NCBI GenBank assembly: GCA_051294905.1 | Contig: CM119371.1 | Span: 1 to 64,000 of the forward strand | Direction: 5' to 3' | Length of the DNA stretch: 64,000 nucleotides | Source of the DNA: Botryllus schlosseri | Lineage: Eukaryota | Shown: piece by piece, positions 1 through 64,000 of the stretch | How positions within the stretch are numbered: position 1 is the stretch's first letter | How the letters are laid out: the number at the start of each line of letters is the position of its first letter | The notes under the pieces: generated by a model | The model's input: only the letters and a program-made list of their open reading frames with translations | Told to the model about the DNA's origin: nothing | Databases searched by the model: none | Made by a program: the position numbers and the translations under genes

Positions 1-44
1 CTGCTAATGATATATACGTCATAATAGATCGTATTGACCCGATG

Positions 45-975
45 AACTGGTACATGATTTCAATGATTATTAAAAATATTTTTAATAATATTGTTTATGA
101 ATTCGTTTGAATACGTTCACTGTTATAATCTATATGATTTCAATGATTAGTAAAAATAATTGAAATAAATCTCACAAAGTAATAATATAAAATTTGGCTA
201 ATATTGTGAATATCTAACAATCGTGAAAATAGCAAGTATCTCATGTTGATGAAAAAAACAGCCCACGTTGTTAGAGAACCAAAACATGATTTTAATATGT
301 TTTAAATATTCCATTTTTTAAAAATATTAATACATTGGTTCTAACTTTGGAATAATAATTATTATATTGTTTTCATTATTCATTGAAATCATTGTCGCTT
401 ATAACGGTGAACATCTTTTTAATAATATTGTTGCTTTGTAAATATCTTATTGATTTTAGTTAAATTATCGATTATCTTGTGTTGTTGATGAATTAGTTTG
501 TACAAAAGACGTTCACTGTTATAATCTACATGATTTGAATTTTAATAAAACAATTTTCGGTTTATTCGCAATCATATGCTCATGTATGCGAAACTGGTAT
601 TGCTTTTACATCGCAAATTTAAAAAGGGATTCTAATATCGAGAAAGTGTGCCAGGATCTCAAGGGAGCTCTATGCGTTGTTCTGAACGATTAGTAAATGT
701 CGAGAAAGTATGTCAGGATCTCAAGGGAGCTCTACGCGTTGTTTTGTTGTGAATATGTTATCATTGCGAAATTAGCAATTATCTCGTGTTGTTGATGAAA
801 ATATTCAGCTTACGTTGTTATAAGCACCACAACATGATTTAAATATGTTTAAAATATTCCATTTTTTAAATAATATTACTTTGGTTCTAACTTTGGAATA
901 ATAATAATTATTATTAATAATATTTTTTCATTATTCATTGAAGTCATTGTAGCTTATAACGGTGAACATCTTTTG
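45..975. repeat. Degenerate AT-rich repeat modules in both orientations plus a 62-bp-period tandem duplication (639-743); mirrored at about 12990-13920
   Basis: GTTCACTGTTATAATCTA..ATGATTT occurs near 115, 510 and 1800, with its reverse complement (..TTATAACGGTGAAC) near 400 and 955. CGAGAAAGT..CAGGATCTCAAGGGAGCTCTA occurs at 639 and 701. Confidence 0.8.
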
Positions 976-3900
976 TACAGCAAGCTCCAAGTTTAATTAG
1001 AATTAGAGCAACACAAAATTCCAACACCTCGCAACTCTCATGAAAGTGCATCGTATCATTACACAATATTAAACTTCATTCAATAATCAACATTTCATTG
1101 TGACGTCATAAATTCGTATTTTAAATTCTTTGTGATGAGATGAGATTGTTTGATATGCAAGTCGCGCATGAAGCAGATCTGTCCACCCTGTACTATAGTA
1201 ATGTGTTAAATGTGTACTCAAATGTATATTGTGAATAAGACCAGTTACGCTCCAGCTACCGTGTTTGTTAACCCATTGTGAAATGTCTGACGCCATATCT
1301 TCACCGTCACACTTATACTCAACGCGAACGCTATATTGAAGCTTAATTTCTTTATGTAGTACGTGCAAACATATGATGTGTCTCTCTCAATTTACTTTCA
1401 AAATTCATATGATACAACAGCATGGACTCTGAATGCCACTTGCAACATATGTATATGTATTTGTATGATAATATTAGAAACAGCTGGCCTCTATAGGGAA
1501 TTAACTGAATACATTCATTGCCGATGGATAGTGTCGCAGTACCTTACCGTATGCACTACAAAACGCTATCATTTTACAGTATTAATGAGACACAAACCAA
1601 AGTAAAATTATCAAAAAATTGACTAATATTATGAATATCTTATGATTTTGAGTTAAATTAGCCATTTTCTTGTGTTGTTATTGTTTCACTATCACTGATT
1701 ATTCTAATAATATTGTTGCTTTGTGAATATCGTATCAATTTTTTGTTAAATTATCAATTATCTTGTGTTGTTGATGAAAATAATTCGCTTGTATAAAATA
1801 CGTTCACTAATATAATCTACAGGATTTCAATGATTATTAAAAAATAAGCTAATGCAAGTTTCCAGAATGCTGATGCTGGCTATGCTATTGGAGCCTTTTC
1901 AAATAGAATACGCAGTACGATTATCGATGGTGGATGCAAAACAATCCTAATTCTCAACAAATTTTAATTGTCTCGGAATCATACCTATTGCGATATCAAC
2001 TCTCCGCATTTTGTTGTATTTAGGGCTATTGCACAAGCTATCTCCAATATGCTGCAATATAGACTGGTTCAAACTTGTCTAGGGTATTCACTTCCCGTCA
2101 ACTAGTTTTTCAAGACGCATTAATAAGCGCGCGTATTTAATTACCTAATCGTTGGATGAATATTCCTGGCAGGCATAGATGTCCCCAGGGAACCGAGCTA
2201 ACTTCGCTTCTATTCTTTTTACATTGTTTGCAAAGCACGGGTATTTTGTGATTCCATTAGACTTCAATGGTTCTAGAATACTAAATTAATGAGAGTTGAA
2301 TAAACCGTCAATTAATTTAGCATAAAGCATATGATATTCATATTACTTAGAGCTTACGTCGTTGAACAACCCTGATATGATCATACGGCGAAAGTATAGC
2401 CCTAAATAGCGGTAATATCTCCTAAGTATAAAAATACCGTACCATTGCAAATTTATCTCTAAACAGAATGATCTGTAGCCTGTCGCATTCGAATTACTGA
2501 GCAGAATTGACATAGAACTATTAAGCAAAGCTGAAACATCTTCACTTCAGTTATCATTCCCTTGAGACTACTAGTTATAGCAGAGGCAGACAAACTGTGA
2601 TTTGCGGTTGTAGCACTTCAATGAGTTCATGTGCGTTTCGCCATTTTGTTAAAGAAGTTTAACCTGATTATATATTAATGCATTTATAGCGTATTAGCAA
2701 TATGCGAATGGTGGCTGTGGCGCTACAGGGTTCAAAATTAGCAATTGAACTCTCGAATTGAACCTGATCATCAATCAATGACAAATCATTGTGCTCAACG
2801 CTATTTTTATGTGGTTCACTGATTCACAACTTTTACTGATCCACAAAGCACTTACGTTAGTCTTAAAACCCTCGCTGAACCACAAATTTTCGCTGAGTCA
2901 TAAAACAAAAAATCTGGCAAAATATACATTCAACTACACATCTAATACTTTACTATAGTACAGGGGTGGGCAGAGCTGCTTCATGCGCGAGTCGCATATC
3001 AAAAATCTTATCTTTAAAAGAACCACAACACAAAAATCCAACATATGGATTTATGACGTCACAAGGAAATGTAGGCTATCGAATGAAATTTATTATTGTG
3101 TGATGATAGGATGCGCAATTGTGCATACACGAGGGTTCTAATTCCAATCTAGTTTGGAAAAACTATGTAGCTCTAAGTCAAATTCTAATCTAGTTCTATT
3201 CAACCTGTTTCAGTTACACACGCTTTTCAGAGACACTGCGAGCTTCACGGATTTTTAAATTTTCAAAATTAGGATTGATCGATAAATATGATACTATTTA
3301 TCACTTGTATAAATATCACTGTGATATCAATCCAAGCTTATGCGGCTTTGTAATAATTGGTTGTTTAGCAAAATCAATATTATGCTCAAATTATATCAGA
3401 TATCGCATTGAATATAGCTAATCAAATTGTTATTACATATTAGTAGCTGCAGTCGGATTTCAACATAACGACCAATTTCGATGCACATGCTACGTTTTCG
3501 AAACGACTACATTATCCTATTCGATAGCTGGAGATATCAGTATTGTCTTCTAATGACTCGAGTCATTACAATCCTGCTAATGGATTTCTAATTTAAACTT
3601 TGACTTGGACTTATCGATCAAGTAGGTAGTGGGGGTACCTGGTTTTGTTACCAGCCTCGAGGCTATATTCTTTGGCAGCGATGAGGCTATTTATGTTCAT
3701 CGCTCAGCACTTGACTATGGTGATGTGTATTTAGCACTATGTATTGATAATTACTTGCTTCCGAGAAATAAATAACATTCATTATACGTTAGATGATACT
3801 TTCCACAGATATTCTATTATGTGTTTTGAGACTACGGCGAGTTGATAATATTAATGCGTACACTTTCAAGAAATAAGGACGTTGCTAACATTCAGATTTT

Positions 3901-4319
3901 GCGTAAATTTCGCGTGATCAACTATGTACGATTTTTGTGTATTTCAGACTATGTATGTTCATTGTTCATGTTCACGAAGACTGCGGTATCGCATGGATAA
4001 ATGCATCATCACTAATAAATTACTTGAATGCGACTCGATAACATTTATCCCTTGTAACGTACTCAAACATGATTTTAGGTGTATTTAGGACTATTTATGT
4101 TCCTGAGATCTTTGATAGCGCAATGATTCGGTATGATTTCTATATTATTCCACTCTCGTTATTGGACTGCGGTGTGACGCTGAGCCTATCTCGATGCCCG
4201 GGCTTCCGCATTAACTTTTTTCGATTTCTTCTGCCTTATGTAGATTTAACATAAGGAAAGTTATTTCACTCATAAAATTTGAAATACGTATTTGCTCGAG
4301 TTAAAGCCATAACGCTTGG

Positions 4320-5013
4320 AGTGAAATTTACGAGGTTTTCGTTAATATTCAACTGGGCTAATTTCGAAATGTAAATTGAAAAACTCAAATATCGCATAGT
4401 AGGACTTCGCAAATTTTCGATATATTTTTGCTATTTTTTCATGGTGACAAGTCATTCGGAACGGTGAAATGCATTATAGGAAATAGATGAAACTGGTTCA
4501 ATTCATCAAGACCCCTGATAAAAGTACATTGGATTTCAACATTTTATTAGCAGGTAATCGAAATACCACAAACTGGGCTAACCTTCGGAGTTGTTAAGTA
4601 AAGAAGTACTCGTACTTCTTCGGAGTACCCAATACTCTCAAGTCCTTATTATATTGGAGTGCTTCAACTTCATGATAGTTATAGTATTAAGCAGAAATAT
4701 ACCTGGAGTACTAATGTTTTACTTACTCGGAAATGACTACTTCTGTCTTATTTTAAAGGATTCCTCGCTCGACGCGAAATTTTATTAGGTTTTGAATAAT
4801 ATCCAACATGTAGGTTCACTTTGAAGGGTACTTCGTAAAACTCAAATATTGTACAGTGAGAGTTCGCAAATTCTCGATGTATTTTTTGGTATTTTAATTG
4901 CGGTAAGTCATTCTGCAGCGCGAAAATGCATCGTAGGATATAGATGAAACTGACACCGCTCACCAAGACCACTGGACCACTGAAAAAAGTACATTTCAAT
5001 ATTTTAGTAGCAG
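4320..5013. repeat. Diverged direct duplication (~4320-4555 and ~4775-5013), mirrored in the right arm
   Basis: Shared blocks AAAACTCAAATAT, TTCGCAAATT, AAGTCATTC, ATAGATGAAACTG and AAAAGTACATT occur in the same order. Confidence 0.8.
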
Positions 5014-6169
5014 TAAATTCCTAGTAAAGTATAAGAAGTGATGATTTCCGAGTGAGTTAAAAAGTAAGTATTGAAGGTATAGTTTGGTCGAAAACCGAAA
5101 ACTCTGAAATAGAAGTAGATGCAGTGTAAAAAGTTAATCACTTGATTAAGTATAGCGCAAGCGGAACAAACCTATACTTGAGTACTCCAAAATGTACAAG
5201 TACTTCGCTATGGACTCCCTCCACGTAAAAAGTGACTAGGTTTTAGACTACTTTATCGGTACTTGACAGTTTCAGTTTTAGACAAAATTTGGAATAAAAA
5301 CTAGCTCATTCACTCACTTGGAAATCTCTTCTTTAACCTGTACTTGAGCGTAGCAAGTAAATCTCATTTATTATTAATTCTACACGTACACTTGACCATA
5401 TTTTATGACTTACATAATTACTTTTCACTATATTTGAAGTCAAGTCTGTCAAATATCAGTATATGTTACGATGAGCTTATATTCGTTCTGTTTGATCATC
5501 TTGACTAACGATATTCACGCGGCGAGCTCTCCAGTGATAGCCTTGGGACTTGGAACAGTGTTATATGACATCATAGCGACACGAGGTTACGACAGTTTAG
5601 AATTAGCTACCTTACGACACCAAATTTCGTTAGTTCATCTCCACCTTCAAATATTGTGTTATAAAAATATTGTGTATACGCAACAAATACATATATGGCT
5701 TTGTTGTTGCAATCTTCAGAAAAAGTACTTCCCTCAGTAAGCAATTTCTCGTAGGCTATGCATATGCATACAAACGAGGACAGTTACATCAATGAGTGGT
5801 ACCTTGTTGTATTAAGTAGCTAGTAATTAGTGCATGTAAGTCCGCAGCTACTGTTCAAGACCTTTTCCGCGTTTTTGCCAAGCATCCTCGTAAGGACAGA
5901 CAGTCCCAATCAGCTAATGTAAGTGTGTGTGTGTAGGCCTATGTATGTATGAGGGGTCTTATGCCGGTTGACGAATGAAGTTGGTCGTCTATTCTATTCC
6001 GAAATAATCAAGTTAGTGGTTTTTAACAGGACCTGACCTCATAGAAACGTCAGTAGAATAACTTATAACTCCTCATGTTTACTCAAGTAAATCTAATTTG
6101 ATAATCATGTACTGAATCTTAATTTTCAAACGAGTTCAAATTTAACTCTAACTTATGAGATTAAATATA

Positions 6170-6870
6170 ATAACTTTTCACGTTGCAGCGTATTTTACAG
6201 CATGAGCCAAGTGATTTCATAATTAACACAAGATAATTAAATGAATTTCTAGAGGATTTTAAGATATTCGTGTCATCCTCCTTCGTATATCATAAAAGAA
6301 TACCTACTTCAGTCGATTTGTAATTATTTGCGCTGTGTTTGATCAACTCAATCATGTTGCAGTGTTTTAATAACGAAACTCTTTTACAGCATAAACCAAA
6401 TAATTTCATAATAAACACAAGCTAATTGAATGAATTTACTCAAATGTAGTATGCCGCGCTGATAAGATTAATTATAATATACTTATCGTGCTACAGTGAT
6501 TTTCAATAACGAAACTCTTTTACAGCACAAGCTAAGTAATTTCATAATAAGCATAAAATACCCGGTGTCCTTCATTTGTACTTATTTGCAGTCGATATTG
6601 TTTATATCCAATTCAGTCTTAGTTTGGTTATTGAGCTCATAAGGATTTTCACTTCATCATGATCCGTAAGTACTAATTGATGATACATCCTCTTTTCAGC
6701 TTGAAGATGTGAACTATAAAATGTTGTATACCGCGCTGATGAGATTAATTATAACATACTTATCATGTTACAGTGGTTTTTCAATAACTAAACTCATTTA
6801 CAGCATAAGCAGAGTAATTTCATAATAAACATAAAATACCTGCTGTCGATGATTTGTACTAATTTGTGGC
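6170..6870. repeat. Degenerate tandem repeat next to the palindrome centre (4 partial units)
   Basis: TTTACAGCA....ATTTCATAAT recurs near 6195, 6385, 6520 and 6795. Confidence 0.8.
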
Positions 6871-9800
6871 GTGTACAATTAACTCAAGCAGCTCTAAAAC
6901 ATAGGAAGCAGGGCGATGGGTATTCGTAGAGTTGAATAAACATAAAAAATATTTCCGCGTCCTTCTAGGTTGTAGGGTTAGGAATAATTAGGTTTAGTAG
7001 GGCGCGGAAATATTTTTTATGTTTATTCAACTCTACGAATACCCATCGCCCTGCTTCCTATGTTTTAGAGCTGCTTGAGTTAATTGTACACGCCACAAAT
7101 TAGTACAAATCATCGACAGCAGGTATTTTATGTTTATTATGAAATTACTCTGCTTATGCTGTAAATGAGTTTAGTTATTGAAAAACCACTGTAACATGAT
7201 AAGTATGTTATAATTAATCTCATCAGCGCGGTATACAACATTTTATAGTTCACATCTTCAAGCTGAAAAGAGGATGTATCATCAATTAGTACTTACGGAT
7301 CATGATGAAGTGAAAATCCTTATGAGCTCAATAACCAAACTAAGACTGAATTGGATATAAACAATATCGACTGCAAATAAGTACAAATGAAGGACACCGG
7401 GTATTTTATGCTTATTATGAAATTACTTAGCTTGTGCTGTAAAAGAGTTTCGTTATTGAAAATCACTGTAGCACGATAAGTATATTATAATTAATCTTAT
7501 CAGCGCGGCATACTACATTTGAGTAAATTCATTCAATTAGCTTGTGTTTATTATGAAATTATTTGGTTTATGCTGTAAAAGAGTTTCGTTATTAAAACAC
7601 TGCAACATGATTGAGTTGATCAAACACAGCGCAAATAATTACAAATCGACTGAAGTAGGTATTCTTTTATGATATACGAAGGAGGATGACACGAATATCT
7701 TAAAATCCTCTAGAAATTCATTTAATTATCTTGTGTTAATTATGAAATCACTTGGCTCATGCTGTAAAATACGCTGCAACGTGAAAAGTTATTATATTTA
7801 ATCTCATAAGTTAGAGTTAAATTTGAACTCGTTTGAAAATTAAGATTCAGTACATGATTATCAAATTAGATTTACTTGAGTAAACATGAGGAGTTATAAG
7901 TTATTCTACTGACGTTTCTATGAGGTCAGGTCCTGTTAAAAACCACTAACTTGATTATTTCGGAATAGAATAGACGACCAACTTCATTCGTCAACCGGCA
8001 TAAGACCCCTCATACATACATAGGCCTACACACACACACTTACATTAGCTGATTGGGACTGTCTGTCCTTACGAGGATGCTTGGCAAAAACGCGGAAAAG
8101 GTCTTGAACAGTAGCTGCGGACTTACATGCACTAATTACTAGCTACTTAATACAACAAGGTACCACTCATTGATGTAACTGTCCTCGTTTGTATGCATAT
8201 GCATAGCCTACGAGAAATTGCTTACTGAGGGAAGTACTTTTTCTGAAGATTGCAACAACAAAGCCATATATGTATTTGTTGCGTATACACAATATTTTTA
8301 TAACACAATATTTGAAGGTGGAGATGAACTAACGAAATTTGGTGTCGTAAGGTAGCTAATTCTAAACTGTCGTAACCTCGTGTCGCTATGATGTCATATA
8401 ACACTGTTCCAAGTCCCAAGGCTATCACTGGAGAGCTCGCCGCGTGAATATCGTTAGTCAAGATGATCAAACAGAACGAATATAAGCTCATCGTAACATA
8501 TACTGATATTTGACAGACTTGACTTCAAATATAGTGAAAAGTAATTATGTAAGTCATAAAATATGGTCAAGTGTACGTGTAGAATTAATAATAAATGAGA
8601 TTTACTTGCTACGCTCAAGTACAGGTTAAAGAAGAGATTTCCAAGTGAGTGAATGAGCTAGTTTTTATTCCAAATTTTGTCTAAAACTGAAACTGTCAAG
8701 TACCGATAAAGTAGTCTAAAACCTAGTCACTTTTTACGTGGAGGGAGTCCATAGCGAAGTACTTGTACATTTTGGAGTACTCAAGTATAGGTTTGTTCCG
8801 CTTGCGCTATACTTAATCAAGTGATTAACTTTTTACACTGCATCTACTTCTATTTCAGAGTTTTCGGTTTTCGACCAAACTATACCTTCAATACTTACTT
8901 TTTAACTCACTCGGAAATCATCACTTCTTATACTTTACTAGGAATTTACTGCTACTAAAATATTGAAATGTACTTTTTTCAGTGGTCCAGTGGTCTTGGT
9001 GAGCGGTGTCAGTTTCATCTATATCCTACGATGCATTTTCGCGCTGCAGAATGACTTACCGCAATTAAAATACCAAAAAATACATCGAGAATTTGCGAAC
9101 TCTCACTGTACAATATTTGAGTTTTACGAAGTACCCTTCAAAGTGAACCTACATGTTGGATATTATTCAAAACCTAATAAAATTTCGCGTCGAGCGAGGA
9201 ATCCTTTAAAATAAGACAGAAGTAGTCATTTCCGAGTAAGTAAAACATTAGTACTCCAGGTATATTTCTGCTTAATACTATAACTATCATGAAGTTGAAG
9301 CACTCCAATATAATAAGGACTTGAGAGTATTGGGTACTCCGAAGAAGTACGAGTACTTCTTTACTTAACAACTCCGAAGGTTAGCCCAGTTTGTGGTATT
9401 TCGATTACCTGCTAATAAAATGTTGAAATCCAATGTACTTTTATCAGGGGTCTTGATGAATTGAACCAGTTTCATCTATTTCCTATAATGCATTTCACCG
9501 TTCCGAATGACTTGTCACCATGAAAAAATAGCAAAAATATATCGAAAATTTGCGAAGTCCTACTATGCGATATTTGAGTTTTTCAATTTACATTTCGAAA
9601 TTAGCCCAGTTGAATATTAACGAAAACCTCGTAAATTTCACTCCAAGCGTTATGGCTTTAACTCGAGCAAATACGTATTTCAAATTTTATGAGTGAAATA
9701 ACTTTCCTTATGTTAAATCTACATAAGGCAGAAGAAATCGAAAAAAGTTAATGCGGAAGCCCGGGCATCGAGATAGGCTCAGCGTCACACCGCAGTCCAA

Positions 9801-12800
9801 TAACGAGAGTGGAATAATATAGAAATCATACCGAATCATTGCGCTATCAAAGATCTCAGGAACATAAATAGTCCTAAATACACCTAAAATCATGTTTGAG
9901 TACGTTACAAGGGATAAATGTTATCGAGTCGCATTCAAGTAATTTATTAGTGATGATGCATTTATCCATGCGATACCGCAGTCTTCGTGAACATGAACAA
10001 TGAACATACATAGTCTGAAATACACAAAAATCGTACATAGTTGATCACGCGAAATTTACGCAAAATCTGAATGTTAGCAACGTCCTTATTTCTTGAAAGT
10101 GTACGCATTAATATTATCAACTCGCCGTAGTCTCAAAACACATAATAGAATATCTGTGGAAAGTATCATCTAACGTATAATGAATGTTATTTATTTCTCG
10201 GAAGCAAGTAATTATCAATACATAGTGCTAAATACACATCACCATAGTCAAGTGCTGAGCGATGAACATAAATAGCCTCATCGCTGCCAAAGAATATAGC
10301 CTCGAGGCTGGTAACAAAACCAGGTACCCCCACTACCTACTTGATCGATAAGTCCAAGTCAAAGTTTAAATTAGAAATCCATTAGCAGGATTGTAATGAC
10401 TCGAGTCATTAGAAGACAATACTGATATCTCCAGCTATCGAATAGGATAATGTAGTCGTTTCGAAAACGTAGCATGTGCATCGAAATTGGTCGTTATGTT
10501 GAAATCCGACTGCAGCTACTAATATGTAATAACAATTTGATTAGCTATATTCAATGCGATATCTGATATAATTTGAGCATAATATTGATTTTGCTAAACA
10601 ACCAATTATTACAAAGCCGCATAAGCTTGGATTGATATCACAGTGATATTTATACAAGTGATAAATAGTATCATATTTATCGATCAATCCTAATTTTGAA
10701 AATTTAAAAATCCGTGAAGCTCGCAGTGTCTCTGAAAAGCGTGTGTAACTGAAACAGGTTGAATAGAACTAGATTAGAATTTGACTTAGAGCTACATAGT
10801 TTTTCCAAACTAGATTGGAATTAGAACCCTCGTGTATGCACAATTGCGCATCCTATCATCACACAATAATAAATTTCATTCGATAGCCTACATTTCCTTG
10901 TGACGTCATAAATCCATATGTTGGATTTTTGTGTTGTGGTTCTTTTAAAGATAAGATTTTTGATATGCGACTCGCGCATGAAGCAGCTCTGCCCACCCCT
11001 GTACTATAGTAAAGTATTAGATGTGTAGTTGAATGTATATTTTGCCAGATTTTTTGTTTTATGACTCAGCGAAAATTTGTGGTTCAGCGAGGGTTTTAAG
11101 ACTAACGTAAGTGCTTTGTGGATCAGTAAAAGTTGTGAATCAGTGAACCACATAAAAATAGCGTTGAGCACAATGATTTGTCATTGATTGATGATCAGGT
11201 TCAATTCGAGAGTTCAATTGCTAATTTTGAACCCTGTAGCGCCACAGCCACCATTCGCATATTGCTAATACGCTATAAATGCATTAATATATAATCAGGT
11301 TAAACTTCTTTAACAAAATGGCGAAACGCACATGAACTCATTGAAGTGCTACAACCGCAAATCACAGTTTGTCTGCCTCTGCTATAACTAGTAGTCTCAA
11401 GGGAATGATAACTGAAGTGAAGATGTTTCAGCTTTGCTTAATAGTTCTATGTCAATTCTGCTCAGTAATTCGAATGCGACAGGCTACAGATCATTCTGTT
11501 TAGAGATAAATTTGCAATGGTACGGTATTTTTATACTTAGGAGATATTACCGCTATTTAGGGCTATACTTTCGCCGTATGATCATATCAGGGTTGTTCAA
11601 CGACGTAAGCTCTAAGTAATATGAATATCATATGCTTTATGCTAAATTAATTGACGGTTTATTCAACTCTCATTAATTTAGTATTCTAGAACCATTGAAG
11701 TCTAATGGAATCACAAAATACCCGTGCTTTGCAAACAATGTAAAAAGAATAGAAGCGAAGTTAGCTCGGTTCCCTGGGGACATCTATGCCTGCCAGGAAT
11801 ATTCATCCAACGATTAGGTAATTAAATACGCGCGCTTATTAATGCGTCTTGAAAAACTAGTTGACGGGAAGTGAATACCCTAGACAAGTTTGAACCAGTC
11901 TATATTGCAGCATATTGGAGATAGCTTGTGCAATAGCCCTAAATACAACAAAATGCGGAGAGTTGATATCGCAATAGGTATGATTCCGAGACAATTAAAA
12001 TTTGTTGAGAATTAGGATTGTTTTGCATCCACCATCGATAATCGTACTGCGTATTCTATTTGAAAAGGCTCCAATAGCATAGCCAGCATCAGCATTCTGG
12101 AAACTTGCATTAGCTTATTTTTTAATAATCATTGAAATCCTGTAGATTATATTAGTGAACGTATTTTATACAAGCGAATTATTTTCATCAACAACACAAG
12201 ATAATTGATAATTTAACAAAAAATTGATACGATATTCACAAAGCAACAATATTATTAGAATAATCAGTGATAGTGAAACAATAACAACACAAGAAAATGG
12301 CTAATTTAACTCAAAATCATAAGATATTCATAATATTAGTCAATTTTTTGATAATTTTACTTTGGTTTGTGTCTCATTAATACTGTAAAATGATAGCGTT
12401 TTGTAGTGCATACGGTAAGGTACTGCGACACTATCCATCGGCAATGAATGTATTCAGTTAATTCCCTATAGAGGCCAGCTGTTTCTAATATTATCATACA
12501 AATACATATACATATGTTGCAAGTGGCATTCAGAGTCCATGCTGTTGTATCATATGAATTTTGAAAGTAAATTGAGAGAGACACATCATATGTTTGCACG
12601 TACTACATAAAGAAATTAAGCTTCAATATAGCGTTCGCGTTGAGTATAAGTGTGACGGTGAAGATATGGCGTCAGACATTTCACAATGGGTTAACAAACA
12701 CGGTAGCTGAACCGTAACTGGTCTTATTCACAATATACATTTGAGTACACATTTAACACATTACTATAGTACAGGGTGGACAGATCTGCTTCATGCGCGA

Positions 12801-14064
12801 CTTGCATATCAAACAATCTCATCTCATCACAAAGAATTTAAAATACGAATTTATGACGTCACAATGAAATGTTGATTATTGAATGAAGTTTAATATTGTG
12901 TAATGATACGATGCACTTTCATGAGAGTTGCGAGGTGTTGGAATTTTGTGTTGCTCTAATTCTAATTAAACTTGGAGCTTGCTGTACAAAAGATGTTCAC
13001 CGTTATAAGCTACAATGACTTCAATGAATAATGAAAAAATATTATTAATAATAATTATTATTATTCCAAAGTTAGAACCAAAGTAATATTATTTAAAAAA
13101 TGGAATATTTTAAACATATTTAAATCATGTTGTGGTGCTTATAACAACGTAAGCTGAATATTTTCATCAACAACACGAGATAATTGCTAATTTCGCAATG
13201 ATAACATATTCACAACAAAACAACGCGTAGAGCTCCCTTGAGATCCTGACATACTTTCTCGACATTTACTAATCGTTCAGAACAACGCATAGAGCTCCCT
13301 TGAGATCCTGGCACACTTTCTCGATATTAGAATCCCTTTTTAAATTTGCGATGTAAAAGCAATACCAGTTTCGCATACATGAGCATATGATTGCGAATAA
13401 ACCGAAAATTGTTTTATTAAAATTCAAATCATGTAGATTATAACAGTGAACGTCTTTTGTACAAACTAATTCATCAACAACACAAGATAATCGATAATTT
13501 AACTAAAATCAATAAGATATTTACAAAGCAACAATATTATTAAAAAGATGTTCACCGTTATAAGCGACAATGATTTCAATGAATAATGAAAACAATATAA
13601 TAATTATTATTCCAAAGTTAGAACCAATGTATTAATATTTTTAAAAAATGGAATATTTAAAACATATTAAAATCATGTTTTGGTTCTCTAACAACGTGGG
13701 CTGTTTTTTTCATCAACATGAGATACTTGCTATTTTCACGATTGTTAGATATTCACAATATTAGCCAAATTTTATATTATTACTTTGTGAGATTTATTTC
13801 AATTATTTTTACTAATCATTGAAATCATATAGATTATAACAGTGAACGTATTCAAACGAATTCATAAACAATATTATTAAAAATATTTTTAATAATCATT
13901 GAAATCATGTACCAGTTCATCGGGTCAATACGATCTATTATGACGTATATATCATTAGCAGTAATCTTTGACATATTCAATCTACAGCGTACAGCGAATA
14001 ATCATGTAATAAATATTACACGTTATATATTGCCTTGCACTTGCTTCAACTGCAATAACAAAGG

Positions 14065-14765
14065 CAATCAACGCAATATTGACGTAATCATATCTCAGCG
14101 TTACTAAAGTAATCAACTAGGCATATGATGTAATCATTACTGAACATGCTTCAACTGCAATACGCAATCATAATGACGTAAATATTTCTCAGTGTTATTG
14201 GACTGGAACTAGACGCAATCATGACGTAATCATATCTCAGCATTACTGGAACTAAACAATCACGCTCTCGAAATAACTAAAGTAATCAACTCCGCATATG
14301 ACGTAATCAATACTGTACGTGCTTTAACTGCAATACGCAATCATATTGAAGGTAATCAACCTACGTAATAATGACGATATAATATCTCAGCGTTACTGGA
14401 CTGGGACTATGACATCTCTCACACAACCAAAACCTCTCTCGTATTGGAACCACGCATATGACGTAATCATGAACATGAACAACTACACAATCATAATGAC
14501 GTAAATATTTCTCAGTGTTATTGGACTGGAACTAGACGCAATCATGACGTAATCATACCTCAGCATTACTGGAACTAAGCAAAGACGCTCTCGAAATAAC
14601 TAAAGTAATCAACTACGCATATGACGTAATCATGAACATGCTGCAATACGCAATCATATTGAAGGTAATCAACTTACGCAATGACGTAATAAATATCTCA
14701 GCGTTACTGGACTGGAACTATGGCATCTCTCGCACAACCAAAACCTCTCTCGTTTTGGAACCACA
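14065..14765. repeat. Subterminal tandem array (higher-order period about 323 bp) rich in TGACGTAA
   Basis: CAATCATAATGACGTAAATATTTCTCAGTGTTATTGGACTGGAACTAGACG occurs at 14165 and 14488. Nine exact TGACGTAA copies counted by eye. Confidence 0.9.
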
Positions 14766-14850
14766 CCCACTTCGTTCTGCATTCTGATTGGCTAACAGAT
14801 GTCACGTGATCAAATACTCGACGGTGATTGGGGCGCGTATAAACCCTGTG
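14760..14850 (-). promoter_or_regulatory. Terminal motif cluster: two CCAAT boxes, E-box CACGTG, GGGTGTGG box
   Basis: The plus strand has CCACACCC (14761), GATTGG (~14786 and ~14826) and TCACGTGA (~14802). Function is inferred. Confidence 0.45.
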
Positions 14851-14862
14851 TATAATACTACT

Positions 14863-15173
14863 GTCCTGCTTCTTGATCGGTAGGTCGTGGGTTCGATTCC
14901 CGGCCGGGGTCAGACCAAAGACCTGATTAGTAACACTGGTATCCATGGCTTCCCTGCTTGGCGCTCATGCATTAGGCTACTGGGATAGCATGGAGGGGTG
15001 GTGCATGACTTAGAAAGCTGTAAAGGCTATATCTGCACTTCCTTGTCCAGCGGCATATGCACATCATGTACTCATGGTATGCATATGCGCAGATCGCGTG
15101 TATGTGTATCATGAGTCGGTGTATATGCCGCAAAAACATCAAGGACAAAAATAAACTACGTCCTTTCCTTTCC
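14863..15173 (+). mobile_element. tRNA-derived SINE (MetaSINE-like core from memory) missing its 5' A-box
   Basis: B-box GGTTCGATTCCC, then GGGTCAGACCAAAGAC...CTTCCCTGCTTGGCGCTCATGCATTA, and a 3' (CCTTT)n tail. Confidence 0.75.
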
Positions 15174-15174
15174 T

Positions 15175-17130
15175 AGCTAACGCGCTTGACATGGGTTTGT
15201 CAGTAGGGCTGGGCAAAATCGAGTACCTGAGTGATTCGATTCTGAATCACGTAATATGCTTCGAGTCGAGTCGAGTAATCGAGTACCAACAATTATGACG
15301 TCATAACAGAATGTAATGCGTCAAAGTTCAAATATGTACCGTTTATGCCACCACAAATAATATAATGCCTGTTATCCATCTCATAAATGATACTTTGGTA
15401 TTTTTCGGACCATATCGATTTCATTCCACTTGGTGACAATGTTGTGAGATTATCATGACTTCGTAAATGTGCTATACGTCCAGTAACCTTCGTAGGTTTG
15501 TACTATATGTTTCGTATGCTACGATACCCCCAATCAAGGTTTCAAGGTTTCAACAGTGAAAATTAGTATCGAAACTATAATTCTCATAGATAAATTAACT
15601 TTCAGCGGCCAGAAGCGCAAAATTTCAGTACTCGAAAAGTACTGTTCAGTACTACTCGACTCGAATCATTAAAATTAACACTCGATTCAGATTTGAGTAC
15701 TCGAATCATTGTGCCCAGCCCTAGTTGTCAGCAAATGGCTTGAAAGCCACAATTTTACGGTGAAATTAACATATATAAAATATAAAATAAAGTAAATATT
15801 TGAATGCAAACCAAAAATCTTAGTAAACTGTTTCATGAGATCATCATCTCATCACCTATCTCAGTAAGAAACACACAGTTAAAATTAGCACAGACCAACA
15901 CCGGCTTTTGCGTAATATCCGCAATGCGGTGGTCAGCGTTAGGCCTACCATACTCGAACTCGATAATGATATTACTGCCCTAATCCTTGAGTGTCAACCT
16001 CGGGACTTGGCACAGCGATCGATACTGAAATCAAGATATACCGTCCAAAATCTCAGGACCGATATAGGTATGGAGTATTATTATTATTATTATAGATGGT
16101 AAAAAGGGAAGTGGCGCATATCACCGATAAAGGTCTGGTGCACCACGTGCAAGGTTAATCGTAAAGAATAATCAATTCAGGACAAATACAAATGAAAAGG
16201 CTGAGAAAATCATAGCAATACGTTACAAGAATCCACGAATTCGATGACCACCGTAAAAAGTAGCGGGTTAACTAAAAGGTTATAAGTACTGAACGCAAGA
16301 TGTAGTCCCTCACAATACTGTTTTACCGTGCGTCTATGGTGAGCGTATTTACAGCAAATCGATAGAGACCAATACCGGCATTGCGTAAAATCTATTGGTG
16401 ATAAATGGCGAGTCAGCTCTCACTCGACTTGGGAAACGAAATTACCACCCACATACTTCAGTGATAAGCATAAAAGTTGGTACGGTGCTGGATACGAACA
16501 CGAAGAATACCTATGCCAAATATTATGACCGATCTCGGTATGGAATATCGTCAAAATCAATGGAGACCAATACCCGCTTTTGAGTAAAATCTGTTTGCGA
16601 TACATGACGGATCAGCACACAGTTAACCCTGAAACTTGGAGCAGTGTTAAATACGATCGTCACGACATAACAACCCAAGTTTAAAGAATTATCATCGTGC
16701 GAAACATCGTCAAAATCGACCTATACCAGCAAAGGTCGACTCAACGCATATGACGGAAACCGAGCTCAGATATAGATACGATTGTTACATCACACCTTAG
16801 GGGCAACCAGGCAAGGTTGCCCCACTAGCTCGGTAATTTTCTTTATTGTGCGCGTCTTTGAGAGAACAGACAGTGAAAGCTTGTTATGAGCGCTAACGGG
16901 GCAAGCCCCGGCTAGGCATTCACAAAGAGAAAACACGGAAGAGAATTCGATTTTCGCAGAGACTTCGCTAGGTATGGGCATTTACAAGCGAAAGCATAAG
17001 AATAATGCGGGTTCCGCTGTGATTTCGGTATATATTGACTTCTGTACGCCTATAGATGGTATATAGGTGTTATTGAACAGAATTTTAGGAGAGCAATGCC
17101 GCAGTTGCCCTATAGGACGAGCCACCACTG
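15175..17130 (-). repeat. Dispersed repeat with an internal ~190-bp tandem array; inverted homolog at 45529-46760
   Basis: Collinear similarity, e.g. GATATAGATAC.ATTGTTACATCACACCTTAGGGGCAACC. Both copies end in CAGTGG(C/T)GGCTCGTCCTATAGGGCAACTG. The unit motif ACCAATACCGGCTTT.GCGTAAAAT is repeated. Confidence 0.8.
15204..15723 (+). mobile_element. hAT-type MITE (second copy 47271-47758)
   Basis: TIR TAGGGCTGGGCA/TGCCCAGCCCTA; 8-bp TSD tttgtcag/gttgtcag; TCGAGT subterminal repeats. Confidence 0.9.
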
Positions 17131-17564
17131 GAAAAAATCTACCGTTTCCCTCCCATTTTCGACTCGTACATTTTGACATCGTATGTGCACCTACAATCTA
17201 CATCTTATCCGAGTCGGAGGGAAAGCTTTACATAGCGTACGTATATTTCGATAGCATGAATATAATTTTGAATATATGGACATGACAAATATAACTAAAC
17301 TGTATTCATTAATTCTACAATTTTCCAAACAGCTCTGTGGCCCACCTCGAATTACTGATGTGGCCTACCGCAGTGGGCCATGGCCTACCCATTGGGAACC
17401 CCGGACTATGTATATAGGTATGCACTGAACCTAAAGTAGCCTACATCAGTGCTCTTCAACCTTTTTCGTCGTGGCACACCCTTTTAACATTTTCTCGAAA
17501 CTCTTACATCCCTGTCCATATAACACACCGATAACACAGAAATCCGCATTTCGATTGCATATAG

Positions 17565-19023
17565 CAGGGGTTCTCAACTTCCCTTGTATAGCGGGCCGCA
17601 TTTTAACAGCAAAAGACGCTGCGGGACGCAGAACATTATTTCCATGTATTCGTGGGCTATTATTAAATTTAGGCTACTGTAGCATATTTACCAGTCGTAT
17701 ACGGGCGTGTAGTACATTTTATGCATTCTAAAGCAATAATGGACAGAATTCGTATGTTTGCAGGTTTCTTTTTGTGAGAATATTATCTTGCAGCGGCGCA
17801 AGTATATCCCATCATTGAGCGTGAATTGCATTAGTTGCCAAGTCGGTATATGCACCTTCAAACCCTTCCACCAGAGAACCGAAGTCTCTGTTTCAATATG
17901 TGGGCGAGCAAGTATAAAATTACGGTCACTTTTGCTACAGAGGCCATTATCACTTTGAGCTCCCAGTGACATGAGCAGAAGTGTAGCGTTCGGGTCATTT
18001 CTGAACAAACCAATCAACCCTACTCCTCTCTTTCCATGGAAGGAGTCCTGTGCCAATACAGATAGAATTGAGCTTTTTTAAGTTGATGTTTTCCGCTGGT
18101 CCCTCCCTACCCGCGTTTGCCCTGCCAGCATTTCCACTCTGATAAAAAGCATCCAGATAATTGATTAGCTATGTAATGTCTGTGGAGTCAGAGGATTCGT
18201 CCGATGCTAGGCTAATATAGTCTAAGCGTCAACGTATTTCAGAATATGCGATGAAAGATCGACTGAGATTGCTGTTACTCTTCTGGTCACGGTTGAATCA
18301 GACAACTGCAGCTTCAAAATTTGTCAGGTGATGTTGTCCTTGCTGTTAAGTTCCGGAAGCAGTGAATATTCACACAGTATATTAAAGTTTTACTGAAATC
18401 ACACTTTCTCTGGCAAATGTCATGGGTTTAGCGATATTCGAAGCAAATCTGAACTATGTGTCTGTAACATCGTCGACAATTTCAATAATGCCGCGGAATA
18501 TAGATTGGTAGGATCGACACCTAGCTAGCAATGTTTTTTCTAACGTTAGGCGATACGTATAACTTCAGAAGAAAGTGTCGTGGTATAATTTGAAGCTTCT
18601 ACGCTTCGTTACGAAAACTGTTATTCGACAAATATGTCACATCGGTTTTCCATTTATATCAAAAAAATTAAAATTGATTGTTCCGCACAGAGTTACAAAC
18701 CCAGATCCCGCCGCTTAATTTCCCGAACCTTGTTCTTGTATTTGAGTTAAACACTCTTTAAAAGTGTACTACACAACGGAATTCTCTTGAACCATAGTCC
18801 AGCGGAATACCGATCCAAAACAATAACAATCTACAGTCGAGCATAGATCAAGAAACCAGAACACATCAAAGAATGAGTAATAAAACGAGACATAAACGGC
18901 GCGATAAGAGATCCAAGTAGCTAAATTAATATGTAACATCGTGTCAGTAGCAATTGCGTTTATAATGAACGATGTCTTTGGCCGCAAAATAATCGTCTGC
19001 GGGCCGCGGGTTGAGAACCCCTG
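17565..19023 (-). mobile_element. hAT Buster/Charlie-type element with a decayed transposase
   Basis: TIR CAGGGGTTCTCAAC; TSD gcatatag/acatatat. The minus strand near 18150-18320 translates LQLSDSTVTRRVTAISVDL...YISLASDESSDSTDIT, a GTF2IRD2/Buster-like first catalytic D region, with stops. Confidence 0.85.
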
Positions 19024-19574
19024 ACATATATAATACTTTCGCATTCCAACGGGGAGTCGCCATGGACCACAAATGTTCAAATGAAATTTGCTACTGGGAT
19101 CTTAACACCACGGAGAGACCTTGCGGTGTTTCGTGCATTCACCTATTTATTTAGATACGCCTTGTGTAAATTTTCTTATTGTAGAAGCAAAACAGGCATA
19201 CACTATATAATATATGTACCAAAATCGCGAGTATAAATGCCAAGAAAAGATACTAGAATTACGTGTGTAGTCGCGCGGAGAGCGAAATTTTTTTCCTGTT
19301 AATGGATTTCGTCGAAAATAACGGTAGCCTCACATATTACTGATAAAAATTTATCCATTCTCAGCTCACGTGATCAGATTAACCCGTAGACCTGATAGAG
19401 GGATGACTTCGAAAATTTTGGGCACAAAATTAATGAGGATGCATATTCCGGTTTTTATTAATCGCTTTGTTGCATGTTGTTATTTCTTGGCCACCCATCA
19501 GGATCTTTTGTATTGTTATTATTATTAATATTATTTTTATTACACGTCAATGACAGTGGCACTAATCGCCAGTT

Positions 19575-20212
19575 TAGCATTTGTGCTCCACGACAGTGCA
19601 TTTCGTAAAGTTAGGATTGTTTTCACCACAAAATCTCTCTTTCCTGCCACACAGAAGGATGTACTACCAGCCACAAAACAGAGTAGTATCATTTACAATT
19701 ATGCGTGCCACTGCGACAGTCGGTATGTGGGTCGTACTTCACTTCGTTTGCAACAAAGAATCAACCAACATGGGCCCAAGCAGATTAGAAAACCTGTCGT
19801 CAATGCTATTTCAGACAGTCAATCGCAGACCAGTAACCCTTTCTTTCGCGACTATGACCAGACCATGGCATGTAACTCTGCAATAAGTCAGCACCTTCTT
19901 ACGCATTAAGACTGATGTGCAAAATCGTATAACGATAAAAGATTTTCAATTTTTGCTCGTGGACGTATAGTCTGTTCCACTTAAAGGTTATCGAATCGAC
20001 TATAATAAAACTCGAGCAACCGATTCTTTGTCGGCAAAAGGACCGACTCTATTCTCTCCGTGTATTTCATTAGTGTTGCGTCTCTGGCTATATATGATAG
20101 CTTTTAGCTTTTTATGATAGCCTATTTCATCTTTACATTTTGAATTACAATATCCGTATTATAATGACGGCCACTACCGATGAGGGTCAGTTGAAAAGCT
20201 TATAGTGAATAA
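19575..20212 (+). mobile_element. 3' fragment of a Penelope-like retroelement: GIY-YIG endonuclease pseudogene plus 3' terminus
   Basis: Translation SSIIYNYACHCDSRYVGRTSLRLQQRINQH...SAISQHL, then a frameshifted LKVIESTIIKLEQPILCRQK, followed by a hammerhead-like motif and AATAAA. Confidence 0.85.
20172..20206 (+). ncRNA. Degenerate minimal type I hammerhead ribozyme
   Basis: CACTA-CCGATGA-GGGTCAGTT-GAAA-GCT-TA-TAGTG: stem I CACTA/TAGTG, palindromic AAGCTT stem III. The core has C for U and stem II is broken. Confidence 0.6.
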
Positions 20213-20239
20213 ATTGCGAATACGAATGTGTTGTTCGTT

Positions 20240-20523
20240 GCAAAGTTCAGTGTATATGCTTTGGGGAATGAGGACGACTTTCGCTTGCACACGCACTCCC
20301 ACTCTTCACTCTTTCTCTCCCGCTTACGTGCGTACACTTCCAGGACTCTGCTGACGACTTTAGAGCTCAGCCCACTCTTCCTCTGGGCTTTTCAAGACGC
20401 TACGTTAGAAGTGGGGTCGGCCATAAGGAGCCCAGATAAACCTCCGACACATAGAAACATGGCAGAGCCGAGACTAAAACCAGCAACAATTGGTTGCATA
20501 ATGACGGCCACCCGCACACGCTA
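20240..20523 (-). mobile_element. Diverged SINE related to 38267-38550
   Basis: Reverse complement shares ATGTGTCGGAGGTT(T)ATCTGGGCTCCT and TTGAAAAGCCCAG with the 38.3-kb copy. Confidence 0.65.
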
Positions 20524-20541
20524 ATTTGAATATGCGTAGAG

Positions 20542-21403
20542 CAGTGGTTCTCAACCTTTTTTTTTATCTCCGCGGACCCCTTTGGACCCTCACGGACCAC
20601 CGCGGACCTCCAAGATTTTTGTTCAAATTTGGTCCAATTATCGTGCGACCATCATCTTTCTAGTGCAAATATTACCTGCAGTTATAAACAGCAACAAAAT
20701 GACTTTTCTTGATAATAAAATAACACTATTTATGTAGAAATTGGGCAGACCTATATTATTTCAAAGTGAATTCTGCAGCTGCATTTCTTTAATACGTGAT
20801 CGTGTCTTGAAATTCCTCGCCTTCGATTTGATACGGACGAGTTCCAAAAATCTATTTCCACAAAGATTGGTGGCGGCGAATATAATATTAACGAGCAACG
20901 AAGCCAATGGCACCTTTGGGTATGATGGCAACATCTAAGGCAATGCTACCAAAATAGCGAAACAGATTTTTAATGAGCATATAGTGTCCAGTCTAGAAAT
21001 TTCGGCGCTTCTTCTATATATCAGCTTATATTCAAGTTATTCTGGAATACGGGTTGTGTATATCACGGGGGAAATTGATCTTTGAAAACATTTTGCAGTC
21101 ACCTGTCACCCTGAGTGACCCTACTACTTCAACTTCCATTTTTTTCCCAAACCCAAATAAAACATAACTAAACAATAATATGTTTGTATCAGTAGGCTAT
21201 TGGCAATTAAAATTAGGTTCCAAAGTAGGATATATCATCTGTTGATGTGGATCATAAAGTTTTAGCCGTAATAAAGCACAAACTGTCTCGTGATGCGCCT
21301 AATAAAGGAAAAATAAAAAAATAGTTTATCAACCATTTTGCAAATTTAGAGGTTTCGCGGACCCCCTGGAAATGCTTCGCGAACCTCCGGTTTAGAACCA
21401 CTG
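20542..21403 (+). mobile_element. hAT MITE
   Basis: TIR CAGTGGTTCT/AGAACCACTG; CGCGGACCC subterminal motifs; TSD gcgtagag/gtgtagac. Confidence 0.85.
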
Positions 21404-21411
21404 GTGTAGAC

Positions 21412-22273
21412 CAGTGGTTCCCAAACTTTTTCGGTGTGAGGGCTAAATTTAGAATTTCAGAGTACGGTCGGGGCCGCACGAATACTACGGCTATGAAACG
21501 GACCCAAACAATCATCATGGCTATTTCGGAGTAGTTTTATTGCCCTGACGAGATTTCAAAACTGTACACTGTTTACCGCTACTTATCTGCTACATTGGGT
21601 GTCCGTTGAGTACTCACGTGATTCACGTGAATCAGCTTTTCTCGCCTAAACGCGCGAAGCGCGAGAAATTTCTTTAGTTTCATGACTGAATCGGTCAATA
21701 TGATCGGGAATTGCATGCATTATTGCTATCAATTTTCATCCTGTCTCTGTTCACGTAATCTGATTTACTGGTAGAGCTTAGTGAGGTGTGTTTGAAAAGG
21801 TATAGGCCCCCTCAATAGTAATTAAACATCTCCGGGGTATACCCGTTGGCAGGAACGTAACAGCACTTCGTCAGGACCCCGGGCTCCCATAGGGTGATAT
21901 ACTGACCCCGCATCACGTTGTTCGCTTTTTCCACGAAATTAAAGTTGTACTGTTTAGTGAGACAGCGCGACTCATGAATATTTCGATATTTTTCCATGAT
22001 TTTCCTCCTGTTTAAAAAGTTATCAATACCTATTTATATCTATAGCTACTGCTCGTTCAACTGTAAAGTTAGGGCACATTGCGTTGAAACAGCAGTGACG
22101 TAACGTTAGCAGTCTATACTCACAACTTTCCTGCAATTCTATAATTAAAAACTACAGAGGCCAAGCCAAGCCATAGTATTTTATAAATATATATATTTTT
22201 TCATAAATCGATTTCTGAATATATTTTGGGGGCCGCAAGTAGGCTATCTGGGGGCCGCACTTGGGAATCACTG
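21412..22273 (+). mobile_element. hAT MITE, short form of the element at 28989-31001
   Basis: TIR CAGTGGTTCCCAA/TTGGGAATCACTG; perfect TSD gtgtagac. Confidence 0.9.
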
Positions 22274-23264
22274 GTGTAGACGGTCGGAAAATTATGGTTA
22301 TACGGCTGAATCTGGCCGTACGTCCGCAGGTTGAGCACCCTGGGCCAAACCGAAATAAGATGAACATTTGACCAAGGCGGCAACGTATAGGAAATGCTAA
22401 ATACGAATCAGGGCTCGAGGTTAATGGACCATCAACTAACGCAGTGGTTCACAAACTCGACACCCTGGCTGTGCATTGTGCGCAATCATGTATTCTACGC
22501 TATTTGTAAGCTTGCCGCAGGTAACACCAATTCAAAATGTCTGAGCGATAGCGGTGGTTGCCTCGAGAATCATTACACAGATATCGCAAGCTGAAGATGA
22601 ACACATTGTAACTCAACAATGTTCTACCTACTACAAAAGGAACTAATAAGTCCATTACCAAGGGTTCAATGATGAGAAACATTTGCTTATGACATCACAT
22701 TTTACGATATTACACATCCAGTCAACCTGTTCTGAAGCATAAACTGGTGTATTTATTGTGATAGCTTTAGTCATCGTCTCATCGGTTCATTACAATGTGT
22801 ATCTAGTACACCCCTGTACACCCCATCTGAGTGGTACACCCTTTAAAAATTATGGTACACCCTGGAGTGTTCGAAACACCCGGTTGAAGAGCACTGGCCT
22901 ACATCATAGCATGTTTTACTTAAAGTCGCGATTGATATATAATGGGTTTTGTGGTGGAATGTACGGAGTTGCGGGACAAGATTTAGCATAGTATATCTTG
23001 TTTATATCAGCTAACGACTTGTCATTTTACAAGCCAGTCACTCAATGAATCGTGTTATTTTGAGCTATGAAAATCGACTATATAGGACATACACTGTAAA
23101 AATTATTCTTGTAAAATTGCTTGTAACGAGCTTGTAAAGGCTCGATGCAAGCTCGAGGCAGCTTGTAACTGCAAAATGCAAGCACATAACAAGCTGTCAT
23201 AGGACGGTGCTTGTAAATTGTGCTTGTAAATTGTTTTTATTTTGTGCAAGAAGAATTAACAAAC

Positions 23265-24190
23265 GCAGCAGTCCGAACTCACTCAAGACTCGTGACAGAC
23301 ACGATGACATGCCAGACACAATAACACACCCCAGACATGCCCAGACACGATGTCCGAGTGTCAACACAGTCCGCATACATCCCCCGACATGCCCCAGACA
23401 TGTCCCAGATATGATGTGCGTTCGACAACGCAGTTCGAACCCACTCCAGACATGCCTCAGACATGATGTCCGAGTGTCAACGCAGTTCGAACGCACCCCA
23501 GACATGTCCCAGACATCCTGTTAGAGTGTCAACACAGTTCGAACTCACACCTCTGACATGATGTTTGATTGGCAACGAAGTCCGAACCTTTCTCCAGACA
23601 TGCTTCAGACATGATGTCCGAGCGTCAATACAGGCCCAACACACCCCATACATGCCCTAGACATGTCCCAGACATGATGTTCAAGTGTCATAACGCAGCA
23701 CGGACACATCCCCAACATGATGTTCGATAGCCAACACGGTCTGAACCTATTCATGCATCAGCTATGATGTCTGAGTGTCAACGAAGTTCGAACCCCCCCC
23801 CCCCACCCGACATGGTGCGCTGACATGTCCCGGACACGATGTTCGAGTGTAAACCACGGTCCGAATACACCCTGACATGATGCGTGATTGACAACGTGTT
23901 CCGAACTTATCTCCAGACATGCCTCAGACATAATGTCCGAGTGTCAATATAGGCCGAACACACCCCAGACATGCCCTAAATATGTCCCAAGGATGATGCT
24001 CAAGTGTCATCACGCAGTCCGAACACATCCCTAACATGAAGTTCGATAGACAACGCAGTCCGAACTTACTCCAGTCATGCCTCGGACATGATGTCCGAGT
24101 GTTAACACAGTTCGAGCACACCCCTGACAAGCCCCTAGATATGATGTGTGAGTTGAAACGCTGTTCAAACACACCCAGGCATCATATCTG
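23265..24190. repeat. Minisatellite inside the EnSpm element
   Basis: Repeated AGACATG, GATGTCCGAGTGTCAA and GTCCGAAC motifs at irregular ~120-170 bp spacing. These explain the spurious ORFs here. Confidence 0.9.
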
Positions 24191-25232
24191 GCGACAGGAA
24201 AATGCACAAGACACACAATACGGTGCGATTACAATGTTGTTATTTTTCATTATCATCTTTATGTTCATTATATTTCAATATGAACTCCCGCATTCTGTTT
24301 GTACAAATATATCACTGAGCGTTTCGGTTGAGCGATTTAGCAAAAAGGCGCGAGAACAAGACGAGGAAGGATTTGGATTTCGATTTGAAAGAATTGCAAT
24401 TAATGATTTTTATCTGATTCAAGAACAATGGATATCGATTTTAGCTTAACTTTAAGATGAATATATGTAGAAATGGGCTTGAAATGACTCATAACTTTAC
24501 ATTCCAATGTGTTATTTGGATCAAATGCCTACTTTTTTCTGATTTGGACTTGGATTAGAATCTCGAATTCCGAACAGGATTTGGATTTTACAATATTATA
24601 GCTGATCATCTCGGCGCGAATGGCGATCCAACCAGTTTTGCGGTGGTGCACGTTTCTTTCGTGTTGGTAAATAATTGATCAATCTTTGTGATTTGATGTA
24701 TTTCAGGTTATTGAAATAGTCTTGGTTTCTATGGCTAACGTTCAAGCACAGTTGAAGTTGAAGGTGGCCTATGGTGACCGTTCAAAAGTGTTTAGAGTAA
24801 ACTCTGTATCAGAAGTGAAACTGCTGTATTACACAAATTCCCTGACAATGCCAACATTGAGAACTATGACAAAGATTTTGGCTGGGCCGAATTTGCTTGT
24901 GAAGTTGAACTACGCAGTGGCGATATGTTGGAATTTAGTGAACAGAAAAATTCAGGTAATTTAGTGTTGTGGTTATACGCGCTATATAAGATTACTGATA
25001 TTTTTGTCTTGCAGAGACTTCGAAAGTGACAGATTTGCTTGGTGCTGGTGTTCGTAATTGAAATTGCACCAGTAATGTGGATGTATCATTAACTGAAGCG
25101 CAGACGAATGGTAAGGATTTTTTGCCACCGACTGTATGACGGTGTATAGCAGTGTTTCCAAATATATTCTTACATAATGTGTACGTGACATTCACAAATT
25201 CAAATTATAAACAACGCCATAGCTGTCAGTGT

Positions 25233-25516
25233 GATTAGCAGTGAACTCGGTGCTTGGTGAATTCGACCCTGCGAACTCGGCACTTGTTGAACTCGGCCCT
25301 CGGTGAATTCGGCCCTCGGGAAATTTTGTAATAAATTGTATTAACATTTATATTAATATGAATGATTAAACTACTAACATTATCATCGAGTGATTTGTCA
25401 ATGTTGTACGTCAGGGCATGCGTAGATCACGCAGTCACTGCGTGATTAGATCACACAAACAGATTGCGTAAAGTTTGTGGGGCCGAATTCACCAAGTGCC
25501 GAGTTCACTGGCAACC
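25233..25516 (+). mobile_element. MITE with long repetitive TIRs (MULE-like)
   Basis: CAGTGAACTCGG..CTTGGTGAATTCG at the left end and its reverse complement at the right end; TSD gtcagtgt on both sides. Confidence 0.75.
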
Positions 25517-27036
25517 GTCAGTGTTCATATTCTTGATTATAGTATAAGTATAGCTTTCTAGTTCCGGCGTTAAAATGTAGGCGTGTTGCGCAACGTTATC
25601 TTACCGCCGAATATTTTGAGAAGGGAGAAGTCAATCAATATTTAGATTTTTCGGAATCAGTGCGACAGTTACATTCGATTATTATATACCATTTTAAATT
25701 TATCTCCCCCGCCCAGTAGCCTTGTTTGTAGCTAGCGCTTCCTTTGTGATCCAGAATTTTGTCTCATAAGTGACATTGTAATTGCAGGAGATACGTGCAG
25801 TGGTCTGCGAAATTCAGAACGACGCGTTGATGCTTCATCAATCATGATTGATCTGGAGCCCTCTACATCTATAACTGATGTACGAGCAGCCCTCGATGCA
25901 AGTAGCCAGGAACTTCTGGTCTTCTTGCTAACGAAGTATGAAATTACTATTTTTGTGGCACATCGGTCGGGAACCACTGATTCATATCATCAATATAAAA
26001 TTTCAGGTCGGAGAATCTTCGAACAATGACGAAAGCGGGGCTGAACATAAATCATTCATATTATCGGAATCAAGTTCATCTAGCCCAGCCAAGAAAACGC
26101 TGATGAAAGCAATGAAAGCCCCTTTCAAAAGGCGTCGGTTTGACAGAAGCCTGCAACATGCAAATCGGGCAAGAAGCGATATCATAGGTTAGATTTCTGC
26201 TTGATGATAACTGATAAGGTTTCAGCTATTGGAGGGAATGAAGCTGATTAACAATGGCCTAGATCAGGGGTTCTCAGCCCTTTCTTGGCCGTGGCCCATT
26301 TTCCAGTTTGAAAATGTGCTGTGGCCCACCTGTTATCTAGAGTCATAATCCTGATCAATGCGTGGTAATCGACAGCGCCGATATGCCTATTCCTCTAAAA
26401 TATGCGCATTTTTCTATCTCTGATGATATAGACTTCCCGGGACATGAAATCGCGTCAGGCCCAACAAAAATTTTCAAGTTCCAACAAACGACCAACGAAA
26501 TAATCTTGCTCCCCAAAATAGGGGTTTAGGTGTGGTAGTTACGGCCCTGGTAAATCATAGGCTAAAACTCCTCAGTATATTATTTGCGTCCGCTGCTCCA
26601 TTTGCGTCTCGAAACACAATGATCAGATCCTAGCATCCGCTGTGTGATTGGGACTTTTGTTCCACTATTGTGGGGAATAATATCATTCTGGCCAAGCATC
26701 GAACAATTCATTGGTGAACGGGGTACTACAGAGAAGTGGAGAAAGATTATCAATATACAAGCTGTACATTGTACAATGTAAATTGTATGTCTTGTACCAA
26801 AACAACTGAAGTTGCGATGTCAGAATATTCAATCCAATGATACCATCAATTCATAAGAATTTGTGTACTTTCAGATTCTGCACATAATTGGAAGGTCGGT
26901 ATACCTGCAACGAATCCTATGGCAAATTCTTGGTTATAAACCAGGTTCGTACCAAGTACATATCGACACAGCAATACTATAAAGTTTACTTCACTGCGCT
27001 GATAATAGGCTTACAGCTAGATATGTCAGTATAAGT

Positions 27037-27825
27037 CAGGGGCGGCCAACCCGCGGCCCGCGAGAAGGTTTTGTGTTGCCTGCGAGGTAATTCTCGAAAT
27101 TAGTTGCAACATCAGGTAAAATGGCAAGGCCAACCAAAATTTCATTAGTCTGACGGCGAAATTTGATAATGACTCAAATGATCAGTTCTGACGCATTGGC
27201 ATAGTTAGGTTACAGCCACATTTATCGCAGATCTTATTATATGGCCTTGAAGTAGAATATTTCACAGCAGATTTCTTTGACTTGAAGTTTTTCTTGGCAC
27301 TTTGTATGATTTATTGTCACTCAATTTCTTGCATTTAGTATTGGAGCCCTCCTGAAAATTATAAATACGCGTAATTTGCAGAATCGTGTCGTTCAACATG
27401 CGACATCGCTTGTGTGCTCGCAGCTAGATCGTCGGCGATGAAACTTCGCACAAAATGATAGAGGCATGTTCACCGAAACTTTCGATATTGCTATCTCTAA
27501 ACGCTGAATTATCCTGTCCTATACAAAGGCAACCCCAATATATGCAAGTAACATATTTATTGATCGAATTCATTTGTTATCTTTGAAAAAGTTTCACGCC
27601 TAGCGCAGCCAGGACATGAATGCACAGCTGCACTTTGCACACATAGTTATCATGACATAATTGTATCAAAATTAATGCGTAGTAATGTAAGTATTGTTTT
27701 CAACGTTACCTAATTCGGTACGCTCCTATCGGACGACTAAAAAAAGGTCATCAACATTCAAGTGGCCCGCGTAATTGTTCCTAAATCTCGTGTGTCCCTT
27801 TGGCCGAAAAGGTTCGCCACCTCTG
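27037..27825 (+). mobile_element. hAT MITE (related copy 56682-57347)
   Basis: TIR CAGGGGCGGCCAACC/GGTTCGCCACCTCTG; TSD gtataagt/gtataatt. Confidence 0.85.
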
Positions 27826-28988
27826 GTATAATTGCTGTCATAGTTATCATTTTGACCTAATACATCAGCCATTATTACTCTGGTAGTATTATAGGCTATA
27901 TAATTTCATACTCTCCTTGCCTTTCAGTATACAGTTGTGTGGTCTTTTTTCAGGATAATTCAGAACCAACCCAATCATACATCTTGACACTCAAGAGACC
28001 AAGTGGACGGTGCACTTCGACGGGCTAGTGATAAATGACGTGGTAGATTTCTCATTTGCTTTAGCTTTGTGTCACTGCATTGGGTATTCAATATCCAGTT
28101 CGCGAGCGGTATGAATAATACTCTACATTTCTTGTCCATCCGCATTGCAAGAATGAAAGGGCTGCGTATGCCGTCTGCAGTCGCTTCAATGGGTGATAAA
28201 AATTGATGTGCAGTTTTGAAATTCAATTGATCATTGATATACAAATTGGTAAGTTATGAAGTAGTTTTGCTATTTGGGGTGCTAAAGTAGATTTTGCCTT
28301 AAGTGATTATGTTTTCGGCATACTTCATTACTTGACAATTTTGATGCTGCAAAATATAAATAGTTATGGAATAGGTTTGTACTGGACCAAATAATTTACT
28401 TTCAAAACTACATGAGTTCTTGTCCAACAATTCATCTTCAGTATGCCGTCTTCAAGCTGCACTATTGTTGAATAAATTCAGTTGTGACGCTCATGAGCTT
28501 GCCTTTACACATTTTTAATATTATTGCTTCTTGCCTGAATATTCGAGTTAGCGTGCTGGTTCTGCTGCAGGCCAAGTCATGGGAATTTTGTTTTTACACA
28601 ATTGCTTTTTCTAGTGCTGCTGTTTATTGTCCATCTGTGCTTGAGCCTGTATATTGCCGGCTGATCTGCTGCAGGTAATTGGCTGTAAATAAATGAGCTT
28701 TTTGCTATACATTTGCGAACAATCATGGCCACCGACTACATTGGGTCTTTCTGGTTATAGGTACTGCTAGTACAGGTGCAAGATTTAGGTATAATGTGAG
28801 AGAGAAAAAGAGAGAGTTACAAGCTATGGGCTTGTATTGAGTTAACAAGAATTAGCTTGTAAGCTTGTAATGAGTTACTAGAAAAAGCCTGTAAGCTAGT
28901 AATCGAGTCTAGCATGTTTTTTCTTGTTTATTAACAAGAATAATTTTTACAGTGTAGGTGTGTGCTGAACCGATAGTAGCCTCTACCG

Positions 28989-31001
28989 CAGTGGTTCCCA
29001 AACTTTTCGGGTGTGAGGGCCGAATTTGGAATTTCGGAGTACGGTCGGGGCCGCACGAATACTACGGCTATGAAACGGAACCAAACAGTCATCATGGCTA
29101 TTTCGGAGTAGTTTTAGTGACCTAGCGAGATTTCAAAACTGTACACTGTTTACAGCTACTTAATTATCTGCTGCATTGGGTGTCCGTTGAGTGAATCGGC
29201 TATTCTCGCCTAAACGCGCCAAGCGCGAGAAATTCATCCAGTTTCATGACTGAATCGGCCAATATGATCGGTAATTGCATGTATTCCTATCAATTTTAAT
29301 CCTGTATCTGTTCACGTAATCTGATTTACCGGTAGAGCTGAGTGAGATGTGTTTAAAAAGGTATAGGCCCCCTCAATAGTAATTAAACATCTCCGGGGGT
29401 ATACCCGTTGGCAGAAACGGAACAGCACTTCGTCAGGACCCCGGGCTCCCATAAGGTCATAAACTGACCCCGCATCACGTTGTTCGCTTTTGCCACGAAA
29501 TTAAAGTTGTACTGTTAAGTGAGACAGCGCGAATATTTCGATAATTCATGATAAAATCGGTGAATAAGATCGGGAATTGCATGGTTGTCCTCTTTGCCCA
29601 CGTAATCAGATTTACCGGTAGAGCTGAGTGAGAGGTGTCTTTGAAACTACAAACCCTGTAAAATTAAACCTCTTCGGGCGGGTGGACCCCTATGTATGAC
29701 TTCTTTACATGATGTTATTTCGTGACCTGCTGTCTGCTATATCAAAAAATGTAGAATTGCCAAAACCTACTAAACTGAAAGATCACACGATTTCAGATTA
29801 TTATTTCTTAACTGGCATATAATTTTCTTTCCTGCGGGATGGTATTGTTCTTGTGAGGTTCAGATTGCCAAGACAGGAACATTCGGTGCCAGTATTTAGG
29901 CGCCTACATGGACATTGGACAATTAAACCTATATGTATTTTGTATATATAACGAAGTTTTGGTATTTCAATGTTTTCGGTCAGCATAAAAGCAGTCCTTT
30001 ACGGCCAAGGGTTTCTCGCTGCCGATCGTTCTGATACACTTCTTGAAGTCACATGATACATGGCCCGTAACTTTATATGTCTTGGTGCGTTGTGGTGCGG
30101 TCATGGCCACCGCTGTTGTGCCCATTTCTATAAATCTTGCGTATTTTTTCTTGGGAAAGATCAAGACATGTGGCGAATCGAAATCGAATCGAAAAAAAAT
30201 TGAAAAAGTTGCCTAAAATTTTAAAAAATACTCTTTTATTTATGCTAATTCACGAAATAATTTTGGCCCCCTTCGAGCTCGGCCCCCTCAATTGGGGGGT
30301 TTGGGGTGCGCCAGTTACGGCCCTGACTACCAATTATGCTGCTTTTAGCCGGCTAAGCAGTATGTGTCTCGGCGTATTCAGCCGTGAGTCATGTGTTGCC
30401 CATTTAGTTATCATAGGGTTACCATACGTCCTCTTTTTTGATTTTTTTAAAGTGTCCTCGGAGGACGCACAAATATCTTCTTTTTTCAGATTTTGTCTTC
30501 TTTTTTGAGGATTTCGGTAACATAGAGGGCCAAATTCGACTGATATACATTAAGTCAGCACTGTAGGAACGCTATGGCAGATATTTCGGGAGCTGAACCG
30601 GAAAGTTGACATTTTTTCAGTCAATCACCTGTAATGTGTAAATAAACTGTATTTTCCGGGGGTTGAGCCTCTTTTTTTAGTCAAGCGACCACGAAGTGGG
30701 AAAGATTTACCATTTTTAAGGATGTTGCTCCGGTTTTGAAAGTTATCAATACCTATTTATATCTATAGCTACTGCTCGTTCAACTGGACAGTTAGGGCAC
30801 ATTGCATTGAAACAGCAGTGACGTAACGTTAGCAGTCTATACTCACAACTTTACTGCAATTCTATAATTAAAAATTACAGAGGCCAAACCAAACCAGAGT
30901 ATTTTATAAATATAAATTTGATTTTTTGTCATAAATCGATTTCTTAATATATTTTTGGGGCCGTAAGAAGGCTATCTGGGGGCCGCGCTTGGGAATCACT
31001 G
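28989..31001 (+). mobile_element. hAT non-autonomous element (long form of 21412-22273)
   Basis: Same TIRs; perfect TSD ctctaccg; about 1.15 kb of extra internal sequence including a partial internal duplication at ~29540-29640. Confidence 0.9.
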
Positions 31002-31399
31002 CTCTACCGCATTGCAGTTTTACTCAAAAGTCGCTATTGATATGTATCGATTTTGACGATGTTCAATGCGGAGTTGCGAGACAAGTTTTATCATGGTATA
31101 TCGCAATTATATCAGCTAACGATTTTCGAACTTTCAAGGCTGTCATTCACCGATTTTGTATTCGAAGTCACGTATGTATACTAGGTGTTCGGTCAAGTGA
31201 AATTATCATACCGCATAACTATGACATATTTACGACAAAGCCGCCATTTCGTTATGTGGTCTTTAATGATGTTCTGTACCAACTGCTGAGACAAGATTTC
31301 GTATGGTTTGTTTTGATGATGTCATCTAACGTTGTGCCGATTTTCAACGCTTTTTTTCAATGATTACGAAAGTAATTTCGTGTCGATGTCCATTATGAC

Positions 31400-32750
31400 C
31401 AGGCCGTGTTATTTTTGGCATATGCCAAAACTGCCAAAAATAACTTATTTTTGGCATTGTTCGATTTTTATTTTTGGCAGTTTTGGCATCGACCTCTAAA
31501 TAGATAGTTGTAGCCTTGAATTAGTCACAAAAACGCATTATTTGGGCTAGTTTGTCAAAAGACACCACAAAATGTGCAGTATCCTCGTATAATCAGTGCC
31601 AACAAACAATAAGAAGAAGAAAAAACCTAACGATTTCATAGGTTAATAATATCAAACGAAACCACAAAATGTGCAGTATCCATCGGAATCGGTGCCAATA
31701 AGCAAAAAAAGAAAGAAAGGCCTAAGAAACACGCTCAACAGCTGATTGTTACAGCTGTTGAATCGTTTGCACTGTAACAGTGTTTCGAGACTCAGGTCAG
31801 CTAAGTTTCTCCCAAATCCATTTCTCGCCCAGGGAATCTGGGAAATATCGGCTTCAGCAGTAGCCGTTTAGGGAAAGAATGTTGCCAGCCATCCGCAAAA
31901 GATTTTCAGAGCTTCAAAATCTTTGGAGGGCCGAACAGCCTTCCATGCATCATGAAAAGAGATCACTTCGCCAGTGCCATCGATCTCATCGCGGAAAGAA
32001 TTTTCTTCCCGATCCTTTTCTAGGAGTTCCCTGTGTTGTCTTTCAACGTATTCTATTTAGTAGCCCGACTATCATTTCTCCTTCAGTCTACCGATATATT
32101 TTCGGAGGACTTTTGTCACTTCAGGTGGCTTTAATATTACCAACTCGCATGGAAGAGTCCTGGGAAGGTTAGCTTGTTTAAGAACATTGACGCAACAAGA
32201 CAGCTGTCTGGCAAAACGAGACTATGCGGCTCAGAAATAGCCAGACAGTTTGTTGCGTCGCAATGTTCAACTCGATCACAATGCAAAATTCGTGGTTGAT
32301 TTTGGGGGTTCCAGTTCCATGAGCAGAATATAATTTATATTTTAATAATCAGTACTGAGACAGCTTCTCATTGATACCCGTTTTATCAAATTTATGCTCG
32401 ACAAGCCGGTCAAAAATGCTCGTAAAATTGCCTTTGGACTAATGGAAAGTATGACGTATAAACCAAATGCAGTCAGCCGTTCAATCTCGCTGTGCCCACA
32501 CCATTGAGGACACCATACTTTCACCCCTAATGGGTGGGTTGAACACAGATTAAGAAACATGCCTTTCACAAACGCTCGTCTCGCTTGTAACGCGGTCCTG
32601 TTAACACAACATCATGATACAAAGACACTATTTGGCAGGCCGTGTTATTTTTGGCATATGCCAAAAATTGCTTATTTTTGGCATTTTCGAATTTTTATTT
32701 TTGGCAGTTTTGGCATCTGGCTCCTGAAATGCCAAAAATAACACGGCCTG
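31400..32750 (+). mobile_element. hAT-like element with its left end duplicated at 32636
   Basis: TIR CAGGCCGTGTTATTTTTGGCA and its reverse complement; TSD attatgac/attattac; TTTTGGCA repeats. Confidence 0.85.
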
Positions 32751-32759
32751 ATTATTACC

Positions 32760-34030
32760 CAATCCTTCAATCACAACTTGGACCAGTGTAGGATGATATA
32801 ATCAATAAATACCATATGTAGTCCTATATCCCGACTCGGTACAGAACACATTGAAAATCCCAACCGAACGATCCCGGCAATTGCGTAAATTCTGTTATGC
32901 GGTATTGGCCTTCCAGAGTTTACCCGCCGCATTATACACTTGACTTATGTAACGGAATTAATGCCTTAATCATCGAATAAAAGTCTTAAAACTAAGTACA
33001 TCGTAAGCTGATACAATCAAGATATACAATGTGAAATATACAATGTGAACTCTGTATAGAAGACCGTCAAAACCAATAGGCCTACATATGAATTAGCGAT
33101 TTTTGCGTATAATCTGCTATAGGGTTGCTGTGAGCACGAAACAATATTCGTAAGCAGTTTATTACTTCGGCTGAAATGAACTAATACCTTGACTACGATA
33201 CTCGCAATACCAACAGTTAAGACAACAGCAACATACATGAAGAACGGTTCTCAGTACGCGAAACAGGTAGACAGTCTGCAATCATTACAGTCCACGCCAG
33301 TACATTACGACGGATGATCTTTAACACAGAAAGGTAATCACAACAAAACTGAAGTCGGTACCAATTTGAAACCAAACATACAACAGGGGTATAGCCTACG
33401 TTCGGCCCGACGCACACCTATACATAGTCGATTTGGGCAACGTATTAAATACCCAAATCATTGAGTGGCAGCCTTGAGACTTGTCACCCCGTTAGTTGAT
33501 ATATTCAAGATATATACCATGCAAAATCTTGTCTCCCAACTTCGTATCGAACTCAGTCAATATCAACAGACGCCAATAGCGACTTTCACGTAAAATCTGT
33601 TATGCGGTATGCTTGTGCCAGTTCAGCGCACGCTGTCGATTCCGACAAGCCATTGCTTCCCTACTCTCATAGTGAACAACTTGAAAGTCGGCATAATGTT
33701 TGATAACATCCTCAATATATACCATGCCATATCTCGTGACCGATCACGATACATAACACAATCAAAATAGGCACAGACCGATTACAACTTCCGCTTTAAA
33801 TCACTGCTTCAGATGGATCGACAATAACATACTCGACTTTTCTAACGAAATTGCTGCCATAAGCATTGAGTAACGGCTTTGAAACTCAGCATAGTCTTTG
33901 ATGACATCATTAGGATATACAATATCTAATCTTGCCACCCATCTCGATATAAAACATCTTCAAACTCAATATATACCAATACCGACTTTGCATTGAATCA
34001 GTGCTGCAAAACGATATTCAATAACAAAGT
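32760..34030 (+). repeat. Highly diverged array of the ~190-200 bp repeat family seen at 15.8-16.7 kb and 46 kb
   Basis: CCAATA.CGACTT..CGTAAAATCTG and ATATACCATGC motifs recur at about 0.2-kb spacing. Confidence 0.65.
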
Positions 34031-34218
34031 GGGCTACCCAATCAGAGTGTGATTAACCGTCAGTGTCCACATCACCTTTGAGTACACGCTGGTGGTGCGG
34101 GTGAATAACGGCAGTGACGTGTCGGCGGGCTTCCCTGCACATGTTAGTCGTTTGTGTTTGAGAAACGTGCAGTATTCTAAGGGTTCTGTAATTTCGTTAT
34201 ATTTTGTTCGTTTCAGAG

Positions 34219-34713
34219 CAGTGGTTCCCAAACGGCGGGGAATTCCCCACTGGTGAGGAATTCAACGGTCTCTGGTGGGGAAGAGACCGATTTGGTAGAC
34301 GCTATATACAGGACAGTCTATGTATTAACGAACACACATGCGCAAATACCGTTGCCAGTTAACTGCTCTGGAATGTATGTATCGAAAATTTGATTACGTT
34401 TTGTTCACAAAAACTCATTTTTACCTTCGGATAACCAATGATGGCGTCACAAACACATCCAGTACCACCAGTATGGCGTGAAATAACGCTTTTGCTAAAA
34501 TTTTGAGGGACAGGTATCGGTCCGCAATACGTTGTATGTTGCACTGTTGCAGTTATATCGGGGATTGTCTTGCGTACTGGTGTAGTTCTGTGTCTTATGT
34601 ACTCAAACAAGCAAATAGCTGCCCGTAATGAAAAGAAGTTTTGGGAAGTGGGGAATGAAGGCTCGGAATAAATCTGAAGTGGGGAATGAAGACAAAAAGG
34701 TTGAGAACCACCG
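34219..34713 (+). mobile_element. hAT MITE
   Basis: TIR CAGTGGTTCCCAA/TTGAGAACCACCG; GGGGAAT subterminal motifs; TSD tttcagag/ttttatag. Confidence 0.75.
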
Positions 34714-34993
34714 TTTTATAGCGAGTAACAATATTGTTAACCGTTCAATAAATGTTATGAAAATTATGATGTCTTCTGGAAGAGCGACGTGTTAGCAACA
34801 AGACTGCCGATGAAGAAGTATATTAATGTAACAGTCCGCAGATCGCAACTGACTTCAATCAGATAAGAGAAAGTAACTGTTACATACCGTACTTCACCGT
34901 TATGAGTAAGATTAAAAAGAAATATACCTGCTTATCAAAAACATTAACTCCAACGTACTCGGTGTACCAGAACGCATTCAACATGAGTCATAG

Positions 34994-35471
34994 CAGGCTT
35001 GTAATGTAACTCGAGTCAGAATCGAGTCGCAATTAAATGTTTACTCGACTTGACTCGAGTCACTTTCGTATGATTCGAACAAGTCATACGATTTGCCACA
35101 ATCTAAACGACCTCTTCGAGTCTCATATATCAGGACCAATAATTGAAAAATAGGCATATACTGTCTCACATCTATTTGAATAAATATCTTTAGAGTGAGT
35201 AAAATGAGTAGAATAATATGAATCCGCGGCCTCCGATATCATCCAAGAGTTACACTGAAGTGAGTTGAGCTCGATAAAGAACAGTAAACACTATGACTTG
35301 CACTTGGACGCGAGCCTCTATTTTATGACTCGTAATTGACCCGTTGCTCATTGAATTGGACTCGAACCTGACTCGGTAGTGAATTGAAAATGACTCGACA
35401 TGATTAGAGTCAACACTATATAAGTCAAATTGACTGACGACTAGGAACCTTGTGACTTAGTTACAATCCTG
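34994..35471 (+). mobile_element. hAT MITE with GACTCG repeats (fragments also at ~42010-42192 and 3551-3576)
   Basis: TIR CAGGCTTGTAA/TTACAATCCTG; TSD agtcatag/agtcataa. Confidence 0.8.
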
Positions 35472-35479
35472 AGTCATAA

Positions 35480-35675
35480 CGTAGTGGTATAATCTACAGC
35501 CGCAACACCAATGGGTTGCGGGTACGAGTGCGATCGAGATCGGCTACAGAATTAATATCCAAGTGTTGTAGGTTTATCTAGCTGCTCCTCGCCCTCTCAT
35601 CCGGGTAAACGGTGACCTAAAAAGTCTAGAAGTGAACCGTGCTACAAGTCGGCAACTATGGTATCAAAATAAAGG
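35480..35675 (+). mobile_element. Diverged tRNA-derived SINE (same family as 38840-39100)
   Basis: CGTAGTGGT...GCAACACCAATGGGT.GCGGGT.CGAGT and CCGTGCTA.AAGTCGGCA are shared with the reverse complement of 38840-39100. Confidence 0.7.
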
Positions 35676-38266
35676 AAATCGACGTGGTGTATATGACCAC
35701 TGTACTGTACATATGTCCAATGACCATGAATGCACAAACAACAACTTGTCAACTCAAAATCTTTGCAAAGAGTTATAAATCGTAACAGCCAACTTCGCCT
35801 TCAACTTTACTCATACATGTTCGTCAAACAAGACCGGCGTTATCTATAATGCTCATCACTACCAGTATCCAGTTCAAGGAAGCGGAAAATATATCAACAG
35901 CATAGTTGAAATACAATAGGGAGTCGCAACTCGCAATCCCACGCGTTGATTGTGCAGTGTGCATGCAAGCAGATAGGCCTATATTGTTCTGTTCCAATTT
36001 CGAAAATTGATATATGCGTAAATCATAGAGCATGTTCCAATTATTGCTGAAGTTTGACAGCGATGCAAATCGTGTAACTGCGTGATGCGTCAACGAAATT
36101 AAACATGTGCGCTATATACTTGGAAATTCGCTTCTGCGACGATGTTTCAGGTGGAAGTGATTGCCTGGTTATTAGCCTATCTGTTTATGTCTTTTTGATA
36201 TTCATATGGGGTTGGAACCACACTATCTATTTTACACCAGGACGATATTATTTATTCATGATTCCTGAGTTGCCAAGTTATAGCCAGGGCATGATATGGT
36301 ATGGAATGGAAAATTTCCATACTTCATACCCTCTGTCTTGTTCCATACCACACTTACAAGCTTTCATACCATAGCAAAATTTTTCCATACACTATTTGAT
36401 ACTATTACCATACTTTCGCTGTTGCTCAGATTCAGCGATAATATGCTATTTTTGACGTGTGGAACATTTCAGGTGTTTATATTCCAATTATTTTGGATGA
36501 AATTATCCATTTAAACAGCCCTGATGCATAAATACTATCTCGAATATTTTTGTGTTACGGCGCAGCGATGCAAGTTGCCTAACATCGAAATCCCAACGTA
36601 AAATATGTACGGGATTATTTGGGTATCACTCACAATGTAGGAGCTCATGACACGTAAATCCAGTGGGGTAACGCACTGACCATTTATCTGAAGATATCAT
36701 CTACAAAATTACACAAGGCAAATATATTGTCACATTACAATATTTCTTACGATACAATTTTACATCGCTGCAATCATTATGGATGTTTCGACAGCGGATG
36801 AAATGTCCGATTCCCTGCCAATATGTTCGTCATAATCATCAGCTTTATTAGGCAACATCCGTGTGTCAATTATTTTGTCAGAGATAACCAGTTGTAATAA
36901 AGTTACAATGTGTGTTGGAGGCCGGCATGGCGTGGCATCGCTCCGAGACAAGTCACACGTTTTTTTAATTACATTAATACGTATAGGTCAAGCATATATT
37001 GTGTGATGATCATCGGAGGAAAGGGCAGGAGATAATCTCCAAGTTCAACAAATTGATATAAATATTCCTGTAACTGCAGCATTATCAGAGTATACGATTT
37101 TAAAACTCCTCTCGGTAGACGCTGTTGAAATCGACAGCGGATTAAATTTCCGATTCCCCTTCCAATGTGAGGGCCATTCATTGGCAAACATCAGGGTGTC
37201 CACTGTCCATTCTTTTATCATAGATAACCAGATTTTGTGAAGTTACAACCCGTGTTTGAGGCCGGTATAGCCTAGCGTCTTCCCGAGACCAGCTACATAT
37301 TTTTGAATTACGATGATGCTTTATTTCAAACAGATATTACGTGATGATCATCCAAGAAAGCGCGGGAATTTACTTCCAAGTTCAACAAATTGCTGTAAAA
37401 ATTCATGCAAATGCTAGGTACACAGAGTCTGTGATATTGAAACTTATCTTGGTATAGTTCACGGAGTGGAAGTAACGACTAGCGAAATGTATGCTGTAAA
37501 CCGACAACGGTCTTATACCTTTCGTTTTTATGATATTAGGAATAGAATAGTTATCATAAATATTATTTTCCTTGATATACGCCAGGGGCTCGTAAGGTAT
37601 GGTTCGCGACTCCAACGCAGATCGTGAAGGGTATAATTCTGGGTCACGACGGCACGAGAGCGTATAATGTAATATTTGCTGAATTTCTTTCAAGGAAAGA
37701 AATTCTGCGTGCTTCGCGCGATTTCCTGTGGGTAATTGGTCCATATCCGGTGTCACGGTATCATGTGCTGTAGCCAATAAGTAAGACACGTGGAAAAGTC
37801 GTTGTTAAAATATGGCTTGATCAAAAAATCGTGCCTTCCTTTGTGATACACATTTAATTCGAGGCCAACTCCTTCCGCGCCTGAACACATGAAAACATGA
37901 AGTTTTAGTCAACACACTGCTGGGCAATGCGCTGTGCCAAACAGAAAAGTGGCGATAAAACCTGGGCTGGTCAAAATTCAAAATTGGCTGTCGCATACAG
38001 GCCAAAAGCATCGATAGTGATATGTCCTCCAAGCGGTTTGCACCGAATAGTTCCTTCCTTGGAATCTGAGTTTACATTATAGTACAAATACAGTGTAGAT
38101 GCGACGCTCCAGGATAATAATGCACCACAATTTGAAATCTCGTGTGATATGTTCCATAGAGCTGCGTTGAGTAGAATTGTAGGCTACTCTGCTCGTTCTT
38201 CATGGTCATTGGTCAGTGGTCACCCATGCCTGTAAAAACGTATCTTACTAATACTACTATGTATTA

Positions 38267-38550
38267 TAGCGAAGCGAGTGGCGCAGTTGGTCAAGTACCA
38301 GTGTCACAATACCAGTGGCAGTGGTTCTAATCCCAGTTCTGACCAACTTCCATGTGTCGGAGGTTATCTGGGCTCCTCATCGCCGATCCCGCTATCGCTA
38401 TACTAATAGGGTATTGAAAAGCCCAGGAACTGAGCATTAGCCACGCTCTCAAAAAAAGTCGGCAGCCGAGACTCGATTACGGACGCATGCAAGAGGATAT
38501 GCCTGAAGAGTGATTGAGAATCGTCCCATGATCAAGCTGAAAATAAAGAT
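38267..38550 (+). mobile_element. tRNA-derived SINE
   Basis: A-box-like TGGCGCAGTTGG and B-box-like GGTTCTAATCCC, followed by a core shared with other SINEs in the window. Confidence 0.7.
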
Positions 38551-38839
38551 TCTTGACCGTATACACTGTATCGCATAGTCGATTCATTTGAACTGCACAA
38601 TGTCTTTATCGTGACGCACAAGGCCTAAACGGCGATAAGCGTCACTACAATACCGCGTGGAATAATAATAATGAAAAATTGTTATTTTTGATGTTGAGGT
38701 TGGGTCGCGAGATGCTATTATAACTCAGATATGGATCGCGATCTAAAAAGTCTAAAAACCACTGATTATGCGCGTTTCACAGATTTATGTCTCCAAATCG
38801 ATGTCGACCGGGGTGGGTGAGTATGAGTTGCAGTATAAG

Positions 38840-39100
38840 GTTTGTTTGTTTTGGTGTAGCCTTTTCATGGTGGTTGTCGACTACTGTGGTCATTAACTGT
38901 AACCGTAACTGCCGACTTATAGCACGGCCCACCTCTAGGCTTTTGCAAGACACCGCTGACGCGGATGAGGTGTCGAGGAGGAGCCTAGGTAAGCCTCCAA
39001 CATTTAGGTATCGGAATTCGGAAGTCGACCTCGGTCGGACTCGAACCCGCACCCATTGGTGTTGCAGCCGCGGATCAAACCACTACGCTGTCTCGCCACC
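38840..39100 (-). mobile_element. tRNA-derived SINE
   Basis: Minus strand CAGCGTAGTGGT (A box) ... GGTTCGAGTCC (B box), then the shared core. Confidence 0.75.
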
Positions 39101-39471
39101 TGCGCTGCAATATAAGGTAAGAGGATAGACTCTTCAGTTAAAGATTTTATGAGGTATGTATTCGATATGTCATGGTTCTGGCATCACTGCATGCCAAAGT
39201 ATGGAATTACGGAAGAGAAAGCCCTATACTTGGGAAATTTCCTTACCATATACTTGTAATATTCCATATTTCACACCGAATATTCGTTTCATGCCATCCC
39301 ACACTTCCATACAATGCCGTGCTTATAGCACAGCAGACTTTTGTTACAATCGGCGTGCGGGGATCGAATGGCGTCATGAAGTCGAAACGTATAACGTAAC
39401 AATTTAAGCGCAGACGGTTTAATTCATAATGTAGCAATGGAAGCAAACAACGTTTGAACTATACTATATAG

Positions 39472-40445
39472 CAGGGGTGGGCGAACATCGGCTTATTGAG
39501 CTTTTGTTTGCGGCTCTTTAATGATTGCATGTTACACATACGCTCCGCAGCGGTTCAACCTGATCATAGACTAATGCCTTCAATGGCGTATTAAGATTAT
39601 GCATATTGCTTTCGTGTTGTTTCTTTCCTTAACACTTGTAAAATTATAGGGAAGGCGGCCCTAAAGGGCGAGAACTTTGCTATTGAACTCTCGAATCACC
39701 CGCGACAATCTTACATGGTCATCAATCAGTGATAAATCCTTTTGATCATCCTTGAACTTGATAATGAATCACAGTAACACACGTCACGATAATTTCGTGG
39801 CGAACAATGGTGAATACAGGTCTTCCATTTGCATTGTAAAAGGCTAGCAATTGCTGCAGAGTTTGACCAATAAAATGTCGTTAATCCATAATTGCAAAAA
39901 AAGAAAGTACGAGCAGGAAAATAGAACTTTTAAAACGGACTGGGAGGGGGAGTTTGCATTCAGTGATAATGTAGTTAAGACGCTGTAATATCTGCCCAGA
40001 TTATCTCAATAACCACAAAACTAGTATCTTGAAACGTCAATATGAAACCAAATACCCAAACCTTGTCACGAGTTACCCAACGAAGACTGATGCCGGATAA
40101 ATACGATTACTGAGCAGAAATATTTGAAAACTAACATTCGCGTATGAAGCAGATTTGCCCATCCCTTCTCCATAGTATATGGAAACAATGATTAGTGGTT
40201 AATTTGTTGCGACACTTTGTTCTATTGGTTTCATTTTTAATATAGATTACGCATACGACGGGCGTAGAATACGTCATCACAATAAATAATTAAACAGGGT
40301 TCGAAGTATACGCACATCCGGTTCAGTTTATACATATGGTTATAATTATCGCCCATGCGTTACGTTCAAAAGTTCTAAATTCCATGCAACTGTTGGCGGG
40401 CCGGTCAAATTTCGTCCCGGGCCGGATTTGGCCCGCTGGCCGCAA
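39472..40445 (+). mobile_element. Degraded hAT Buster/Charlie remnant(s) just upstream of the integrin gene
   Basis: Left end CAGGGGTGGGCGAAC. About 39900-40055 translates KRKYEQENRTFKTDWEGEFAF...LKRQYETKY (GTF2IRD2-like N-terminus). GGGCCG/GGCCCG subterminal motifs at ~40395-40442. Confidence 0.7.
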
Positions 40446-40839
40446 AATATCCAAGTCGCCAAACTAAGCACTGCACAGCACGCACGCTCCCGCATATGTG
40501 CAGGTCCCTGTATGCAGTCAGATGACGTATGAACCAACGTTCGTGATTTCTGAAAAAGCGCTTGGTCAAATCGTATCATAGAAGCAAAATCACGTTACAA
40601 CGTCGTCTGTAGAGTTGGACGTTGATAAAATCAATACGCGTTTTCCTAAATAGAGATAATCGGAAGTCCTTGAACAAATCACATCCTCGCAATCCCTGGA
40701 ATCACCTCCATATTTATGCCAATTTCGGGATAGTATATAACGGTACGATCACCGCTGTATTGTTACTGTGTCACTGTGAGATTTGGGAGAAACAGAATGA
40801 CAGCACATCCAGTGAGGCGAAATAAATAATTGCTGTAAT

Positions 40840-41003
40840 ATGGCAGATTCGTTCAAAGTCGTCGCCATATTTCTTATTTATCAACTTGCATATGCAATCG
40901 CATTTAACCTGATTGTTTCACCGAAGACGTACAGATTCTCACCAGGAAATGAAAAGGATTTCGGATATTCTGTAGCGTTGGCATCGTCTTATGAGCAGAA
41001 TGG
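40840..41003 (+). CDS. Integrin alpha exon 1: signal peptide and start of propeller repeat 1
   Basis: MADSFKVVAIFLIYQLAYAIA-FNLIVSPKTYRFSPGNEKDFGYSVALASSYEQN; donor GG/GTAAGT. Absent from the ORF track because it is short. Confidence 0.88.
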
Positions 41004-44000
41004 GTAAGTAACCGATTTGGTCGTTCTACGTATATCTCGAAGTTGGCAAATCAAGATTTGGATTTCGACTGGTATCAAATGTAATCGTAACTCAAGCGCA
41101 GAGGTGAAATAAAATTTAAAAGTTCGCTATCAAATATGATGACAGAAGGAAGAAATATAGCGTTATGATATTCATTTATCATGCCTGATGAGTCTTATTC
41201 ACCAACCTTCTGAGGTCGTGAGAGGTAATAAACCTATATTCAAATTCTCGCCCGCTTTTGTTAGTATGTAGAAGGCCCATGCAGCTAGGCTATACGCTGA
41301 ATTAGACTTGAATGGGTGTGTCAGACTAACTGTGGGACTACAATATCATTCCAAAGGGTTGTTTACAGTGGATGTGTTGATTACCGCGTTGTTGTCGATA
41401 CCATATGGCAGGTAATTACTCTGATATTAAATATATATGGTTGCGAGGAAATGGAGCGGTCTACATTTACTGCTTATCGTTCATTGCGTAATATGCATAT
41501 CGGCGTTTGGTTTATATTAGTGGTACGCGTAACACTATAGTGGTACGCGAGAGCTTTTTAGGTGGTACGCGAAGAGTGCTGTGAGTAATATAATACCTAA
41601 GATTGGCGAGCTTCTGCACAAGAAAAAGTTGGAATTATCTCATTTTCATAGAAATCGCAGAGGTGATGACCACCAATCGCAGATCATTTGAAAAAGAGAG
41701 TAAGGCATTTACCCTTCAAAATCCATCGCAACTCGCAGTGCAGCTATATAACTTCCCGAATACTTCGTACAGTTCTCAAAGCGCACAATAAACCAAACTT
41801 TTCAAGACCGACATTTCCTTGTAATTTCGGAGAATAGTAAAGTAACCACAATGTTGGTAATTCGCTTACTTGTACTGATGCTTAAAATGCGACTAGAAAA
41901 TGGTAAACGTGAGGATAATTAGTATATTTTAAATGTGAATATTCGATATAACCAAACAGAGTTATAATGAGTCGCTTTAACAATACTTTATTTCGAAACG
42001 GAGCAGTCAATGCTATGACTTGGAATCGGACTCGAGTCATAATAGCACGACTCAGACTCGACCGTTAATTAGCTGACTTGGACTCGGACTCTACTCGGTG
42101 GTGAATTAAAATGACTCAACTTGACTCGAGTCAAAACTATTGAAGTGAGATGGGCTTGTGACTCGGAGCCTTGCGACTTGGTTACAAACCAGAATTTCAC
42201 CGCCAAATTTTATAGCCAGCGCTCCTCCAATCGCCTATTTAATGGTCAGCGCCCCACGCCCCCTTCATCCTCGCGAGCGACTCCAGAGGCGATCGCGCCC
42301 ACTTTCGCACCATCCGAGGTTAGGTGTGCGACGTCTCAACTAAATCTACATATGCCTACTTGACTACTTTTCGGACATTCATATTCGACTTCCTCTTAAA
42401 GTATTTTAAACATGTCTTGTAAATGTATGCCTTTATACTTGCAACAGAGAAGCACGTTTCGGCGTTAACTCTGTTTCTATGTGAGTAGAAACTGTGATTA
42501 CATTTACTATCTCTGATGATCATCTGATCTTGTTTAGGGTGTATGTAGGTAGCCCGAACAGCAATGCAGATGAAGAAGAAACGGGAGGTCAAAGAGATGG
42601 TTCTGTTTACTATTGCCCGATTCAAGATAAACCTGAAAAGGTCAACGGCCATTGTAGGAACCTCAACCTCATGAACAATAATGACAGCGATGGAAAGGGT
42701 GAGTTTTAGAAGATAAGGTATTTTGAGAATCACTAAGAGGGAGGATAAACTTACTTTTCTGTGTGTACAGAGTAATGAAGATAGGACCACGCAGCTTGAC
42801 TGGTCCTCAGTCATTGAGCCATCGAGTACTCTGACGCATAAGGGTTGATATAATGAAACAAAACACAAATATAAGTGATACCAAGTCACTGCAAACCGGG
42901 CAAGAATAAAATTGTCAAGCAATCAAAACCAATCAATTCATAAAATTGAAAATAATGTTTAGTAGCCTACTAGCAGATATGATCACTAAAAAAGTAACAC
43001 TTCTACTTTTCTGTAATCCACATCAGGCCGTTTTTAGACTCCTTGCACTTCTATTCAACAGTTTCTAAAACAAAATTACCAACAGTTTCGCTACACACTT
43101 ATATTTGCGCGTTTTGTATTTTGTAAAGTGGTTAATAAATCGTGGGAAGTTTTACATCACTTTTAAAAGTATAACTCATGATCATCGATAGAAATAGTCT
43201 TTGTGTCCCGGTATCTGAATATTTTTCCGAACGTGAACATATTTACGTTGTCATTATAGTCATTTTGCCCAAACCGTGAACGTGCACATTTCAATATCAA
43301 GTTGATTAACTATACTGAAAGTGTGATACGCTTCTGCCAAGATGTGAAACTATTTTTATGATTACTTCTGAGACTTCTCGCTTTTGGTATATTTCTCGTA
43401 TTTGAATAAAAAATCGTGGTATTAGTTCTATTTCTATTTCTATTTTAATAACAATCCTGACTGTAGCCTATATCCAGTACTATAACGTTGCATATATAGT
43501 ACACACATTGTGTTACACAGTATCCAAGGGCCTCTTCTAGTAATGGAAGATGTTTCATCCAACCTCCATAGTGGAGTCCACATCCATCAGTATCACATGA
43601 TAGGTCCCCAAGAAAATTTGTGTGATATTGTGTTTTTCTATGTAACCTCAAACTAGGCTAAAGTCAAGATATCGTTGCGATCTAAAATGTTCAGTCCGAC
43701 TGTGGATTTACATTAAGCCCACCTCAATTTAACAGCTTAATTTTAAATGAAACCATTGTGTATTGCATATTAAACTTAGACATTGCTTATCTCTACCAAG
43801 TTGGAAAGTTCAGAAATCTATGACCGGCGAGATGACGCTGGCGTGCCACAGTATGGGAGCCAATGATCTAACTATCCCGAATTATTCCCAGCTAATCACT
43901 CCACGTTGCTGAGTGTTGACTTCGAAGGATATCAACCATTGAAGCAGATGATTGATATAGATGATTTCAACTGGACTGAACACCAAGGAGAGACACAGAC

Positions 44001-47000
44001 ACATAATACGGGGCCGCATTTCGATCACACGTACGCAGGTGAAAAAGGATTCCGTATAATTGGTTTTGCTATCACCCGTGGGGCGTACACAAGGCTCTCG
44101 ATTGGAGATTCGGGTCTTCGGGGTATTTTGAGAAACAATATATATCTCTATCCAAGATGGTCAACATTAGAATTGCGATCCTCGAATCGTTTCTAGGACA
44201 GTATAAGAAAATAACCTCCTACCAAATCAAGCCCTGTGTCAGTATCCAAATTTTATTATATATAGTATTTTGTATGGTGGAAAACGTCAATGCCGTACGT
44301 AAATGGTCACTCAGCCAATATGAATAGGATGTTGTATATTTTCGCCTTGATATTTTTTCGGAACACACACCCACTCAAAATATACATACACAATATGTTC
44401 ATATAATATATAGTCGCAATGAAATGAAACTGAGTTTTGTCCAGTTTTCAAATTTTGAAGGTCAGTTTTCTAAACTTGAAAATAATCAAGGTTTTGAAAA
44501 TTTGTCAATTTCTTTGGCCATGCCTTGGCCATGGTTATGTCTGTCTCATTAAATCAACATTAATCTGGGCTAATACTTGGCTGAAAGAAGATGAAAACTT
44601 GAAGTAAAGTCAATTTTCTCGAAATGTAATATGGTCATCGGACAATGGACATAGGTCACTTTGATTCCACTGCGACGATAAATGCATACCATGAGTGCAT
44701 GGTGTGTAGGATGTCACTGGACAAGGAATGGTGCAGCACCTTGTAAGCATTCTAAGTTTTGTATACCACGCCTCCATGGTATCCCGGTACGTTAACTGTA
44801 GTTTGACCTCATCTGGTCATACACAAGCTCCAGTTAATGACAGCCGAACTGCGCTTCACAACTAGGTGATCTATCTATGAAGGAGTGTGTAATAGCAAGT
44901 TCCTAAACTAAAAACATCACGATGCAAATGTGTCTTAATCGTATTGTATGTGACGTTAAGACGTATTTTTTTCGGCGCACCTTCATTGACGCTTTTCTCA
45001 TCATCGATCAACAGACCGTTTGCTATATCGTACTCACGTTACGCTTCTAATCGTAATATCACTTTAATAGTAACACAGATACAATACATCAACTAGTTTT
45101 CCCATTTAGGCCCTCGCACATGCGTATATGTAGGCTTACCATATTTTGGAAATCTAAAAGGGGGACACTTTTTCAGAAATTTAGGACTTGCAAAACCGGA
45201 GAAGAATTCTCAAAAACCGGCCAATTTTTCCCACTTTGTGATCGGTCATCTTTCCGCTCAGATCTCAAAATACCGTTTTTCTCTACACATTGCCAGGTGG
45301 ATGACATATCACTCGCAATTTGCTCTAAATCTGACCTAAATTTTCAAAAAAGTAAGCCTATACCTTACGGCCTTAAAAAGCGGGACGTTTGGCTGACTGG
45401 TCGGGACGCCGGGACAAGACGTTAAAAAGCGGGACTGTCCCGCCTAAAACGGGACGTATGGTAAGCCTACGTATATGTACGCTGCAACTTGAGCTATTCT
45501 CATCCATATTTATCAATCATGTAACCCGCAGTGGCGGCTCGTCCTATAGGGCAACTGGGGCATTGCCCCACCTAAAATTCTGTTCAATAACCATTCTTTA
45601 CCATTTATAGACGCATAACAATCTATATGTACCGAAATCCCAGCGAAAATCGTAACTTCTTGTCCTTTCGCTTGTAAATGCCCATGTATAGCGAAGTCTC
45701 TGCGAAAATCGAATTCTCTTCGTTTTTTCGCTTTGCGAATGCCTAGCCGGGGCATGCCCCGGTAGCGCACATAACAAGCTTTCACTGCCTATTCTCTCAA
45801 AGCCGCGCGCAATAAAGAAACAGTGATTTACTCTCTCCTATTCATAAAATTACCGAGCAGGTAGGGCAACATAGCATGGTTGCCCCTAAGGTGTGATGTA
45901 ACAATTGTATCTATATCTGAACTCGGTTACCGTTATATGCGTTTAGTCGACCTTTGCTGGATAGGTCGATTTTGATGGTGTTTCACACCATGATAATTCT
46001 TGAAACTTGGTATGTCATGTCGTGATGGTGGTATTTAACACTGTCCTAAGTTCTACTCAAAGTTTAGGGTAGTAATTCCGTTTCCAAAGTTGAGTGTGTG
46101 CTGATCCGTCATGTATCGCAAACAGATTTTACTCAAAAGCTGGTATTGGTATCCATTGATTTTGACGATGTTCCATACCGAGATCGGTCATGACATTTGG
46201 TACGGTAAGTCTTAATGTTAGTATCCAACGCTGTACCAAGTTTCAAGTTTGACACTGAACTATGTTAATGGTAATTTCGTTTCTTAAGTCGAGTGAGAGC
46301 TTACTCGTCATTTATCGCAAACATATTTTACGCAAAGCCGGTATTGGTCTCCATTGATTTTAACGATGCTCCTTAGCTAGATCCATCATGAGCTTTTACA
46401 TGGTATGTCTTGATTTTAGTATCGAACGCTGTGCCAAGTCTCAAGGTTGTCACTCAATGATTAGGGCAGCAATTTCGTTATCAAGGTCGAGTATGGCAGA
46501 GATTTGCGCTGATCTGACACTTAGCCTACCTAACGCATTGCAGATTTCACGCAAAAGCCGGTGTATCTGTGTTAACGCTAACTGTGTTCCATACTGAGAT
46601 AGGTGATGAGATGATGATATCATGAAACAGTTTATTAACATCCTCGGTTTGCATTCAAATATTTAGTTTTATTTTATATTCTCCAATGTCAATTTCATCG
46701 TGAAATTGTGGCCTTCAGGCCATTTGCTCACAATTACAACCCCTGTCAAGCGCGATAGCTGTTTCGTTTTCGATGGCGGCTAACAGCAGCTGATCGCTTG
46801 ATCAGCCTATTCCTCAGTAAATTTTAGGCAAAATTCGGTGTTGGTCTGTTCGTATTGGTTTTGACAGTGTGCCATACCGAAAACGGTCATGATGAGGCTG
46901 CTTCTCGATGATTTCATGTAACAGTGTACCTAGTTTTCGGCTTTCATTCATGTATTTATTCGATAATATATTTTCCGACGGCGATTTTGCAGCAGACATA

Positions 47001-50000
47001 TAGACACTATAGACCGTAAGCCGTATGTGTCGTGTGACAGTCTCCAGCCTCAAGGCCAAAATCTCTCAAGCTGTACCGGGACCGAATTTCCGAGGCTGCT
47101 ATCCGTAGTTCTTCAGAATGATATTTTGGATTCAATATGACATGTCCTATCTATGAGATAACAATTGCGTATGTGTCCGAACTCAATGACCTTTCCAGTT
47201 AGGCTTACGCAATCTCTCGAGTTATAGTCATTTCTATTTCTGCAGATAATTAGTCAGGTATAGTGCGAACTAGTGCTGGGCAAAATCGAGTACCTGGATG
47301 ATTCGATTCTGAATCACGTAATATGCTTCGAGTCGAGTCGAGTAATCGAGTATCACTCAGTACGACGTCATAACAGAATGTAATACTTGAAGTTCAAATA
47401 TTTACCATTTATGCCACCACAAAAAATATATTTTCTGTTATCCATCTCATAAAAGATACTTTGGTATTTTTTCGACCATACCGATTTCATTGCACTTGGT
47501 GACAATGTTGTGGGATAATCATGACTTCGTAAATGTGCTACGTCCAGTAACCTTCGTAGCTTTGTATTATATGTTACGTATGCTACGATACCACCCATCA
47601 AGGTTTCAGGGCTTCTATAGTATCGAAACTATAATTCTCGTTGATAAATTAACTTTCAGTGGCGAGGTGCGTATTATTTCAGTACTCGAAAAAAATCGCC
47701 TTTTACTACTCGACTCGAATAATTAAAATTAATACTCGAATCATTGTGCCCGGCCCTAGTGCGAACATGAACCGTGTCGAATCTTTGTTCCGTACGCCGT
47801 TTACGCAGTTACCACACTTCAAGTCACAGCTGGATTCAATCTCTACAGAATTATACCATCCATGTCTGACATACGCAGCGGGTCGACTCGCGGTTATGTC
47901 TGTATAATGGTTTATTTTAATTAAGCCCTCGGCGTGTGTCATAAAATGCCGCATAGATTTTCTTAAACGAACCACAAAGTTACAACAACCGGCAGAAATT
48001 TCGCTACACTGACCTGAAACGTTTCGTCTTACTCTAGACCAGGGGTCACCAACCCGGTGCCCGCGGGCACCAGGTAGCCCGCGAGGTCCAGATGTGGTGC
48101 CCGCGAGCCTGTTCTGAAAATAGATCGAATAGTAGCATTTGCCAATATTCGTCAGATTATCACCAGTGAGCTTTTAAATAGATAAATTGAGTGATTTAGC
48201 TATTGTTGTTTAAATCATACTATAACATGTGACTTGGAAATGACAATACATATATATAAACACTTAAAATGATGATAGCAAATATCCCCAATTACAACCA
48301 GTAATATACCAACATGTAGCCTAATCGAATCACAAGATATCGAAGACTGAGCACTGAGCACTACCTAAACAGGCGACATATGGCGGAATGCTATCCACGG
48401 TCTTCTTGAAATGTCGGTGGTGAAGCTGGACAGTGGACATCCAGAACAATGACACATGAGCAAATGGCATTACTATTCGGTAGCAGATAGCCGTGTTTCT
48501 CCTTTTCTGTAATAGTTGTCACTGCCCGGTATAATGCTCGACAAGTGGATTCGCTTGTCAATCAAATCCTTTCGAGACTCTTTGGCAACATATACTTACC
48601 AAGGTCATTCTGACTTAACAATGCCCCAATCCCGAAGCCGGCGATCGCAACGCTGACAAAGCCGGCACAGCTCGTGTGATACTATAGATCAGTGGTTCTC
48701 AACCTTTTTCACCTCGCGGACCGGTAAAATTTCAAAAAATGTCTGGCGGACCGGTGAACTTTGAAAATTGAAATGAAGCCAGAATGTAAAGTATGCAACT
48801 GTTTTTTTGCAATTATATGGTGCTAAAGAGTGACATTTAAAGGGTTTTGATCGTAATTGAATATCTTCATGACGCCATCCATGTGATTTTATGGTAGTCA
48901 GTCTCCAGAGTCGAGGTAAAATTGCCTTATCCAGTTGAACGTGCTACCGCCGAGAGTCGTTTACAGTCTTTCGCGCCAAAGGCTGCGAGTTTAACCGACC
49001 ACGCCAACTCGAACCAAGCACCTTGTCGGGCTACCTTGCTCATTGCCCACTGCCACCAGACGCATAGGCTACTCTGGCAACTACGAATACAATGCGTGCC
49101 GCAAGAAAACACCTTGCAGCAAACTATACCGGTTATCCGGAAATCCGGGCCACAAAAGCACTTCGTTAGCCAACCCCCAGAAACGTTGATCTTGGACCCC
49201 CACAGGGCGATAATCCAAACTTCCGGGGCTTCGCCCCCAGACCCTGCAGTTGGGGGTGTGTTTTCACCTGTACTTGTGAGCACATTCATTCTACTCAGTG
49301 TAAGCAGAGAGTTTATCCTGCTTAATTGCGCTAACAGCGAAAATTATCGATCATTCATGACTGAATCGGTTTTCTCGGTGAGGAATTTTGGCACACCTTT
49401 CAGAGTCCCATGTTAGCCCAAACTTCATAATGGGCTGGTACGTCGTGGCATGGTAATGGCTGACGCCGAAATGGCTATTTCTATAAACCATGCGTATTTC
49501 TCGTAGAAGGGCACCTAATATAAGCAAGACATTTAGTGATACTAAATCGCGTAAAGCGCGAAAAGAAATTGAAAATGTTTGGAAAACTTTCAGAAAAATA
49601 CGCTATGATTTATGTTCATTTGTAAAATAATCATGGGCTCTTTTCAATGGGCCCCTCTCCAATTGGGTTTGGGTGCCCCAGTTACGGTCCTGCACAAAAT
49701 GAATGAATCGAAAACGAATGATCGCGCAAACTGCGCTGTTTAGCGATGAGTCAGCTCATATCTGTTCTGTATACTTGTCGCCCACATGTCGTCAAATGAC
49801 ACTCCTTGAACTTTAAGTCAAATTGAACATGTTTCCAGTCCTAATGTTACCTCATGAAGTTCTGAATAATTTTAAAATTTGATAATTTATTTATTTTATT
49901 AATGGACAAGCCTTCAACATTGCATCTTGAAATTAAGGTATAAAATTGTGATATACCTGGCGGACCGGCAGGAATGTCGTCGCGGACCGGCAACGGTCCG

Positions 50001-53000
50001 CGGACCGGCGGTTGAGAACCACTGCTATAGATAACTAAGGTGTAAACCTTAGCGGTGCCTTGTTGACACGGAAAAGTACAGTGGTGTATGCGCAGCAGCT
50101 ATGAAGGTTGCAAGCATGTTTGGTTTAACTTATCGTTGTGAATCGGTCTTCTCGGACATGACCTTTATCAAAAACAAGCACAGAACACGCCTCACTGATG
50201 CACATCTGGAAGACTCACTCAGAGTAGCAGTTTCAAGTTACATACCAGAGTACAGCGCAATAGCTGATAACATGCAATGCCAGCCTTCCCACTGACTGAT
50301 ATAAATAGAGATAACAAGATGTCCACTGTCCAGTCCAAAGTTGACTTGATTTGAGTTGACTGTTGCATTATTTATACAAATAGGTGCTATGGTGCTAAGT
50401 AATTCATAATTTCTTAATAAATGCCAGTGAAGAGCTAGTTGAAATGAGATGTTTTGATTTTACAAGACTGTCTTGGAAAGAAGTCTTACTGCAATGTGAT
50501 TACTGCCCTATGAATATCGAAGTGGAAATTCAGGAGGGTAAACGGCAGGAGTAAATGGTGCCCTTTGCATCAATCATTATCAAAAAGTAGCTCTCGGGTG
50601 CAAAAAGGTTGGTGACCCCTGCTCTAGACTTCTCATACCGCCGTGATTACGATGAAGTCTTATCCGGCCAATAATATGTTTGCGGAATGCCAGGTGACAG
50701 ACCCTGCCCCAATTCACCCTGCCAAATTTTGATCTAGGCAATATAAAAACGTCAAAGGAAATAATGCCAGTTCGGTATCATAAAGAATAACTTGGTAATT
50801 CTCGGGTATATCTATTTAATACCGTTTTGTCACGATGCTGTTGGTCGATCAATATACATCACAGAAATGTCGTTTCAATGTACAATAAAAGATTGTGCCA
50901 TAGCTACTGCAGCATATATTTTAGATGCTGCAATTGGATTTAGTTTAGCAATCCTTAACAAGGGATATATGGAGCCCTTGGAGGTACGAAGCACCATGCA
51001 ATATCAATATACAATGGAATCTTTTCTGGGCATATTCAATCAACTCGAAGAGTTTCTTCACGATGCACGCGATTTCTTGTCAATGGATTTCGTGATTTTA
51101 ATAATAGTAACCAAACAAGTTCAAACATACGCATGAATTGAATATGAGAGCACGGTACAATATTAATACTGGTATCGCTTCAGACTGTTGGGATGCATTA
51201 GTGCAGCTGGGAGCTGTGCAATCAGCTTGTGGCGGTTGTTATTGTTTTGTTATTCATGGTGATTCGATTGGTATGGCCATTTACGCCAGGCCGATATTTC
51301 CTATAATGATTCCTGATATGCCGACTCATAGCACGATTCACCTTCGTTGTACGCTTTTTTCGTAAATACCTTTTTATGGCAATGGGCGTATCACTGCGGT
51401 ACTCGAAAATAATCGTCGCTCAATACTTGACTTGACAGTCGAACACTTCCTGCTATAGTATGCCCAATCCACGCCAACGAAATGGAATAGTTTGAAAATG
51501 TAGCCAGGGGGGATCTTGTCGATATGGCAGTGCGGGTCTTATTACCATACACAATTAACCTACCATTGAATTCCTATTTGTCACCCAATCAGTTCAGTTT
51601 AACGGATAGCCAAGTTCGAACTGGCATGGTGCATAGGATCATAGTAAGCCCTATTAGCCCCATTCACAGCAACAAGAACAACAACAACAACAACTATTTG
51701 CAGATTCACGAATGAATTAATAATAATAGTTTCGCGTATCACTATCAAATATTTATCTTTTCTCAGCCCTTGTGATCAGATTCGTCGGTAGATTTGATGG
51801 AGGGTGCGTTTTCTAAAGTTTCTAGGGCAAATTCTGAACAATGTGGCTTCTTCTAGTTAGTGCTCTTCAACCGGGGTTGCCGTACACCCTAGGATGTACC
51901 AGAATTTGCAACGGGTGTACCACTCGAATGGGGTGTACAGGGGTGTACCAGATCCGAATTACAATGAGCCGATGGCTAGCTATCGCAAAGGCAGGTTTAT
52001 GGGTCAGTACAGGTTGACGCACAGGTTAATGAGCAATATGATACGATGTTATCTCAAGTGTTAAGGCCTCTGCACACTGACCTCGCGACGCAACATCGCG
52101 AGTTGCGCGTTGCGAGTTGCGAGTCGCAAGTCGCGAAGCAATGCACACTGGTCCCGGCAGTGCCCACAAGCGGCAACTACAGCTCTTGCGCGTTCTGTCC
52201 GAAGTCTCGCAAAGGATACACTTTGCACAGCTCCCGATAGATCGCAAAATGAATATTTCAATGGGTATACATGGGTTTGTTAATGAATAAGATGACGTCT
52301 TATACGCACACTTTTCCATTAACGAACCAATATCATATTTCAATGCTGAAAACGCATAATCTGGGTGACCCAGTTAAAGGCGCTATTTCCGGTTGCCGAT
52401 CCAAATTTCTGAAGTTCTAGCTGTAGCCTATTATGCTACAGACACCAAGCCTTTCTGTATTCCACTGCCTCAGTGACTGCATCGACTGTCAAGCACTCAT
52501 ACATTAATTTCTCGGTATGATATAGAACAGGGGTTCTCAACTTCCCTCGTATAACGGGCCGCATTTTCACACTAAAAGACGCCGCGGGCCGCAGAACATT
52601 ATCACCATGTATTTGCGAACCACTACTAAATTTAGGCTACTGTAGCCTATTTACCAGTCTTATACGGGAATTTAGTACATTTTTATGCATTCTAAAGCAT
52701 TAATGGAGAGTGTTCGTAAGTTTGCAGTTGCTGTTTTTTGTTAGGATATCTATCTTCAAGTGGCGCAAGTAAATCCCTTCATGGAGCGTACATTCTATTC
52801 GTTGCCATGTTGGTATATGTACCCTTCAAACCCTTCCACCAGAGAACCGAACTCGCTGTTTCAATGCGTGAGCGAGCAAGTATTAAAATTACGGTGACAT
52901 TTTCGTTACAGAGGTTATTATCACTTTGAGCTCTCAGTGATATGAGAAGAAGTCAGACTTTCGGGGACATTTGTGAGCAAACCAATCAACTCTTCTCCTT

Positions 53001-56000
53001 TCCTTCCATGGCTGGAGCCCTACACCAGTAGTTACAGAAGCCAGCTTTTTCAAATTTATGTTTTTCACTGGACTCCTTCCCACGTTTGCCCCGTCAGCAT
53101 TTCCTCTGGAAATATGTCCAATCTGATAAAACACACCTGGATAATTTGCTATGCAATGTGTGTGCACTGTGTGCAGTCGATGGATTCGTCCAATGCTAGG
53201 CGCTATAGTAGTCTATGAGTGGCAACGTACTGTGTTTCAAAACATGCGATTAAGATCGACTGAGATAGCTGTTACTCTTCTGGTGACTGTTGAATCAGAC
53301 AACTGTAGCAGTGTAGCCTCGAAATTTATCAGGTGATGTTGGACTTGCTGCTAAGTTCCGGAAACAGCGAATATTCGCACAGTAGGCCTACGTTAAATTT
53401 TTATTGAATTCACACATTCTCTAGCAGACTCTTCGGTTTATTGATAATCAAATCAATTTTGAACAATGCGTCTGTCACGTCGTCGGCAATTTTAAAAATG
53501 CCTCGAAACATGGATTGCTGGGCTTGAAATCAAGCTAACTGTATAACTCCAGATGAAACTATAGTGCTATCATTTCAAGCTTCTAGGCTTTGTTACAACA
53601 AATGTTCTTCGACAAATGTGACACATCGGTCTTCCATAACAATACTGTACCAGTAGTAATTTCGTTCATATTGAAAGATGTCGCGGGCCGCAAAAGAATC
53701 GTCTGCGGGCCGCATGCGGCCCGCGGGCCGCGGGTTGAGAACCCATGATATAGAACAACATTCAAATGCCTTATAATTTTATTGTAAATGAATTAAGTCT
53801 TAACAATATTCAAATATAACTCTGGGATTCTTTCCTTTTCAATCTTCGATTCGCCCTCAGGTATCAAGCATGGAAACTGACCTTAGGCCCGGTTGATTCA
53901 TTCTCCATAATGATGCATAATAGTCCATTTCTGACTTATAATATTAGCCACTACAATTCGTACCGAAGTCTGATAAAGAGGAGAATAGACGAAATCTAAC
54001 ATCAAGAGTTACACTGCTGCTCCCTAGTCAAAGAGATTTTCAGACGTCGTGTACTGAGATGTACCGGTATCTGACATATACATCAGTGAAACCATGACAT
54101 ACCACGATTATATGTACCTGCTAACCCAGTTTCTAACCAATGTACACTGTACAGGTTAAAATGAATCAGACAAGGTATATATCTAATAAATCCACCTGTA
54201 GACATACAATGACTGAGAGTTTCGCGGTATCGGTACTGCCGTGAGTGCCGGGGCTGTTTGGCCTTTGGTAATTACCAAGTACCGGTACTGCTTACAGTAG
54301 AATGCTCTCTTGCAGTCAAGCTTTTAGTTTTAAAAGTTTTAAAATGACCTCGAATCAGTCTAAATTCAATGAGGAAACAATTATAGATGCCAAAACACGC
54401 AATACCCGGACAAACTATTGCGGTGACATAGAGCTAACGATCAGTAACTGCTGACCAGTCGCTCGCAACTCGCGACAAAGTTGAAAATTTTCAACTTTGT
54501 CGCGGAGTTGCGCAACCCTGTCGCAGACGGCATGTTGCGAGTTGCCAGCGACTCCGGTCTGCATGGTCCAGTCGCAGACAGGCGCGATTCTCTCGTTTTA
54601 TCGGGTCGCGAGCTCAGTGTGCAGAGGCCTTAATACTGTACACCGCTTGATCGTGTCATAAGCAAATATTTCTCCTATTCATTTAGCCGTCGGCAATAGA
54701 CCGATGGTTCCGTTTGGTGTTGGAAAGTATGCAGTTAACAAACATGTGTTCGGCTAGTCATTTGTCTTTTAGTGATTTTTGAAGAAACCGCCGCGATAGC
54801 TCAAACTCCTTGAATCGGTACTTCCTACCTGACGTTGATAAATACCGCAATGCACATGAATGGAGCCAGCCAGGGTCGAAACAGCTTCCATGCTGAAATC
54901 GAAACCCTTTTGTTTTAAAATGCCGATTTTATGTCCAATATTTCTACATACATTTGCAATTTAGTATTTTGGTATTAGTGATGCAAATTAGCGACAATAG
55001 ACTGTGTATAGCGGCATACGATCTGAGGTTACTGACATCTCTTGCAGCCCATGTGCTACTATCGACTGTGTTGTGTATAGTGTGGCGCAGCCCTGATACG
55101 CAGTAGGCTGGTGCGCCTGCTATCATCGCTGATCTGAATTACCGCTTCTGCAGCAGTAGCTTTCCTACTCTCTCCCCAATGCTGTTACATTTAGGTTGAT
55201 TATCGTTCGTAATGCCATGCTGTTTTTGGGCTGACACGAAATCAATTCCAATTTGCGTGGCGGGCGGCCTAACTGGCTGCGCATAGACTCTGTGAACAAA
55301 TACTATTTTATTCATATCCAACTTTTTTGACGGCAATAACTCCGCTTCTACTGGTTGGAATTGAACCAAATTTGAAGAACATCGTTTTTATAGACAACCT
55401 AATACTTTCATGGGGTGAACAGAAAAATTTAAAGTTTTTAGTTATTTATTTTTATATAATAAATAGAAACTTTCTTCTCCCGTAGCAATGCGGATACCGG
55501 TTGGAATTGAACTAAATTTGGAGTGTAGGCTTAAGTTAGTTAACCTAACAATTTTATCAAGTAGCCAGTACGATTTGAGAAAAAAAGTCATTTTTGAAGA
55601 CCCCTAATGAACAGGGGTGTACGAGTTTTGAGCAAACGTTAAAAGGGTGTACCACGTCGAAAAAGGTTGAAGAGCACTGTAATCTAGTTGACCAATTCGC
55701 ATTAGTCACTTTGTTGCATTCTGTTATTTCTTGACCTCTCGTAAGGATTGTCGGTAAGATATTGGAATCGCCAAAACGCACCAGAAACAAACTTTTAACT
55801 GAGGAGCACGCGATTCAAAGTTGATATTTCTATATAGTATGCATCATTTTCCTCTGCTGTTCGCATATGTATTTTGGGGCTCCGATTGTAAAGGGCGCCA
55901 TTATATGAAGATGGAAAAACGAAGTCGCTTTGAATCGCGGCTAGCGCGAAGAAAATTTCCAGATCAATTAAAATCTCTCAATAATGAGGGAGTCAATTCG

Positions 56001-59000
56001 TAAATTCAATTTGCATGTCGACGGCCGCCAACACATACTAATTCAATTGCGTGTTGACGGCCGCAGAAATTTGCTTTCATACGGCTTCCCCTGATTTACA
56101 ACAACTCTACTATGTACGCCTACGCTTTACATATAATATATATTCATTAGTGATTTTCATAACATTCAAGTGCTCACTAGCGATGGTGGCGAAGTTGACC
56201 TGACTTATATCAAGGCACCCTGCATGCTTATCAATTAGGTGAAGCGCGTAAAATGCTCTGCCCGCTGCTTTGATGAACGGCTCAATGCCGTCTGTCTGCC
56301 GTAACTCTGACACCTCATTAGATTTATACAGTATGTCGTGGCGCGATGCACACATAGGCTTGCATAAAAACAAAGGGTGTTTTATCAAACTTTGTTCAAA
56401 ACATGTTTTAAACAGGGTTTCGAACAAAGGACTTAAAATGAAAAAAATTGTGTTTATTAGGTTGTAATATTATGCAATAATTGTGTAAATACTTTCCAAA
56501 AACATGTGGTCGTGTTCAGGGCTTTGGAGCAGCCGTAAATTTAAACTGCTCCAGCTCCGGCTCCGGAGCTTTCTTCTATCATACATTACCTCCGGCTCCA
56601 GCTCCGGAGTCGCATTATTACCACTTCTCCGGCTCCAGCTCCGGCTCCGGCTCTGAAATTATCGAATGGGCCTATATATATCAGGGGTGGCCAACCCGTG
56701 GGCCGAATGTGGCCCGCGAGGTAATTTCCTATTATATTATCGAAAATGAATTGCTCAGATTGTGAACTTGCAATGTCAACCAAAAATTACAAGTCTGGCT
56801 GCGACACTTGGGATGTTGATGACGAAAATATCAGTTCTGACGCATTGGCAGATCCAGCGTACAGTCACTTTTCCAGTAAATCGTCGTACATTACAATAAA
56901 CTAAAATGGTAGTGAAATTTTTCTTCACGCTTCGCGTGTTTAATTGTCACACGACTTCTTGCTTGGTAGACTAACCCCTATTGAAAATGAAAATAAACGC
57001 CTAATTTATCCGATTGAGTCTAACTGCATTCGCAATTACGGGAGAAAGTCTTTTCGTGTTTGCGCTCGCATGAAGATCGTCGACGGTGAAATGTAGGCAC
57101 AAAATGATTGTTGCATATTATCGGAGACCTTCGATATCGAAGTGGCCAGACGGCGAAAAGTCGTGTCCTTGCAAACTGAGACTAGCCGGCGGTATACAGT
57201 AGACCCGCAATATACTCAAGTAATAATATTATTGACCTAGTTTATTTATTAACTTTGAAAATTTTACCCGCTTGGCGCGGCTACTGGACCGCGCGCTCAT
57301 TCGTCAATTTCATGTGCCCCTTTAGCCAAAAAGGTTGGCCATTCGTGGTCGATATAGATTATATTAATCTATTCATATGTTAGTTATCTTATAGTAATCT
57401 AGAGTCTGACAGCCGTCAGTAACACCCGATGTCGCAACGAAGACTGAGGTGCCGCCGTGCCGGCTTGTGACCTCATAATGAATACTTGTCAATTGTTGAT
57501 AACATTAATGTTGCAATAGAACGCACTTTACTCTATGCCATTGCTGTGCACAGCATTAAAATTCAGGCCTGCTGTTCAATAATGATAAATCAGCAGATGT
57601 GGTTGTTGCATTAATAATAGCATCTTATGAAATACGTCGGAGCCGGAGCTACTCCTCAAATAACGGGCTCCAGCTCCGGCTCCGGCTGAATTTTATGTGG
57701 AGCTCCGGCTCCGGTTCCGGCTCCAGTGAAAATGCATAGCTCCGGGGCTCCGGCTCCGGCTCCAAAGCCCTGGTTGTGTTGCATGAGCCTACGGACAATT
57801 ATCACTCGATATAGCCGACGTATATCGATATGGGATTGTTGGAACCCTGAAAATAGTCGGTTCAACAGAAATAGTACATATATTTCGTCGAAGGAGCTAT
57901 ATTTACCCCATGTTTTCAATTGTAAATGTCAATCCACTGTGACGTCACAAATGATACTCTTGACGTTATGACTTGAAAAAAATAAAAAAATAAAAACATG
58001 TTTTAAATAAGGGCCTTGTTTTAAGTAAGTTTGCTTTAAATAGATTTTTGTTTTAAATGCAATCCTATCCACACAACTTGAGGTCAAAACAAATTGAATC
58101 AGCACAGATAGTTCATGGTAAAGCTGCGCAGATCGTTGGTTTTAAATCGCCGTTATAACACTTTTATGTCATTTAATGAGAACAGCAAAGTGTCAAAAAT
58201 CAAGACCATATCTCAGGGTAAACTCATAGTACCTCGATAAAGCTAGAGGTTACCGACCACTGATGTCGGGTTAATATCGTTCGCTAAAAAGCGAGTCGAC
58301 ACGTGCTGATTAATTTGGCGAATCAATTACCGCCATCGGCTGGGCGCTTCTCTTCCATATCTAATAGTCTTAAGGTTGCAGCTTATTGAAATTGAAGTTG
58401 CATGTACTTGTACGTTTGTACATGCTATGTATTAAACTCTCTGTTTAATAAACGCTGTAATATAACGCTGTTATAATTAAGCCTGGAATAGACGATCCGT
58501 ACGGAGCGCATGCGTTTAGTGGGATTGGTGAGATAGTGAGATTGCGTCATCGTAAGGGTAGTAAACAACATGCGCTCAGCCGTGACTTTCACGTTCGATG
58601 ATCATCACCTGCACAGTACACAGTTGGGATTGTAGGGAATATTCACAAATGTTTATTGAGCCTGACATTATTGTCGCTTTGGTGTTTGAGATTGAGGGTA
58701 TATTGGTTTAGATTTAGAAGTATGCCCCGTTTCAAAAAAGTTTAAATGTAGGTTAAAATCTCAAGCCTTAGGAAGAACAATGCTAAACTTTTAGGTGTTC
58801 TGGCTGACTTTATGTCTTCCCCCGTTGGATTCTGAATGTTGATGTGTACAATGCCGAGCATGGAAAGACTCGTCATACTTTACATATCTTCAAGTCCATA
58901 TCACAGAATAATATCACGCCAAATTGTGTTCATGGCTACCTTGTTATAGTAGTCTGGATTGGTGTGATTGTACAGCTCTATACACAGCGGCAATTAGATT

Positions 59001-62000
59001 CTCGTCTTCTATATTATTCATTTTGTTTTGCAACTGAAATTAGCATAAAATCGCATGATTAATCACTGCAACTTCAGAAAGTGCGATGTCCGATCACTAC
59101 AGACCTGCCAACGCAGCTGAGCGGATGGAAAATACGCATGAAAGCGAACGCGTGCGGGTTCTCACACTTTTGCTCTTTCTGCTCCTCATTTTTTCCTCGT
59201 CCCTCTTCTCTCTCGCACGCATCCGTTTGAGAAGAGAAATAAGGAGAGAAAGAGACGGACGCGTTTACGCATCGTCTATTCCAGGCTTTACACATTGGTT
59301 GCATGGATGGTGGGTGATATAAACTTGTTATTGTTTCAGCTGGTAAAAAGGGCCATTACATGTTGTTAGAAAGCTCGTCACGCAGTGTTGGCGCCTCAGC
59401 CATGATGGCTACTCCAGAACTGCCTCAAAGTACAGGATCATGCCTCAGGTAAGAAATGACATGTGTTTTATTCATGCAAATTCCACTCATTATTCAATGA
59501 ATTGTGTCCGTATTGTCGGCAGCGTGACTACACCTCGTAATCATAATGAGGGTTTCAATTAATCTCATCCGGTCAGAACACGCAATGTGCAATGAACTCA
59601 CACCTTTATATAGTGGATTTGACGACGATGCAATGATTGTTCGATTGGTTACAGGCATAAATAGAGCACGGCCTATGGATCATAGATAATATCGAAGTTT
59701 TAGAAATGCCCCGTAAGCTTGATAATATATAATTTGATTACCAGCTGCATATATAGGGGTTTTCGGTGAGAGGGATAGGTATCGGATTTATCCGTATCGG
59801 CTCAAAATTGCAATATCAGAGTCATAAACCACCAAGAGAGTGGTTCCAACCTACGAGTCAATACGATATAAGCTGCATATTTCTCCACTTATTTGTATTA
59901 GTCGCGATGCGGCTTTGGTTTGGGTGTGTATTGTGAGGATTACGAATAGGGCATAGATATATGCCGTAGGCTACAAATGTAACTAGAAATGCAAACTCCT
60001 CAAATTTTGTATCGAATTTTATTCCTTATTTAGATATAATCATTGGGATTTTGAGTCATGATAAAGGCTATTGAATAACCGCCTTGAATCACAAGAACTT
60101 GTTGGTTGGAGAAATGTGTTTAGCGCAAGTAACGTACTTTGAAAGTGCGCATCTGATGGATAGAATTATAGATAACTAACCTACGGATAGATACGCAACA
60201 CCCGTCGTCACGCTTGCTTGCCCGGAGGAAATTACCTCTCAGCAATCTGAGCGCAGCATAATTGCTAATCCCATAGCTGACGACCTGAGCGCTTAAATTA
60301 AATGAAGTTGATCTTATTTGAAAGCTACTGTCGCGTTGATTCTGAAAATATACATTAAAATTTCATTAATGGAATGGAACCAGCTCGAGATAGCCTTCCA
60401 AGTCTGACAACCAGCATTGTTGCTAACAATGGCAGCGATGTAGCACAATGACCATAACAATGGCCCTCGCATGGTTGAGATTGTTTACAACAATTCAGAT
60501 TTTCAGACGTTGAGGTGTATTTTGCCTGGGTTCCGCTACCCTGATCAGATTGTAATGTATATTTTCGGAATCAGTACGACAGTAGCTTTCAAATAAGATC
60601 AACTTCATTAATTTAAGCGCTCAGGTCGTCAGCTATGGAATTAGCAATTATGATGCGTTCAGATTGCTGAGCAGTAACTTCCTCCGGGCAAGCAAGCGTG
60701 ACGACGGGTGTTGCGTATCTATCCGTAGGTTAGTTATCTATAATAGAATAGATTAAATGGGTTTATGAGGCAGAGACCCCATTGGTCCAAATTCATATAG
60801 TAGTACAACAGCAGAGGATATTTAGGATTTTTTTTGATCACTATGTAACTTGCAATTAATGTACTTTGAAAGTGCGCATCTGGTGGAGAAAATCGATTAA
60901 ATGGGTTTATGAGGCAGAGACCTCATTGGTCCAAATTCATATATTAGTACAACAGCAGCGGATATTTAGGTTTATTTTTTGATCACTATGTAACCTACGT
61001 ATAACGGTTGAGCATAGGCCTTTCGAATCAGCGAATGAATAGGCTACCTTTTGATCCTTATTTCTGTAAAACTATGAAATGAGTGTGCACTTCTTTCCCT
61101 TATCAGAATTTAGCATCAATATCAGAACCCGGCGGCGAATTGAGAAAAAACGTAACATTGCCCTCTAACGGTTAAAATTATGAATATACAGTCAAATACA
61201 GATGTTCCACATTTGCGATGTTGATGAGCCAATTTCGTCATCCATTTACGTGTACTGGATAGTACAATCCATTTTTCATTTACACAGCATTTCCTCGCGG
61301 AACGGTTGAAATCGTCCAGCGGTCTGCATCCGGCCTGTAGGCCTCATGTTTGACATACCGGAACTACATTATTTGACCTTTGGTTTTCTGTTTCGCACAA
61401 TTGAAGAAGCCAAGCCTAGATTAGGACCGAATGTAGTAGTAATATTGGTTTACAAATGCACCCAGTAAAAAGTTACGCGTTCTGTAAAAGTACCTATGCT
61501 CATACTTACAGTCAACACATACTTATAAGTTCTGTGCGCAGTCTGATCAAGTATTATGTATATTCTGGCACTCTTTCTACTCTTACAGATTTTGGTATCA
61601 CATGCGTGGGCGGCATTTGGGGAACTTGAATGTGTATGTGTCGTCAGCATTACTGGGAACTAGAATAGTATGGACTAAGTCAGGCCACCAGAACGATACG
61701 TGGCATGAAGGCTGGACTTCGGTGATAGCAGAAGAGCCTTACAAGGTGAGCAGACATCAGCCATCCAAAATCTCGAGTTTGGCCTGTATGTTGAAATTCA
61801 CCCATTGCAAAAATATCTTACTCTTACCTTGCGTTTCACAGTTCACACTTCTGTTTTTTTTTAATAGGAAAACGTAGTTTAGGGAAATGTTTGCGCCACT
61901 TTCACGAGTGGCGTCATACCATAGGTCGGAATAACCCTGGTAAATGACAAATGATTATTACATTTTGGAAATTCGACCTAGTCGATGTGTCATAAGTCAC

Positions 62001-62627
62001 ATTGCGTTAGTCGCGACAATGTATCTTTCGATTTCGAAACTAACTTTCTACAATTAACTGCCAAAATTTTTGCGACCGATATATCCACTTTTTAAAACGA
62101 AGTATCCAAGTACCTCACAAACATGTTGTGTTTTTGACATTCAGATGTTATCCACAGCAGCATAATAATCCTGTTGGCTTGGTTATTTTTATCCGAATGT
62201 TTCCGTGTTTCTCACTGTGAGACTGTGCCGTTTGCACTAATCTGTTAGTTATACTATGACACCCTAGTGAGGCTGTCTGATTTCACATAATTCATGTCGT
62301 TTCGACACCCTCCTATCTTTTCATTATAACAAAATTCTGTGGTGTATTGACATGATAAAATTGATAATAAACAGTAACGAATTTAACTGCGACAAAATCG
62401 TATGATAGCCTATTCCAATATAACTGATAGTAACACCTATAATTTAATCAGCTATGTTACCTCGTTTCTAATTAATTTTCAGATTTTATTCGAAGGGGTG
62501 GTCGGTCCGGGTTACGAGTCAGACATGGGACTAGATGACATTGTGCTATATCAAGGACTTTGTGTCGAAGATGAGCTGACAGAAAAGGCCTCTCTTGGAA
62601 TGACATTAAAAGTCGACAAAGAATCAG
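40840..62627 (+). CDS. Integrin alpha-like gene, 5' partial, with an inserted MAM domain: join(40840..41003,42538..42698,43892..44038,59340..59448,61589..61745,62483..62627), continuing beyond
   Basis: All junctions are GT-AG, intron phases 2,1,1,2,0,1 are consistent, and there are no stops in 883 nt. Motifs in order: signal peptide, FNL, DFGYSV, VYVGSP, GSVYYC..C, MAM motifs, KASLGMTL. Confidence 0.85.
42538..42698 (+). CDS. Integrin alpha exon 2: rest of FG-GAP repeat 1
   Basis: TGTTTAG acceptor; VYVGSPNSNADEEETGGQRDGSVYYCPIQDKPEKVNGHCRNLNLMNNNDSDGK; donor G/GTGAGT. Confidence 0.9.
43892..44038 (+). CDS. Exon 3: N-terminal part of the MAM domain
   Basis: TTCCCAG acceptor with an upstream CTAAC branch site; SVDFEGY...DDFNWTEHQGETQTHNTGPHFDHTY; donor CAG/GTGAAA. 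Confidence 0.85.
45131..45469 (+). mobile_element. hAT (Tip100-like) MITE
   Basis: TIR TAGGCTTACCATA/TATGGTAAGCCTA; perfect TSD cgtatatg; CGGGAC repeats. Confidence 0.9.
45529..46950 (+). repeat. Second copy of the dispersed repeat at 15175-17130, with ~190-bp tandem units
   Basis: Inverted collinear similarity; this copy lacks the MITE found at 15204-15723. Confidence 0.8.
47271..47758 (+). mobile_element. hAT-type MITE (copy of 15204-15723)
   Basis: TIR TAGTGCTGGGCA/TGCCCGGCCCTA; perfect TSD gtgcgaac. Confidence 0.92.
48040..50621 (+). mobile_element. hAT Buster/Charlie deletion derivative retaining the transposase C-terminus (50101-50295)
   Basis: TIR CAGGGGTCACCAACC; perfect TSD ctctagac; MFGLTYRCESVFSDMTFIKNKHRTRLTDAHLEDSLRV...QCQPSH. 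Confidence 0.92.
48690..50024 (+). mobile_element. hAT MITE nested in 48040-50621
   Basis: TIR CAGTGGTTCTCAACC; perfect TSD ctatagat; CGGACCGG subterminal repeats. Confidence 0.92.
50850..51620 (+). pseudogene. Possible heavily decayed LINE reverse-transcriptase fragment
   Basis: A (Q)GGILS-like motif at ~51505 and an ILNKG motif upstream at roughly RT-like spacing; many frameshifts. Confidence 0.3.
52065..54629. mobile_element. TTAA-flanked TIR element (PIF/Harbinger- or Kolobok-like)
   Basis: TTAA-GGCCTCTGCACACTGA ... TCAGTGTGCAGAGGCC-TTAA; TCGCGA/GTTGCG subterminal motifs. Confidence 0.75.
52528..53747 (-). mobile_element. Second copy of the Buster-type element at 17565-19023
   Basis: Collinear similarity; TIR CAGGGGTTCTCAAC; perfect TSD atatagaa. 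Confidence 0.9.
56517..57772 (+). mobile_element. hAT MITE with (GGCTCC)n subterminal repeats
   Basis: TIR CAGGGCTTTGGAGC/GCTCCAAAGCCCTG; TSD gtcgtgtt/gttgtgtt. Confidence 0.88.
56682..57347 (+). mobile_element. Innermost hAT MITE (family of 27037-27825)
   Basis: CAGGGGTGGCCAACC ... GGTTGGCCATTCGTG; shared internal ATCAGTTCTGACGCATTGGCA. Confidence 0.8.
59340..59448 (+). CDS. Exon 4: MAM domain
   Basis: TGTTTCAG acceptor; GKKGHYMLLESSSRSVGASAMMATPELPQSTGSCL; donor AG/GTAAGA. Confidence 0.88.
60134..60995 (+). repeat. ~130-bp tandem duplication; the first unit is interrupted by the MITE
   Basis: GTACTTTGAAAGTGCGCATCTG at 60134 and 60861; GATTAAATGGGTTTATGAGGCAGAGACC at ~60751 and ~60895. 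Confidence 0.88.
60167..60742. mobile_element. MITE with ~165-bp TIRs and a 7-bp TSD (P-element-like)
   Basis: TATAGATAACTAACCTACGGATAG... and its reverse complement; TSD atagaat at 60160-60166 and 60743-60749. Confidence 0.85.
61589..61745 (+). CDS. Exon 5: MAM domain
   Basis: CTTACAG acceptor; FWYHMRGRHLGNLNVYV...VWTKSGHQNDTWHEG...PYK; donor AG/GTGAGC. Confidence 0.92.
62483..62627 (+). CDS. Exon 6: end of MAM and start of propeller repeat 2
   Basis: TTTTCAG acceptor; ILFEGVVGPGYESDMGLDDIVLYQGLC then VEDELTEKASLGMTLKVDKES; probable donor CAG/GTGAAA. Confidence 0.88.
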
Positions 62628-64000
62628 GTGAAAAAGCACCAAAATTTCTAAAGCTTGCCGATGGCCTTGACAACATATTTTTAAAACGGCCTACAAGCAC
62701 AGTGAACACTGAACAGCGATAAATATAAGGTATACTCTCAGCGCAAATGGTGTGTATTCACACCCAAGAGCTGAAACGTGTGGAACACGAGAACAGACTT
62801 AAACTCAGAATTATATAGCGGTCAAAAATTGCGCGCCCACGTGCATACATGATTGGATTTTTAATCGATTCATGGATCATGGATGTATATTCACACCTGT
62901 ATATCAGGACTGGCACAAGGGTGGAAATACACACAGTTTTCGCTAAGAGGGTAAGTGGAATTTGAGGTTTGATAATGGTGATTAAAGCAGTCACTGTTGG
63001 TATCGAAATACAAGTGAAAGTACTGTCAGAATTTTCAACGCATTTACTAGTAGAGTAGGGATTTACACGAGATGCGATAATACATACAAAATACGTCAAA
63101 TGAAAGTTGCACGCGATAGTCTTGAAGGTTTTCGAATATAAGTAGGCCTTGTTCAGATTGTTGATTTGATCAAGCAGTTCAAGTGGTTACGCTCATGGAT
63201 AGTACCGGAATTGGAACGTATCCTCATGACTGACACATAATGATCAATGCCAACAGAAATAAAGGTGTATTTCTGCAACATATGTTCACTATTGTCCAGT
63301 TACCGTGATACAAAGGCTATACAAAGGCTATGGTTATATGCTACAAAACAAGAATACCAGAATATGTGGTGCAAGTGGACACAGCCAACTTGAGTACTCC
63401 AAATATGAACTGCTCCATTACAAGTTGACGTAGCGACTTCCAAGACATGCCAAAACTTCTGGAAGGGGCACTGGAAAACGGAAAGTGGAAAAGTACTCAA
63501 TGAAGTAGGTTCAAAAAGAAAATTTGGGTGGGGCCTGCATATAAGTAGGTAATCGAAGGTGGACACTTTCAAGGTGCAAGATATATCATCACCGCAACCG
63601 CAAAAATACTATTGAAATTGTCAATAGGTACCACTTTCGAAGATACACTCAGGTAACGTTAAACAGCGTCATCTCATGCGGTTCCTGTAACCATTTCACT
63701 CATAATCACATGCATACAAAGCACAGAACTACCTTCCAATTTTCAAAATCGAGAGGGGAAACTAAGTAGTTTTGCATGAACACCTGTCCAAGTAGGAGTG
63801 GAAGTGACTTATTAACACAGAACCACTTTACAACGTATCGCAAGTAAATGAAACCTGCTTGAGTACTCCGACAAAGTAAACATACTCAGCCACTCTTTGC
63901 CTCGGTGTATAGCATTGCTGTAATTCGCGTGACATATCAGTTGCATCGACTGATTTACATGAAAACTTTAGTTTTTAAGTTACAAAAGTCATCTCAATGA

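What the first reader, a model, noticed from the sequence alone, without database searches (positions are those of the whole stretch)
1..14862. A ~15.8-kb non-coding fold-back Polinton/Maverick-like element that is essentially one hairpin
Seen: arms of at least 6959 bp that are nearly identical, a 43-bp spacer, then a subterminal array and the end ...TATAATACTACT (AGTAGTATTATA on the minus strand) that truncates a SINE. Established: Polintons have AG-starting termini with short tandem repeats, 6-bp TSDs, TIRs usually at most about 1 kb, and protein-primed replication. Inference: this is a snap-back defective genome with ~7.86-kb arms and no genes, made by template switching and integrated in trans, analogous to snap-back defective genomes of linear DNA viruses. 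Prediction: the mirror end lies about 900 bp upstream of window position 1, starts AGTAGTATTATAC, and is preceded by GTCCTG (the TSD) and the SINE's missing A-box head.
Basis: partly seen in the sequence, partly recalled or inferred. Interest (0 to 1): 0.8.

Follow-up and report, generated by a model that had tools for sequence, protein, structure and literature searches.

The report
Gene-less palindromic Maverick/Polinton parasite family
The window starts inside one copy of a roughly 15.8-kb gene-less mobile element that is a single giant DNA palindrome carrying the ends of a virus-like Maverick/Polinton transposon, and similar copies with the same ends sit at a dozen or more other places in this animal genome.

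Summary
Window 1-6967 and 6995-13961 are inverted copies with 4 mismatches around a 27-nt loop. The right end ...TATAATACTACT at 14862 cuts a SINE.

The window is the first 64 kb of contig C1, so the contig starts inside the left arm and the predicted left end cannot be seen here. This is still not an assembly artefact. Fourteen other loci with paired ends were examined. [quoted passage not shown] In the nine copies compared (window plus eight loci), the two arms are 99.65-99.94% identical. Copies differ from each other by 0.4-3.3% in the segments compared.

A 17.8-kb autonomous Maverick shares the terminus (78 of 80 bases). It encodes a protein-primed polymerase, an integrase, a packaging ATPase and a double-jelly-roll capsid protein. 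Homology beyond its 254-bp inverted repeat exists only with its right end, and both fold-back arms carry that stretch.

Best reading: a non-autonomous, snap-back-type Maverick derivative, moved in trans and now a diversified family. Substitutions and indels are mirrored in both arms. Clean copies stay at 14.5-16.9 kb.

The snap-back origin, a hairpin replication intermediate and a packaging size limit are inferences.

The parts
1..6967 (.). Left arm of the palindrome. The contig start cuts it off, so its outer ~901 bp and terminus are missing.
   Evidence: Reverse complement of 6995-13961 with 4 mismatches. Window = C1:1-64000.
6968..6994 (.). 27-nt non-palindromic central loop GGTTGTAGGGTTAGGAATAATTAGGTT. 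It is rich in TAGG (telomere-like) and flanked by the inverted ATATTTCCGCGxCCT / AGGGCGCGGAAATAT stem.
   Evidence: The same loop or a close variant, in either orientation, sits at the centre of 10 other copies. There are 5 TAGG in the 43 nt around it, and only 0.18% of 43-nt windows of the element reach 4 or more.
6995..13961 (.). The part of the right arm that is mirrored within the window.
13962..14862 (+). Outer 901 bp of the right arm. This is the Maverick-type terminal region, homologous to the right end of the autonomous helper.
   Evidence: Window 13910-14453 and 14448-14862 match helper locus L029 8916-9521 at 87-92%. Both arms of complete paralogs carry this region.
14080..14764 (+). 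Subterminal array: a ~322-bp tandem duplication carrying 9 copies of TGACGTAA.
   Evidence: 9 of 11 window matches, 2.5 expected by chance. (14158-14453 vs 14480-14764, 89.6%).
14848..14862 (+). Terminus ...GTATAATACTACT, i.e. an (ACT)2 end, which reads AGTAGTATTATAC on the minus strand.
   Evidence: Homology to the C15 sibling ends exactly at 14862. The same ends occur on 14 paired-end loci and on the helper. The (AGT)2//(ACT)2 motif is described for Mavericks in PMC8097293 (passages read).
14863..14868 (+). GTCCTG, the right-hand copy of the predicted 6-bp target-site duplication.
   Evidence: Intact SINE copies read ...GGTTAAGC|GTCCTGCTTCTTG.... The left copy cannot be seen because the contig starts inside the element.
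14863..15170 (+). 3' part of a tRNA-related SINE whose 25-nt head was separated from it by the insertion.
   Evidence: 2,754 first-look candidates; all 40 scored are 95-100% identical. (3 of 3 full copies carry the head).
13861..14001 (-). Relic of the first 47 codons of the helper's Death-domain ORF.
   Evidence: tblastn, 64% identity, E 1.5e-15. The Death domain in the helper ORF was identified.
10848..12914 (.). ~2.07-kb internal segment bounded by ~190-bp inverted repeats (10848-11044 / 12729-12914). It is mirrored at 1048-3114 in the left arm and may be a nested element.

Best explanation
The window holds one copy, cut by the contig start, of a family of non-autonomous Maverick/Polinton derivatives. 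Each member is a single long palindrome: two ~7.9-kb arms, a conserved ~27-35-nt loop, no genes, and a Maverick terminus at each tip.

Shown here:
- Many copies were inserted as units, with 6-bp target-site duplications.
- Both tips carry the sequence of the right end of a co-resident 17.8-kb autonomous Maverick. That element encodes pPolB, integrase, packaging ATPase and capsid protein.
- Substitutions and indels that distinguish copies are mirrored in both arms.

Inferred:
- A founder arose when a replication product holding only the helper's right end folded back and was copied into an inverted dimer. That gave it two identical, integrase- and polymerase-competent ends. This is a snap-back defective genome.
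- The helper's pPolB replicates the element from the AGTAGT ends (protein-primed, with jumping back), and the helper's integrase inserts it.
- Each displaced single strand folds into a full hairpin. Mismatch correction in that hairpin, and occasional renewed fold-back copying, keep the arms alike.
- The steady length of 14.5-16.9 kb (81-95% of the helper) reflects a size requirement of capsid packaging.
For: 1. The structure is real and repeated.
- Arms in the eight two-arm loci compared are 99.65-99.94% identical; the window's arms have 4 mismatches in 6,967.
- Head-to-head centre junctions occur at 27 loci, 21 of them with at least 249 nt on both sides. This is among the 40 candidates scored out of 599.

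2. Transposition as a unit.
- Perfect 6-bp TSDs at 11 of 14 paired-end loci: C13, C2, C11, C4a, C15, and 6 of 9 further loci. The other three match at 4, 5 and 4 of 6 positions.
- All have AGTAGTA...TACTACT ends.

3. A helper exists.
- C4:1877888-1895721 has the same terminus (78 of 80 bases), a 254-bp TIR and TSD TCGGTT.
- It encodes an rve+chromo integrase and an A32-type ATPase.
- Its 1,314-aa ORF has homologs at E down to 9e-189, 40% identity and full coverage, most of which carry PF03175.
- Its 443-aa ORF gives a model (pLDDT 84) that matches the Sputnik, PBCV-1 and mavirus major capsid proteins at E 1e-14 to 6e-16.
- Twelve loci carry this ATPase/integrase class with open frames. Seven of them lie ~8.7 kb from a single terminus hit.

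4. Both arms come from one helper end. Homology beyond the 254-bp TIR exists only with the helper's right end, and it includes the first 47 codons of the helper's Death-domain ORF.

5. The arms evolve together.
- Copies differ by 0.4-3.3% (up to ~65 sites in 2.2 kb) while arms within a copy differ by 0-0.44%.
- Indels are mirrored: a 178-bp insertion in C1b, a 633-bp deletion in C4a, a central deletion in C2 and C11, and a replaced mid-arm in C16.
- The C6 subfamily has ~69% of the arm unalignable to the window's arm, yet it is again symmetric.

6. Published features (passages read): PMC8097293 gives 6-bp TSDs, the (AGT)2//(ACT)2 end motif and its link to jumping-back in protein-primed replication.

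7. Length. Ten complete copies without visible secondary insertions measure 14,480-16,904 bp, and the window copy would be 15,763 bp. The helper is 17,834 bp. The C6 and C15 copies return to ~15.73 kb once their one-arm insertions are subtracted.
Against: - The window copy itself cannot be verified at its left end. The contig begins inside the arm and the predicted left junction is not in the assembly.
- Only ~31% of the arm is recognisably related between subfamilies, and only the outer ~1-3 kb resembles the helper. A simple 'one end of the helper folded back' origin does not account for the inner ~4.9 kb.
- Whole-arm regeneration at every cycle is contradicted by the sibling copies C2 and C11. 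Two sites that differ between arms are inherited by both copies, while one site is mirrored in C11 only. Homogenisation is therefore sporadic or patchy, and chromosomal gene conversion cannot be excluded for it.
- Large one-arm insertions persist (C15, C6).
- Length outliers exist: 10,754 bp, 23,542 bp, and a 25,599-bp double-centre form with a perfect TSD. Lengths of related copies are also not independent observations.
- No extrachromosomal, terminal-protein-linked or encapsidated form has been observed.
- The public runs gave only contigs of ~100-300 nt, so they carry no long-range information.
Confidence: 0.85

Rival explanations
1. Assembly artefact: a fold-back chimeric long read produced a false inverted duplication at the end of contig C1.
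For: The contig starts inside the left arm. The arms are almost identical. The predicted left junction is absent from the assembly. The public runs gave only short contigs, so no spanning reads could be examined.
Against: The same architecture lies inside chromosome-scale contigs at 14 other paired-end loci with unique flanks, 11 of them with perfect 6-bp TSDs. Arms carry private mismatches and one-arm insertions. The near-identical sibling on C15 is complete, with both ends and a TSD. The window's content is what a real copy would show.
Confidence: 0.03
2. The elements are mobile Maverick derivatives, but arm identity is kept up in the chromosome by intra-palindrome gene conversion, as in sex-chromosome palindromes. 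On this view the palindrome arose by a host inverted duplication, not by viral snap-back replication.
For: One substitution is present in both arms of C11 but in neither arm of its sibling C2, while other arm differences were left alone. That is a short-patch pattern.
Against: In the sibling pairs (C2/C11, window/C15), arms within a copy are no more alike than arms of different copies, as expected if arms simply diverge after insertion. Eleven of the 15 variable sites are private to a single arm. Mirrored large indels and a mirrored replacement of ~69% of the arm are hard to obtain by short-patch conversion. Both tips are the same helper end, which a replication fold-back explains directly.
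Confidence: 0.1
3. A member of another DNA-transposon group with long inverted repeats (Foldback/Galileo-like or another cut-and-paste family) that only resembles Mavericks at its tips.
For: Very long inverted repeats built partly of internal repeats, and no genes.
Against: The terminal ~415 bp are 91-92% identical, and the first 80 bases 78/80 identical, to an element that encodes pPolB, integrase, ATPase and a capsid protein. The 6-bp TSD and (AGT)2 ends are the Maverick signature (PMC8097293, passages read). No transposase relic was found.
Confidence: 0.02

Closest known systems
Maverick/Polinton self-synthesising transposons (polintoviruses)
   Same: 6-bp TSDs, the (AGT)2//(ACT)2 end motif and inverted termini. 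The terminus is shared with a co-resident autonomous element that encodes pPolB, an rve integrase, an A32-type ATPase and a DJR capsid protein (PMC8097293 and PMC10748475, passages read).
   Different: The fold-back has no genes at all. PMC5499653 (passage read) states that all Polintons by definition encode pDNAP and integrase. Its inverted repeats are ~7.9 kb and make up the whole element, whereas the cited papers report TIRs of 46-1,447 bp (PMC8097293) and 100-1,500 bp (PMC10748475).
Snap-back defective viral genomes
   Same: Almost complete self-complementarity around a short loop and no coding capacity, as defined in the review PMC13506859 (passages read). Both tips carry the same parental end. 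Presumed dependence on a helper.
   Different: Those are replication by-products found in virus stocks. Here the form is integrated in a host germline, multi-copy, diversified into subfamilies, and mostly made of sequence unrelated to the helper. The adenovirus case with long inverted repetitions (Daniell and co-workers) is recalled. I saw only the citation Daniell & Mullenbach 1978 in the reference list of PMC13506859, and that paper was not held.
Helper-dependent ('gutless') adenoviral vectors with stuffer DNA
   Same: Only the terminal cis elements are kept, the rest is non-coding filler, and the length stays near that of the helper genome.
   Different: That system is man-made and not palindromic. 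The packaging size window of such vectors is recalled, not checked in any call.
Foldback (FB) elements of Drosophila and other long-TIR DNA transposons
   Same: Very long inverted repeats that contain internal repeats. Many copies have no coding sequence.
   Different: The ends, the TSD length and the partner element here are Maverick-type. FB features are recalled, and no sequence comparison with FB elements was made.

Membership tests
Maverick/Polinton (non-autonomous derivative) | 6-bp target-site duplication | tested here: met
   Perfect at 11 of 14 paired-end loci. The other three match at 4, 5 and 4 of 6 positions. The window copy shows only its right-hand GTCCTG.
Maverick/Polinton (non-autonomous derivative) | Repeated end motif, 5'-(AGT)2 // (ACT)2-3' | tested here: met
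   AGTAGTATTATAC... or AGTAGTAGTATAC... at every end examined. The motif is as described in PMC8097293.
Maverick/Polinton (non-autonomous derivative) | Terminus shared with an autonomous element encoding pPolB, integrase, ATPase and capsid protein | tested here: met
   Helper at C4:1877888-1895721. Terminus 78/80 identical, 91-92% over ~415 bp. Genes identified. No protease was identified.
Polinton in the strict sense | Encodes its own protein-primed polymerase and retrovirus-like integrase | tested here: not met
   No ORF over 100 aa. Eight arm ORFs had no Pfam match above the curated cut-offs. No tblastn match to helper pPolB, integrase, ATPase or capsid protein at E<1e-3.
Polinton in the strict sense | TIRs of about 0.05-1.5 kb flanking a unique core | tested here: not met
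   Arms of 7,868 bp separated by 27 nt, with no unique core.
Maverick/Polinton (non-autonomous derivative) | Protein-primed replication from the termini | not testable with these tools
   Only the AGT repeat at the ends, (AGT)2 in some copies and (AGT)3 in others, fits a jumping-back start.
Snap-back defective viral genome | Near-complete self-complementarity, short loop, no coding capacity | tested here: met
Snap-back defective viral genome | Both halves derived from one end of the parental genome | tested here: inconclusive
   The outer ~950 bp, plus patches up to ~3 kb in, match only the helper's right end. The inner ~4.9 kb has no counterpart in the helper copy examined.
Snap-back defective viral genome | Replication and packaging dependent on, and interfering with, a helper | not testable with these tools
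   No expression, episome or particle data. The public runs gave only short contigs.
Assembly fold-back artefact | Confined to a contig end, with no independent copies, no TSDs and no private differences between arms | tested here: not met

The most novel reading that the evidence does not exclude
These elements are natural 'gutless' Maverick genomes: defective-interfering-type palindromes that persist as a heritable lineage. On this reading three features are direct read-outs of the Maverick life cycle. The near-helper length is held by capsid packaging even when two thirds of the arm is replaced or the centre is lost. The mirrored evolution of the arms reflects a single-stranded full-hairpin replication intermediate. 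The telomere-like loop may record healing of a broken replication product. If so, they are in-genome evidence that animal Mavericks replicate by protein-primed strand displacement and pass through virions.
Probability: 0.3. Interest if true: 0.85.

Novelty: new variant of a known kind. Interest (0 to 1): 0.66.

Why it matters
Mavericks/Polintons are thought to be viruses that replicate by protein priming, but neither their replication nor their particles have been observed directly in animals.

A gene-less parasite of a Maverick keeps only what is needed in cis. Here that is ~0.9 kb of terminus with a TGACGTAA array, two identical ends, and a near-genome length. This marks out the candidate origin and integration signals. 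It also gives testable predictions about strand-displacement replication (hairpin intermediates, homogenised arms) and about a packaging size limit.

Long, nearly perfect palindromes of 15 kb are also fragile and hard to assemble. Here one coincides with the end of a chromosome-scale contig whose other end reaches a TTAGGG telomere.

My three literature searches turned up no description of a whole-element palindromic Maverick derivative. Repeat libraries such as Repbase or Dfam and subscription journals could not be searched.

Tried and rejected
- Own-genome search with PF03175 found nothing, but the control genomes did not ring either. I discarded it as uninformative. The polymerase was identified instead through homologs carrying PF03175 and an Atlas lead.
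- phmmer of the 1,314-aa ORF against PDB sequences gave only weak zinc-finger noise (best E 0.04).
- Pfam on the capsid candidate and other helper ORFs gave no match. The Atlas lead to DJR-like clusters was followed by a structure model and fold search.
- Tandem Repeats Finder reported no array in 6900-15000. The ~322-bp duplication was seen only by BLAST self-comparison.
- The pattern search for the predicted left junction found 0 matches. This says only that the junction is not assembled.
- Public runs offered only Logan contigs, mostly ~100-300 nt. Arm sequence is present in four runs of four studies of the same organism, but nothing can be said about the centre, the junction or spanning reads.
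- Midpoints of C11:10.71M and C3:3.14M are not palindromic. One search shows that the midpoint of C11:10.71M lies inside one arm, so that element is asymmetric rather than lacking a fold-back. I did not resolve either one.
- One further midpoint stretch came back as N and was not pursued.
- ARAGORN found no tRNA in a full SINE copy.
- The search of earlier findings returned nothing in three look-ups.
- Kapitonov & Jurka 2006 and Daniell & Mullenbach 1978 are not held. What I say of them is recalled or taken from citing papers.


Full report
**What is in the window**

Positions 1-6967 and 6995-13961 are reverse complements with four mismatches, separated by a 27-nt loop that is not itself palindromic. 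The next 901 bp (13962-14862) hold a subterminal array and end in ...GTGTATAATACTACT. The array is a ~322-bp tandem duplication. It carries nine TGACGTAA motifs, which is 9 of the 11 matches in the whole window against 2.5 expected.

From 14863 the sequence is the 3' part of a very abundant SINE. Three of three full copies carry a 25-nt head directly before GTCCTG, so the element sits inside a SINE.

The arm has no plausible gene. The longest stop-to-stop frame is 100 aa. Eight arm ORFs have no Pfam match above the curated cut-offs. tblastn with all ORFs of two Mavericks finds only relics of frames from the helper's right end, the clearest being the first 47 codons of its Death-domain ORF.

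**The contig start**

One search shows that the window is C1:1-64000. The assembly therefore begins inside the left arm. The outer 901 bp look unmirrored only for that reason. The predicted left junction is absent from the assembly, so that prediction cannot be tested on this copy. The far end of C1 reaches a TTAGGG telomere and this end does not. The assembly simply broke in the palindrome.

**Why it is nevertheless real**

The same sequence occurs elsewhere as plus/minus pairs 13-16 kb apart.
- I fetched eight such loci. In each, the two arms are 99.65-99.94% identical and run almost to a common centre.
- Ends and flanks were read at 14 paired-end loci. All have AGTAGTA...TACTACT ends. [quoted passage not shown] The other three match at 4, 5 and 4 of 6 positions.
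- Homology between the window copy and its near-identical sibling on C15 stops exactly at 14862, and the flanks differ.
- Head-to-head centre junctions were listed at 27 loci, 21 of them with at least 249 nt on both sides. Only 40 of 599 candidates were scored, so these are lower bounds.
- Arm sequence is also present in short contigs of four public runs from four studies of the same organism. Those contigs are too short to say anything about long-range structure.

**The partner element**

Seven single hits of the terminal 463 bp (88-91% identity) each lie ~8.7 kb from an A32-type ATPase match and ~10.5 kb from an integrase match. I read one of these in full, C4:1877888-1895721.
- It is 17,834 bp long, with a 254-bp TIR, TSD TCGGTT, and a terminus identical to the fold-back's at 78 of 80 bases.
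- It encodes an rve+chromodomain integrase and an A32-type ATPase.
- Its 1,314-aa ORF has homologs at 40% identity, full coverage and E down to 9e-189, most of which carry PF03175 (Atlas lead).
- Its 443-aa ORF gives an AlphaFold model (pLDDT 84.3, pTM 0.82) that matches the major capsid proteins of Sputnik, PBCV-1 and mavirus at E 1e-14 to 6e-16, and viral capsid proteins in BFVD.
- It also carries Bcl-2, BIR, Death-domain and UQ_con ORFs.
- Twelve loci hold this ATPase/integrase class with open frames, so the helper family looks young.

Barreat & Katzourakis (PMC8097293, passages read) describe 6-bp TSDs, the (AGT)2//(ACT)2 end motif, TIRs of 46-1,447 bp and sizes of 12.7-24.6 kb for intact vertebrate Mavericks. 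They link the end repeats to jumping-back in protein-primed replication.

**How the fold-back relates to the helper**

The arm matches the helper's left end only within the 254-bp TIR. It matches the right end for a further ~350 bp, and in patches up to ~1.4 kb in from that end. These matches are spread over the outer ~3 kb of the arm, between AT-rich repeats. The match includes the start of the helper's Death-domain ORF. Both arms of every complete copy carry this right-end sequence. The element therefore has two 'right ends', which is what a fold-back copy of one genome end gives. The inner ~4.9 kb has no counterpart in the helper.

**Concerted arms**

In a 2.2-kb and a 1.4-kb segment, copies differ by 0.4-3.3% in substitutions. 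Arms within a copy differ by 0-0.44%.

Indels are mirrored too:
- a 178-bp insertion in both arms of the C1:8.15M copy;
- a 633-bp deletion in both arms of C4:4.49M;
- a central deletion in both arms of C2 and C11;
- a replaced mid-arm in C16.

The 19-kb C6 element shares only the termini, the innermost ~630 bp and a few patches with the window arm, about 31% in all. Its arms are still 99.9% identical and ~7.82 kb long once two one-arm insertions are subtracted.

The loop, or a close variant, is conserved in either orientation in 11 copies including the window's, the diverged C6, C9 and C16 among them. The C1:3.29M copy has a different loop, placed ~630 bp further out.

**How homogenisation works is not settled**

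The siblings C2 and C11 have different TSDs and near-identical sequence. They vary at 15 sites over ~7.56 kb:
- 11 sites are private to one arm;
- 2 are shared by one arm of each copy, so the master's arms already differed there and both arms were copied faithfully;
- 1 is present in both arms of C11 only;
- 1 is ambiguous.

The element is therefore copied as a whole palindrome. Symmetrisation is sporadic and at least sometimes local. Within these sibling pairs, arms of one copy are no more alike than arms of different copies. That fits simple divergence after insertion rather than ongoing chromosomal conversion. Large one-arm insertions persist, for example the 16.57-kb Maverick-type insertion in C15 with TSD TGTAGT and the two 1.6-kb insertions in C6.

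**Proposed mechanism (inference)**

A replication product holding only the helper's right end folded back at a short inverted repeat and was copied into an inverted dimer. This gave it two identical ends that helper polymerase and integrase can use.

In protein-primed strand-displacement replication, every displaced strand of such a molecule folds into a full hairpin. Mismatch correction there, and occasional renewed fold-back synthesis from one arm, would mirror both substitutions and large changes.

The model of a single-stranded racket-shaped intermediate for Polintons (Kapitonov & Jurka 2006) and the adenovirus defective genomes with long inverted repetitions (Daniell and co-workers) are recalled. 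Neither paper was held. The definition of snap-back defective genomes comes from PMC13506859 (passages read).

**Length**

- Ten complete copies without visible secondary insertions measure 14,480; 14,884; 14,887; 15,164; 15,227; 15,227; 15,565; 15,796; 16,222 and 16,904 bp. The window copy is predicted at 15,763 bp.
- C6 and C15 return to ~15.73 kb after subtracting their insertions.
- The helper is 17,834 bp.
- Outliers are 10,754 bp, 23,542 bp, and a 25,599-bp double-centre form.

Non-autonomous DNA transposons usually shrink. These stay at 81-95% of helper length even when most of the arm is replaced or the centre is lost. I read this as a hint of a packaging constraint. The copies are related, the census is incomplete, and no particles have been seen.

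**Novelty**

Three full-text searches found no description of a whole-element palindromic or fold-back Maverick/Polinton derivative. The only use of 'non-autonomous polintons' found concerns Tlr1 (PMC5499653, passage read). Repeat libraries and subscription journals were not searchable.

I class the finding as a new variant of a known kind.

Noticed in passing
L028/L029 = C4:1876300-1896100 (helper); L025/L026 = C11:4506100-4526000 (a second Maverick family): The Mavericks of this genome carry apoptosis-related cargo. The helper has Bcl-2, BIR, Death-domain and ubiquitin-conjugating-enzyme ORFs. The C11 element has BIR, caspase and UQ_con ORFs. The helper's pPolB has an N-terminal C2H2 zinc-finger region, as do many homologs.
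   Followed up: partly
whole genome G000: The genome is very rich in Mavericks. There are 150 matches to one A32-type ATPase (150 of 235 candidates scored) and 144 to one integrase (144 of 770 scored). They fall into about four identity classes, and most have open frames.
   Followed up: no
window 6960-7002; C1:41837632-41838261 and beyond: The loop and its borders are TAGG-rich and resemble degenerate TTAGGG repeats. The host telomere repeat is TTAGGG, and contig C1 has such an array at its far end but none at the window end. A broken end healed by telomerase before fold-back is a speculative origin for the loop.
   Followed up: partly
C4:27229361-27254959 and C11:8545034-8569171: Two larger forms (about 25.6 kb and 24.1 kb) each hold two palindromic centres ~10 kb apart. 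The C4 form has a perfect TSD, GTAAGG. They could be higher-order fold-back products or later rearrangements.
   Followed up: partly
C15:22389393-22405966 (L041, L042): The near-identical sibling of the window copy carries a 16.57-kb nested element in its left arm only. That element has AGTAGTTAGAT...ATCTAACTACT ends and TSD TGTAGT, so it is another Maverick-type insertion. Its content was not examined.
   Followed up: partly
C1:3286665-3302229 (L032, L050, L051): This fold-back has a different loop (TGATTAACTCAATCATTAACTCAATC). Its centre maps to window position ~7607-7619, so it lacks the innermost ~630 bp of each arm. It is still 15,565 bp long and has a perfect TSD, CGATTG.
   Followed up: partly
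L024 7389-8988 (C6:10025789-10027388): The insertion in one arm of the C6 fold-back is itself a ~1.6-kb palindrome with 739-bp arms at 99.7% identity. Its ORFs give only sub-threshold GIY-YIG hits.
   Followed up: no
L028 1142-1588 and L029 9522-9723 (flanks of the helper copy on C4): This helper copy is inserted into an AT-rich repeat that is 80-91% similar to the outer arm region of the fold-back (window ~12100-13830). This is either a preferred target or a nested insertion.
   Followed up: no
window 14863-15170 and 15324-15474, 16356-16634, 60150-60759: The SINE interrupted by the element is very abundant (2,754 first-look candidates). The rest of the window holds only short dispersed and inverted repeats and one stop-to-stop frame over 180 aa (42356-42922, minus strand).
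   Followed up: no

Follow-up and report, generated by a model that had tools for sequence, protein, structure and literature searches.

Integrin alpha chains are taught as two forms, those with and those without an alpha-I domain. In ascidians, alphaHr1 of Halocynthia, an alpha chain from the work of Miyazawa et al. in 2001, is said to have its alpha-I domain at the vertebrate position. The same position was found in the Ciona alpha chains Ci_alpha1-8 (Ewan et al. 2005, PMC1145181), models reassembled from gene fragments, for which human integrin chains were the queries of the genome search; the text of that paper contains no whole-word occurrence of "MAM" (PMC1145181). According to a review (PMC5465252), ascidian integrins act as CR3/CR4-like complement receptors on hemocytes, and the first appearance of the alpha-I domain has been placed in tunicates (PMC4237329, PMC12422189).

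An alpha chain with a MAM domain was not described in the literature searched. The author of an earlier note on the DNA analysed here knew of no described MAM-containing integrin, and this holds for that literature but not for databases, where RefSeq and UniRef contain automatic models of such chains under the names "integrin alpha-X-like," "alpha-1-like," and "alpha-2." Since these models exist, the layout is new to the searched literature and not to the databases; it appears to have gone unremarked in print. In Styela clava, the records XP_039273967.1/.2 (P0139, P0200) are named "integrin alpha-X-like" or "integrin alpha-1-like." The protein XP_039273967 (P0139) comprises 1472 aa, with Pfam matches to MAM (114–268), VWA (342–512), FG-GAP, and Integrin_A_Ig_1/2/3, followed by a transmembrane segment and a GFFESKYK tail. 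The Ciona intestinalis gene LOC100179088 is represented by "integrin alpha-2" XP_078488821.1 (P0201), the isoforms P0314 and P0315, and the UniProt fragment F6V610; P0201 comprises 1725 aa, with MAM at 141–300, VWA at 373–542, FG-GAP, and Ig_1/2/3. Each protein has three FG-GAP matches. In both, a vWA/alpha-I domain lies between repeats 2 and 3 and retains its DxSxS metal site (DGSDS and DESTS, respectively) intact; further on come three Ig-like domains of the leg, a membrane anchor, and a tail with GFF. Only 2 of 114 integrin-region matches carried a MAM domain, so the layout is rare.

The analysed window, a 64,000-nucleotide stretch of the Botryllus schlosseri genome, contains the start of an ascidian-type integrin alpha gene with a MAM domain. 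Six plus-strand exons between 40840 and 62627 cover the region from the signal peptide to the first strand of propeller repeat 2, with GT-AG borders throughout, end phases of 2, 1, 1, 2, 0, and 1, and an open joined frame. An integrin alpha propeller comprises seven FG-GAP repeats, with Ca2+ loops in repeats 5–7; of these, repeat 1 and the beginning of repeat 2 fall within the window. The exon borders proposed in the earlier note proved exact on reading of the sequence, including the GT-AG sites and the open frame, and every motif that it listed for the joined product is present.

Exon 1: 40840–41003, plus strand; ATG at 40840, FGYSV strand of repeat 1, donor GG/gtaagt, ends in phase 2
Exon 2: 42538–42698, plus strand; acceptor tttag/G, donor AGG/gtgagt, ends in phase 1
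Exon 3: 43892–44038, plus strand; N-terminal part of MAM (DFEG, DDFNW, TGPHFDHT), phase 1 to phase 1
Intron 3: 44039–59339, plus strand; 15.3 kb, divides the MAM domain, full of dispersed repeat copies
Exon 4: 59340–59448, plus strand; MAM (GHYMLLE ... GSCL), ends in phase 2
Exon 5: 61589–61745, plus strand; MAM core (RFWYHMRG ... W..SGHQ..W.EGW), ends in phase 0
Exon 6: 62483–62627, plus strand; C-terminus of MAM (FEG ... MGLDDI), then the start of repeat 2, ends in phase 1
Candidate exon 7 (weak): 62819–62920, plus strand; acceptor tatatag/CG fits phase 1

The repeat copies of intron 3 at 45529–47743 and 52520–53517 resemble the region 15204–18507 (79%–88% identity). A motif scan of this intron revealed no additional exon of MAM or integrin type, and an alternative repeat 2 exon was not found within the window.

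Exons 1 and 2 encode the beginning of an integrin alpha chain. A signal peptide of 21 aa (40840–40902), judged by eye to end in A-I-A, precedes a mature start FNL (40903–40911) that aligns with F/YN[IL] where other alpha chains begin. Exon 2 encodes the remainder of repeat 1, with VYVGSP and the disulfide loop GSVYYC ... C, and then the linker that leads to the MAM domain. The product thus has a signal peptide, the F/Y-N-[LIV] start, and the FG.SV, VG[AS]P, and G.VY.C...C loop elements of repeat 1. An HMM was built from 70 N-termini of integrin alpha chains without MAM and searched against the 2,254 stop-to-stop frames of at least 20 aa in the window. The frame of exon 2 ranked first among the 2,254 (E = 8.9e-6, profile positions 53–97) and that of exon 1 second (E = 6.1e-4, positions 5–50), in profile order, and the third-ranked frame had an E-value of 1.1. 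Taken alone, exons 1 and 2 had no Pfam or PDB match.

Exons 3–6 encode the MAM domain. A second HMM of 163 positions, derived from 67 MAM domains that belong to proteins other than integrins, matched only four of the 2,254 frames at E ≤ 1, and these were the frames of exon 3 (profile positions 18–50, E = 2.5e-10), exon 4 (47–82, E = 1.9e-5), exon 5 (80–136, E = 4.6e-14), and exon 6 (125–162, E = 1.2e-7), arranged in profile order. The joined product scored 162.9 bits (E = 5.6e-49) over positions 18–162 of 163, the first ~17 positions being unmatched. With the Pfam MAM profile (PF00629), exon 5 was the only one to pass the gathering score alone (33.5 bits versus a cut-off of 26.4, positions 77–129); exon 4 matched positions 41–75 (E = 4.6e-4), exon 6 matched positions 131–157, and exon 3 alone gave no match. 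Among PDB entries, exon 5 matched the MAM domains of neuropilin-1 (5l73, E = 7.6e-6), MDGA1 (5oj2), and enteropeptidase (8h3s), with E-values ranging to 5.7e-3. MAM domains have four conserved cysteines. That of the window keeps only the C-terminal pair (GSCLRFWYHM, QGLC); like the Styela MAM, it lacks the N-terminal pair, which the Ciona MAM has (CNFEDC). Judged from its sequence, the window MAM is a variant of the domain, and the lack of this pair does not in itself exclude it from the family.

The linkage of the two parts is evident from exon 6, in which one open frame without internal splicing encodes both the end of MAM and the LGMTL strand of repeat 2: the last MAM cysteine lies at 62561–62563, and the same frame continues to the repeat 2 start EKASLGMTLKVDKES. 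In a tblastn search, residues 240–291 of the Styela protein matched exon 6 with 50% identity (E = 1.5e-10) from the end of MAM through the LFGMTL strand, while the same protein matched exon 3 at E = 1.8e-4 and exon 5 at E = 7e-15 with 48% identity. The joined product is colinear with XP_039273967 from the N-terminus to the CAP..H motif, and in an alignment with vertebrate alpha-L, alpha-D, and alpha-4 the MAM domain stands out as a clean insert, with the C..C loop before it and LG.TL after it. The insertion of MAM between propeller repeats 1 and 2, the central claim of the earlier note, is therefore borne out by the frame of exon 6, the colinearity with Styela, and the same site in Styela and Ciona. 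The exon structure in the window, the identity of its integrin and MAM parts, and the insertion point are direct observations, and the arrangement is conserved across two ascidian lineages.

The Styela chain is the nearer relative. It has the same order of signal peptide, FNL, repeat 1, MAM in the same loop, and an LFGMTL-type repeat 2 start, and its MAM is 50% identical to that of the window; it differs in being known at full length, whereas the window gives only the first ~330 residues. The Ciona chain likewise has its MAM between repeats 1 and 2, but it is longer and more distant and keeps the N-terminal cysteine pair of MAM. Identity of the joined product was 39.7% to the Styela protein (125 of 315 aligned columns) and 33.3% to the Ciona protein (109 of 327). 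For a tree, an HMM seeded on the three integrin MAMs served to pick 70 of 994 near-full MAM domains, with each protein represented by its best domain. In this tree, the integrin MAMs of the window, Styela, and Ciona formed one group (SH-aLRT 98), with the window and Styela as sisters (94), and none of 500 label shuffles was as clustered as these three. Alignment and tree together indicate that the insert, which follows the repeat 1 C..C loop and precedes the repeat 2 LG.TL strand, arose once.

The solved chains closest to the Styela protein are vertebrate alpha-L, alpha-X, and alpha-M (PDB 5e6r, 3k6s, 7usl; E = 3.5e-71 to 1.5e-63). Their alignment begins at residue 270/274 of the Styela protein, corresponding to chain residue 61/68, and so bypasses the MAM domain. 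The propeller, the legs, and an alpha-I domain placed between repeats 2 and 3 are common to these chains and the Styela relative, and the FNL, FGYSV, VGSP, and C..C motifs of the window align with the vertebrate chains; unlike the window, the latter have no domain between repeats 1 and 2. The exon 5 matches to 5l73, 5oj2, and 8h3s place the window MAM in the same fold family (PF00629) as the MAMs of neuropilin-1, MDGA1, and enteropeptidase. The latter lie in-line in a multidomain ectodomain, whereas the window MAM is looped out of another domain, and its two ends must therefore be close together.

Exons 1–6 are certain, and exon 7 probably belongs to the gene too. Its reading, A-VKNCAPTCIHDWIFNRFMDHGCIFTPVYQDWHKG, agrees with the Styela protein in C-to-C spacing and in a histidine. 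The stretch FTPVYQDWHKG at its end aligns with the FTPLFQKCTKK-type stretch directly before the alpha-I domain of fish and viper alpha-L/alpha-D, a match that is non-significant alone. The tryptophan occupies the place of a cysteine in vertebrate alpha-I chains, and the Styela chain also lacks one cysteine there. The acceptor tract is weak and the donor uncertain (AAGG/gtggaa at 62920, phase 1), while a strong gtaagt donor at 62950 sits behind an in-frame TAA, seven codons beyond the 62920 donor. Candidate exon 7 had no Pfam match and was non-significant alone, the best E-value for the 54 residues after MAM being 0.24 among 316 proteins. The exon 6 peptide had no close relative among proteins of 85–2000 aa; the organism's own model, if any, is therefore absent from that collection.

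We consider it highly probable that the window holds the 5' part of an integrin alpha gene of the ascidian alpha-I clade with a complete MAM domain looped out between repeats 1 and 2, most likely a "double-insert" gene combining MAM and alpha-I, since the chains of Styela and Ciona carry MAM plus vWA/alpha-I. A gene model artefact, with the MAM exons forming a separate gene nested in an ordinary integrin alpha gene or adjacent to it, might be suspected from the 15.3-kb intron within MAM and from the automatic nature of the Styela and Ciona models, as pipelines sometimes fuse neighbouring genes. This is very improbable: the end of MAM and the integrin strand share a single unspliced frame in exon 6, skipping of exons 3–5 would disrupt the frame, given the phase 1 end of exon 2 and the phase 0 start of exon 6, the insertion point is identical in Styela, Ciona, and the window, and the window offers no other repeat 2 exon.

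The locus could instead be a MAM-integrin gene copy that is truncated or in decay, its 5' exons still intact but a full alpha chain no longer made. The in-frame TAA ahead of the sole strong donor after exon 6/7 (gtaagt, 62950), the tryptophan in place of the alpha-I chain cysteine, the lack of visible downstream exons within the window, and the exon 6 peptide search that gave no close protein model would all fit such decay. However, the six exons have all their GT-AG sites and no frameshifts or stops, the conserved MAM positions are retained, the domain scores 162.9 bits with the profile of unrelated MAM domains, the weak donor at 62920 preserves phase 1 and coincides with the alpha-I start in relatives, and the Styela chain is also one cysteine short in the exon 7 region; decay is thus unlikely. 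Reading through exon 7 to the TAA would stop after about 336 residues and could yield a short secreted product of signal peptide, one blade, and MAM instead of a membrane integrin. In the integrin fold, a single blade plus a partial second blade is insufficient for a propeller, and the relatives in Styela and Ciona are full-length chains, which makes such a product a very improbable outcome.

For the double-insert gene, the remainder, including the alpha-I domain, would lie past base 64000, and the chain would pair with an integrin beta subunit, with the alpha-I domain as the predicted metal-dependent ligand site. The MAM domain would be located in the loop connecting blades 1 and 2, at the upper propeller face and beside alpha-I, a placement that we assume from integrin structures. 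There it may add a second binding surface, independent of metal, to which a co-ligand attaches or through which receptors cluster on one cell or between cells. The earlier note had proposed a different inserted module in a neighbouring loop; the MAM insert stands, but in the relatives it accompanies the vWA domain and does not replace it. We tentatively suggest, as a possibility rather than an expectation, that ascidians have a conserved class of alpha chains with MAM and alpha-I in neighbouring loops, in which MAM is a working second head that binds its own ligand or another MAM, or gates the alpha-I metal site. A MAM head that binds would equip the integrin with a homophilic or co-receptor mode of its own. 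In either case, it would be the first inserted domain besides alpha-I in any integrin, arisen in the lineage where alpha-I first appears.

Gene models guided by human integrins would miss the MAM exons, and catalogues of ascidian integrins may for that reason have gaps. The MAM-integrin would offer a natural system in which to study the coupling of an inserted domain to integrin activation. The presence of a second, unrelated adhesion domain in an adjacent loop, kept in Ciona and Styela-like ascidians, would indicate that the upper loops of the propeller accepted whole domains more than once.

The 5′ part of an integrin alpha gene lies on the forward strand of the window between positions 40840 and 62627, in AT-rich DNA of animal type (GC about 0.40) where exons are short and introns long. 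Reading of the sequence matched exactly the borders that the earlier note had proposed for the six exons:

Exons of the 5′ part of the integrin alpha gene
40840–41003, + strand: exon 1, GT-AG, end phase 2
42538–42698, + strand: exon 2, GT-AG, end phase 1
43892–44038, + strand: exon 3, GT-AG, end phase 1
59340–59448, + strand: exon 4, GT-AG, end phase 2
61589–61745, + strand: exon 5, GT-AG, end phase 0
62483–62627, + strand: exon 6, GT-AG, end phase 1

GT-AG borders are present in 6/6 exons, with good consensus in most, and since the end phases run 2, 1, 1, 2, 0, 1, the joined frame is open. Its product has a hydrophobic leader of 21 residues with A-I-A at the end, then FNL, followed in order by FGYSV, VYVGSP, GSVYYC...C, a MAM domain, and EKASLGMTLKVDKES, and contains every motif previously listed (leader, FNL, repeat 1, MAM, and the start of repeat 2). 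No further integrin-like or MAM-like exon was revealed by a motif scan in six frames on both strands of the window, a GFFKR tail from a neighbouring gene was not found in any of the six frames, and the 40 kb upstream of the gene contained no long coding frame. Exon 1 of the Ciona genes Ci_alpha5-8 is listed with 161–170 bases in Table 1 of the Ciona integrin survey (PMC1145181), and 164 coding bases were found here; with exon sizes so alike, the position of the first intron may be common to ascidian alpha-I integrin genes.

Positions 1–13961 of the window form a near-perfect palindrome in which position i pairs with 13962-i (14 mismatches in 6,980 pairs; 99.8% by BLAST). This 13.96-kb structure reflects either an inverted duplication of very recent origin or a fold-back artefact of the assembly close to a contig end. 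Dispersed repeat copies with 79–91% identity occupy 15204–18507, 45529–47743, and 52520–53517, as well as 21412–22273 versus 28989–31001, and occur both upstream of the integrin gene and within its intron 3. They are probably transposable elements, accounting for the 15.3-kb length of this intron. In intron 4, 580 bases (60165–60744) match their own reverse complement with 83% identity and represent a palindromic element.

An integrin profile, built from the N-terminal 260 residues of 70 integrin alpha chains that lack a MAM, was run against every stop-to-stop frame of 20 aa or more in the window (2,254 in total). The exon 2 frame came first (E 8.9e-6, profile positions 53–97), followed by the exon 1 frame (E 6.1e-4, positions 5–50); the third-ranked frame had an E value of 1.1. 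Searches of PDB with exons 1 and 2 singly returned zero matches and one chance match. By the features testable within the window, the product is an integrin alpha chain.

A second profile was based on 67 MAM domains, all taken from proteins other than integrins. At E≤1 it matched only four of the 2,254 frames, those with exons 3, 4, 5, and 6, and the matches follow the order of the profile (18–50, 47–82, 80–136, and 125–162). For the joined product, the score was 162.9 bits (E 5.6e-49). The Pfam MAM model matched exons 4, 5, and 6 in the same order; exon 3 alone was not recognized by it, and its gathering score was reached alone by exon 5 only. No Pfam family was assigned to exons 1, 2, 3, and candidate exon 7 taken singly. 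Among solved MAM domains, exon 5 matched those of neuropilin-1 (E 7.6e-6), MDGA1, and enteropeptidase. When exon 6 served as a query against longer proteins, none of the 22 candidates reached E≤10. The first ~17 positions of the general MAM profile had no match in the window.

With exon 5 as the query, a full HMMER scan covering 1.84 billion representative proteins yielded 554 matches at E≤0.001. The matches analysed with Pfam were multi-MAM or protease-type proteins, with the sole exception of P0139, a protein of 1472 aa from the ascidian Styela clava (RefSeq XP_039273967.1, 'integrin alpha-X-like'; version.2, 'integrin alpha-1-like'). It contains one exon 5 match, at residues 190–241, where exon 5 would fall in the window gene. 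Pfam analysis identified P0139 as a complete integrin alpha chain into which two domains are inserted, and its C-terminal end carries a membrane helix and GFFESKYK. With residues 269–1050 of P0139 as a query, 114 matches were obtained at E≤1e-10, and MAM and integrin families occurred together in 2/114, namely P0139 itself and P0201, the 'integrin alpha-2' of Ciona intestinalis (LOC100179088), represented by isoforms X1 and X2 and a 200-aa UniProt fragment. Both P0139 and P0201 are automatic gene models. A comparison of P0139 residues 1–345 with the ESM Atlas gave no usable match.

Pfam domains of the two relatives
Styela clava P0139: MAM, 114–268; VWA, 342–512; FG-GAP, three matches; Integrin_A_Ig_1, 2, and 3
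Ciona intestinalis P0201: MAM, 141–300; VWA, 373–542

The product of the window gene belongs to a small group of ascidian chains, for which P0139 and P0201 are the defining members. The DxSxS motif of the alpha-I (VWA) domain is intact in both relatives (DGSDS in Styela and DESTS in Ciona). In vertebrate chains, the linker after alpha-I has an I-E-G motif, whose Glu acts as an 'internal ligand' for the beta subunit. The corresponding linker reads L-E-S in Ciona (P0201, ~550–560) versus F-P-N, without Glu, in Styela (P0139, ~520–530); therefore, these ascidian chains may vary in how alpha-I relays to beta. At its N-terminus, the Ciona MAM keeps a Cys pair (CNFEDC), and both cysteines are absent from the window and Styela MAMs.

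In a tblastn comparison with the window, P0139 matched the exons in order: exon 3 (E 1.8e-4), exon 5 (E 7e-15), and exon 6 (E 1.5e-10), the last match covering the final MAM cysteine and continuing into repeat 2 with its LFGMTL strand. From leader to CAP..H, the joined product is colinear with P0139 and shows no rearrangement. The exon 6 match and this colinearity bear out the earlier proposal that the MAM lies between repeats 1 and 2 of an integrin alpha chain. A nine-sequence alignment placed the MAM at the same site in the window, Styela, and Ciona, between the C..C loop at the close of repeat 1 and the LG.TL strand at the start of repeat 2. Only a short loop occupies this site in alpha-L/alpha-D of fish and viper, in alpha-4 of fish, and in an alpha-8-like chain of a hemichordate. 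The solved alpha-L, alpha-X, and alpha-M structures align to P0139 only from residue 270/274 on, starting at their own residue 61/68. The window product was identical to the Styela chain in 125 of 315 aligned columns and to the Ciona chain in 109 of 327.

A profile seeded on the three integrin MAMs found 994 near-full MAM domains, from which 70, the best one per protein, were used for a tree. The three integrin MAMs formed one group (SH-aLRT 98), with the window and Styela MAMs as sisters (94). This single group points to one MAM insertion, which would have occurred before the split of the Ciona and Styela lineages. The sister position of the window and Styela MAMs further suggests an ascidian source for the window that is closer to Styela than to Ciona.

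Downstream of exon 6, in a frame at 62803–62946, the more obvious cag acceptor does not have the required phase. An alternative acceptor two codons later (tatatag/CG, exon start 62819) fits phase 1, and the candidate exon 7 reads A-VKNCAPTCIHDWIFNRFMDHGCIFTPVYQDWHKG from this point. Its Cys-to-Cys spacing of 19 residues and His agree with P0139. FTPVYQDWHKG of this exon aligns with the FTPLFQKCTKK-type stretch directly before alpha-I in vertebrate alpha-L/alpha-D, with Trp in place of the Cys kept by vertebrate alpha-I chains. For the 54 residues after the MAM, the best E value among 316 proteins was 0.24, and most top matches were alpha-I chains at the homologous position. The donor that keeps phase 1, at 62920 (AAGG/gtggaa), is poor, and the only strong donor, at 62950, is behind an in-frame TAA. 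The segment 62819–62920 is a weak candidate for exon 7, and judging from the relatives, the window gene would also encode an alpha-I domain.

The novelty suggested in the earlier note holds for the literature searched and not for the databases. RefSeq and UniRef already contain the layout, in automatic models that bear ordinary integrin names, and precomputed Pfam lists for these proteins already include MAM. A full-text literature search, including accession numbers (0 papers), found no published description of a MAM in an integrin. The available text of PMC12705340, PMC7390872, PMC2397394, PMC12549020, PMC4237329, PMC1145181, PMC5465252, and PMC12422189 does not describe one, and a MAM integrin is absent from the accessible parts of oyster, coral, and sea-anemone papers and of those on the origin of alpha-I (PMC4237329 and PMC12422189). 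The main text of the Ciona survey (PMC1145181) has 0 whole-word occurrences of 'MAM'; its supplementary sequences (Ewan 2005) or the Halocynthia work of Miyazawa 2001 could bear on novelty. According to its text, the survey took as its starting point 12 annotated alpha sequences, which 'clearly represented fragments of genes', and used the 26 human integrin chains as genome queries (PMC1145181); in our reading, such an approach would pass over MAM exons.

The gene encodes the N-terminus of an integrin alpha chain, from which a MAM loops out between repeats 1 and 2. Two other ascidians conserve this layout, in chains that are complete alpha-I integrins in other respects. The alpha chain would pair with a beta subunit, and alpha-I would serve as its metal-dependent ligand site, as it does in other alpha-I integrins. 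The MAM-bearing loop would run from the final strand of blade 1 to the opening strand of blade 2. In the integrin propeller, loops of this blade-to-blade kind are on the upper, ligand-facing side, and alpha-I leaves from the next such loop. The MAM would then stand beside alpha-I and could provide a further binding surface. In other proteins, MAM domains are involved in homophilic adhesion or oligomerisation (RPTP-mu and meprin), and for this reason the MAM could act as a co-ligand site, in receptor clustering or homophilic contact, or as a gate on the alpha-I site. PMC5465252 describes ascidian integrins as CR3/CR4-like complement receptors on hemocytes, and a role in hemocyte recognition would be plausible for the integrin described here.

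What the first reader, a model, noticed from the sequence alone, without database searches (positions are those of the whole stretch)
40840..62627. Integrin alpha subunit with a MAM domain inserted between beta-propeller repeats 1 and 2
Seen: six exons splice in frame to give a signal peptide, FNL, DFGYSV..VYVGSP..GSVYYC..C, then a MAM domain (DFE, NW, TGPxxDHT, GHYMLLE, CLRFWYHM, W..SG.Q...W, FEG, MGLDDI, C), and immediately afterwards EKASLGMTL. Established: FNL is the usual mature N-terminus of integrin alpha chains. The K..xLGMTL-type motif opens propeller repeat 2, especially in I-domain alpha chains. The known inserted ligand-binding module is the vWA/I domain, between repeats 2 and 3. 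MAM is an adhesion and oligomerisation domain (meprin, neuropilin, PTPmu). Inference: this is an integrin with a different inserted module in a neighbouring propeller loop, which could give a new ligand-binding or homophilic mode. I know of no described MAM-containing integrin, but I could not search.
Basis: partly seen in the sequence, partly recalled or inferred. Interest (0 to 1): 0.92.

Follow-up and report, generated by a model that had tools for sequence, protein, structure and literature searches.

The report
Integrin alpha with MAM plus I-domain
This is a real, conserved sea-squirt-type integrin alpha gene that carries an extra MAM adhesion domain next to the usual inserted I domain, a design found in databases but apparently never described.

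Summary
Six exons (40840-62627) have AG/GT borders and matching phases. They encode a signal peptide, FNL, propeller repeat 1, a complete MAM domain and the start of repeat 2. The MAM end and 'EKASLGMTL' lie in one exon (62483-62627).

The gene continues past the window on the same contig to a stop at 95128-95130. Downstream lie repeat 2, a vWA/I domain with a DGSDS MIDAS motif, Ca-binding FG-GAP repeats, leg domains, a TM helix and a 'KFFES' tail. So MAM is added beside the I domain, not in place of it.

The best match among 1.84 billion representatives is Styela clava XP_039273967 ('integrin alpha-X-like'). Pfam finds MAM 114-268, VWA 342-512, FG-GAP and Integrin_A_Ig_1-3 in it. The window gene is colinear with it throughout. 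MAM identity (52%) equals that of the I domain (54%) and exceeds repeats 1-2 (29-33%), so MAM is under constraint.

The insertion maps just before alphaL residue 61, one inter-blade loop before the I-domain site. No searched paper describes this architecture.

MAM function is inferred only. Verdict: real gene, new variant of a known kind.

The parts
40840..41003 (+). Exon 1: ATG, signal peptide (MADSFKVVAIFLIYQLAYAIA), mature N-terminus FNL, FG motif of propeller repeat 1 (DFGYSV)
   Evidence: Sequence read. An in-frame stop lies just upstream (ORF 40816-41007). The donor is GTAAGT and the exon ends in phase 2.
42538..42698 (+). Exon 2: rest of repeat 1 (VYVGSP ... GSVYYC ... GHC) and the linker leading to MAM
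   Evidence: No paralogue in the same genome: 1 of 1 matches was the exon itself.
43892..44038 (+). Exon 3: N-terminal quarter of the MAM domain (DFEG ... DDFNW ... TGPHFDHT)
   Evidence: It is 46% identical to S. clava residues 106-149. It gave no Pfam hit on its own. Alternative acceptors at 43914 and 43928 are not excluded.
44039..59339 (+). Intron 3, 15.3 kb, filled with interspersed and tandem repeats
   Evidence: ORF list; 198-bp tandem repeat at 46055-46492.
59340..59448 (+). Exon 4: MAM profile positions 41-75 (GHYMLLE ...)
   Evidence: Pfam MAM, E 4.6e-4, 20.5 bits. 53% identity to S. clava 156-189.
61589..61745 (+). Exon 5: MAM profile positions 77-129 (CLRFWYHM ... WHEGW)
   Evidence: Pfam MAM, E 4.7e-8, 33.5 bits, over the cut-off. 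The whole-genome family scan also hits C1:61587-61748. 48% identity to S. clava, E 2e-15.
62483..62627 (+). Exon 6: last MAM strands (FEGVVG ... MGLDDI ... C, profile 131-157) joined in a single exon to the first strand of propeller repeat 2 (EKASLGMTL)
   Evidence: 50% identity to S. clava 240-291. The S. clava equivalent aligns to alphaL '[11 protein letters not shown]' from residue 61.
62628..64000 (+). Intron 6 up to the window's end. The rest of the gene lies beyond the window on the same contig and strand (contig C1 numbering continues the window's).
   Evidence: Downstream parts, in C1 coordinates:
- Exon 7, 64013-64146: repeat 2, SVLACAP ... GLCYLL.
- Exons 8-11, 64896-65033, 66595-66724, 66992-67129, 72359-72523: vWA/alpha-I domain with MIDAS DGSDS. 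Pfam VWA covers profile 1-37, 40-83, 85-129 and 132-172, each over the cut-off.
- Exons 12-18, 72988-73152, 74416-74500, 74584-74684, 75283-75459, 75832-75990, 77534-77683, 78066-78280: repeats 3-7 and the thigh start. FG-GAP scores 40.4 and 34.4 bits; Integrin_A_Ig_1 scores 25.5 bits against a cut-off of 26.
- Leg exons, placed only roughly: about 79512-79586, 82163-82270, 82768-82950, 88027-88179, 88710-88820, 89519-89620, 91030-91119.
- TM exon, 92197-92331.
- Last exon, 94969-95130: tail AKFFESKYRQKKEE ... STFQR and the stop.

Best explanation
The region is the 5' part of one roughly 54-kb gene (40840-95130, + strand). It encodes a type-I membrane integrin alpha subunit of the I-domain class, the class so far reported only from tunicates and vertebrates. 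Its beta-propeller carries two inserted globular modules in neighbouring inter-blade loops. A MAM jelly-roll domain sits between repeats 1 and 2, and a vWA/alpha-I domain sits between repeats 2 and 3.

Shown:
- the exon structure and the open frame;
- the domain order;
- conservation of that order, and of the MAM sequence, in a second ascidian.

Inferred:
- The protein pairs with a beta subunit and binds ligand through the alpha-I MIDAS. MIDAS is intact here, and a Glu occupies the 'internal ligand' position (ALES, against I/LEGT in vertebrates).
- The loop that carries MAM is of the same kind as the one that carries the I domain. MAM should therefore sit on the ligand-facing top of the propeller, beside the I domain. 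This geometry is recalled from the published integrin propeller structures, not computed here.
- There MAM most likely adds a second protein-binding or self-association surface, as MAM domains do in MDGA1, RPTPmu, neuropilin and meprin.
- By analogy with the one studied ascidian I-domain integrin (recalled: Halocynthia alphaHr1, a complement-receptor-like chain on blood cells), a role on haemocytes is plausible but untested.
For: Gene structure:
- 18 exons have AG/GT at all borders, and the joined frame is open for 880 codons.
- The MAM end and the start of repeat 2 share one exon.

Domains on the window gene itself:
- MAM profile 41-157 is covered colinearly by exons 4-6.
- VWA profile 1-172 is covered colinearly by exons 8-11, and FG-GAP matches twice.
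- Integrin_A_Ig_1 scores 25.5 bits against a cut-off of 26.
- A TM helix and a conserved tail are present.

Orthologue:
- phmmer of the thigh exon against 1.84 billion representatives gave 6 hits at E<=1e-3. The best was P0003, which is S. clava XP_039273967.1.
- Pfam on P0003 finds MAM 114-268 (124 bits), VWA 342-512 (169 bits), FG-GAP x3 and Integrin_A_Ig_1/2/3.
- The revised RefSeq model P0009 keeps MAM at 124-278.
- tblastn of P0003 on C1:1-164000 is colinear from 43894 to 95124.

Constraint, as identity to S. clava:
- MAM 80/154 (52%)
- VWA 93/171 (54%)
- repeats 4-7 107/216 (50%)
- repeat 1 30/102 (29%)
- repeat 2 24/73 (33%)

Insertion point: P0003 270-561 aligns to alphaL 61-353 (5e6r_A) and to alphaX 68-366 (3k6s_A). 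MAM therefore ends directly before the 'YLGMTL' strand.

MAM relatives with solved structures: MDGA1 (E 1e-23), an SR-C-like protein, enteropeptidase, neuropilin-1/2, RPTPmu/kappa and meprin beta; 16 sequences at E<=1e-3.

Taxonomic frame: I-domain alpha chains are reported from tunicates and vertebrates but not from amphioxus or echinoderms (PMC4237329, passages seen).
Against: - There is no transcript evidence.
- The S. clava protein is itself an automatic gene prediction.
- Exon 3 alone gave no Pfam hit, and its acceptor is ambiguous.
- The MAM lacks the N-terminal cysteine pair that I recall for typical MAM domains, in both species.
- The juxtamembrane motif is KFFES (GFFES in S. clava), not GFFKR. 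The recalled Arg that clasps the beta tail is therefore absent.
- S. clava has FAFPNQ where the window gene has IALESQ, so the internal-ligand Glu is not conserved between the two.
- Only one other species with this architecture was found. The region search with P0003 40-345 returned 74 hits, and only the query itself carried integrin domains. That search was crowded by multi-MAM proteins.
- Leg exons are only roughly placed.
- Nothing here tests what MAM binds or where it sits in three dimensions.
Confidence: 0.8

Rival explanations
1. MAM is a facultative cassette. The gene would make both a MAM-containing and a conventional MAM-less alpha-I integrin by alternative splicing, so MAM would tune a subset of receptors rather than define the protein.
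For: Exon 2 ends in phase 1. An AG at 62581-62582 inside exon 6 would let an exon start at 62583 in the compatible phase. That would give ...DGK-E-KASLGMTL in frame, skipping exactly the MAM (read). Intron 3 is very long, at 15.3 kb.
Against: The internal AG has a purine-rich upstream context (gatgagctgacag), which makes it a poor acceptor. Both RefSeq versions of the S. clava protein contain MAM. MAM is as conserved as the I domain, which shows that the MAM-containing form is used. No RNA data were obtained either way.
Confidence: 0.12
2. The MAM exons are not part of the mature integrin mRNA. They would be remnants of an exon-shuffled or transposed MAM gene fragment, or a nested gene, lying in a long intron. 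The apparent fusion would then be a gene-model illusion.
For: The genome holds very many MAM exons elsewhere, with 154 matches. The introns here are repeat-rich.
Against: The last MAM strands and the first strand of propeller repeat 2 are contiguous in one exon with no stop. Without that exon the integrin would lack the start of repeat 2. All phases fit. The same order is found in S. clava, with 52% identity over 154 aligned MAM positions and only 3 gap columns. A decaying fragment would not keep that.
Confidence: 0.04
3. MAM is part of the protein but has no binding role of its own. It would act as a structural spacer or a shield that restrains or positions the neighbouring alpha-I domain.
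For: From recall, the neuropilin MAM domain has been interpreted as a positioning module rather than a dimeriser, and it is among the solved relatives. MAM is inserted one inter-blade loop away from the I domain. Integrin alphaE likewise has an extra 'X' region just before its I domain (PMC12422189, passage).
Against: Conservation of 52% over the whole domain, equal to that of the ligand-binding I domain, is more than a spacer would be expected to need. The closest solved MAM domains (MDGA1, RPTPmu, meprin) belong to proteins in which, as I recall, extracellular contacts matter.
Confidence: 0.2

Closest known systems
Styela clava XP_039273967.1/.2 (RefSeq automatic names 'integrin alpha-X-like' and 'integrin alpha-1-like'; P0003, P0009)
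   Same: It has the same domain order: repeat 1, MAM, repeat 2, VWA, FG-GAP repeats, Ig-like legs, TM and an xFFES...STFQ tail. It is colinear with the window gene over its whole length, with 29-54% identity by region. It is probably the orthologue.
   Different: It is a different and rather distant species. It has a stretch of about 50 residues between repeats 3 and 4 that the window gene lacks, and FAFPNQ instead of IALESQ after the I domain. It is a prediction with no published description that I could find.
Vertebrate I-domain integrin alpha chains: alphaL (PDB 5E6R), alphaX (3K6S, 5ES4), alphaM (7USL)
   Same: They are the best solved relatives of the orthologue (E 3.5e-71 to 1.5e-63). 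They share the propeller, the I domain between repeats 2 and 3 with a DxSxS MIDAS, and the thigh and calf legs. The 'LGMTL' strand is shared with alphaL.
   Different: None has a domain between repeats 1 and 2. In alphaL that loop is about 8 residues (RGSNYTSK), against about 190 residues here. Their tails carry GFFKR (recalled), not KFFES.
Ascidian I-domain integrins (Ciona Ci_alpha1-8; Halocynthia alphaHr1)
   Same: They form the lineage-specific tunicate clade of I-domain alpha chains (PMC1145181, PMC4237329; passages seen). The window gene's I domain lies at the same site.
   Different: In both papers a search for 'MAM' or 'meprin' found no mention of such a domain. The Ciona models were refined by homology to human chains, so an extra domain could have been missed.
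Integrin alphaE 'X domain'
   Same: It is another case of extra sequence inserted in the alpha head close to the I domain (PMC12422189, passage).
   Different: As I recall, X is a short acidic stretch immediately before the I domain, between repeats 2 and 3. It is not an autonomous 155-residue fold in the previous loop.
MAM domains of MDGA1 (5OJ2), SR-C-like protein (8YT7), enteropeptidase (8H3S), neuropilin-1 (5L73), RPTPmu (2V5Y), meprin beta (4GWN)
   Same: It belongs to the same Pfam family, PF00629. The orthologue's MAM aligns end to end with them, at E 1e-23 down to 3e-5.
   Different: In those proteins MAM is a link in a linear chain of domains. Here it is nested inside another domain, in a propeller loop. 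The N-terminal Cys pair is absent in both ascidian proteins.

Membership tests
Integrin alpha subunit | N-terminal seven-repeat FG-GAP beta-propeller | tested here: met
   FG-GAP (PF01839) scores 40.4 and 34.4 bits on exons 15 and 16. Repeats 1-3 and 7 are recognised by motifs (DFGYSV, LGMTL, SAGF, YFGYSV) and by colinear alignment to the orthologue, which aligns to the alphaL and alphaX propellers. I did not count all seven blades by profile.
Integrin alpha subunit | Ca2+-binding DxDxDGxxD-type loops in the last three or four repeats | tested here: met
   DMNGDGMDE, DLNGDGFGD and DVDQNQYPD are present in the joined model. The consensus itself is recalled.
Integrin alpha subunit | Ig-like leg domains (thigh, calf-1, calf-2) | tested here: inconclusive
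   Integrin_A_Ig_1 scores 25.5 bits on exon 18 against a cut-off of 26 and 22.5 bits in the genome scan. Matches to the S. clava legs are colinear but weak, and the leg exons are not fully modelled. The orthologue itself has Ig_1, Ig_2 and Ig_3.
Integrin alpha subunit | Single C-terminal TM helix followed by the GFFKR motif | tested here: inconclusive
   The TM helix is present (WWIIIVAVCAGLLLLALLILLLYK). The motif is AKFFES here and GFFES in S. clava, so FF is kept while Gly, Lys and Arg are replaced.
Integrin alpha subunit | Heterodimer with an integrin beta subunit | not tested
   No beta chain was sought, and no complex with a beta chain was predicted.
I-domain (alpha-I/alpha-A) class of integrin alpha | vWA domain inserted between repeats 2 and 3, with MIDAS DxSxS ... 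T ... D | tested here: met
   VWA profile 1-172 is covered colinearly by exons 8-11, each over the cut-off. DGSDS, GGRTETG and ITDGKS are present. The position matches alphaL and alphaX through the orthologue.
I-domain (alpha-I/alpha-A) class of integrin alpha | Invariant Glu after helix 7 (the 'internal ligand', I/LEGT) | tested here: inconclusive
   The window gene has LIALES. By transitive alignment its E falls on the E of alphaL 'VIEGT'. S. clava has FAFPNQ at the same place. The motif name is from PMC12422189.
MAM domain (Pfam PF00629) | Full-length match to the ~158-position profile | tested here: met
   Exons 4-6 cover profile 41-157, with 20.5 + 33.5 + 14.1 bits on separate pieces. Exon 3 aligns to the part of the orthologue that covers profile 2-40. 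The orthologue scores 124 bits over profile 2-157.
MAM domain (Pfam PF00629) | Four conserved cysteines (feature recalled, not from a call) | tested here: not met
   Only the C-terminal pair is present (SCLRFWYHM ... QGLC). The N-terminal positions read SVDFEG ... DDFNW here and KYDFET ... DDFDW in S. clava. This lowers 'canonical MAM' but not family membership, which the profile score settles.

The most novel reading that the evidence does not exclude
Ascidians possess a distinct class of integrin whose head has two ligand-facing inserted domains side by side. MAM would be an independent recognition or self-association module that works together with the alpha-I domain, for instance in haemocyte adhesion, self/non-self contact or receptor clustering. 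It would also show that the top inter-blade loops of the integrin propeller captured foreign domains more than once near the origin of the I domain.
Probability: 0.3. Interest if true: 0.78.

Novelty: new variant of a known kind. Interest (0 to 1): 0.62.

Why it matters
The alpha-I domain is the textbook example of a domain inserted into the integrin propeller, and its origin in early chordates is under active study (PMC4237329; PMC12422189). A conserved second insert, of an unrelated adhesion fold, in the next loop of a tunicate I-domain integrin has two consequences.

- It shows that this face of the propeller accepted foreign domains more than once.
- It offers a natural experiment on how an extra head module coexists with I-domain signalling to the beta subunit.

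It also warns that homology-guided integrin gene models, such as the refined Ciona set, can miss lineage-specific inserts. Automatic names such as 'integrin alpha-X-like' likewise hide the architecture.

Tried and rejected
- **Whole genome as a file:** I used genome searches and stretches instead.
- **RNA evidence:** The look-up of sequencing runs listed no RNA holder of the stretch. It listed 21 raw RNA runs and 3 runs guessed to be RNA under the same species label. No reads were laid and I did not try again.
- **Exon 6 against 5.8 billion proteins ('longer'):** 22 candidates, none at E<=0.01.
- **FG-GAP exon 17, same tool:** 1 hit among 12 candidates. It was a 143-aa read-through ORF from a close relative (82% identity, Logan contig). 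It says nothing about architecture.
- **P0003 residues 40-345, near lengths:** 74 hits among 1346 candidates. Of these, 73 were other MAM-containing proteins, most of them multi-MAM MALRD1-like animal proteins and some bacterial. Only the query itself had integrin domains. The search was too crowded to show whether other species have the architecture.
- **Paralogues in the same genome:** exon 6 matched only itself plus 15 weak MAM-only matches (best E 0.039). Exon 2 matched only itself. Of the 9 Integrin_A_Ig_1 matches, only the one on C1 lies within 100 kb of a listed MAM match (150 of 154 listed).
- **Complex prediction on two copies of the S. clava MAM domain:** no verdict.
- **ESM Atlas look-up:** no usable hit.
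- **Earlier findings of this scan:** nothing relevant.
- **Structure prediction:** not attempted.
- **Literature:** searches found no paper that places a MAM domain in an integrin alpha chain. One search's sea-urchin paper (listing only) concerns integrin alpha and the Npnt gene. From recall, Npnt (nephronectin) is an integrin ligand that carries a MAM domain, which would explain why both terms occur. Subscription journals are not covered.
- **First submission of this report:** one search was returned because parts beyond the window's end are not accepted. Those parts are now listed in the text of the last part.

Full report
**What is in the window.** The window is the first 64 kb of a 41.8-Mb contig of a 495.5-Mb eukaryotic assembly. 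Every border is AG/GT and the phases fit. The exons are 40840-41003, 42538-42698, 43892-44038, 59340-59448, 61589-61745 and 62483-62627.

- Exon 1 opens with ATG just after an in-frame stop. It encodes a hydrophobic signal peptide followed by FNL and the FG motif DFGYSV.
- Exon 2 gives VYVGSP...GSVYYC...GHC.
- Exons 3-6 give a MAM domain.
- Exon 6 runs straight from the last MAM strands (FEGVVG...MGLDDIVLYQGLC) into VEDELTEKASLGMTLKVDKES.

So the 3' junction between MAM and integrin is not a splice inference. It is contiguous DNA.

**Is it more than chance?** Pfam MAM matches exons 4, 5 and 6 at profile positions 41-75, 77-129 and 131-157, with 20.5, 33.5 and 14.1 bits. The coverage is perfectly colinear, although each piece was scored alone. 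Exons 1-3 gave no family on their own. The whole-genome MAM scan also picked up exon 5 (C1:61587-61748).

**The gene goes on beyond the window.** I fetched C1:64001-164000. The next 31 kb holds, in order and on the same strand:

- repeat 2 (SVLACAP...GLCYLL);
- four exons of a vWA domain that starts with DLVFLIDGSDS;
- FG-GAP exons with the loops DMNGDGMDE and DLNGDGFGD;
- a DVAVGAPG/thigh exon;
- leg-like exons;
- a TM helix;
- a tail.

Pfam confirms these. VWA matches colinearly at profile 1-37, 40-83, 85-129 and 132-172, each over the cut-off. FG-GAP scores 40.4 and 34.4 bits. Integrin_A_Ig_1 scores 25.5 bits, against a cut-off of 26. MAM is an additional insert.

**A second species has the same protein.** Two word-indexed searches with single exons found almost nothing. 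An exhaustive phmmer of the 71-residue thigh exon against 1.84 billion representatives gave 6 hits at E<=1e-3.

- The best hit is a 1472-residue protein that matches at its residues 859-929. That is about 220 residues later than a normal I-domain alpha chain would place its thigh.
- Pfam on it finds MAM 114-268 (124 bits), VWA 342-512 (169 bits), three FG-GAP repeats and Integrin_A_Ig_1, 2 and 3.
- It is Styela clava XP_039273967.1, 'integrin alpha-X-like'. The later RefSeq version (.2, 'integrin alpha-1-like', 1492 aa) keeps the MAM.
- tblastn of this protein on C1:1-164000 gives colinear matches from 43894 (MAM start) to 95124 (C-terminus ...STFQ).

Using it as a guide, I fixed 18 exons of the head. 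The joined frame is 880 codons without a stop.

**Constraint.** Aligned to S. clava, identity is:

| Region | Identical / aligned | Identity |
|---|---|---|
| MAM | 80/154 | 52% (3 gap columns) |
| VWA | 93/171 | 54% |
| Repeats 4-7 | 107/216 | 50% |
| Repeat 1 | 30/102 | 29% |
| Repeat 2 | 24/73 | 33% |

A MAM fragment stranded in an intron would not be kept like the ligand-binding I domain. This is the main argument, in the absence of RNA, that MAM is part of the working protein.

**Where the insert sits.** Against solved structures, the orthologue's residues 270-561 align to alphaL 61-353 (5E6R) and its residues 274-566 to alphaX 68-366 (3K6S). The aligned text is 'EDNNSLNRLFGMTLSTNEKTGQVLACEP' against '[28 protein letters not shown]'. 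MAM thus ends at the residue before alphaL R61, in the short loop between the Cys-Cys hairpin of repeat 1 and the first strand of repeat 2. The I domain occupies the equivalent connection one blade further on. From the published propeller structures (recalled, not computed here) these connections lie on the ligand-facing top. I therefore infer that MAM stands beside the I domain.

**Other features.**
- MIDAS is intact (DGSDS...T...D).
- After the I domain the window gene reads KLIALESQ. By transitive alignment its Glu falls on the 'internal ligand' Glu of alphaL VIEGT. S. clava has FAFPNQ there (motif named in PMC12422189).
- The juxtamembrane motif is AKFFES (GFFES in S. clava), not GFFKR.
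- The tail is about 54 residues long and conserved to its end.
- The MAM lacks the N-terminal cysteine pair in both species.
- Its closest solved relatives are MDGA1, an insect SR-C-like receptor, enteropeptidase, neuropilins, RPTPmu/kappa and meprin beta.

**What it probably does.** The protein is most likely a heterodimeric adhesion receptor of the tunicate I-domain class. Such chains are reported only from tunicates and vertebrates (PMC4237329, passages). Together with the S. clava hit, this suggests that the source organism is a tunicate. I think the most likely role of MAM is a second binding or self-association surface next to the I domain. A positioning or shielding role is the main functional rival. 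A self-pairing prediction for the S. clava MAM gave no verdict and counts for nothing either way.

**What is not shown.** An in-frame MAM-less isoform through an internal AG of exon 6 (exon start at 62583) is possible on paper, but the site looks weak. The exon 3 acceptor is ambiguous. The leg exons are only sketched. I could not survey other tunicates: the one region search was swamped by multi-MAM proteins, and only 1 of its 74 hits, the query itself, had integrin domains. In this genome the gene has no detectable paralogue with the same junction.

**Novelty.** Four full-text searches found no paper that places a MAM domain in an integrin alpha chain. Term searches for 'MAM' and 'meprin' inside the three most relevant papers also found no such mention. 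These were Ewan 2005 (PMC1145181), Chouhan 2014 (PMC4237329) and the 2025 Science Advances study (PMC12422189); I saw only the matching passages. The library lacks most subscription journals, and I did not see supplements. The architecture does exist in RefSeq and UniRef as an automatic prediction under a name that hides it. I therefore class it as a new variant of a known kind: a real and conserved double-insert integrin, interesting for integrin evolution and structure, with its function still open.

Noticed in passing
window 62300-62372 and 62734-62952 (intron 6): Two short stretches match dozens of places on many contigs of the same genome at 67-90% identity (47 matches scored). They look like interspersed repeat (SINE or MITE-like) copies. 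Similar peptide-like read-throughs (e.g. ...SGSQPF..., ...WFSTFL.SRTP...) recur in other introns of the gene.
   Followed up: partly
G000:C9:5.76-5.98 Mb, also C9:22.48-22.53 Mb, C8:9.20-9.30 Mb, C13:1.05-1.06 Mb: The majority of the 150 listed MAM-profile matches in this genome lie in a few dense same-strand arrays. These are presumably giant multi-MAM (MALRD1-like) genes. The closest weak matches to the MAM part of exon 6 also lie there and at C11:27901890. They could be the source of the inserted domain.
   Followed up: no
G000:C11:20975013-21039768: Three Integrin_A_Ig_1 matches lie within 65 kb on both strands. This is probably a cluster of integrin alpha paralogues. No listed MAM match lies near them.
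   Followed up: no
window 46055-46492 (intron 3): A 198-bp unit is repeated 2.2 times at 75% match.
   Followed up: no
C1:94969-95130 and S. clava P0003 1420-1472: The cytoplasmic tail is unusually long for an integrin alpha chain, at about 54 residues. It is conserved between the two species right to the C-terminus (...STFQ), with xFFESKY(R/K)QKKEE replacing GFFKR. This suggests lineage-specific intracellular partners.
   Followed up: partly
C1:72500-72523 versus P0003 516-524: The Glu at the I-domain 'internal ligand' position is present in the window gene (IALES) but replaced in the S. clava model (FAFPN). This is either a real difference in I-domain signalling or a mis-spliced RefSeq model.
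   Followed up: no
window 1-40800: No convincing coding exons were seen upstream of the gene. There are only 10 stop-to-stop frames of 110 aa or more, and none was examined further. The contig starts here with AT-rich sequence (GC 0.30 in the first 2 kb).
   Followed up: no
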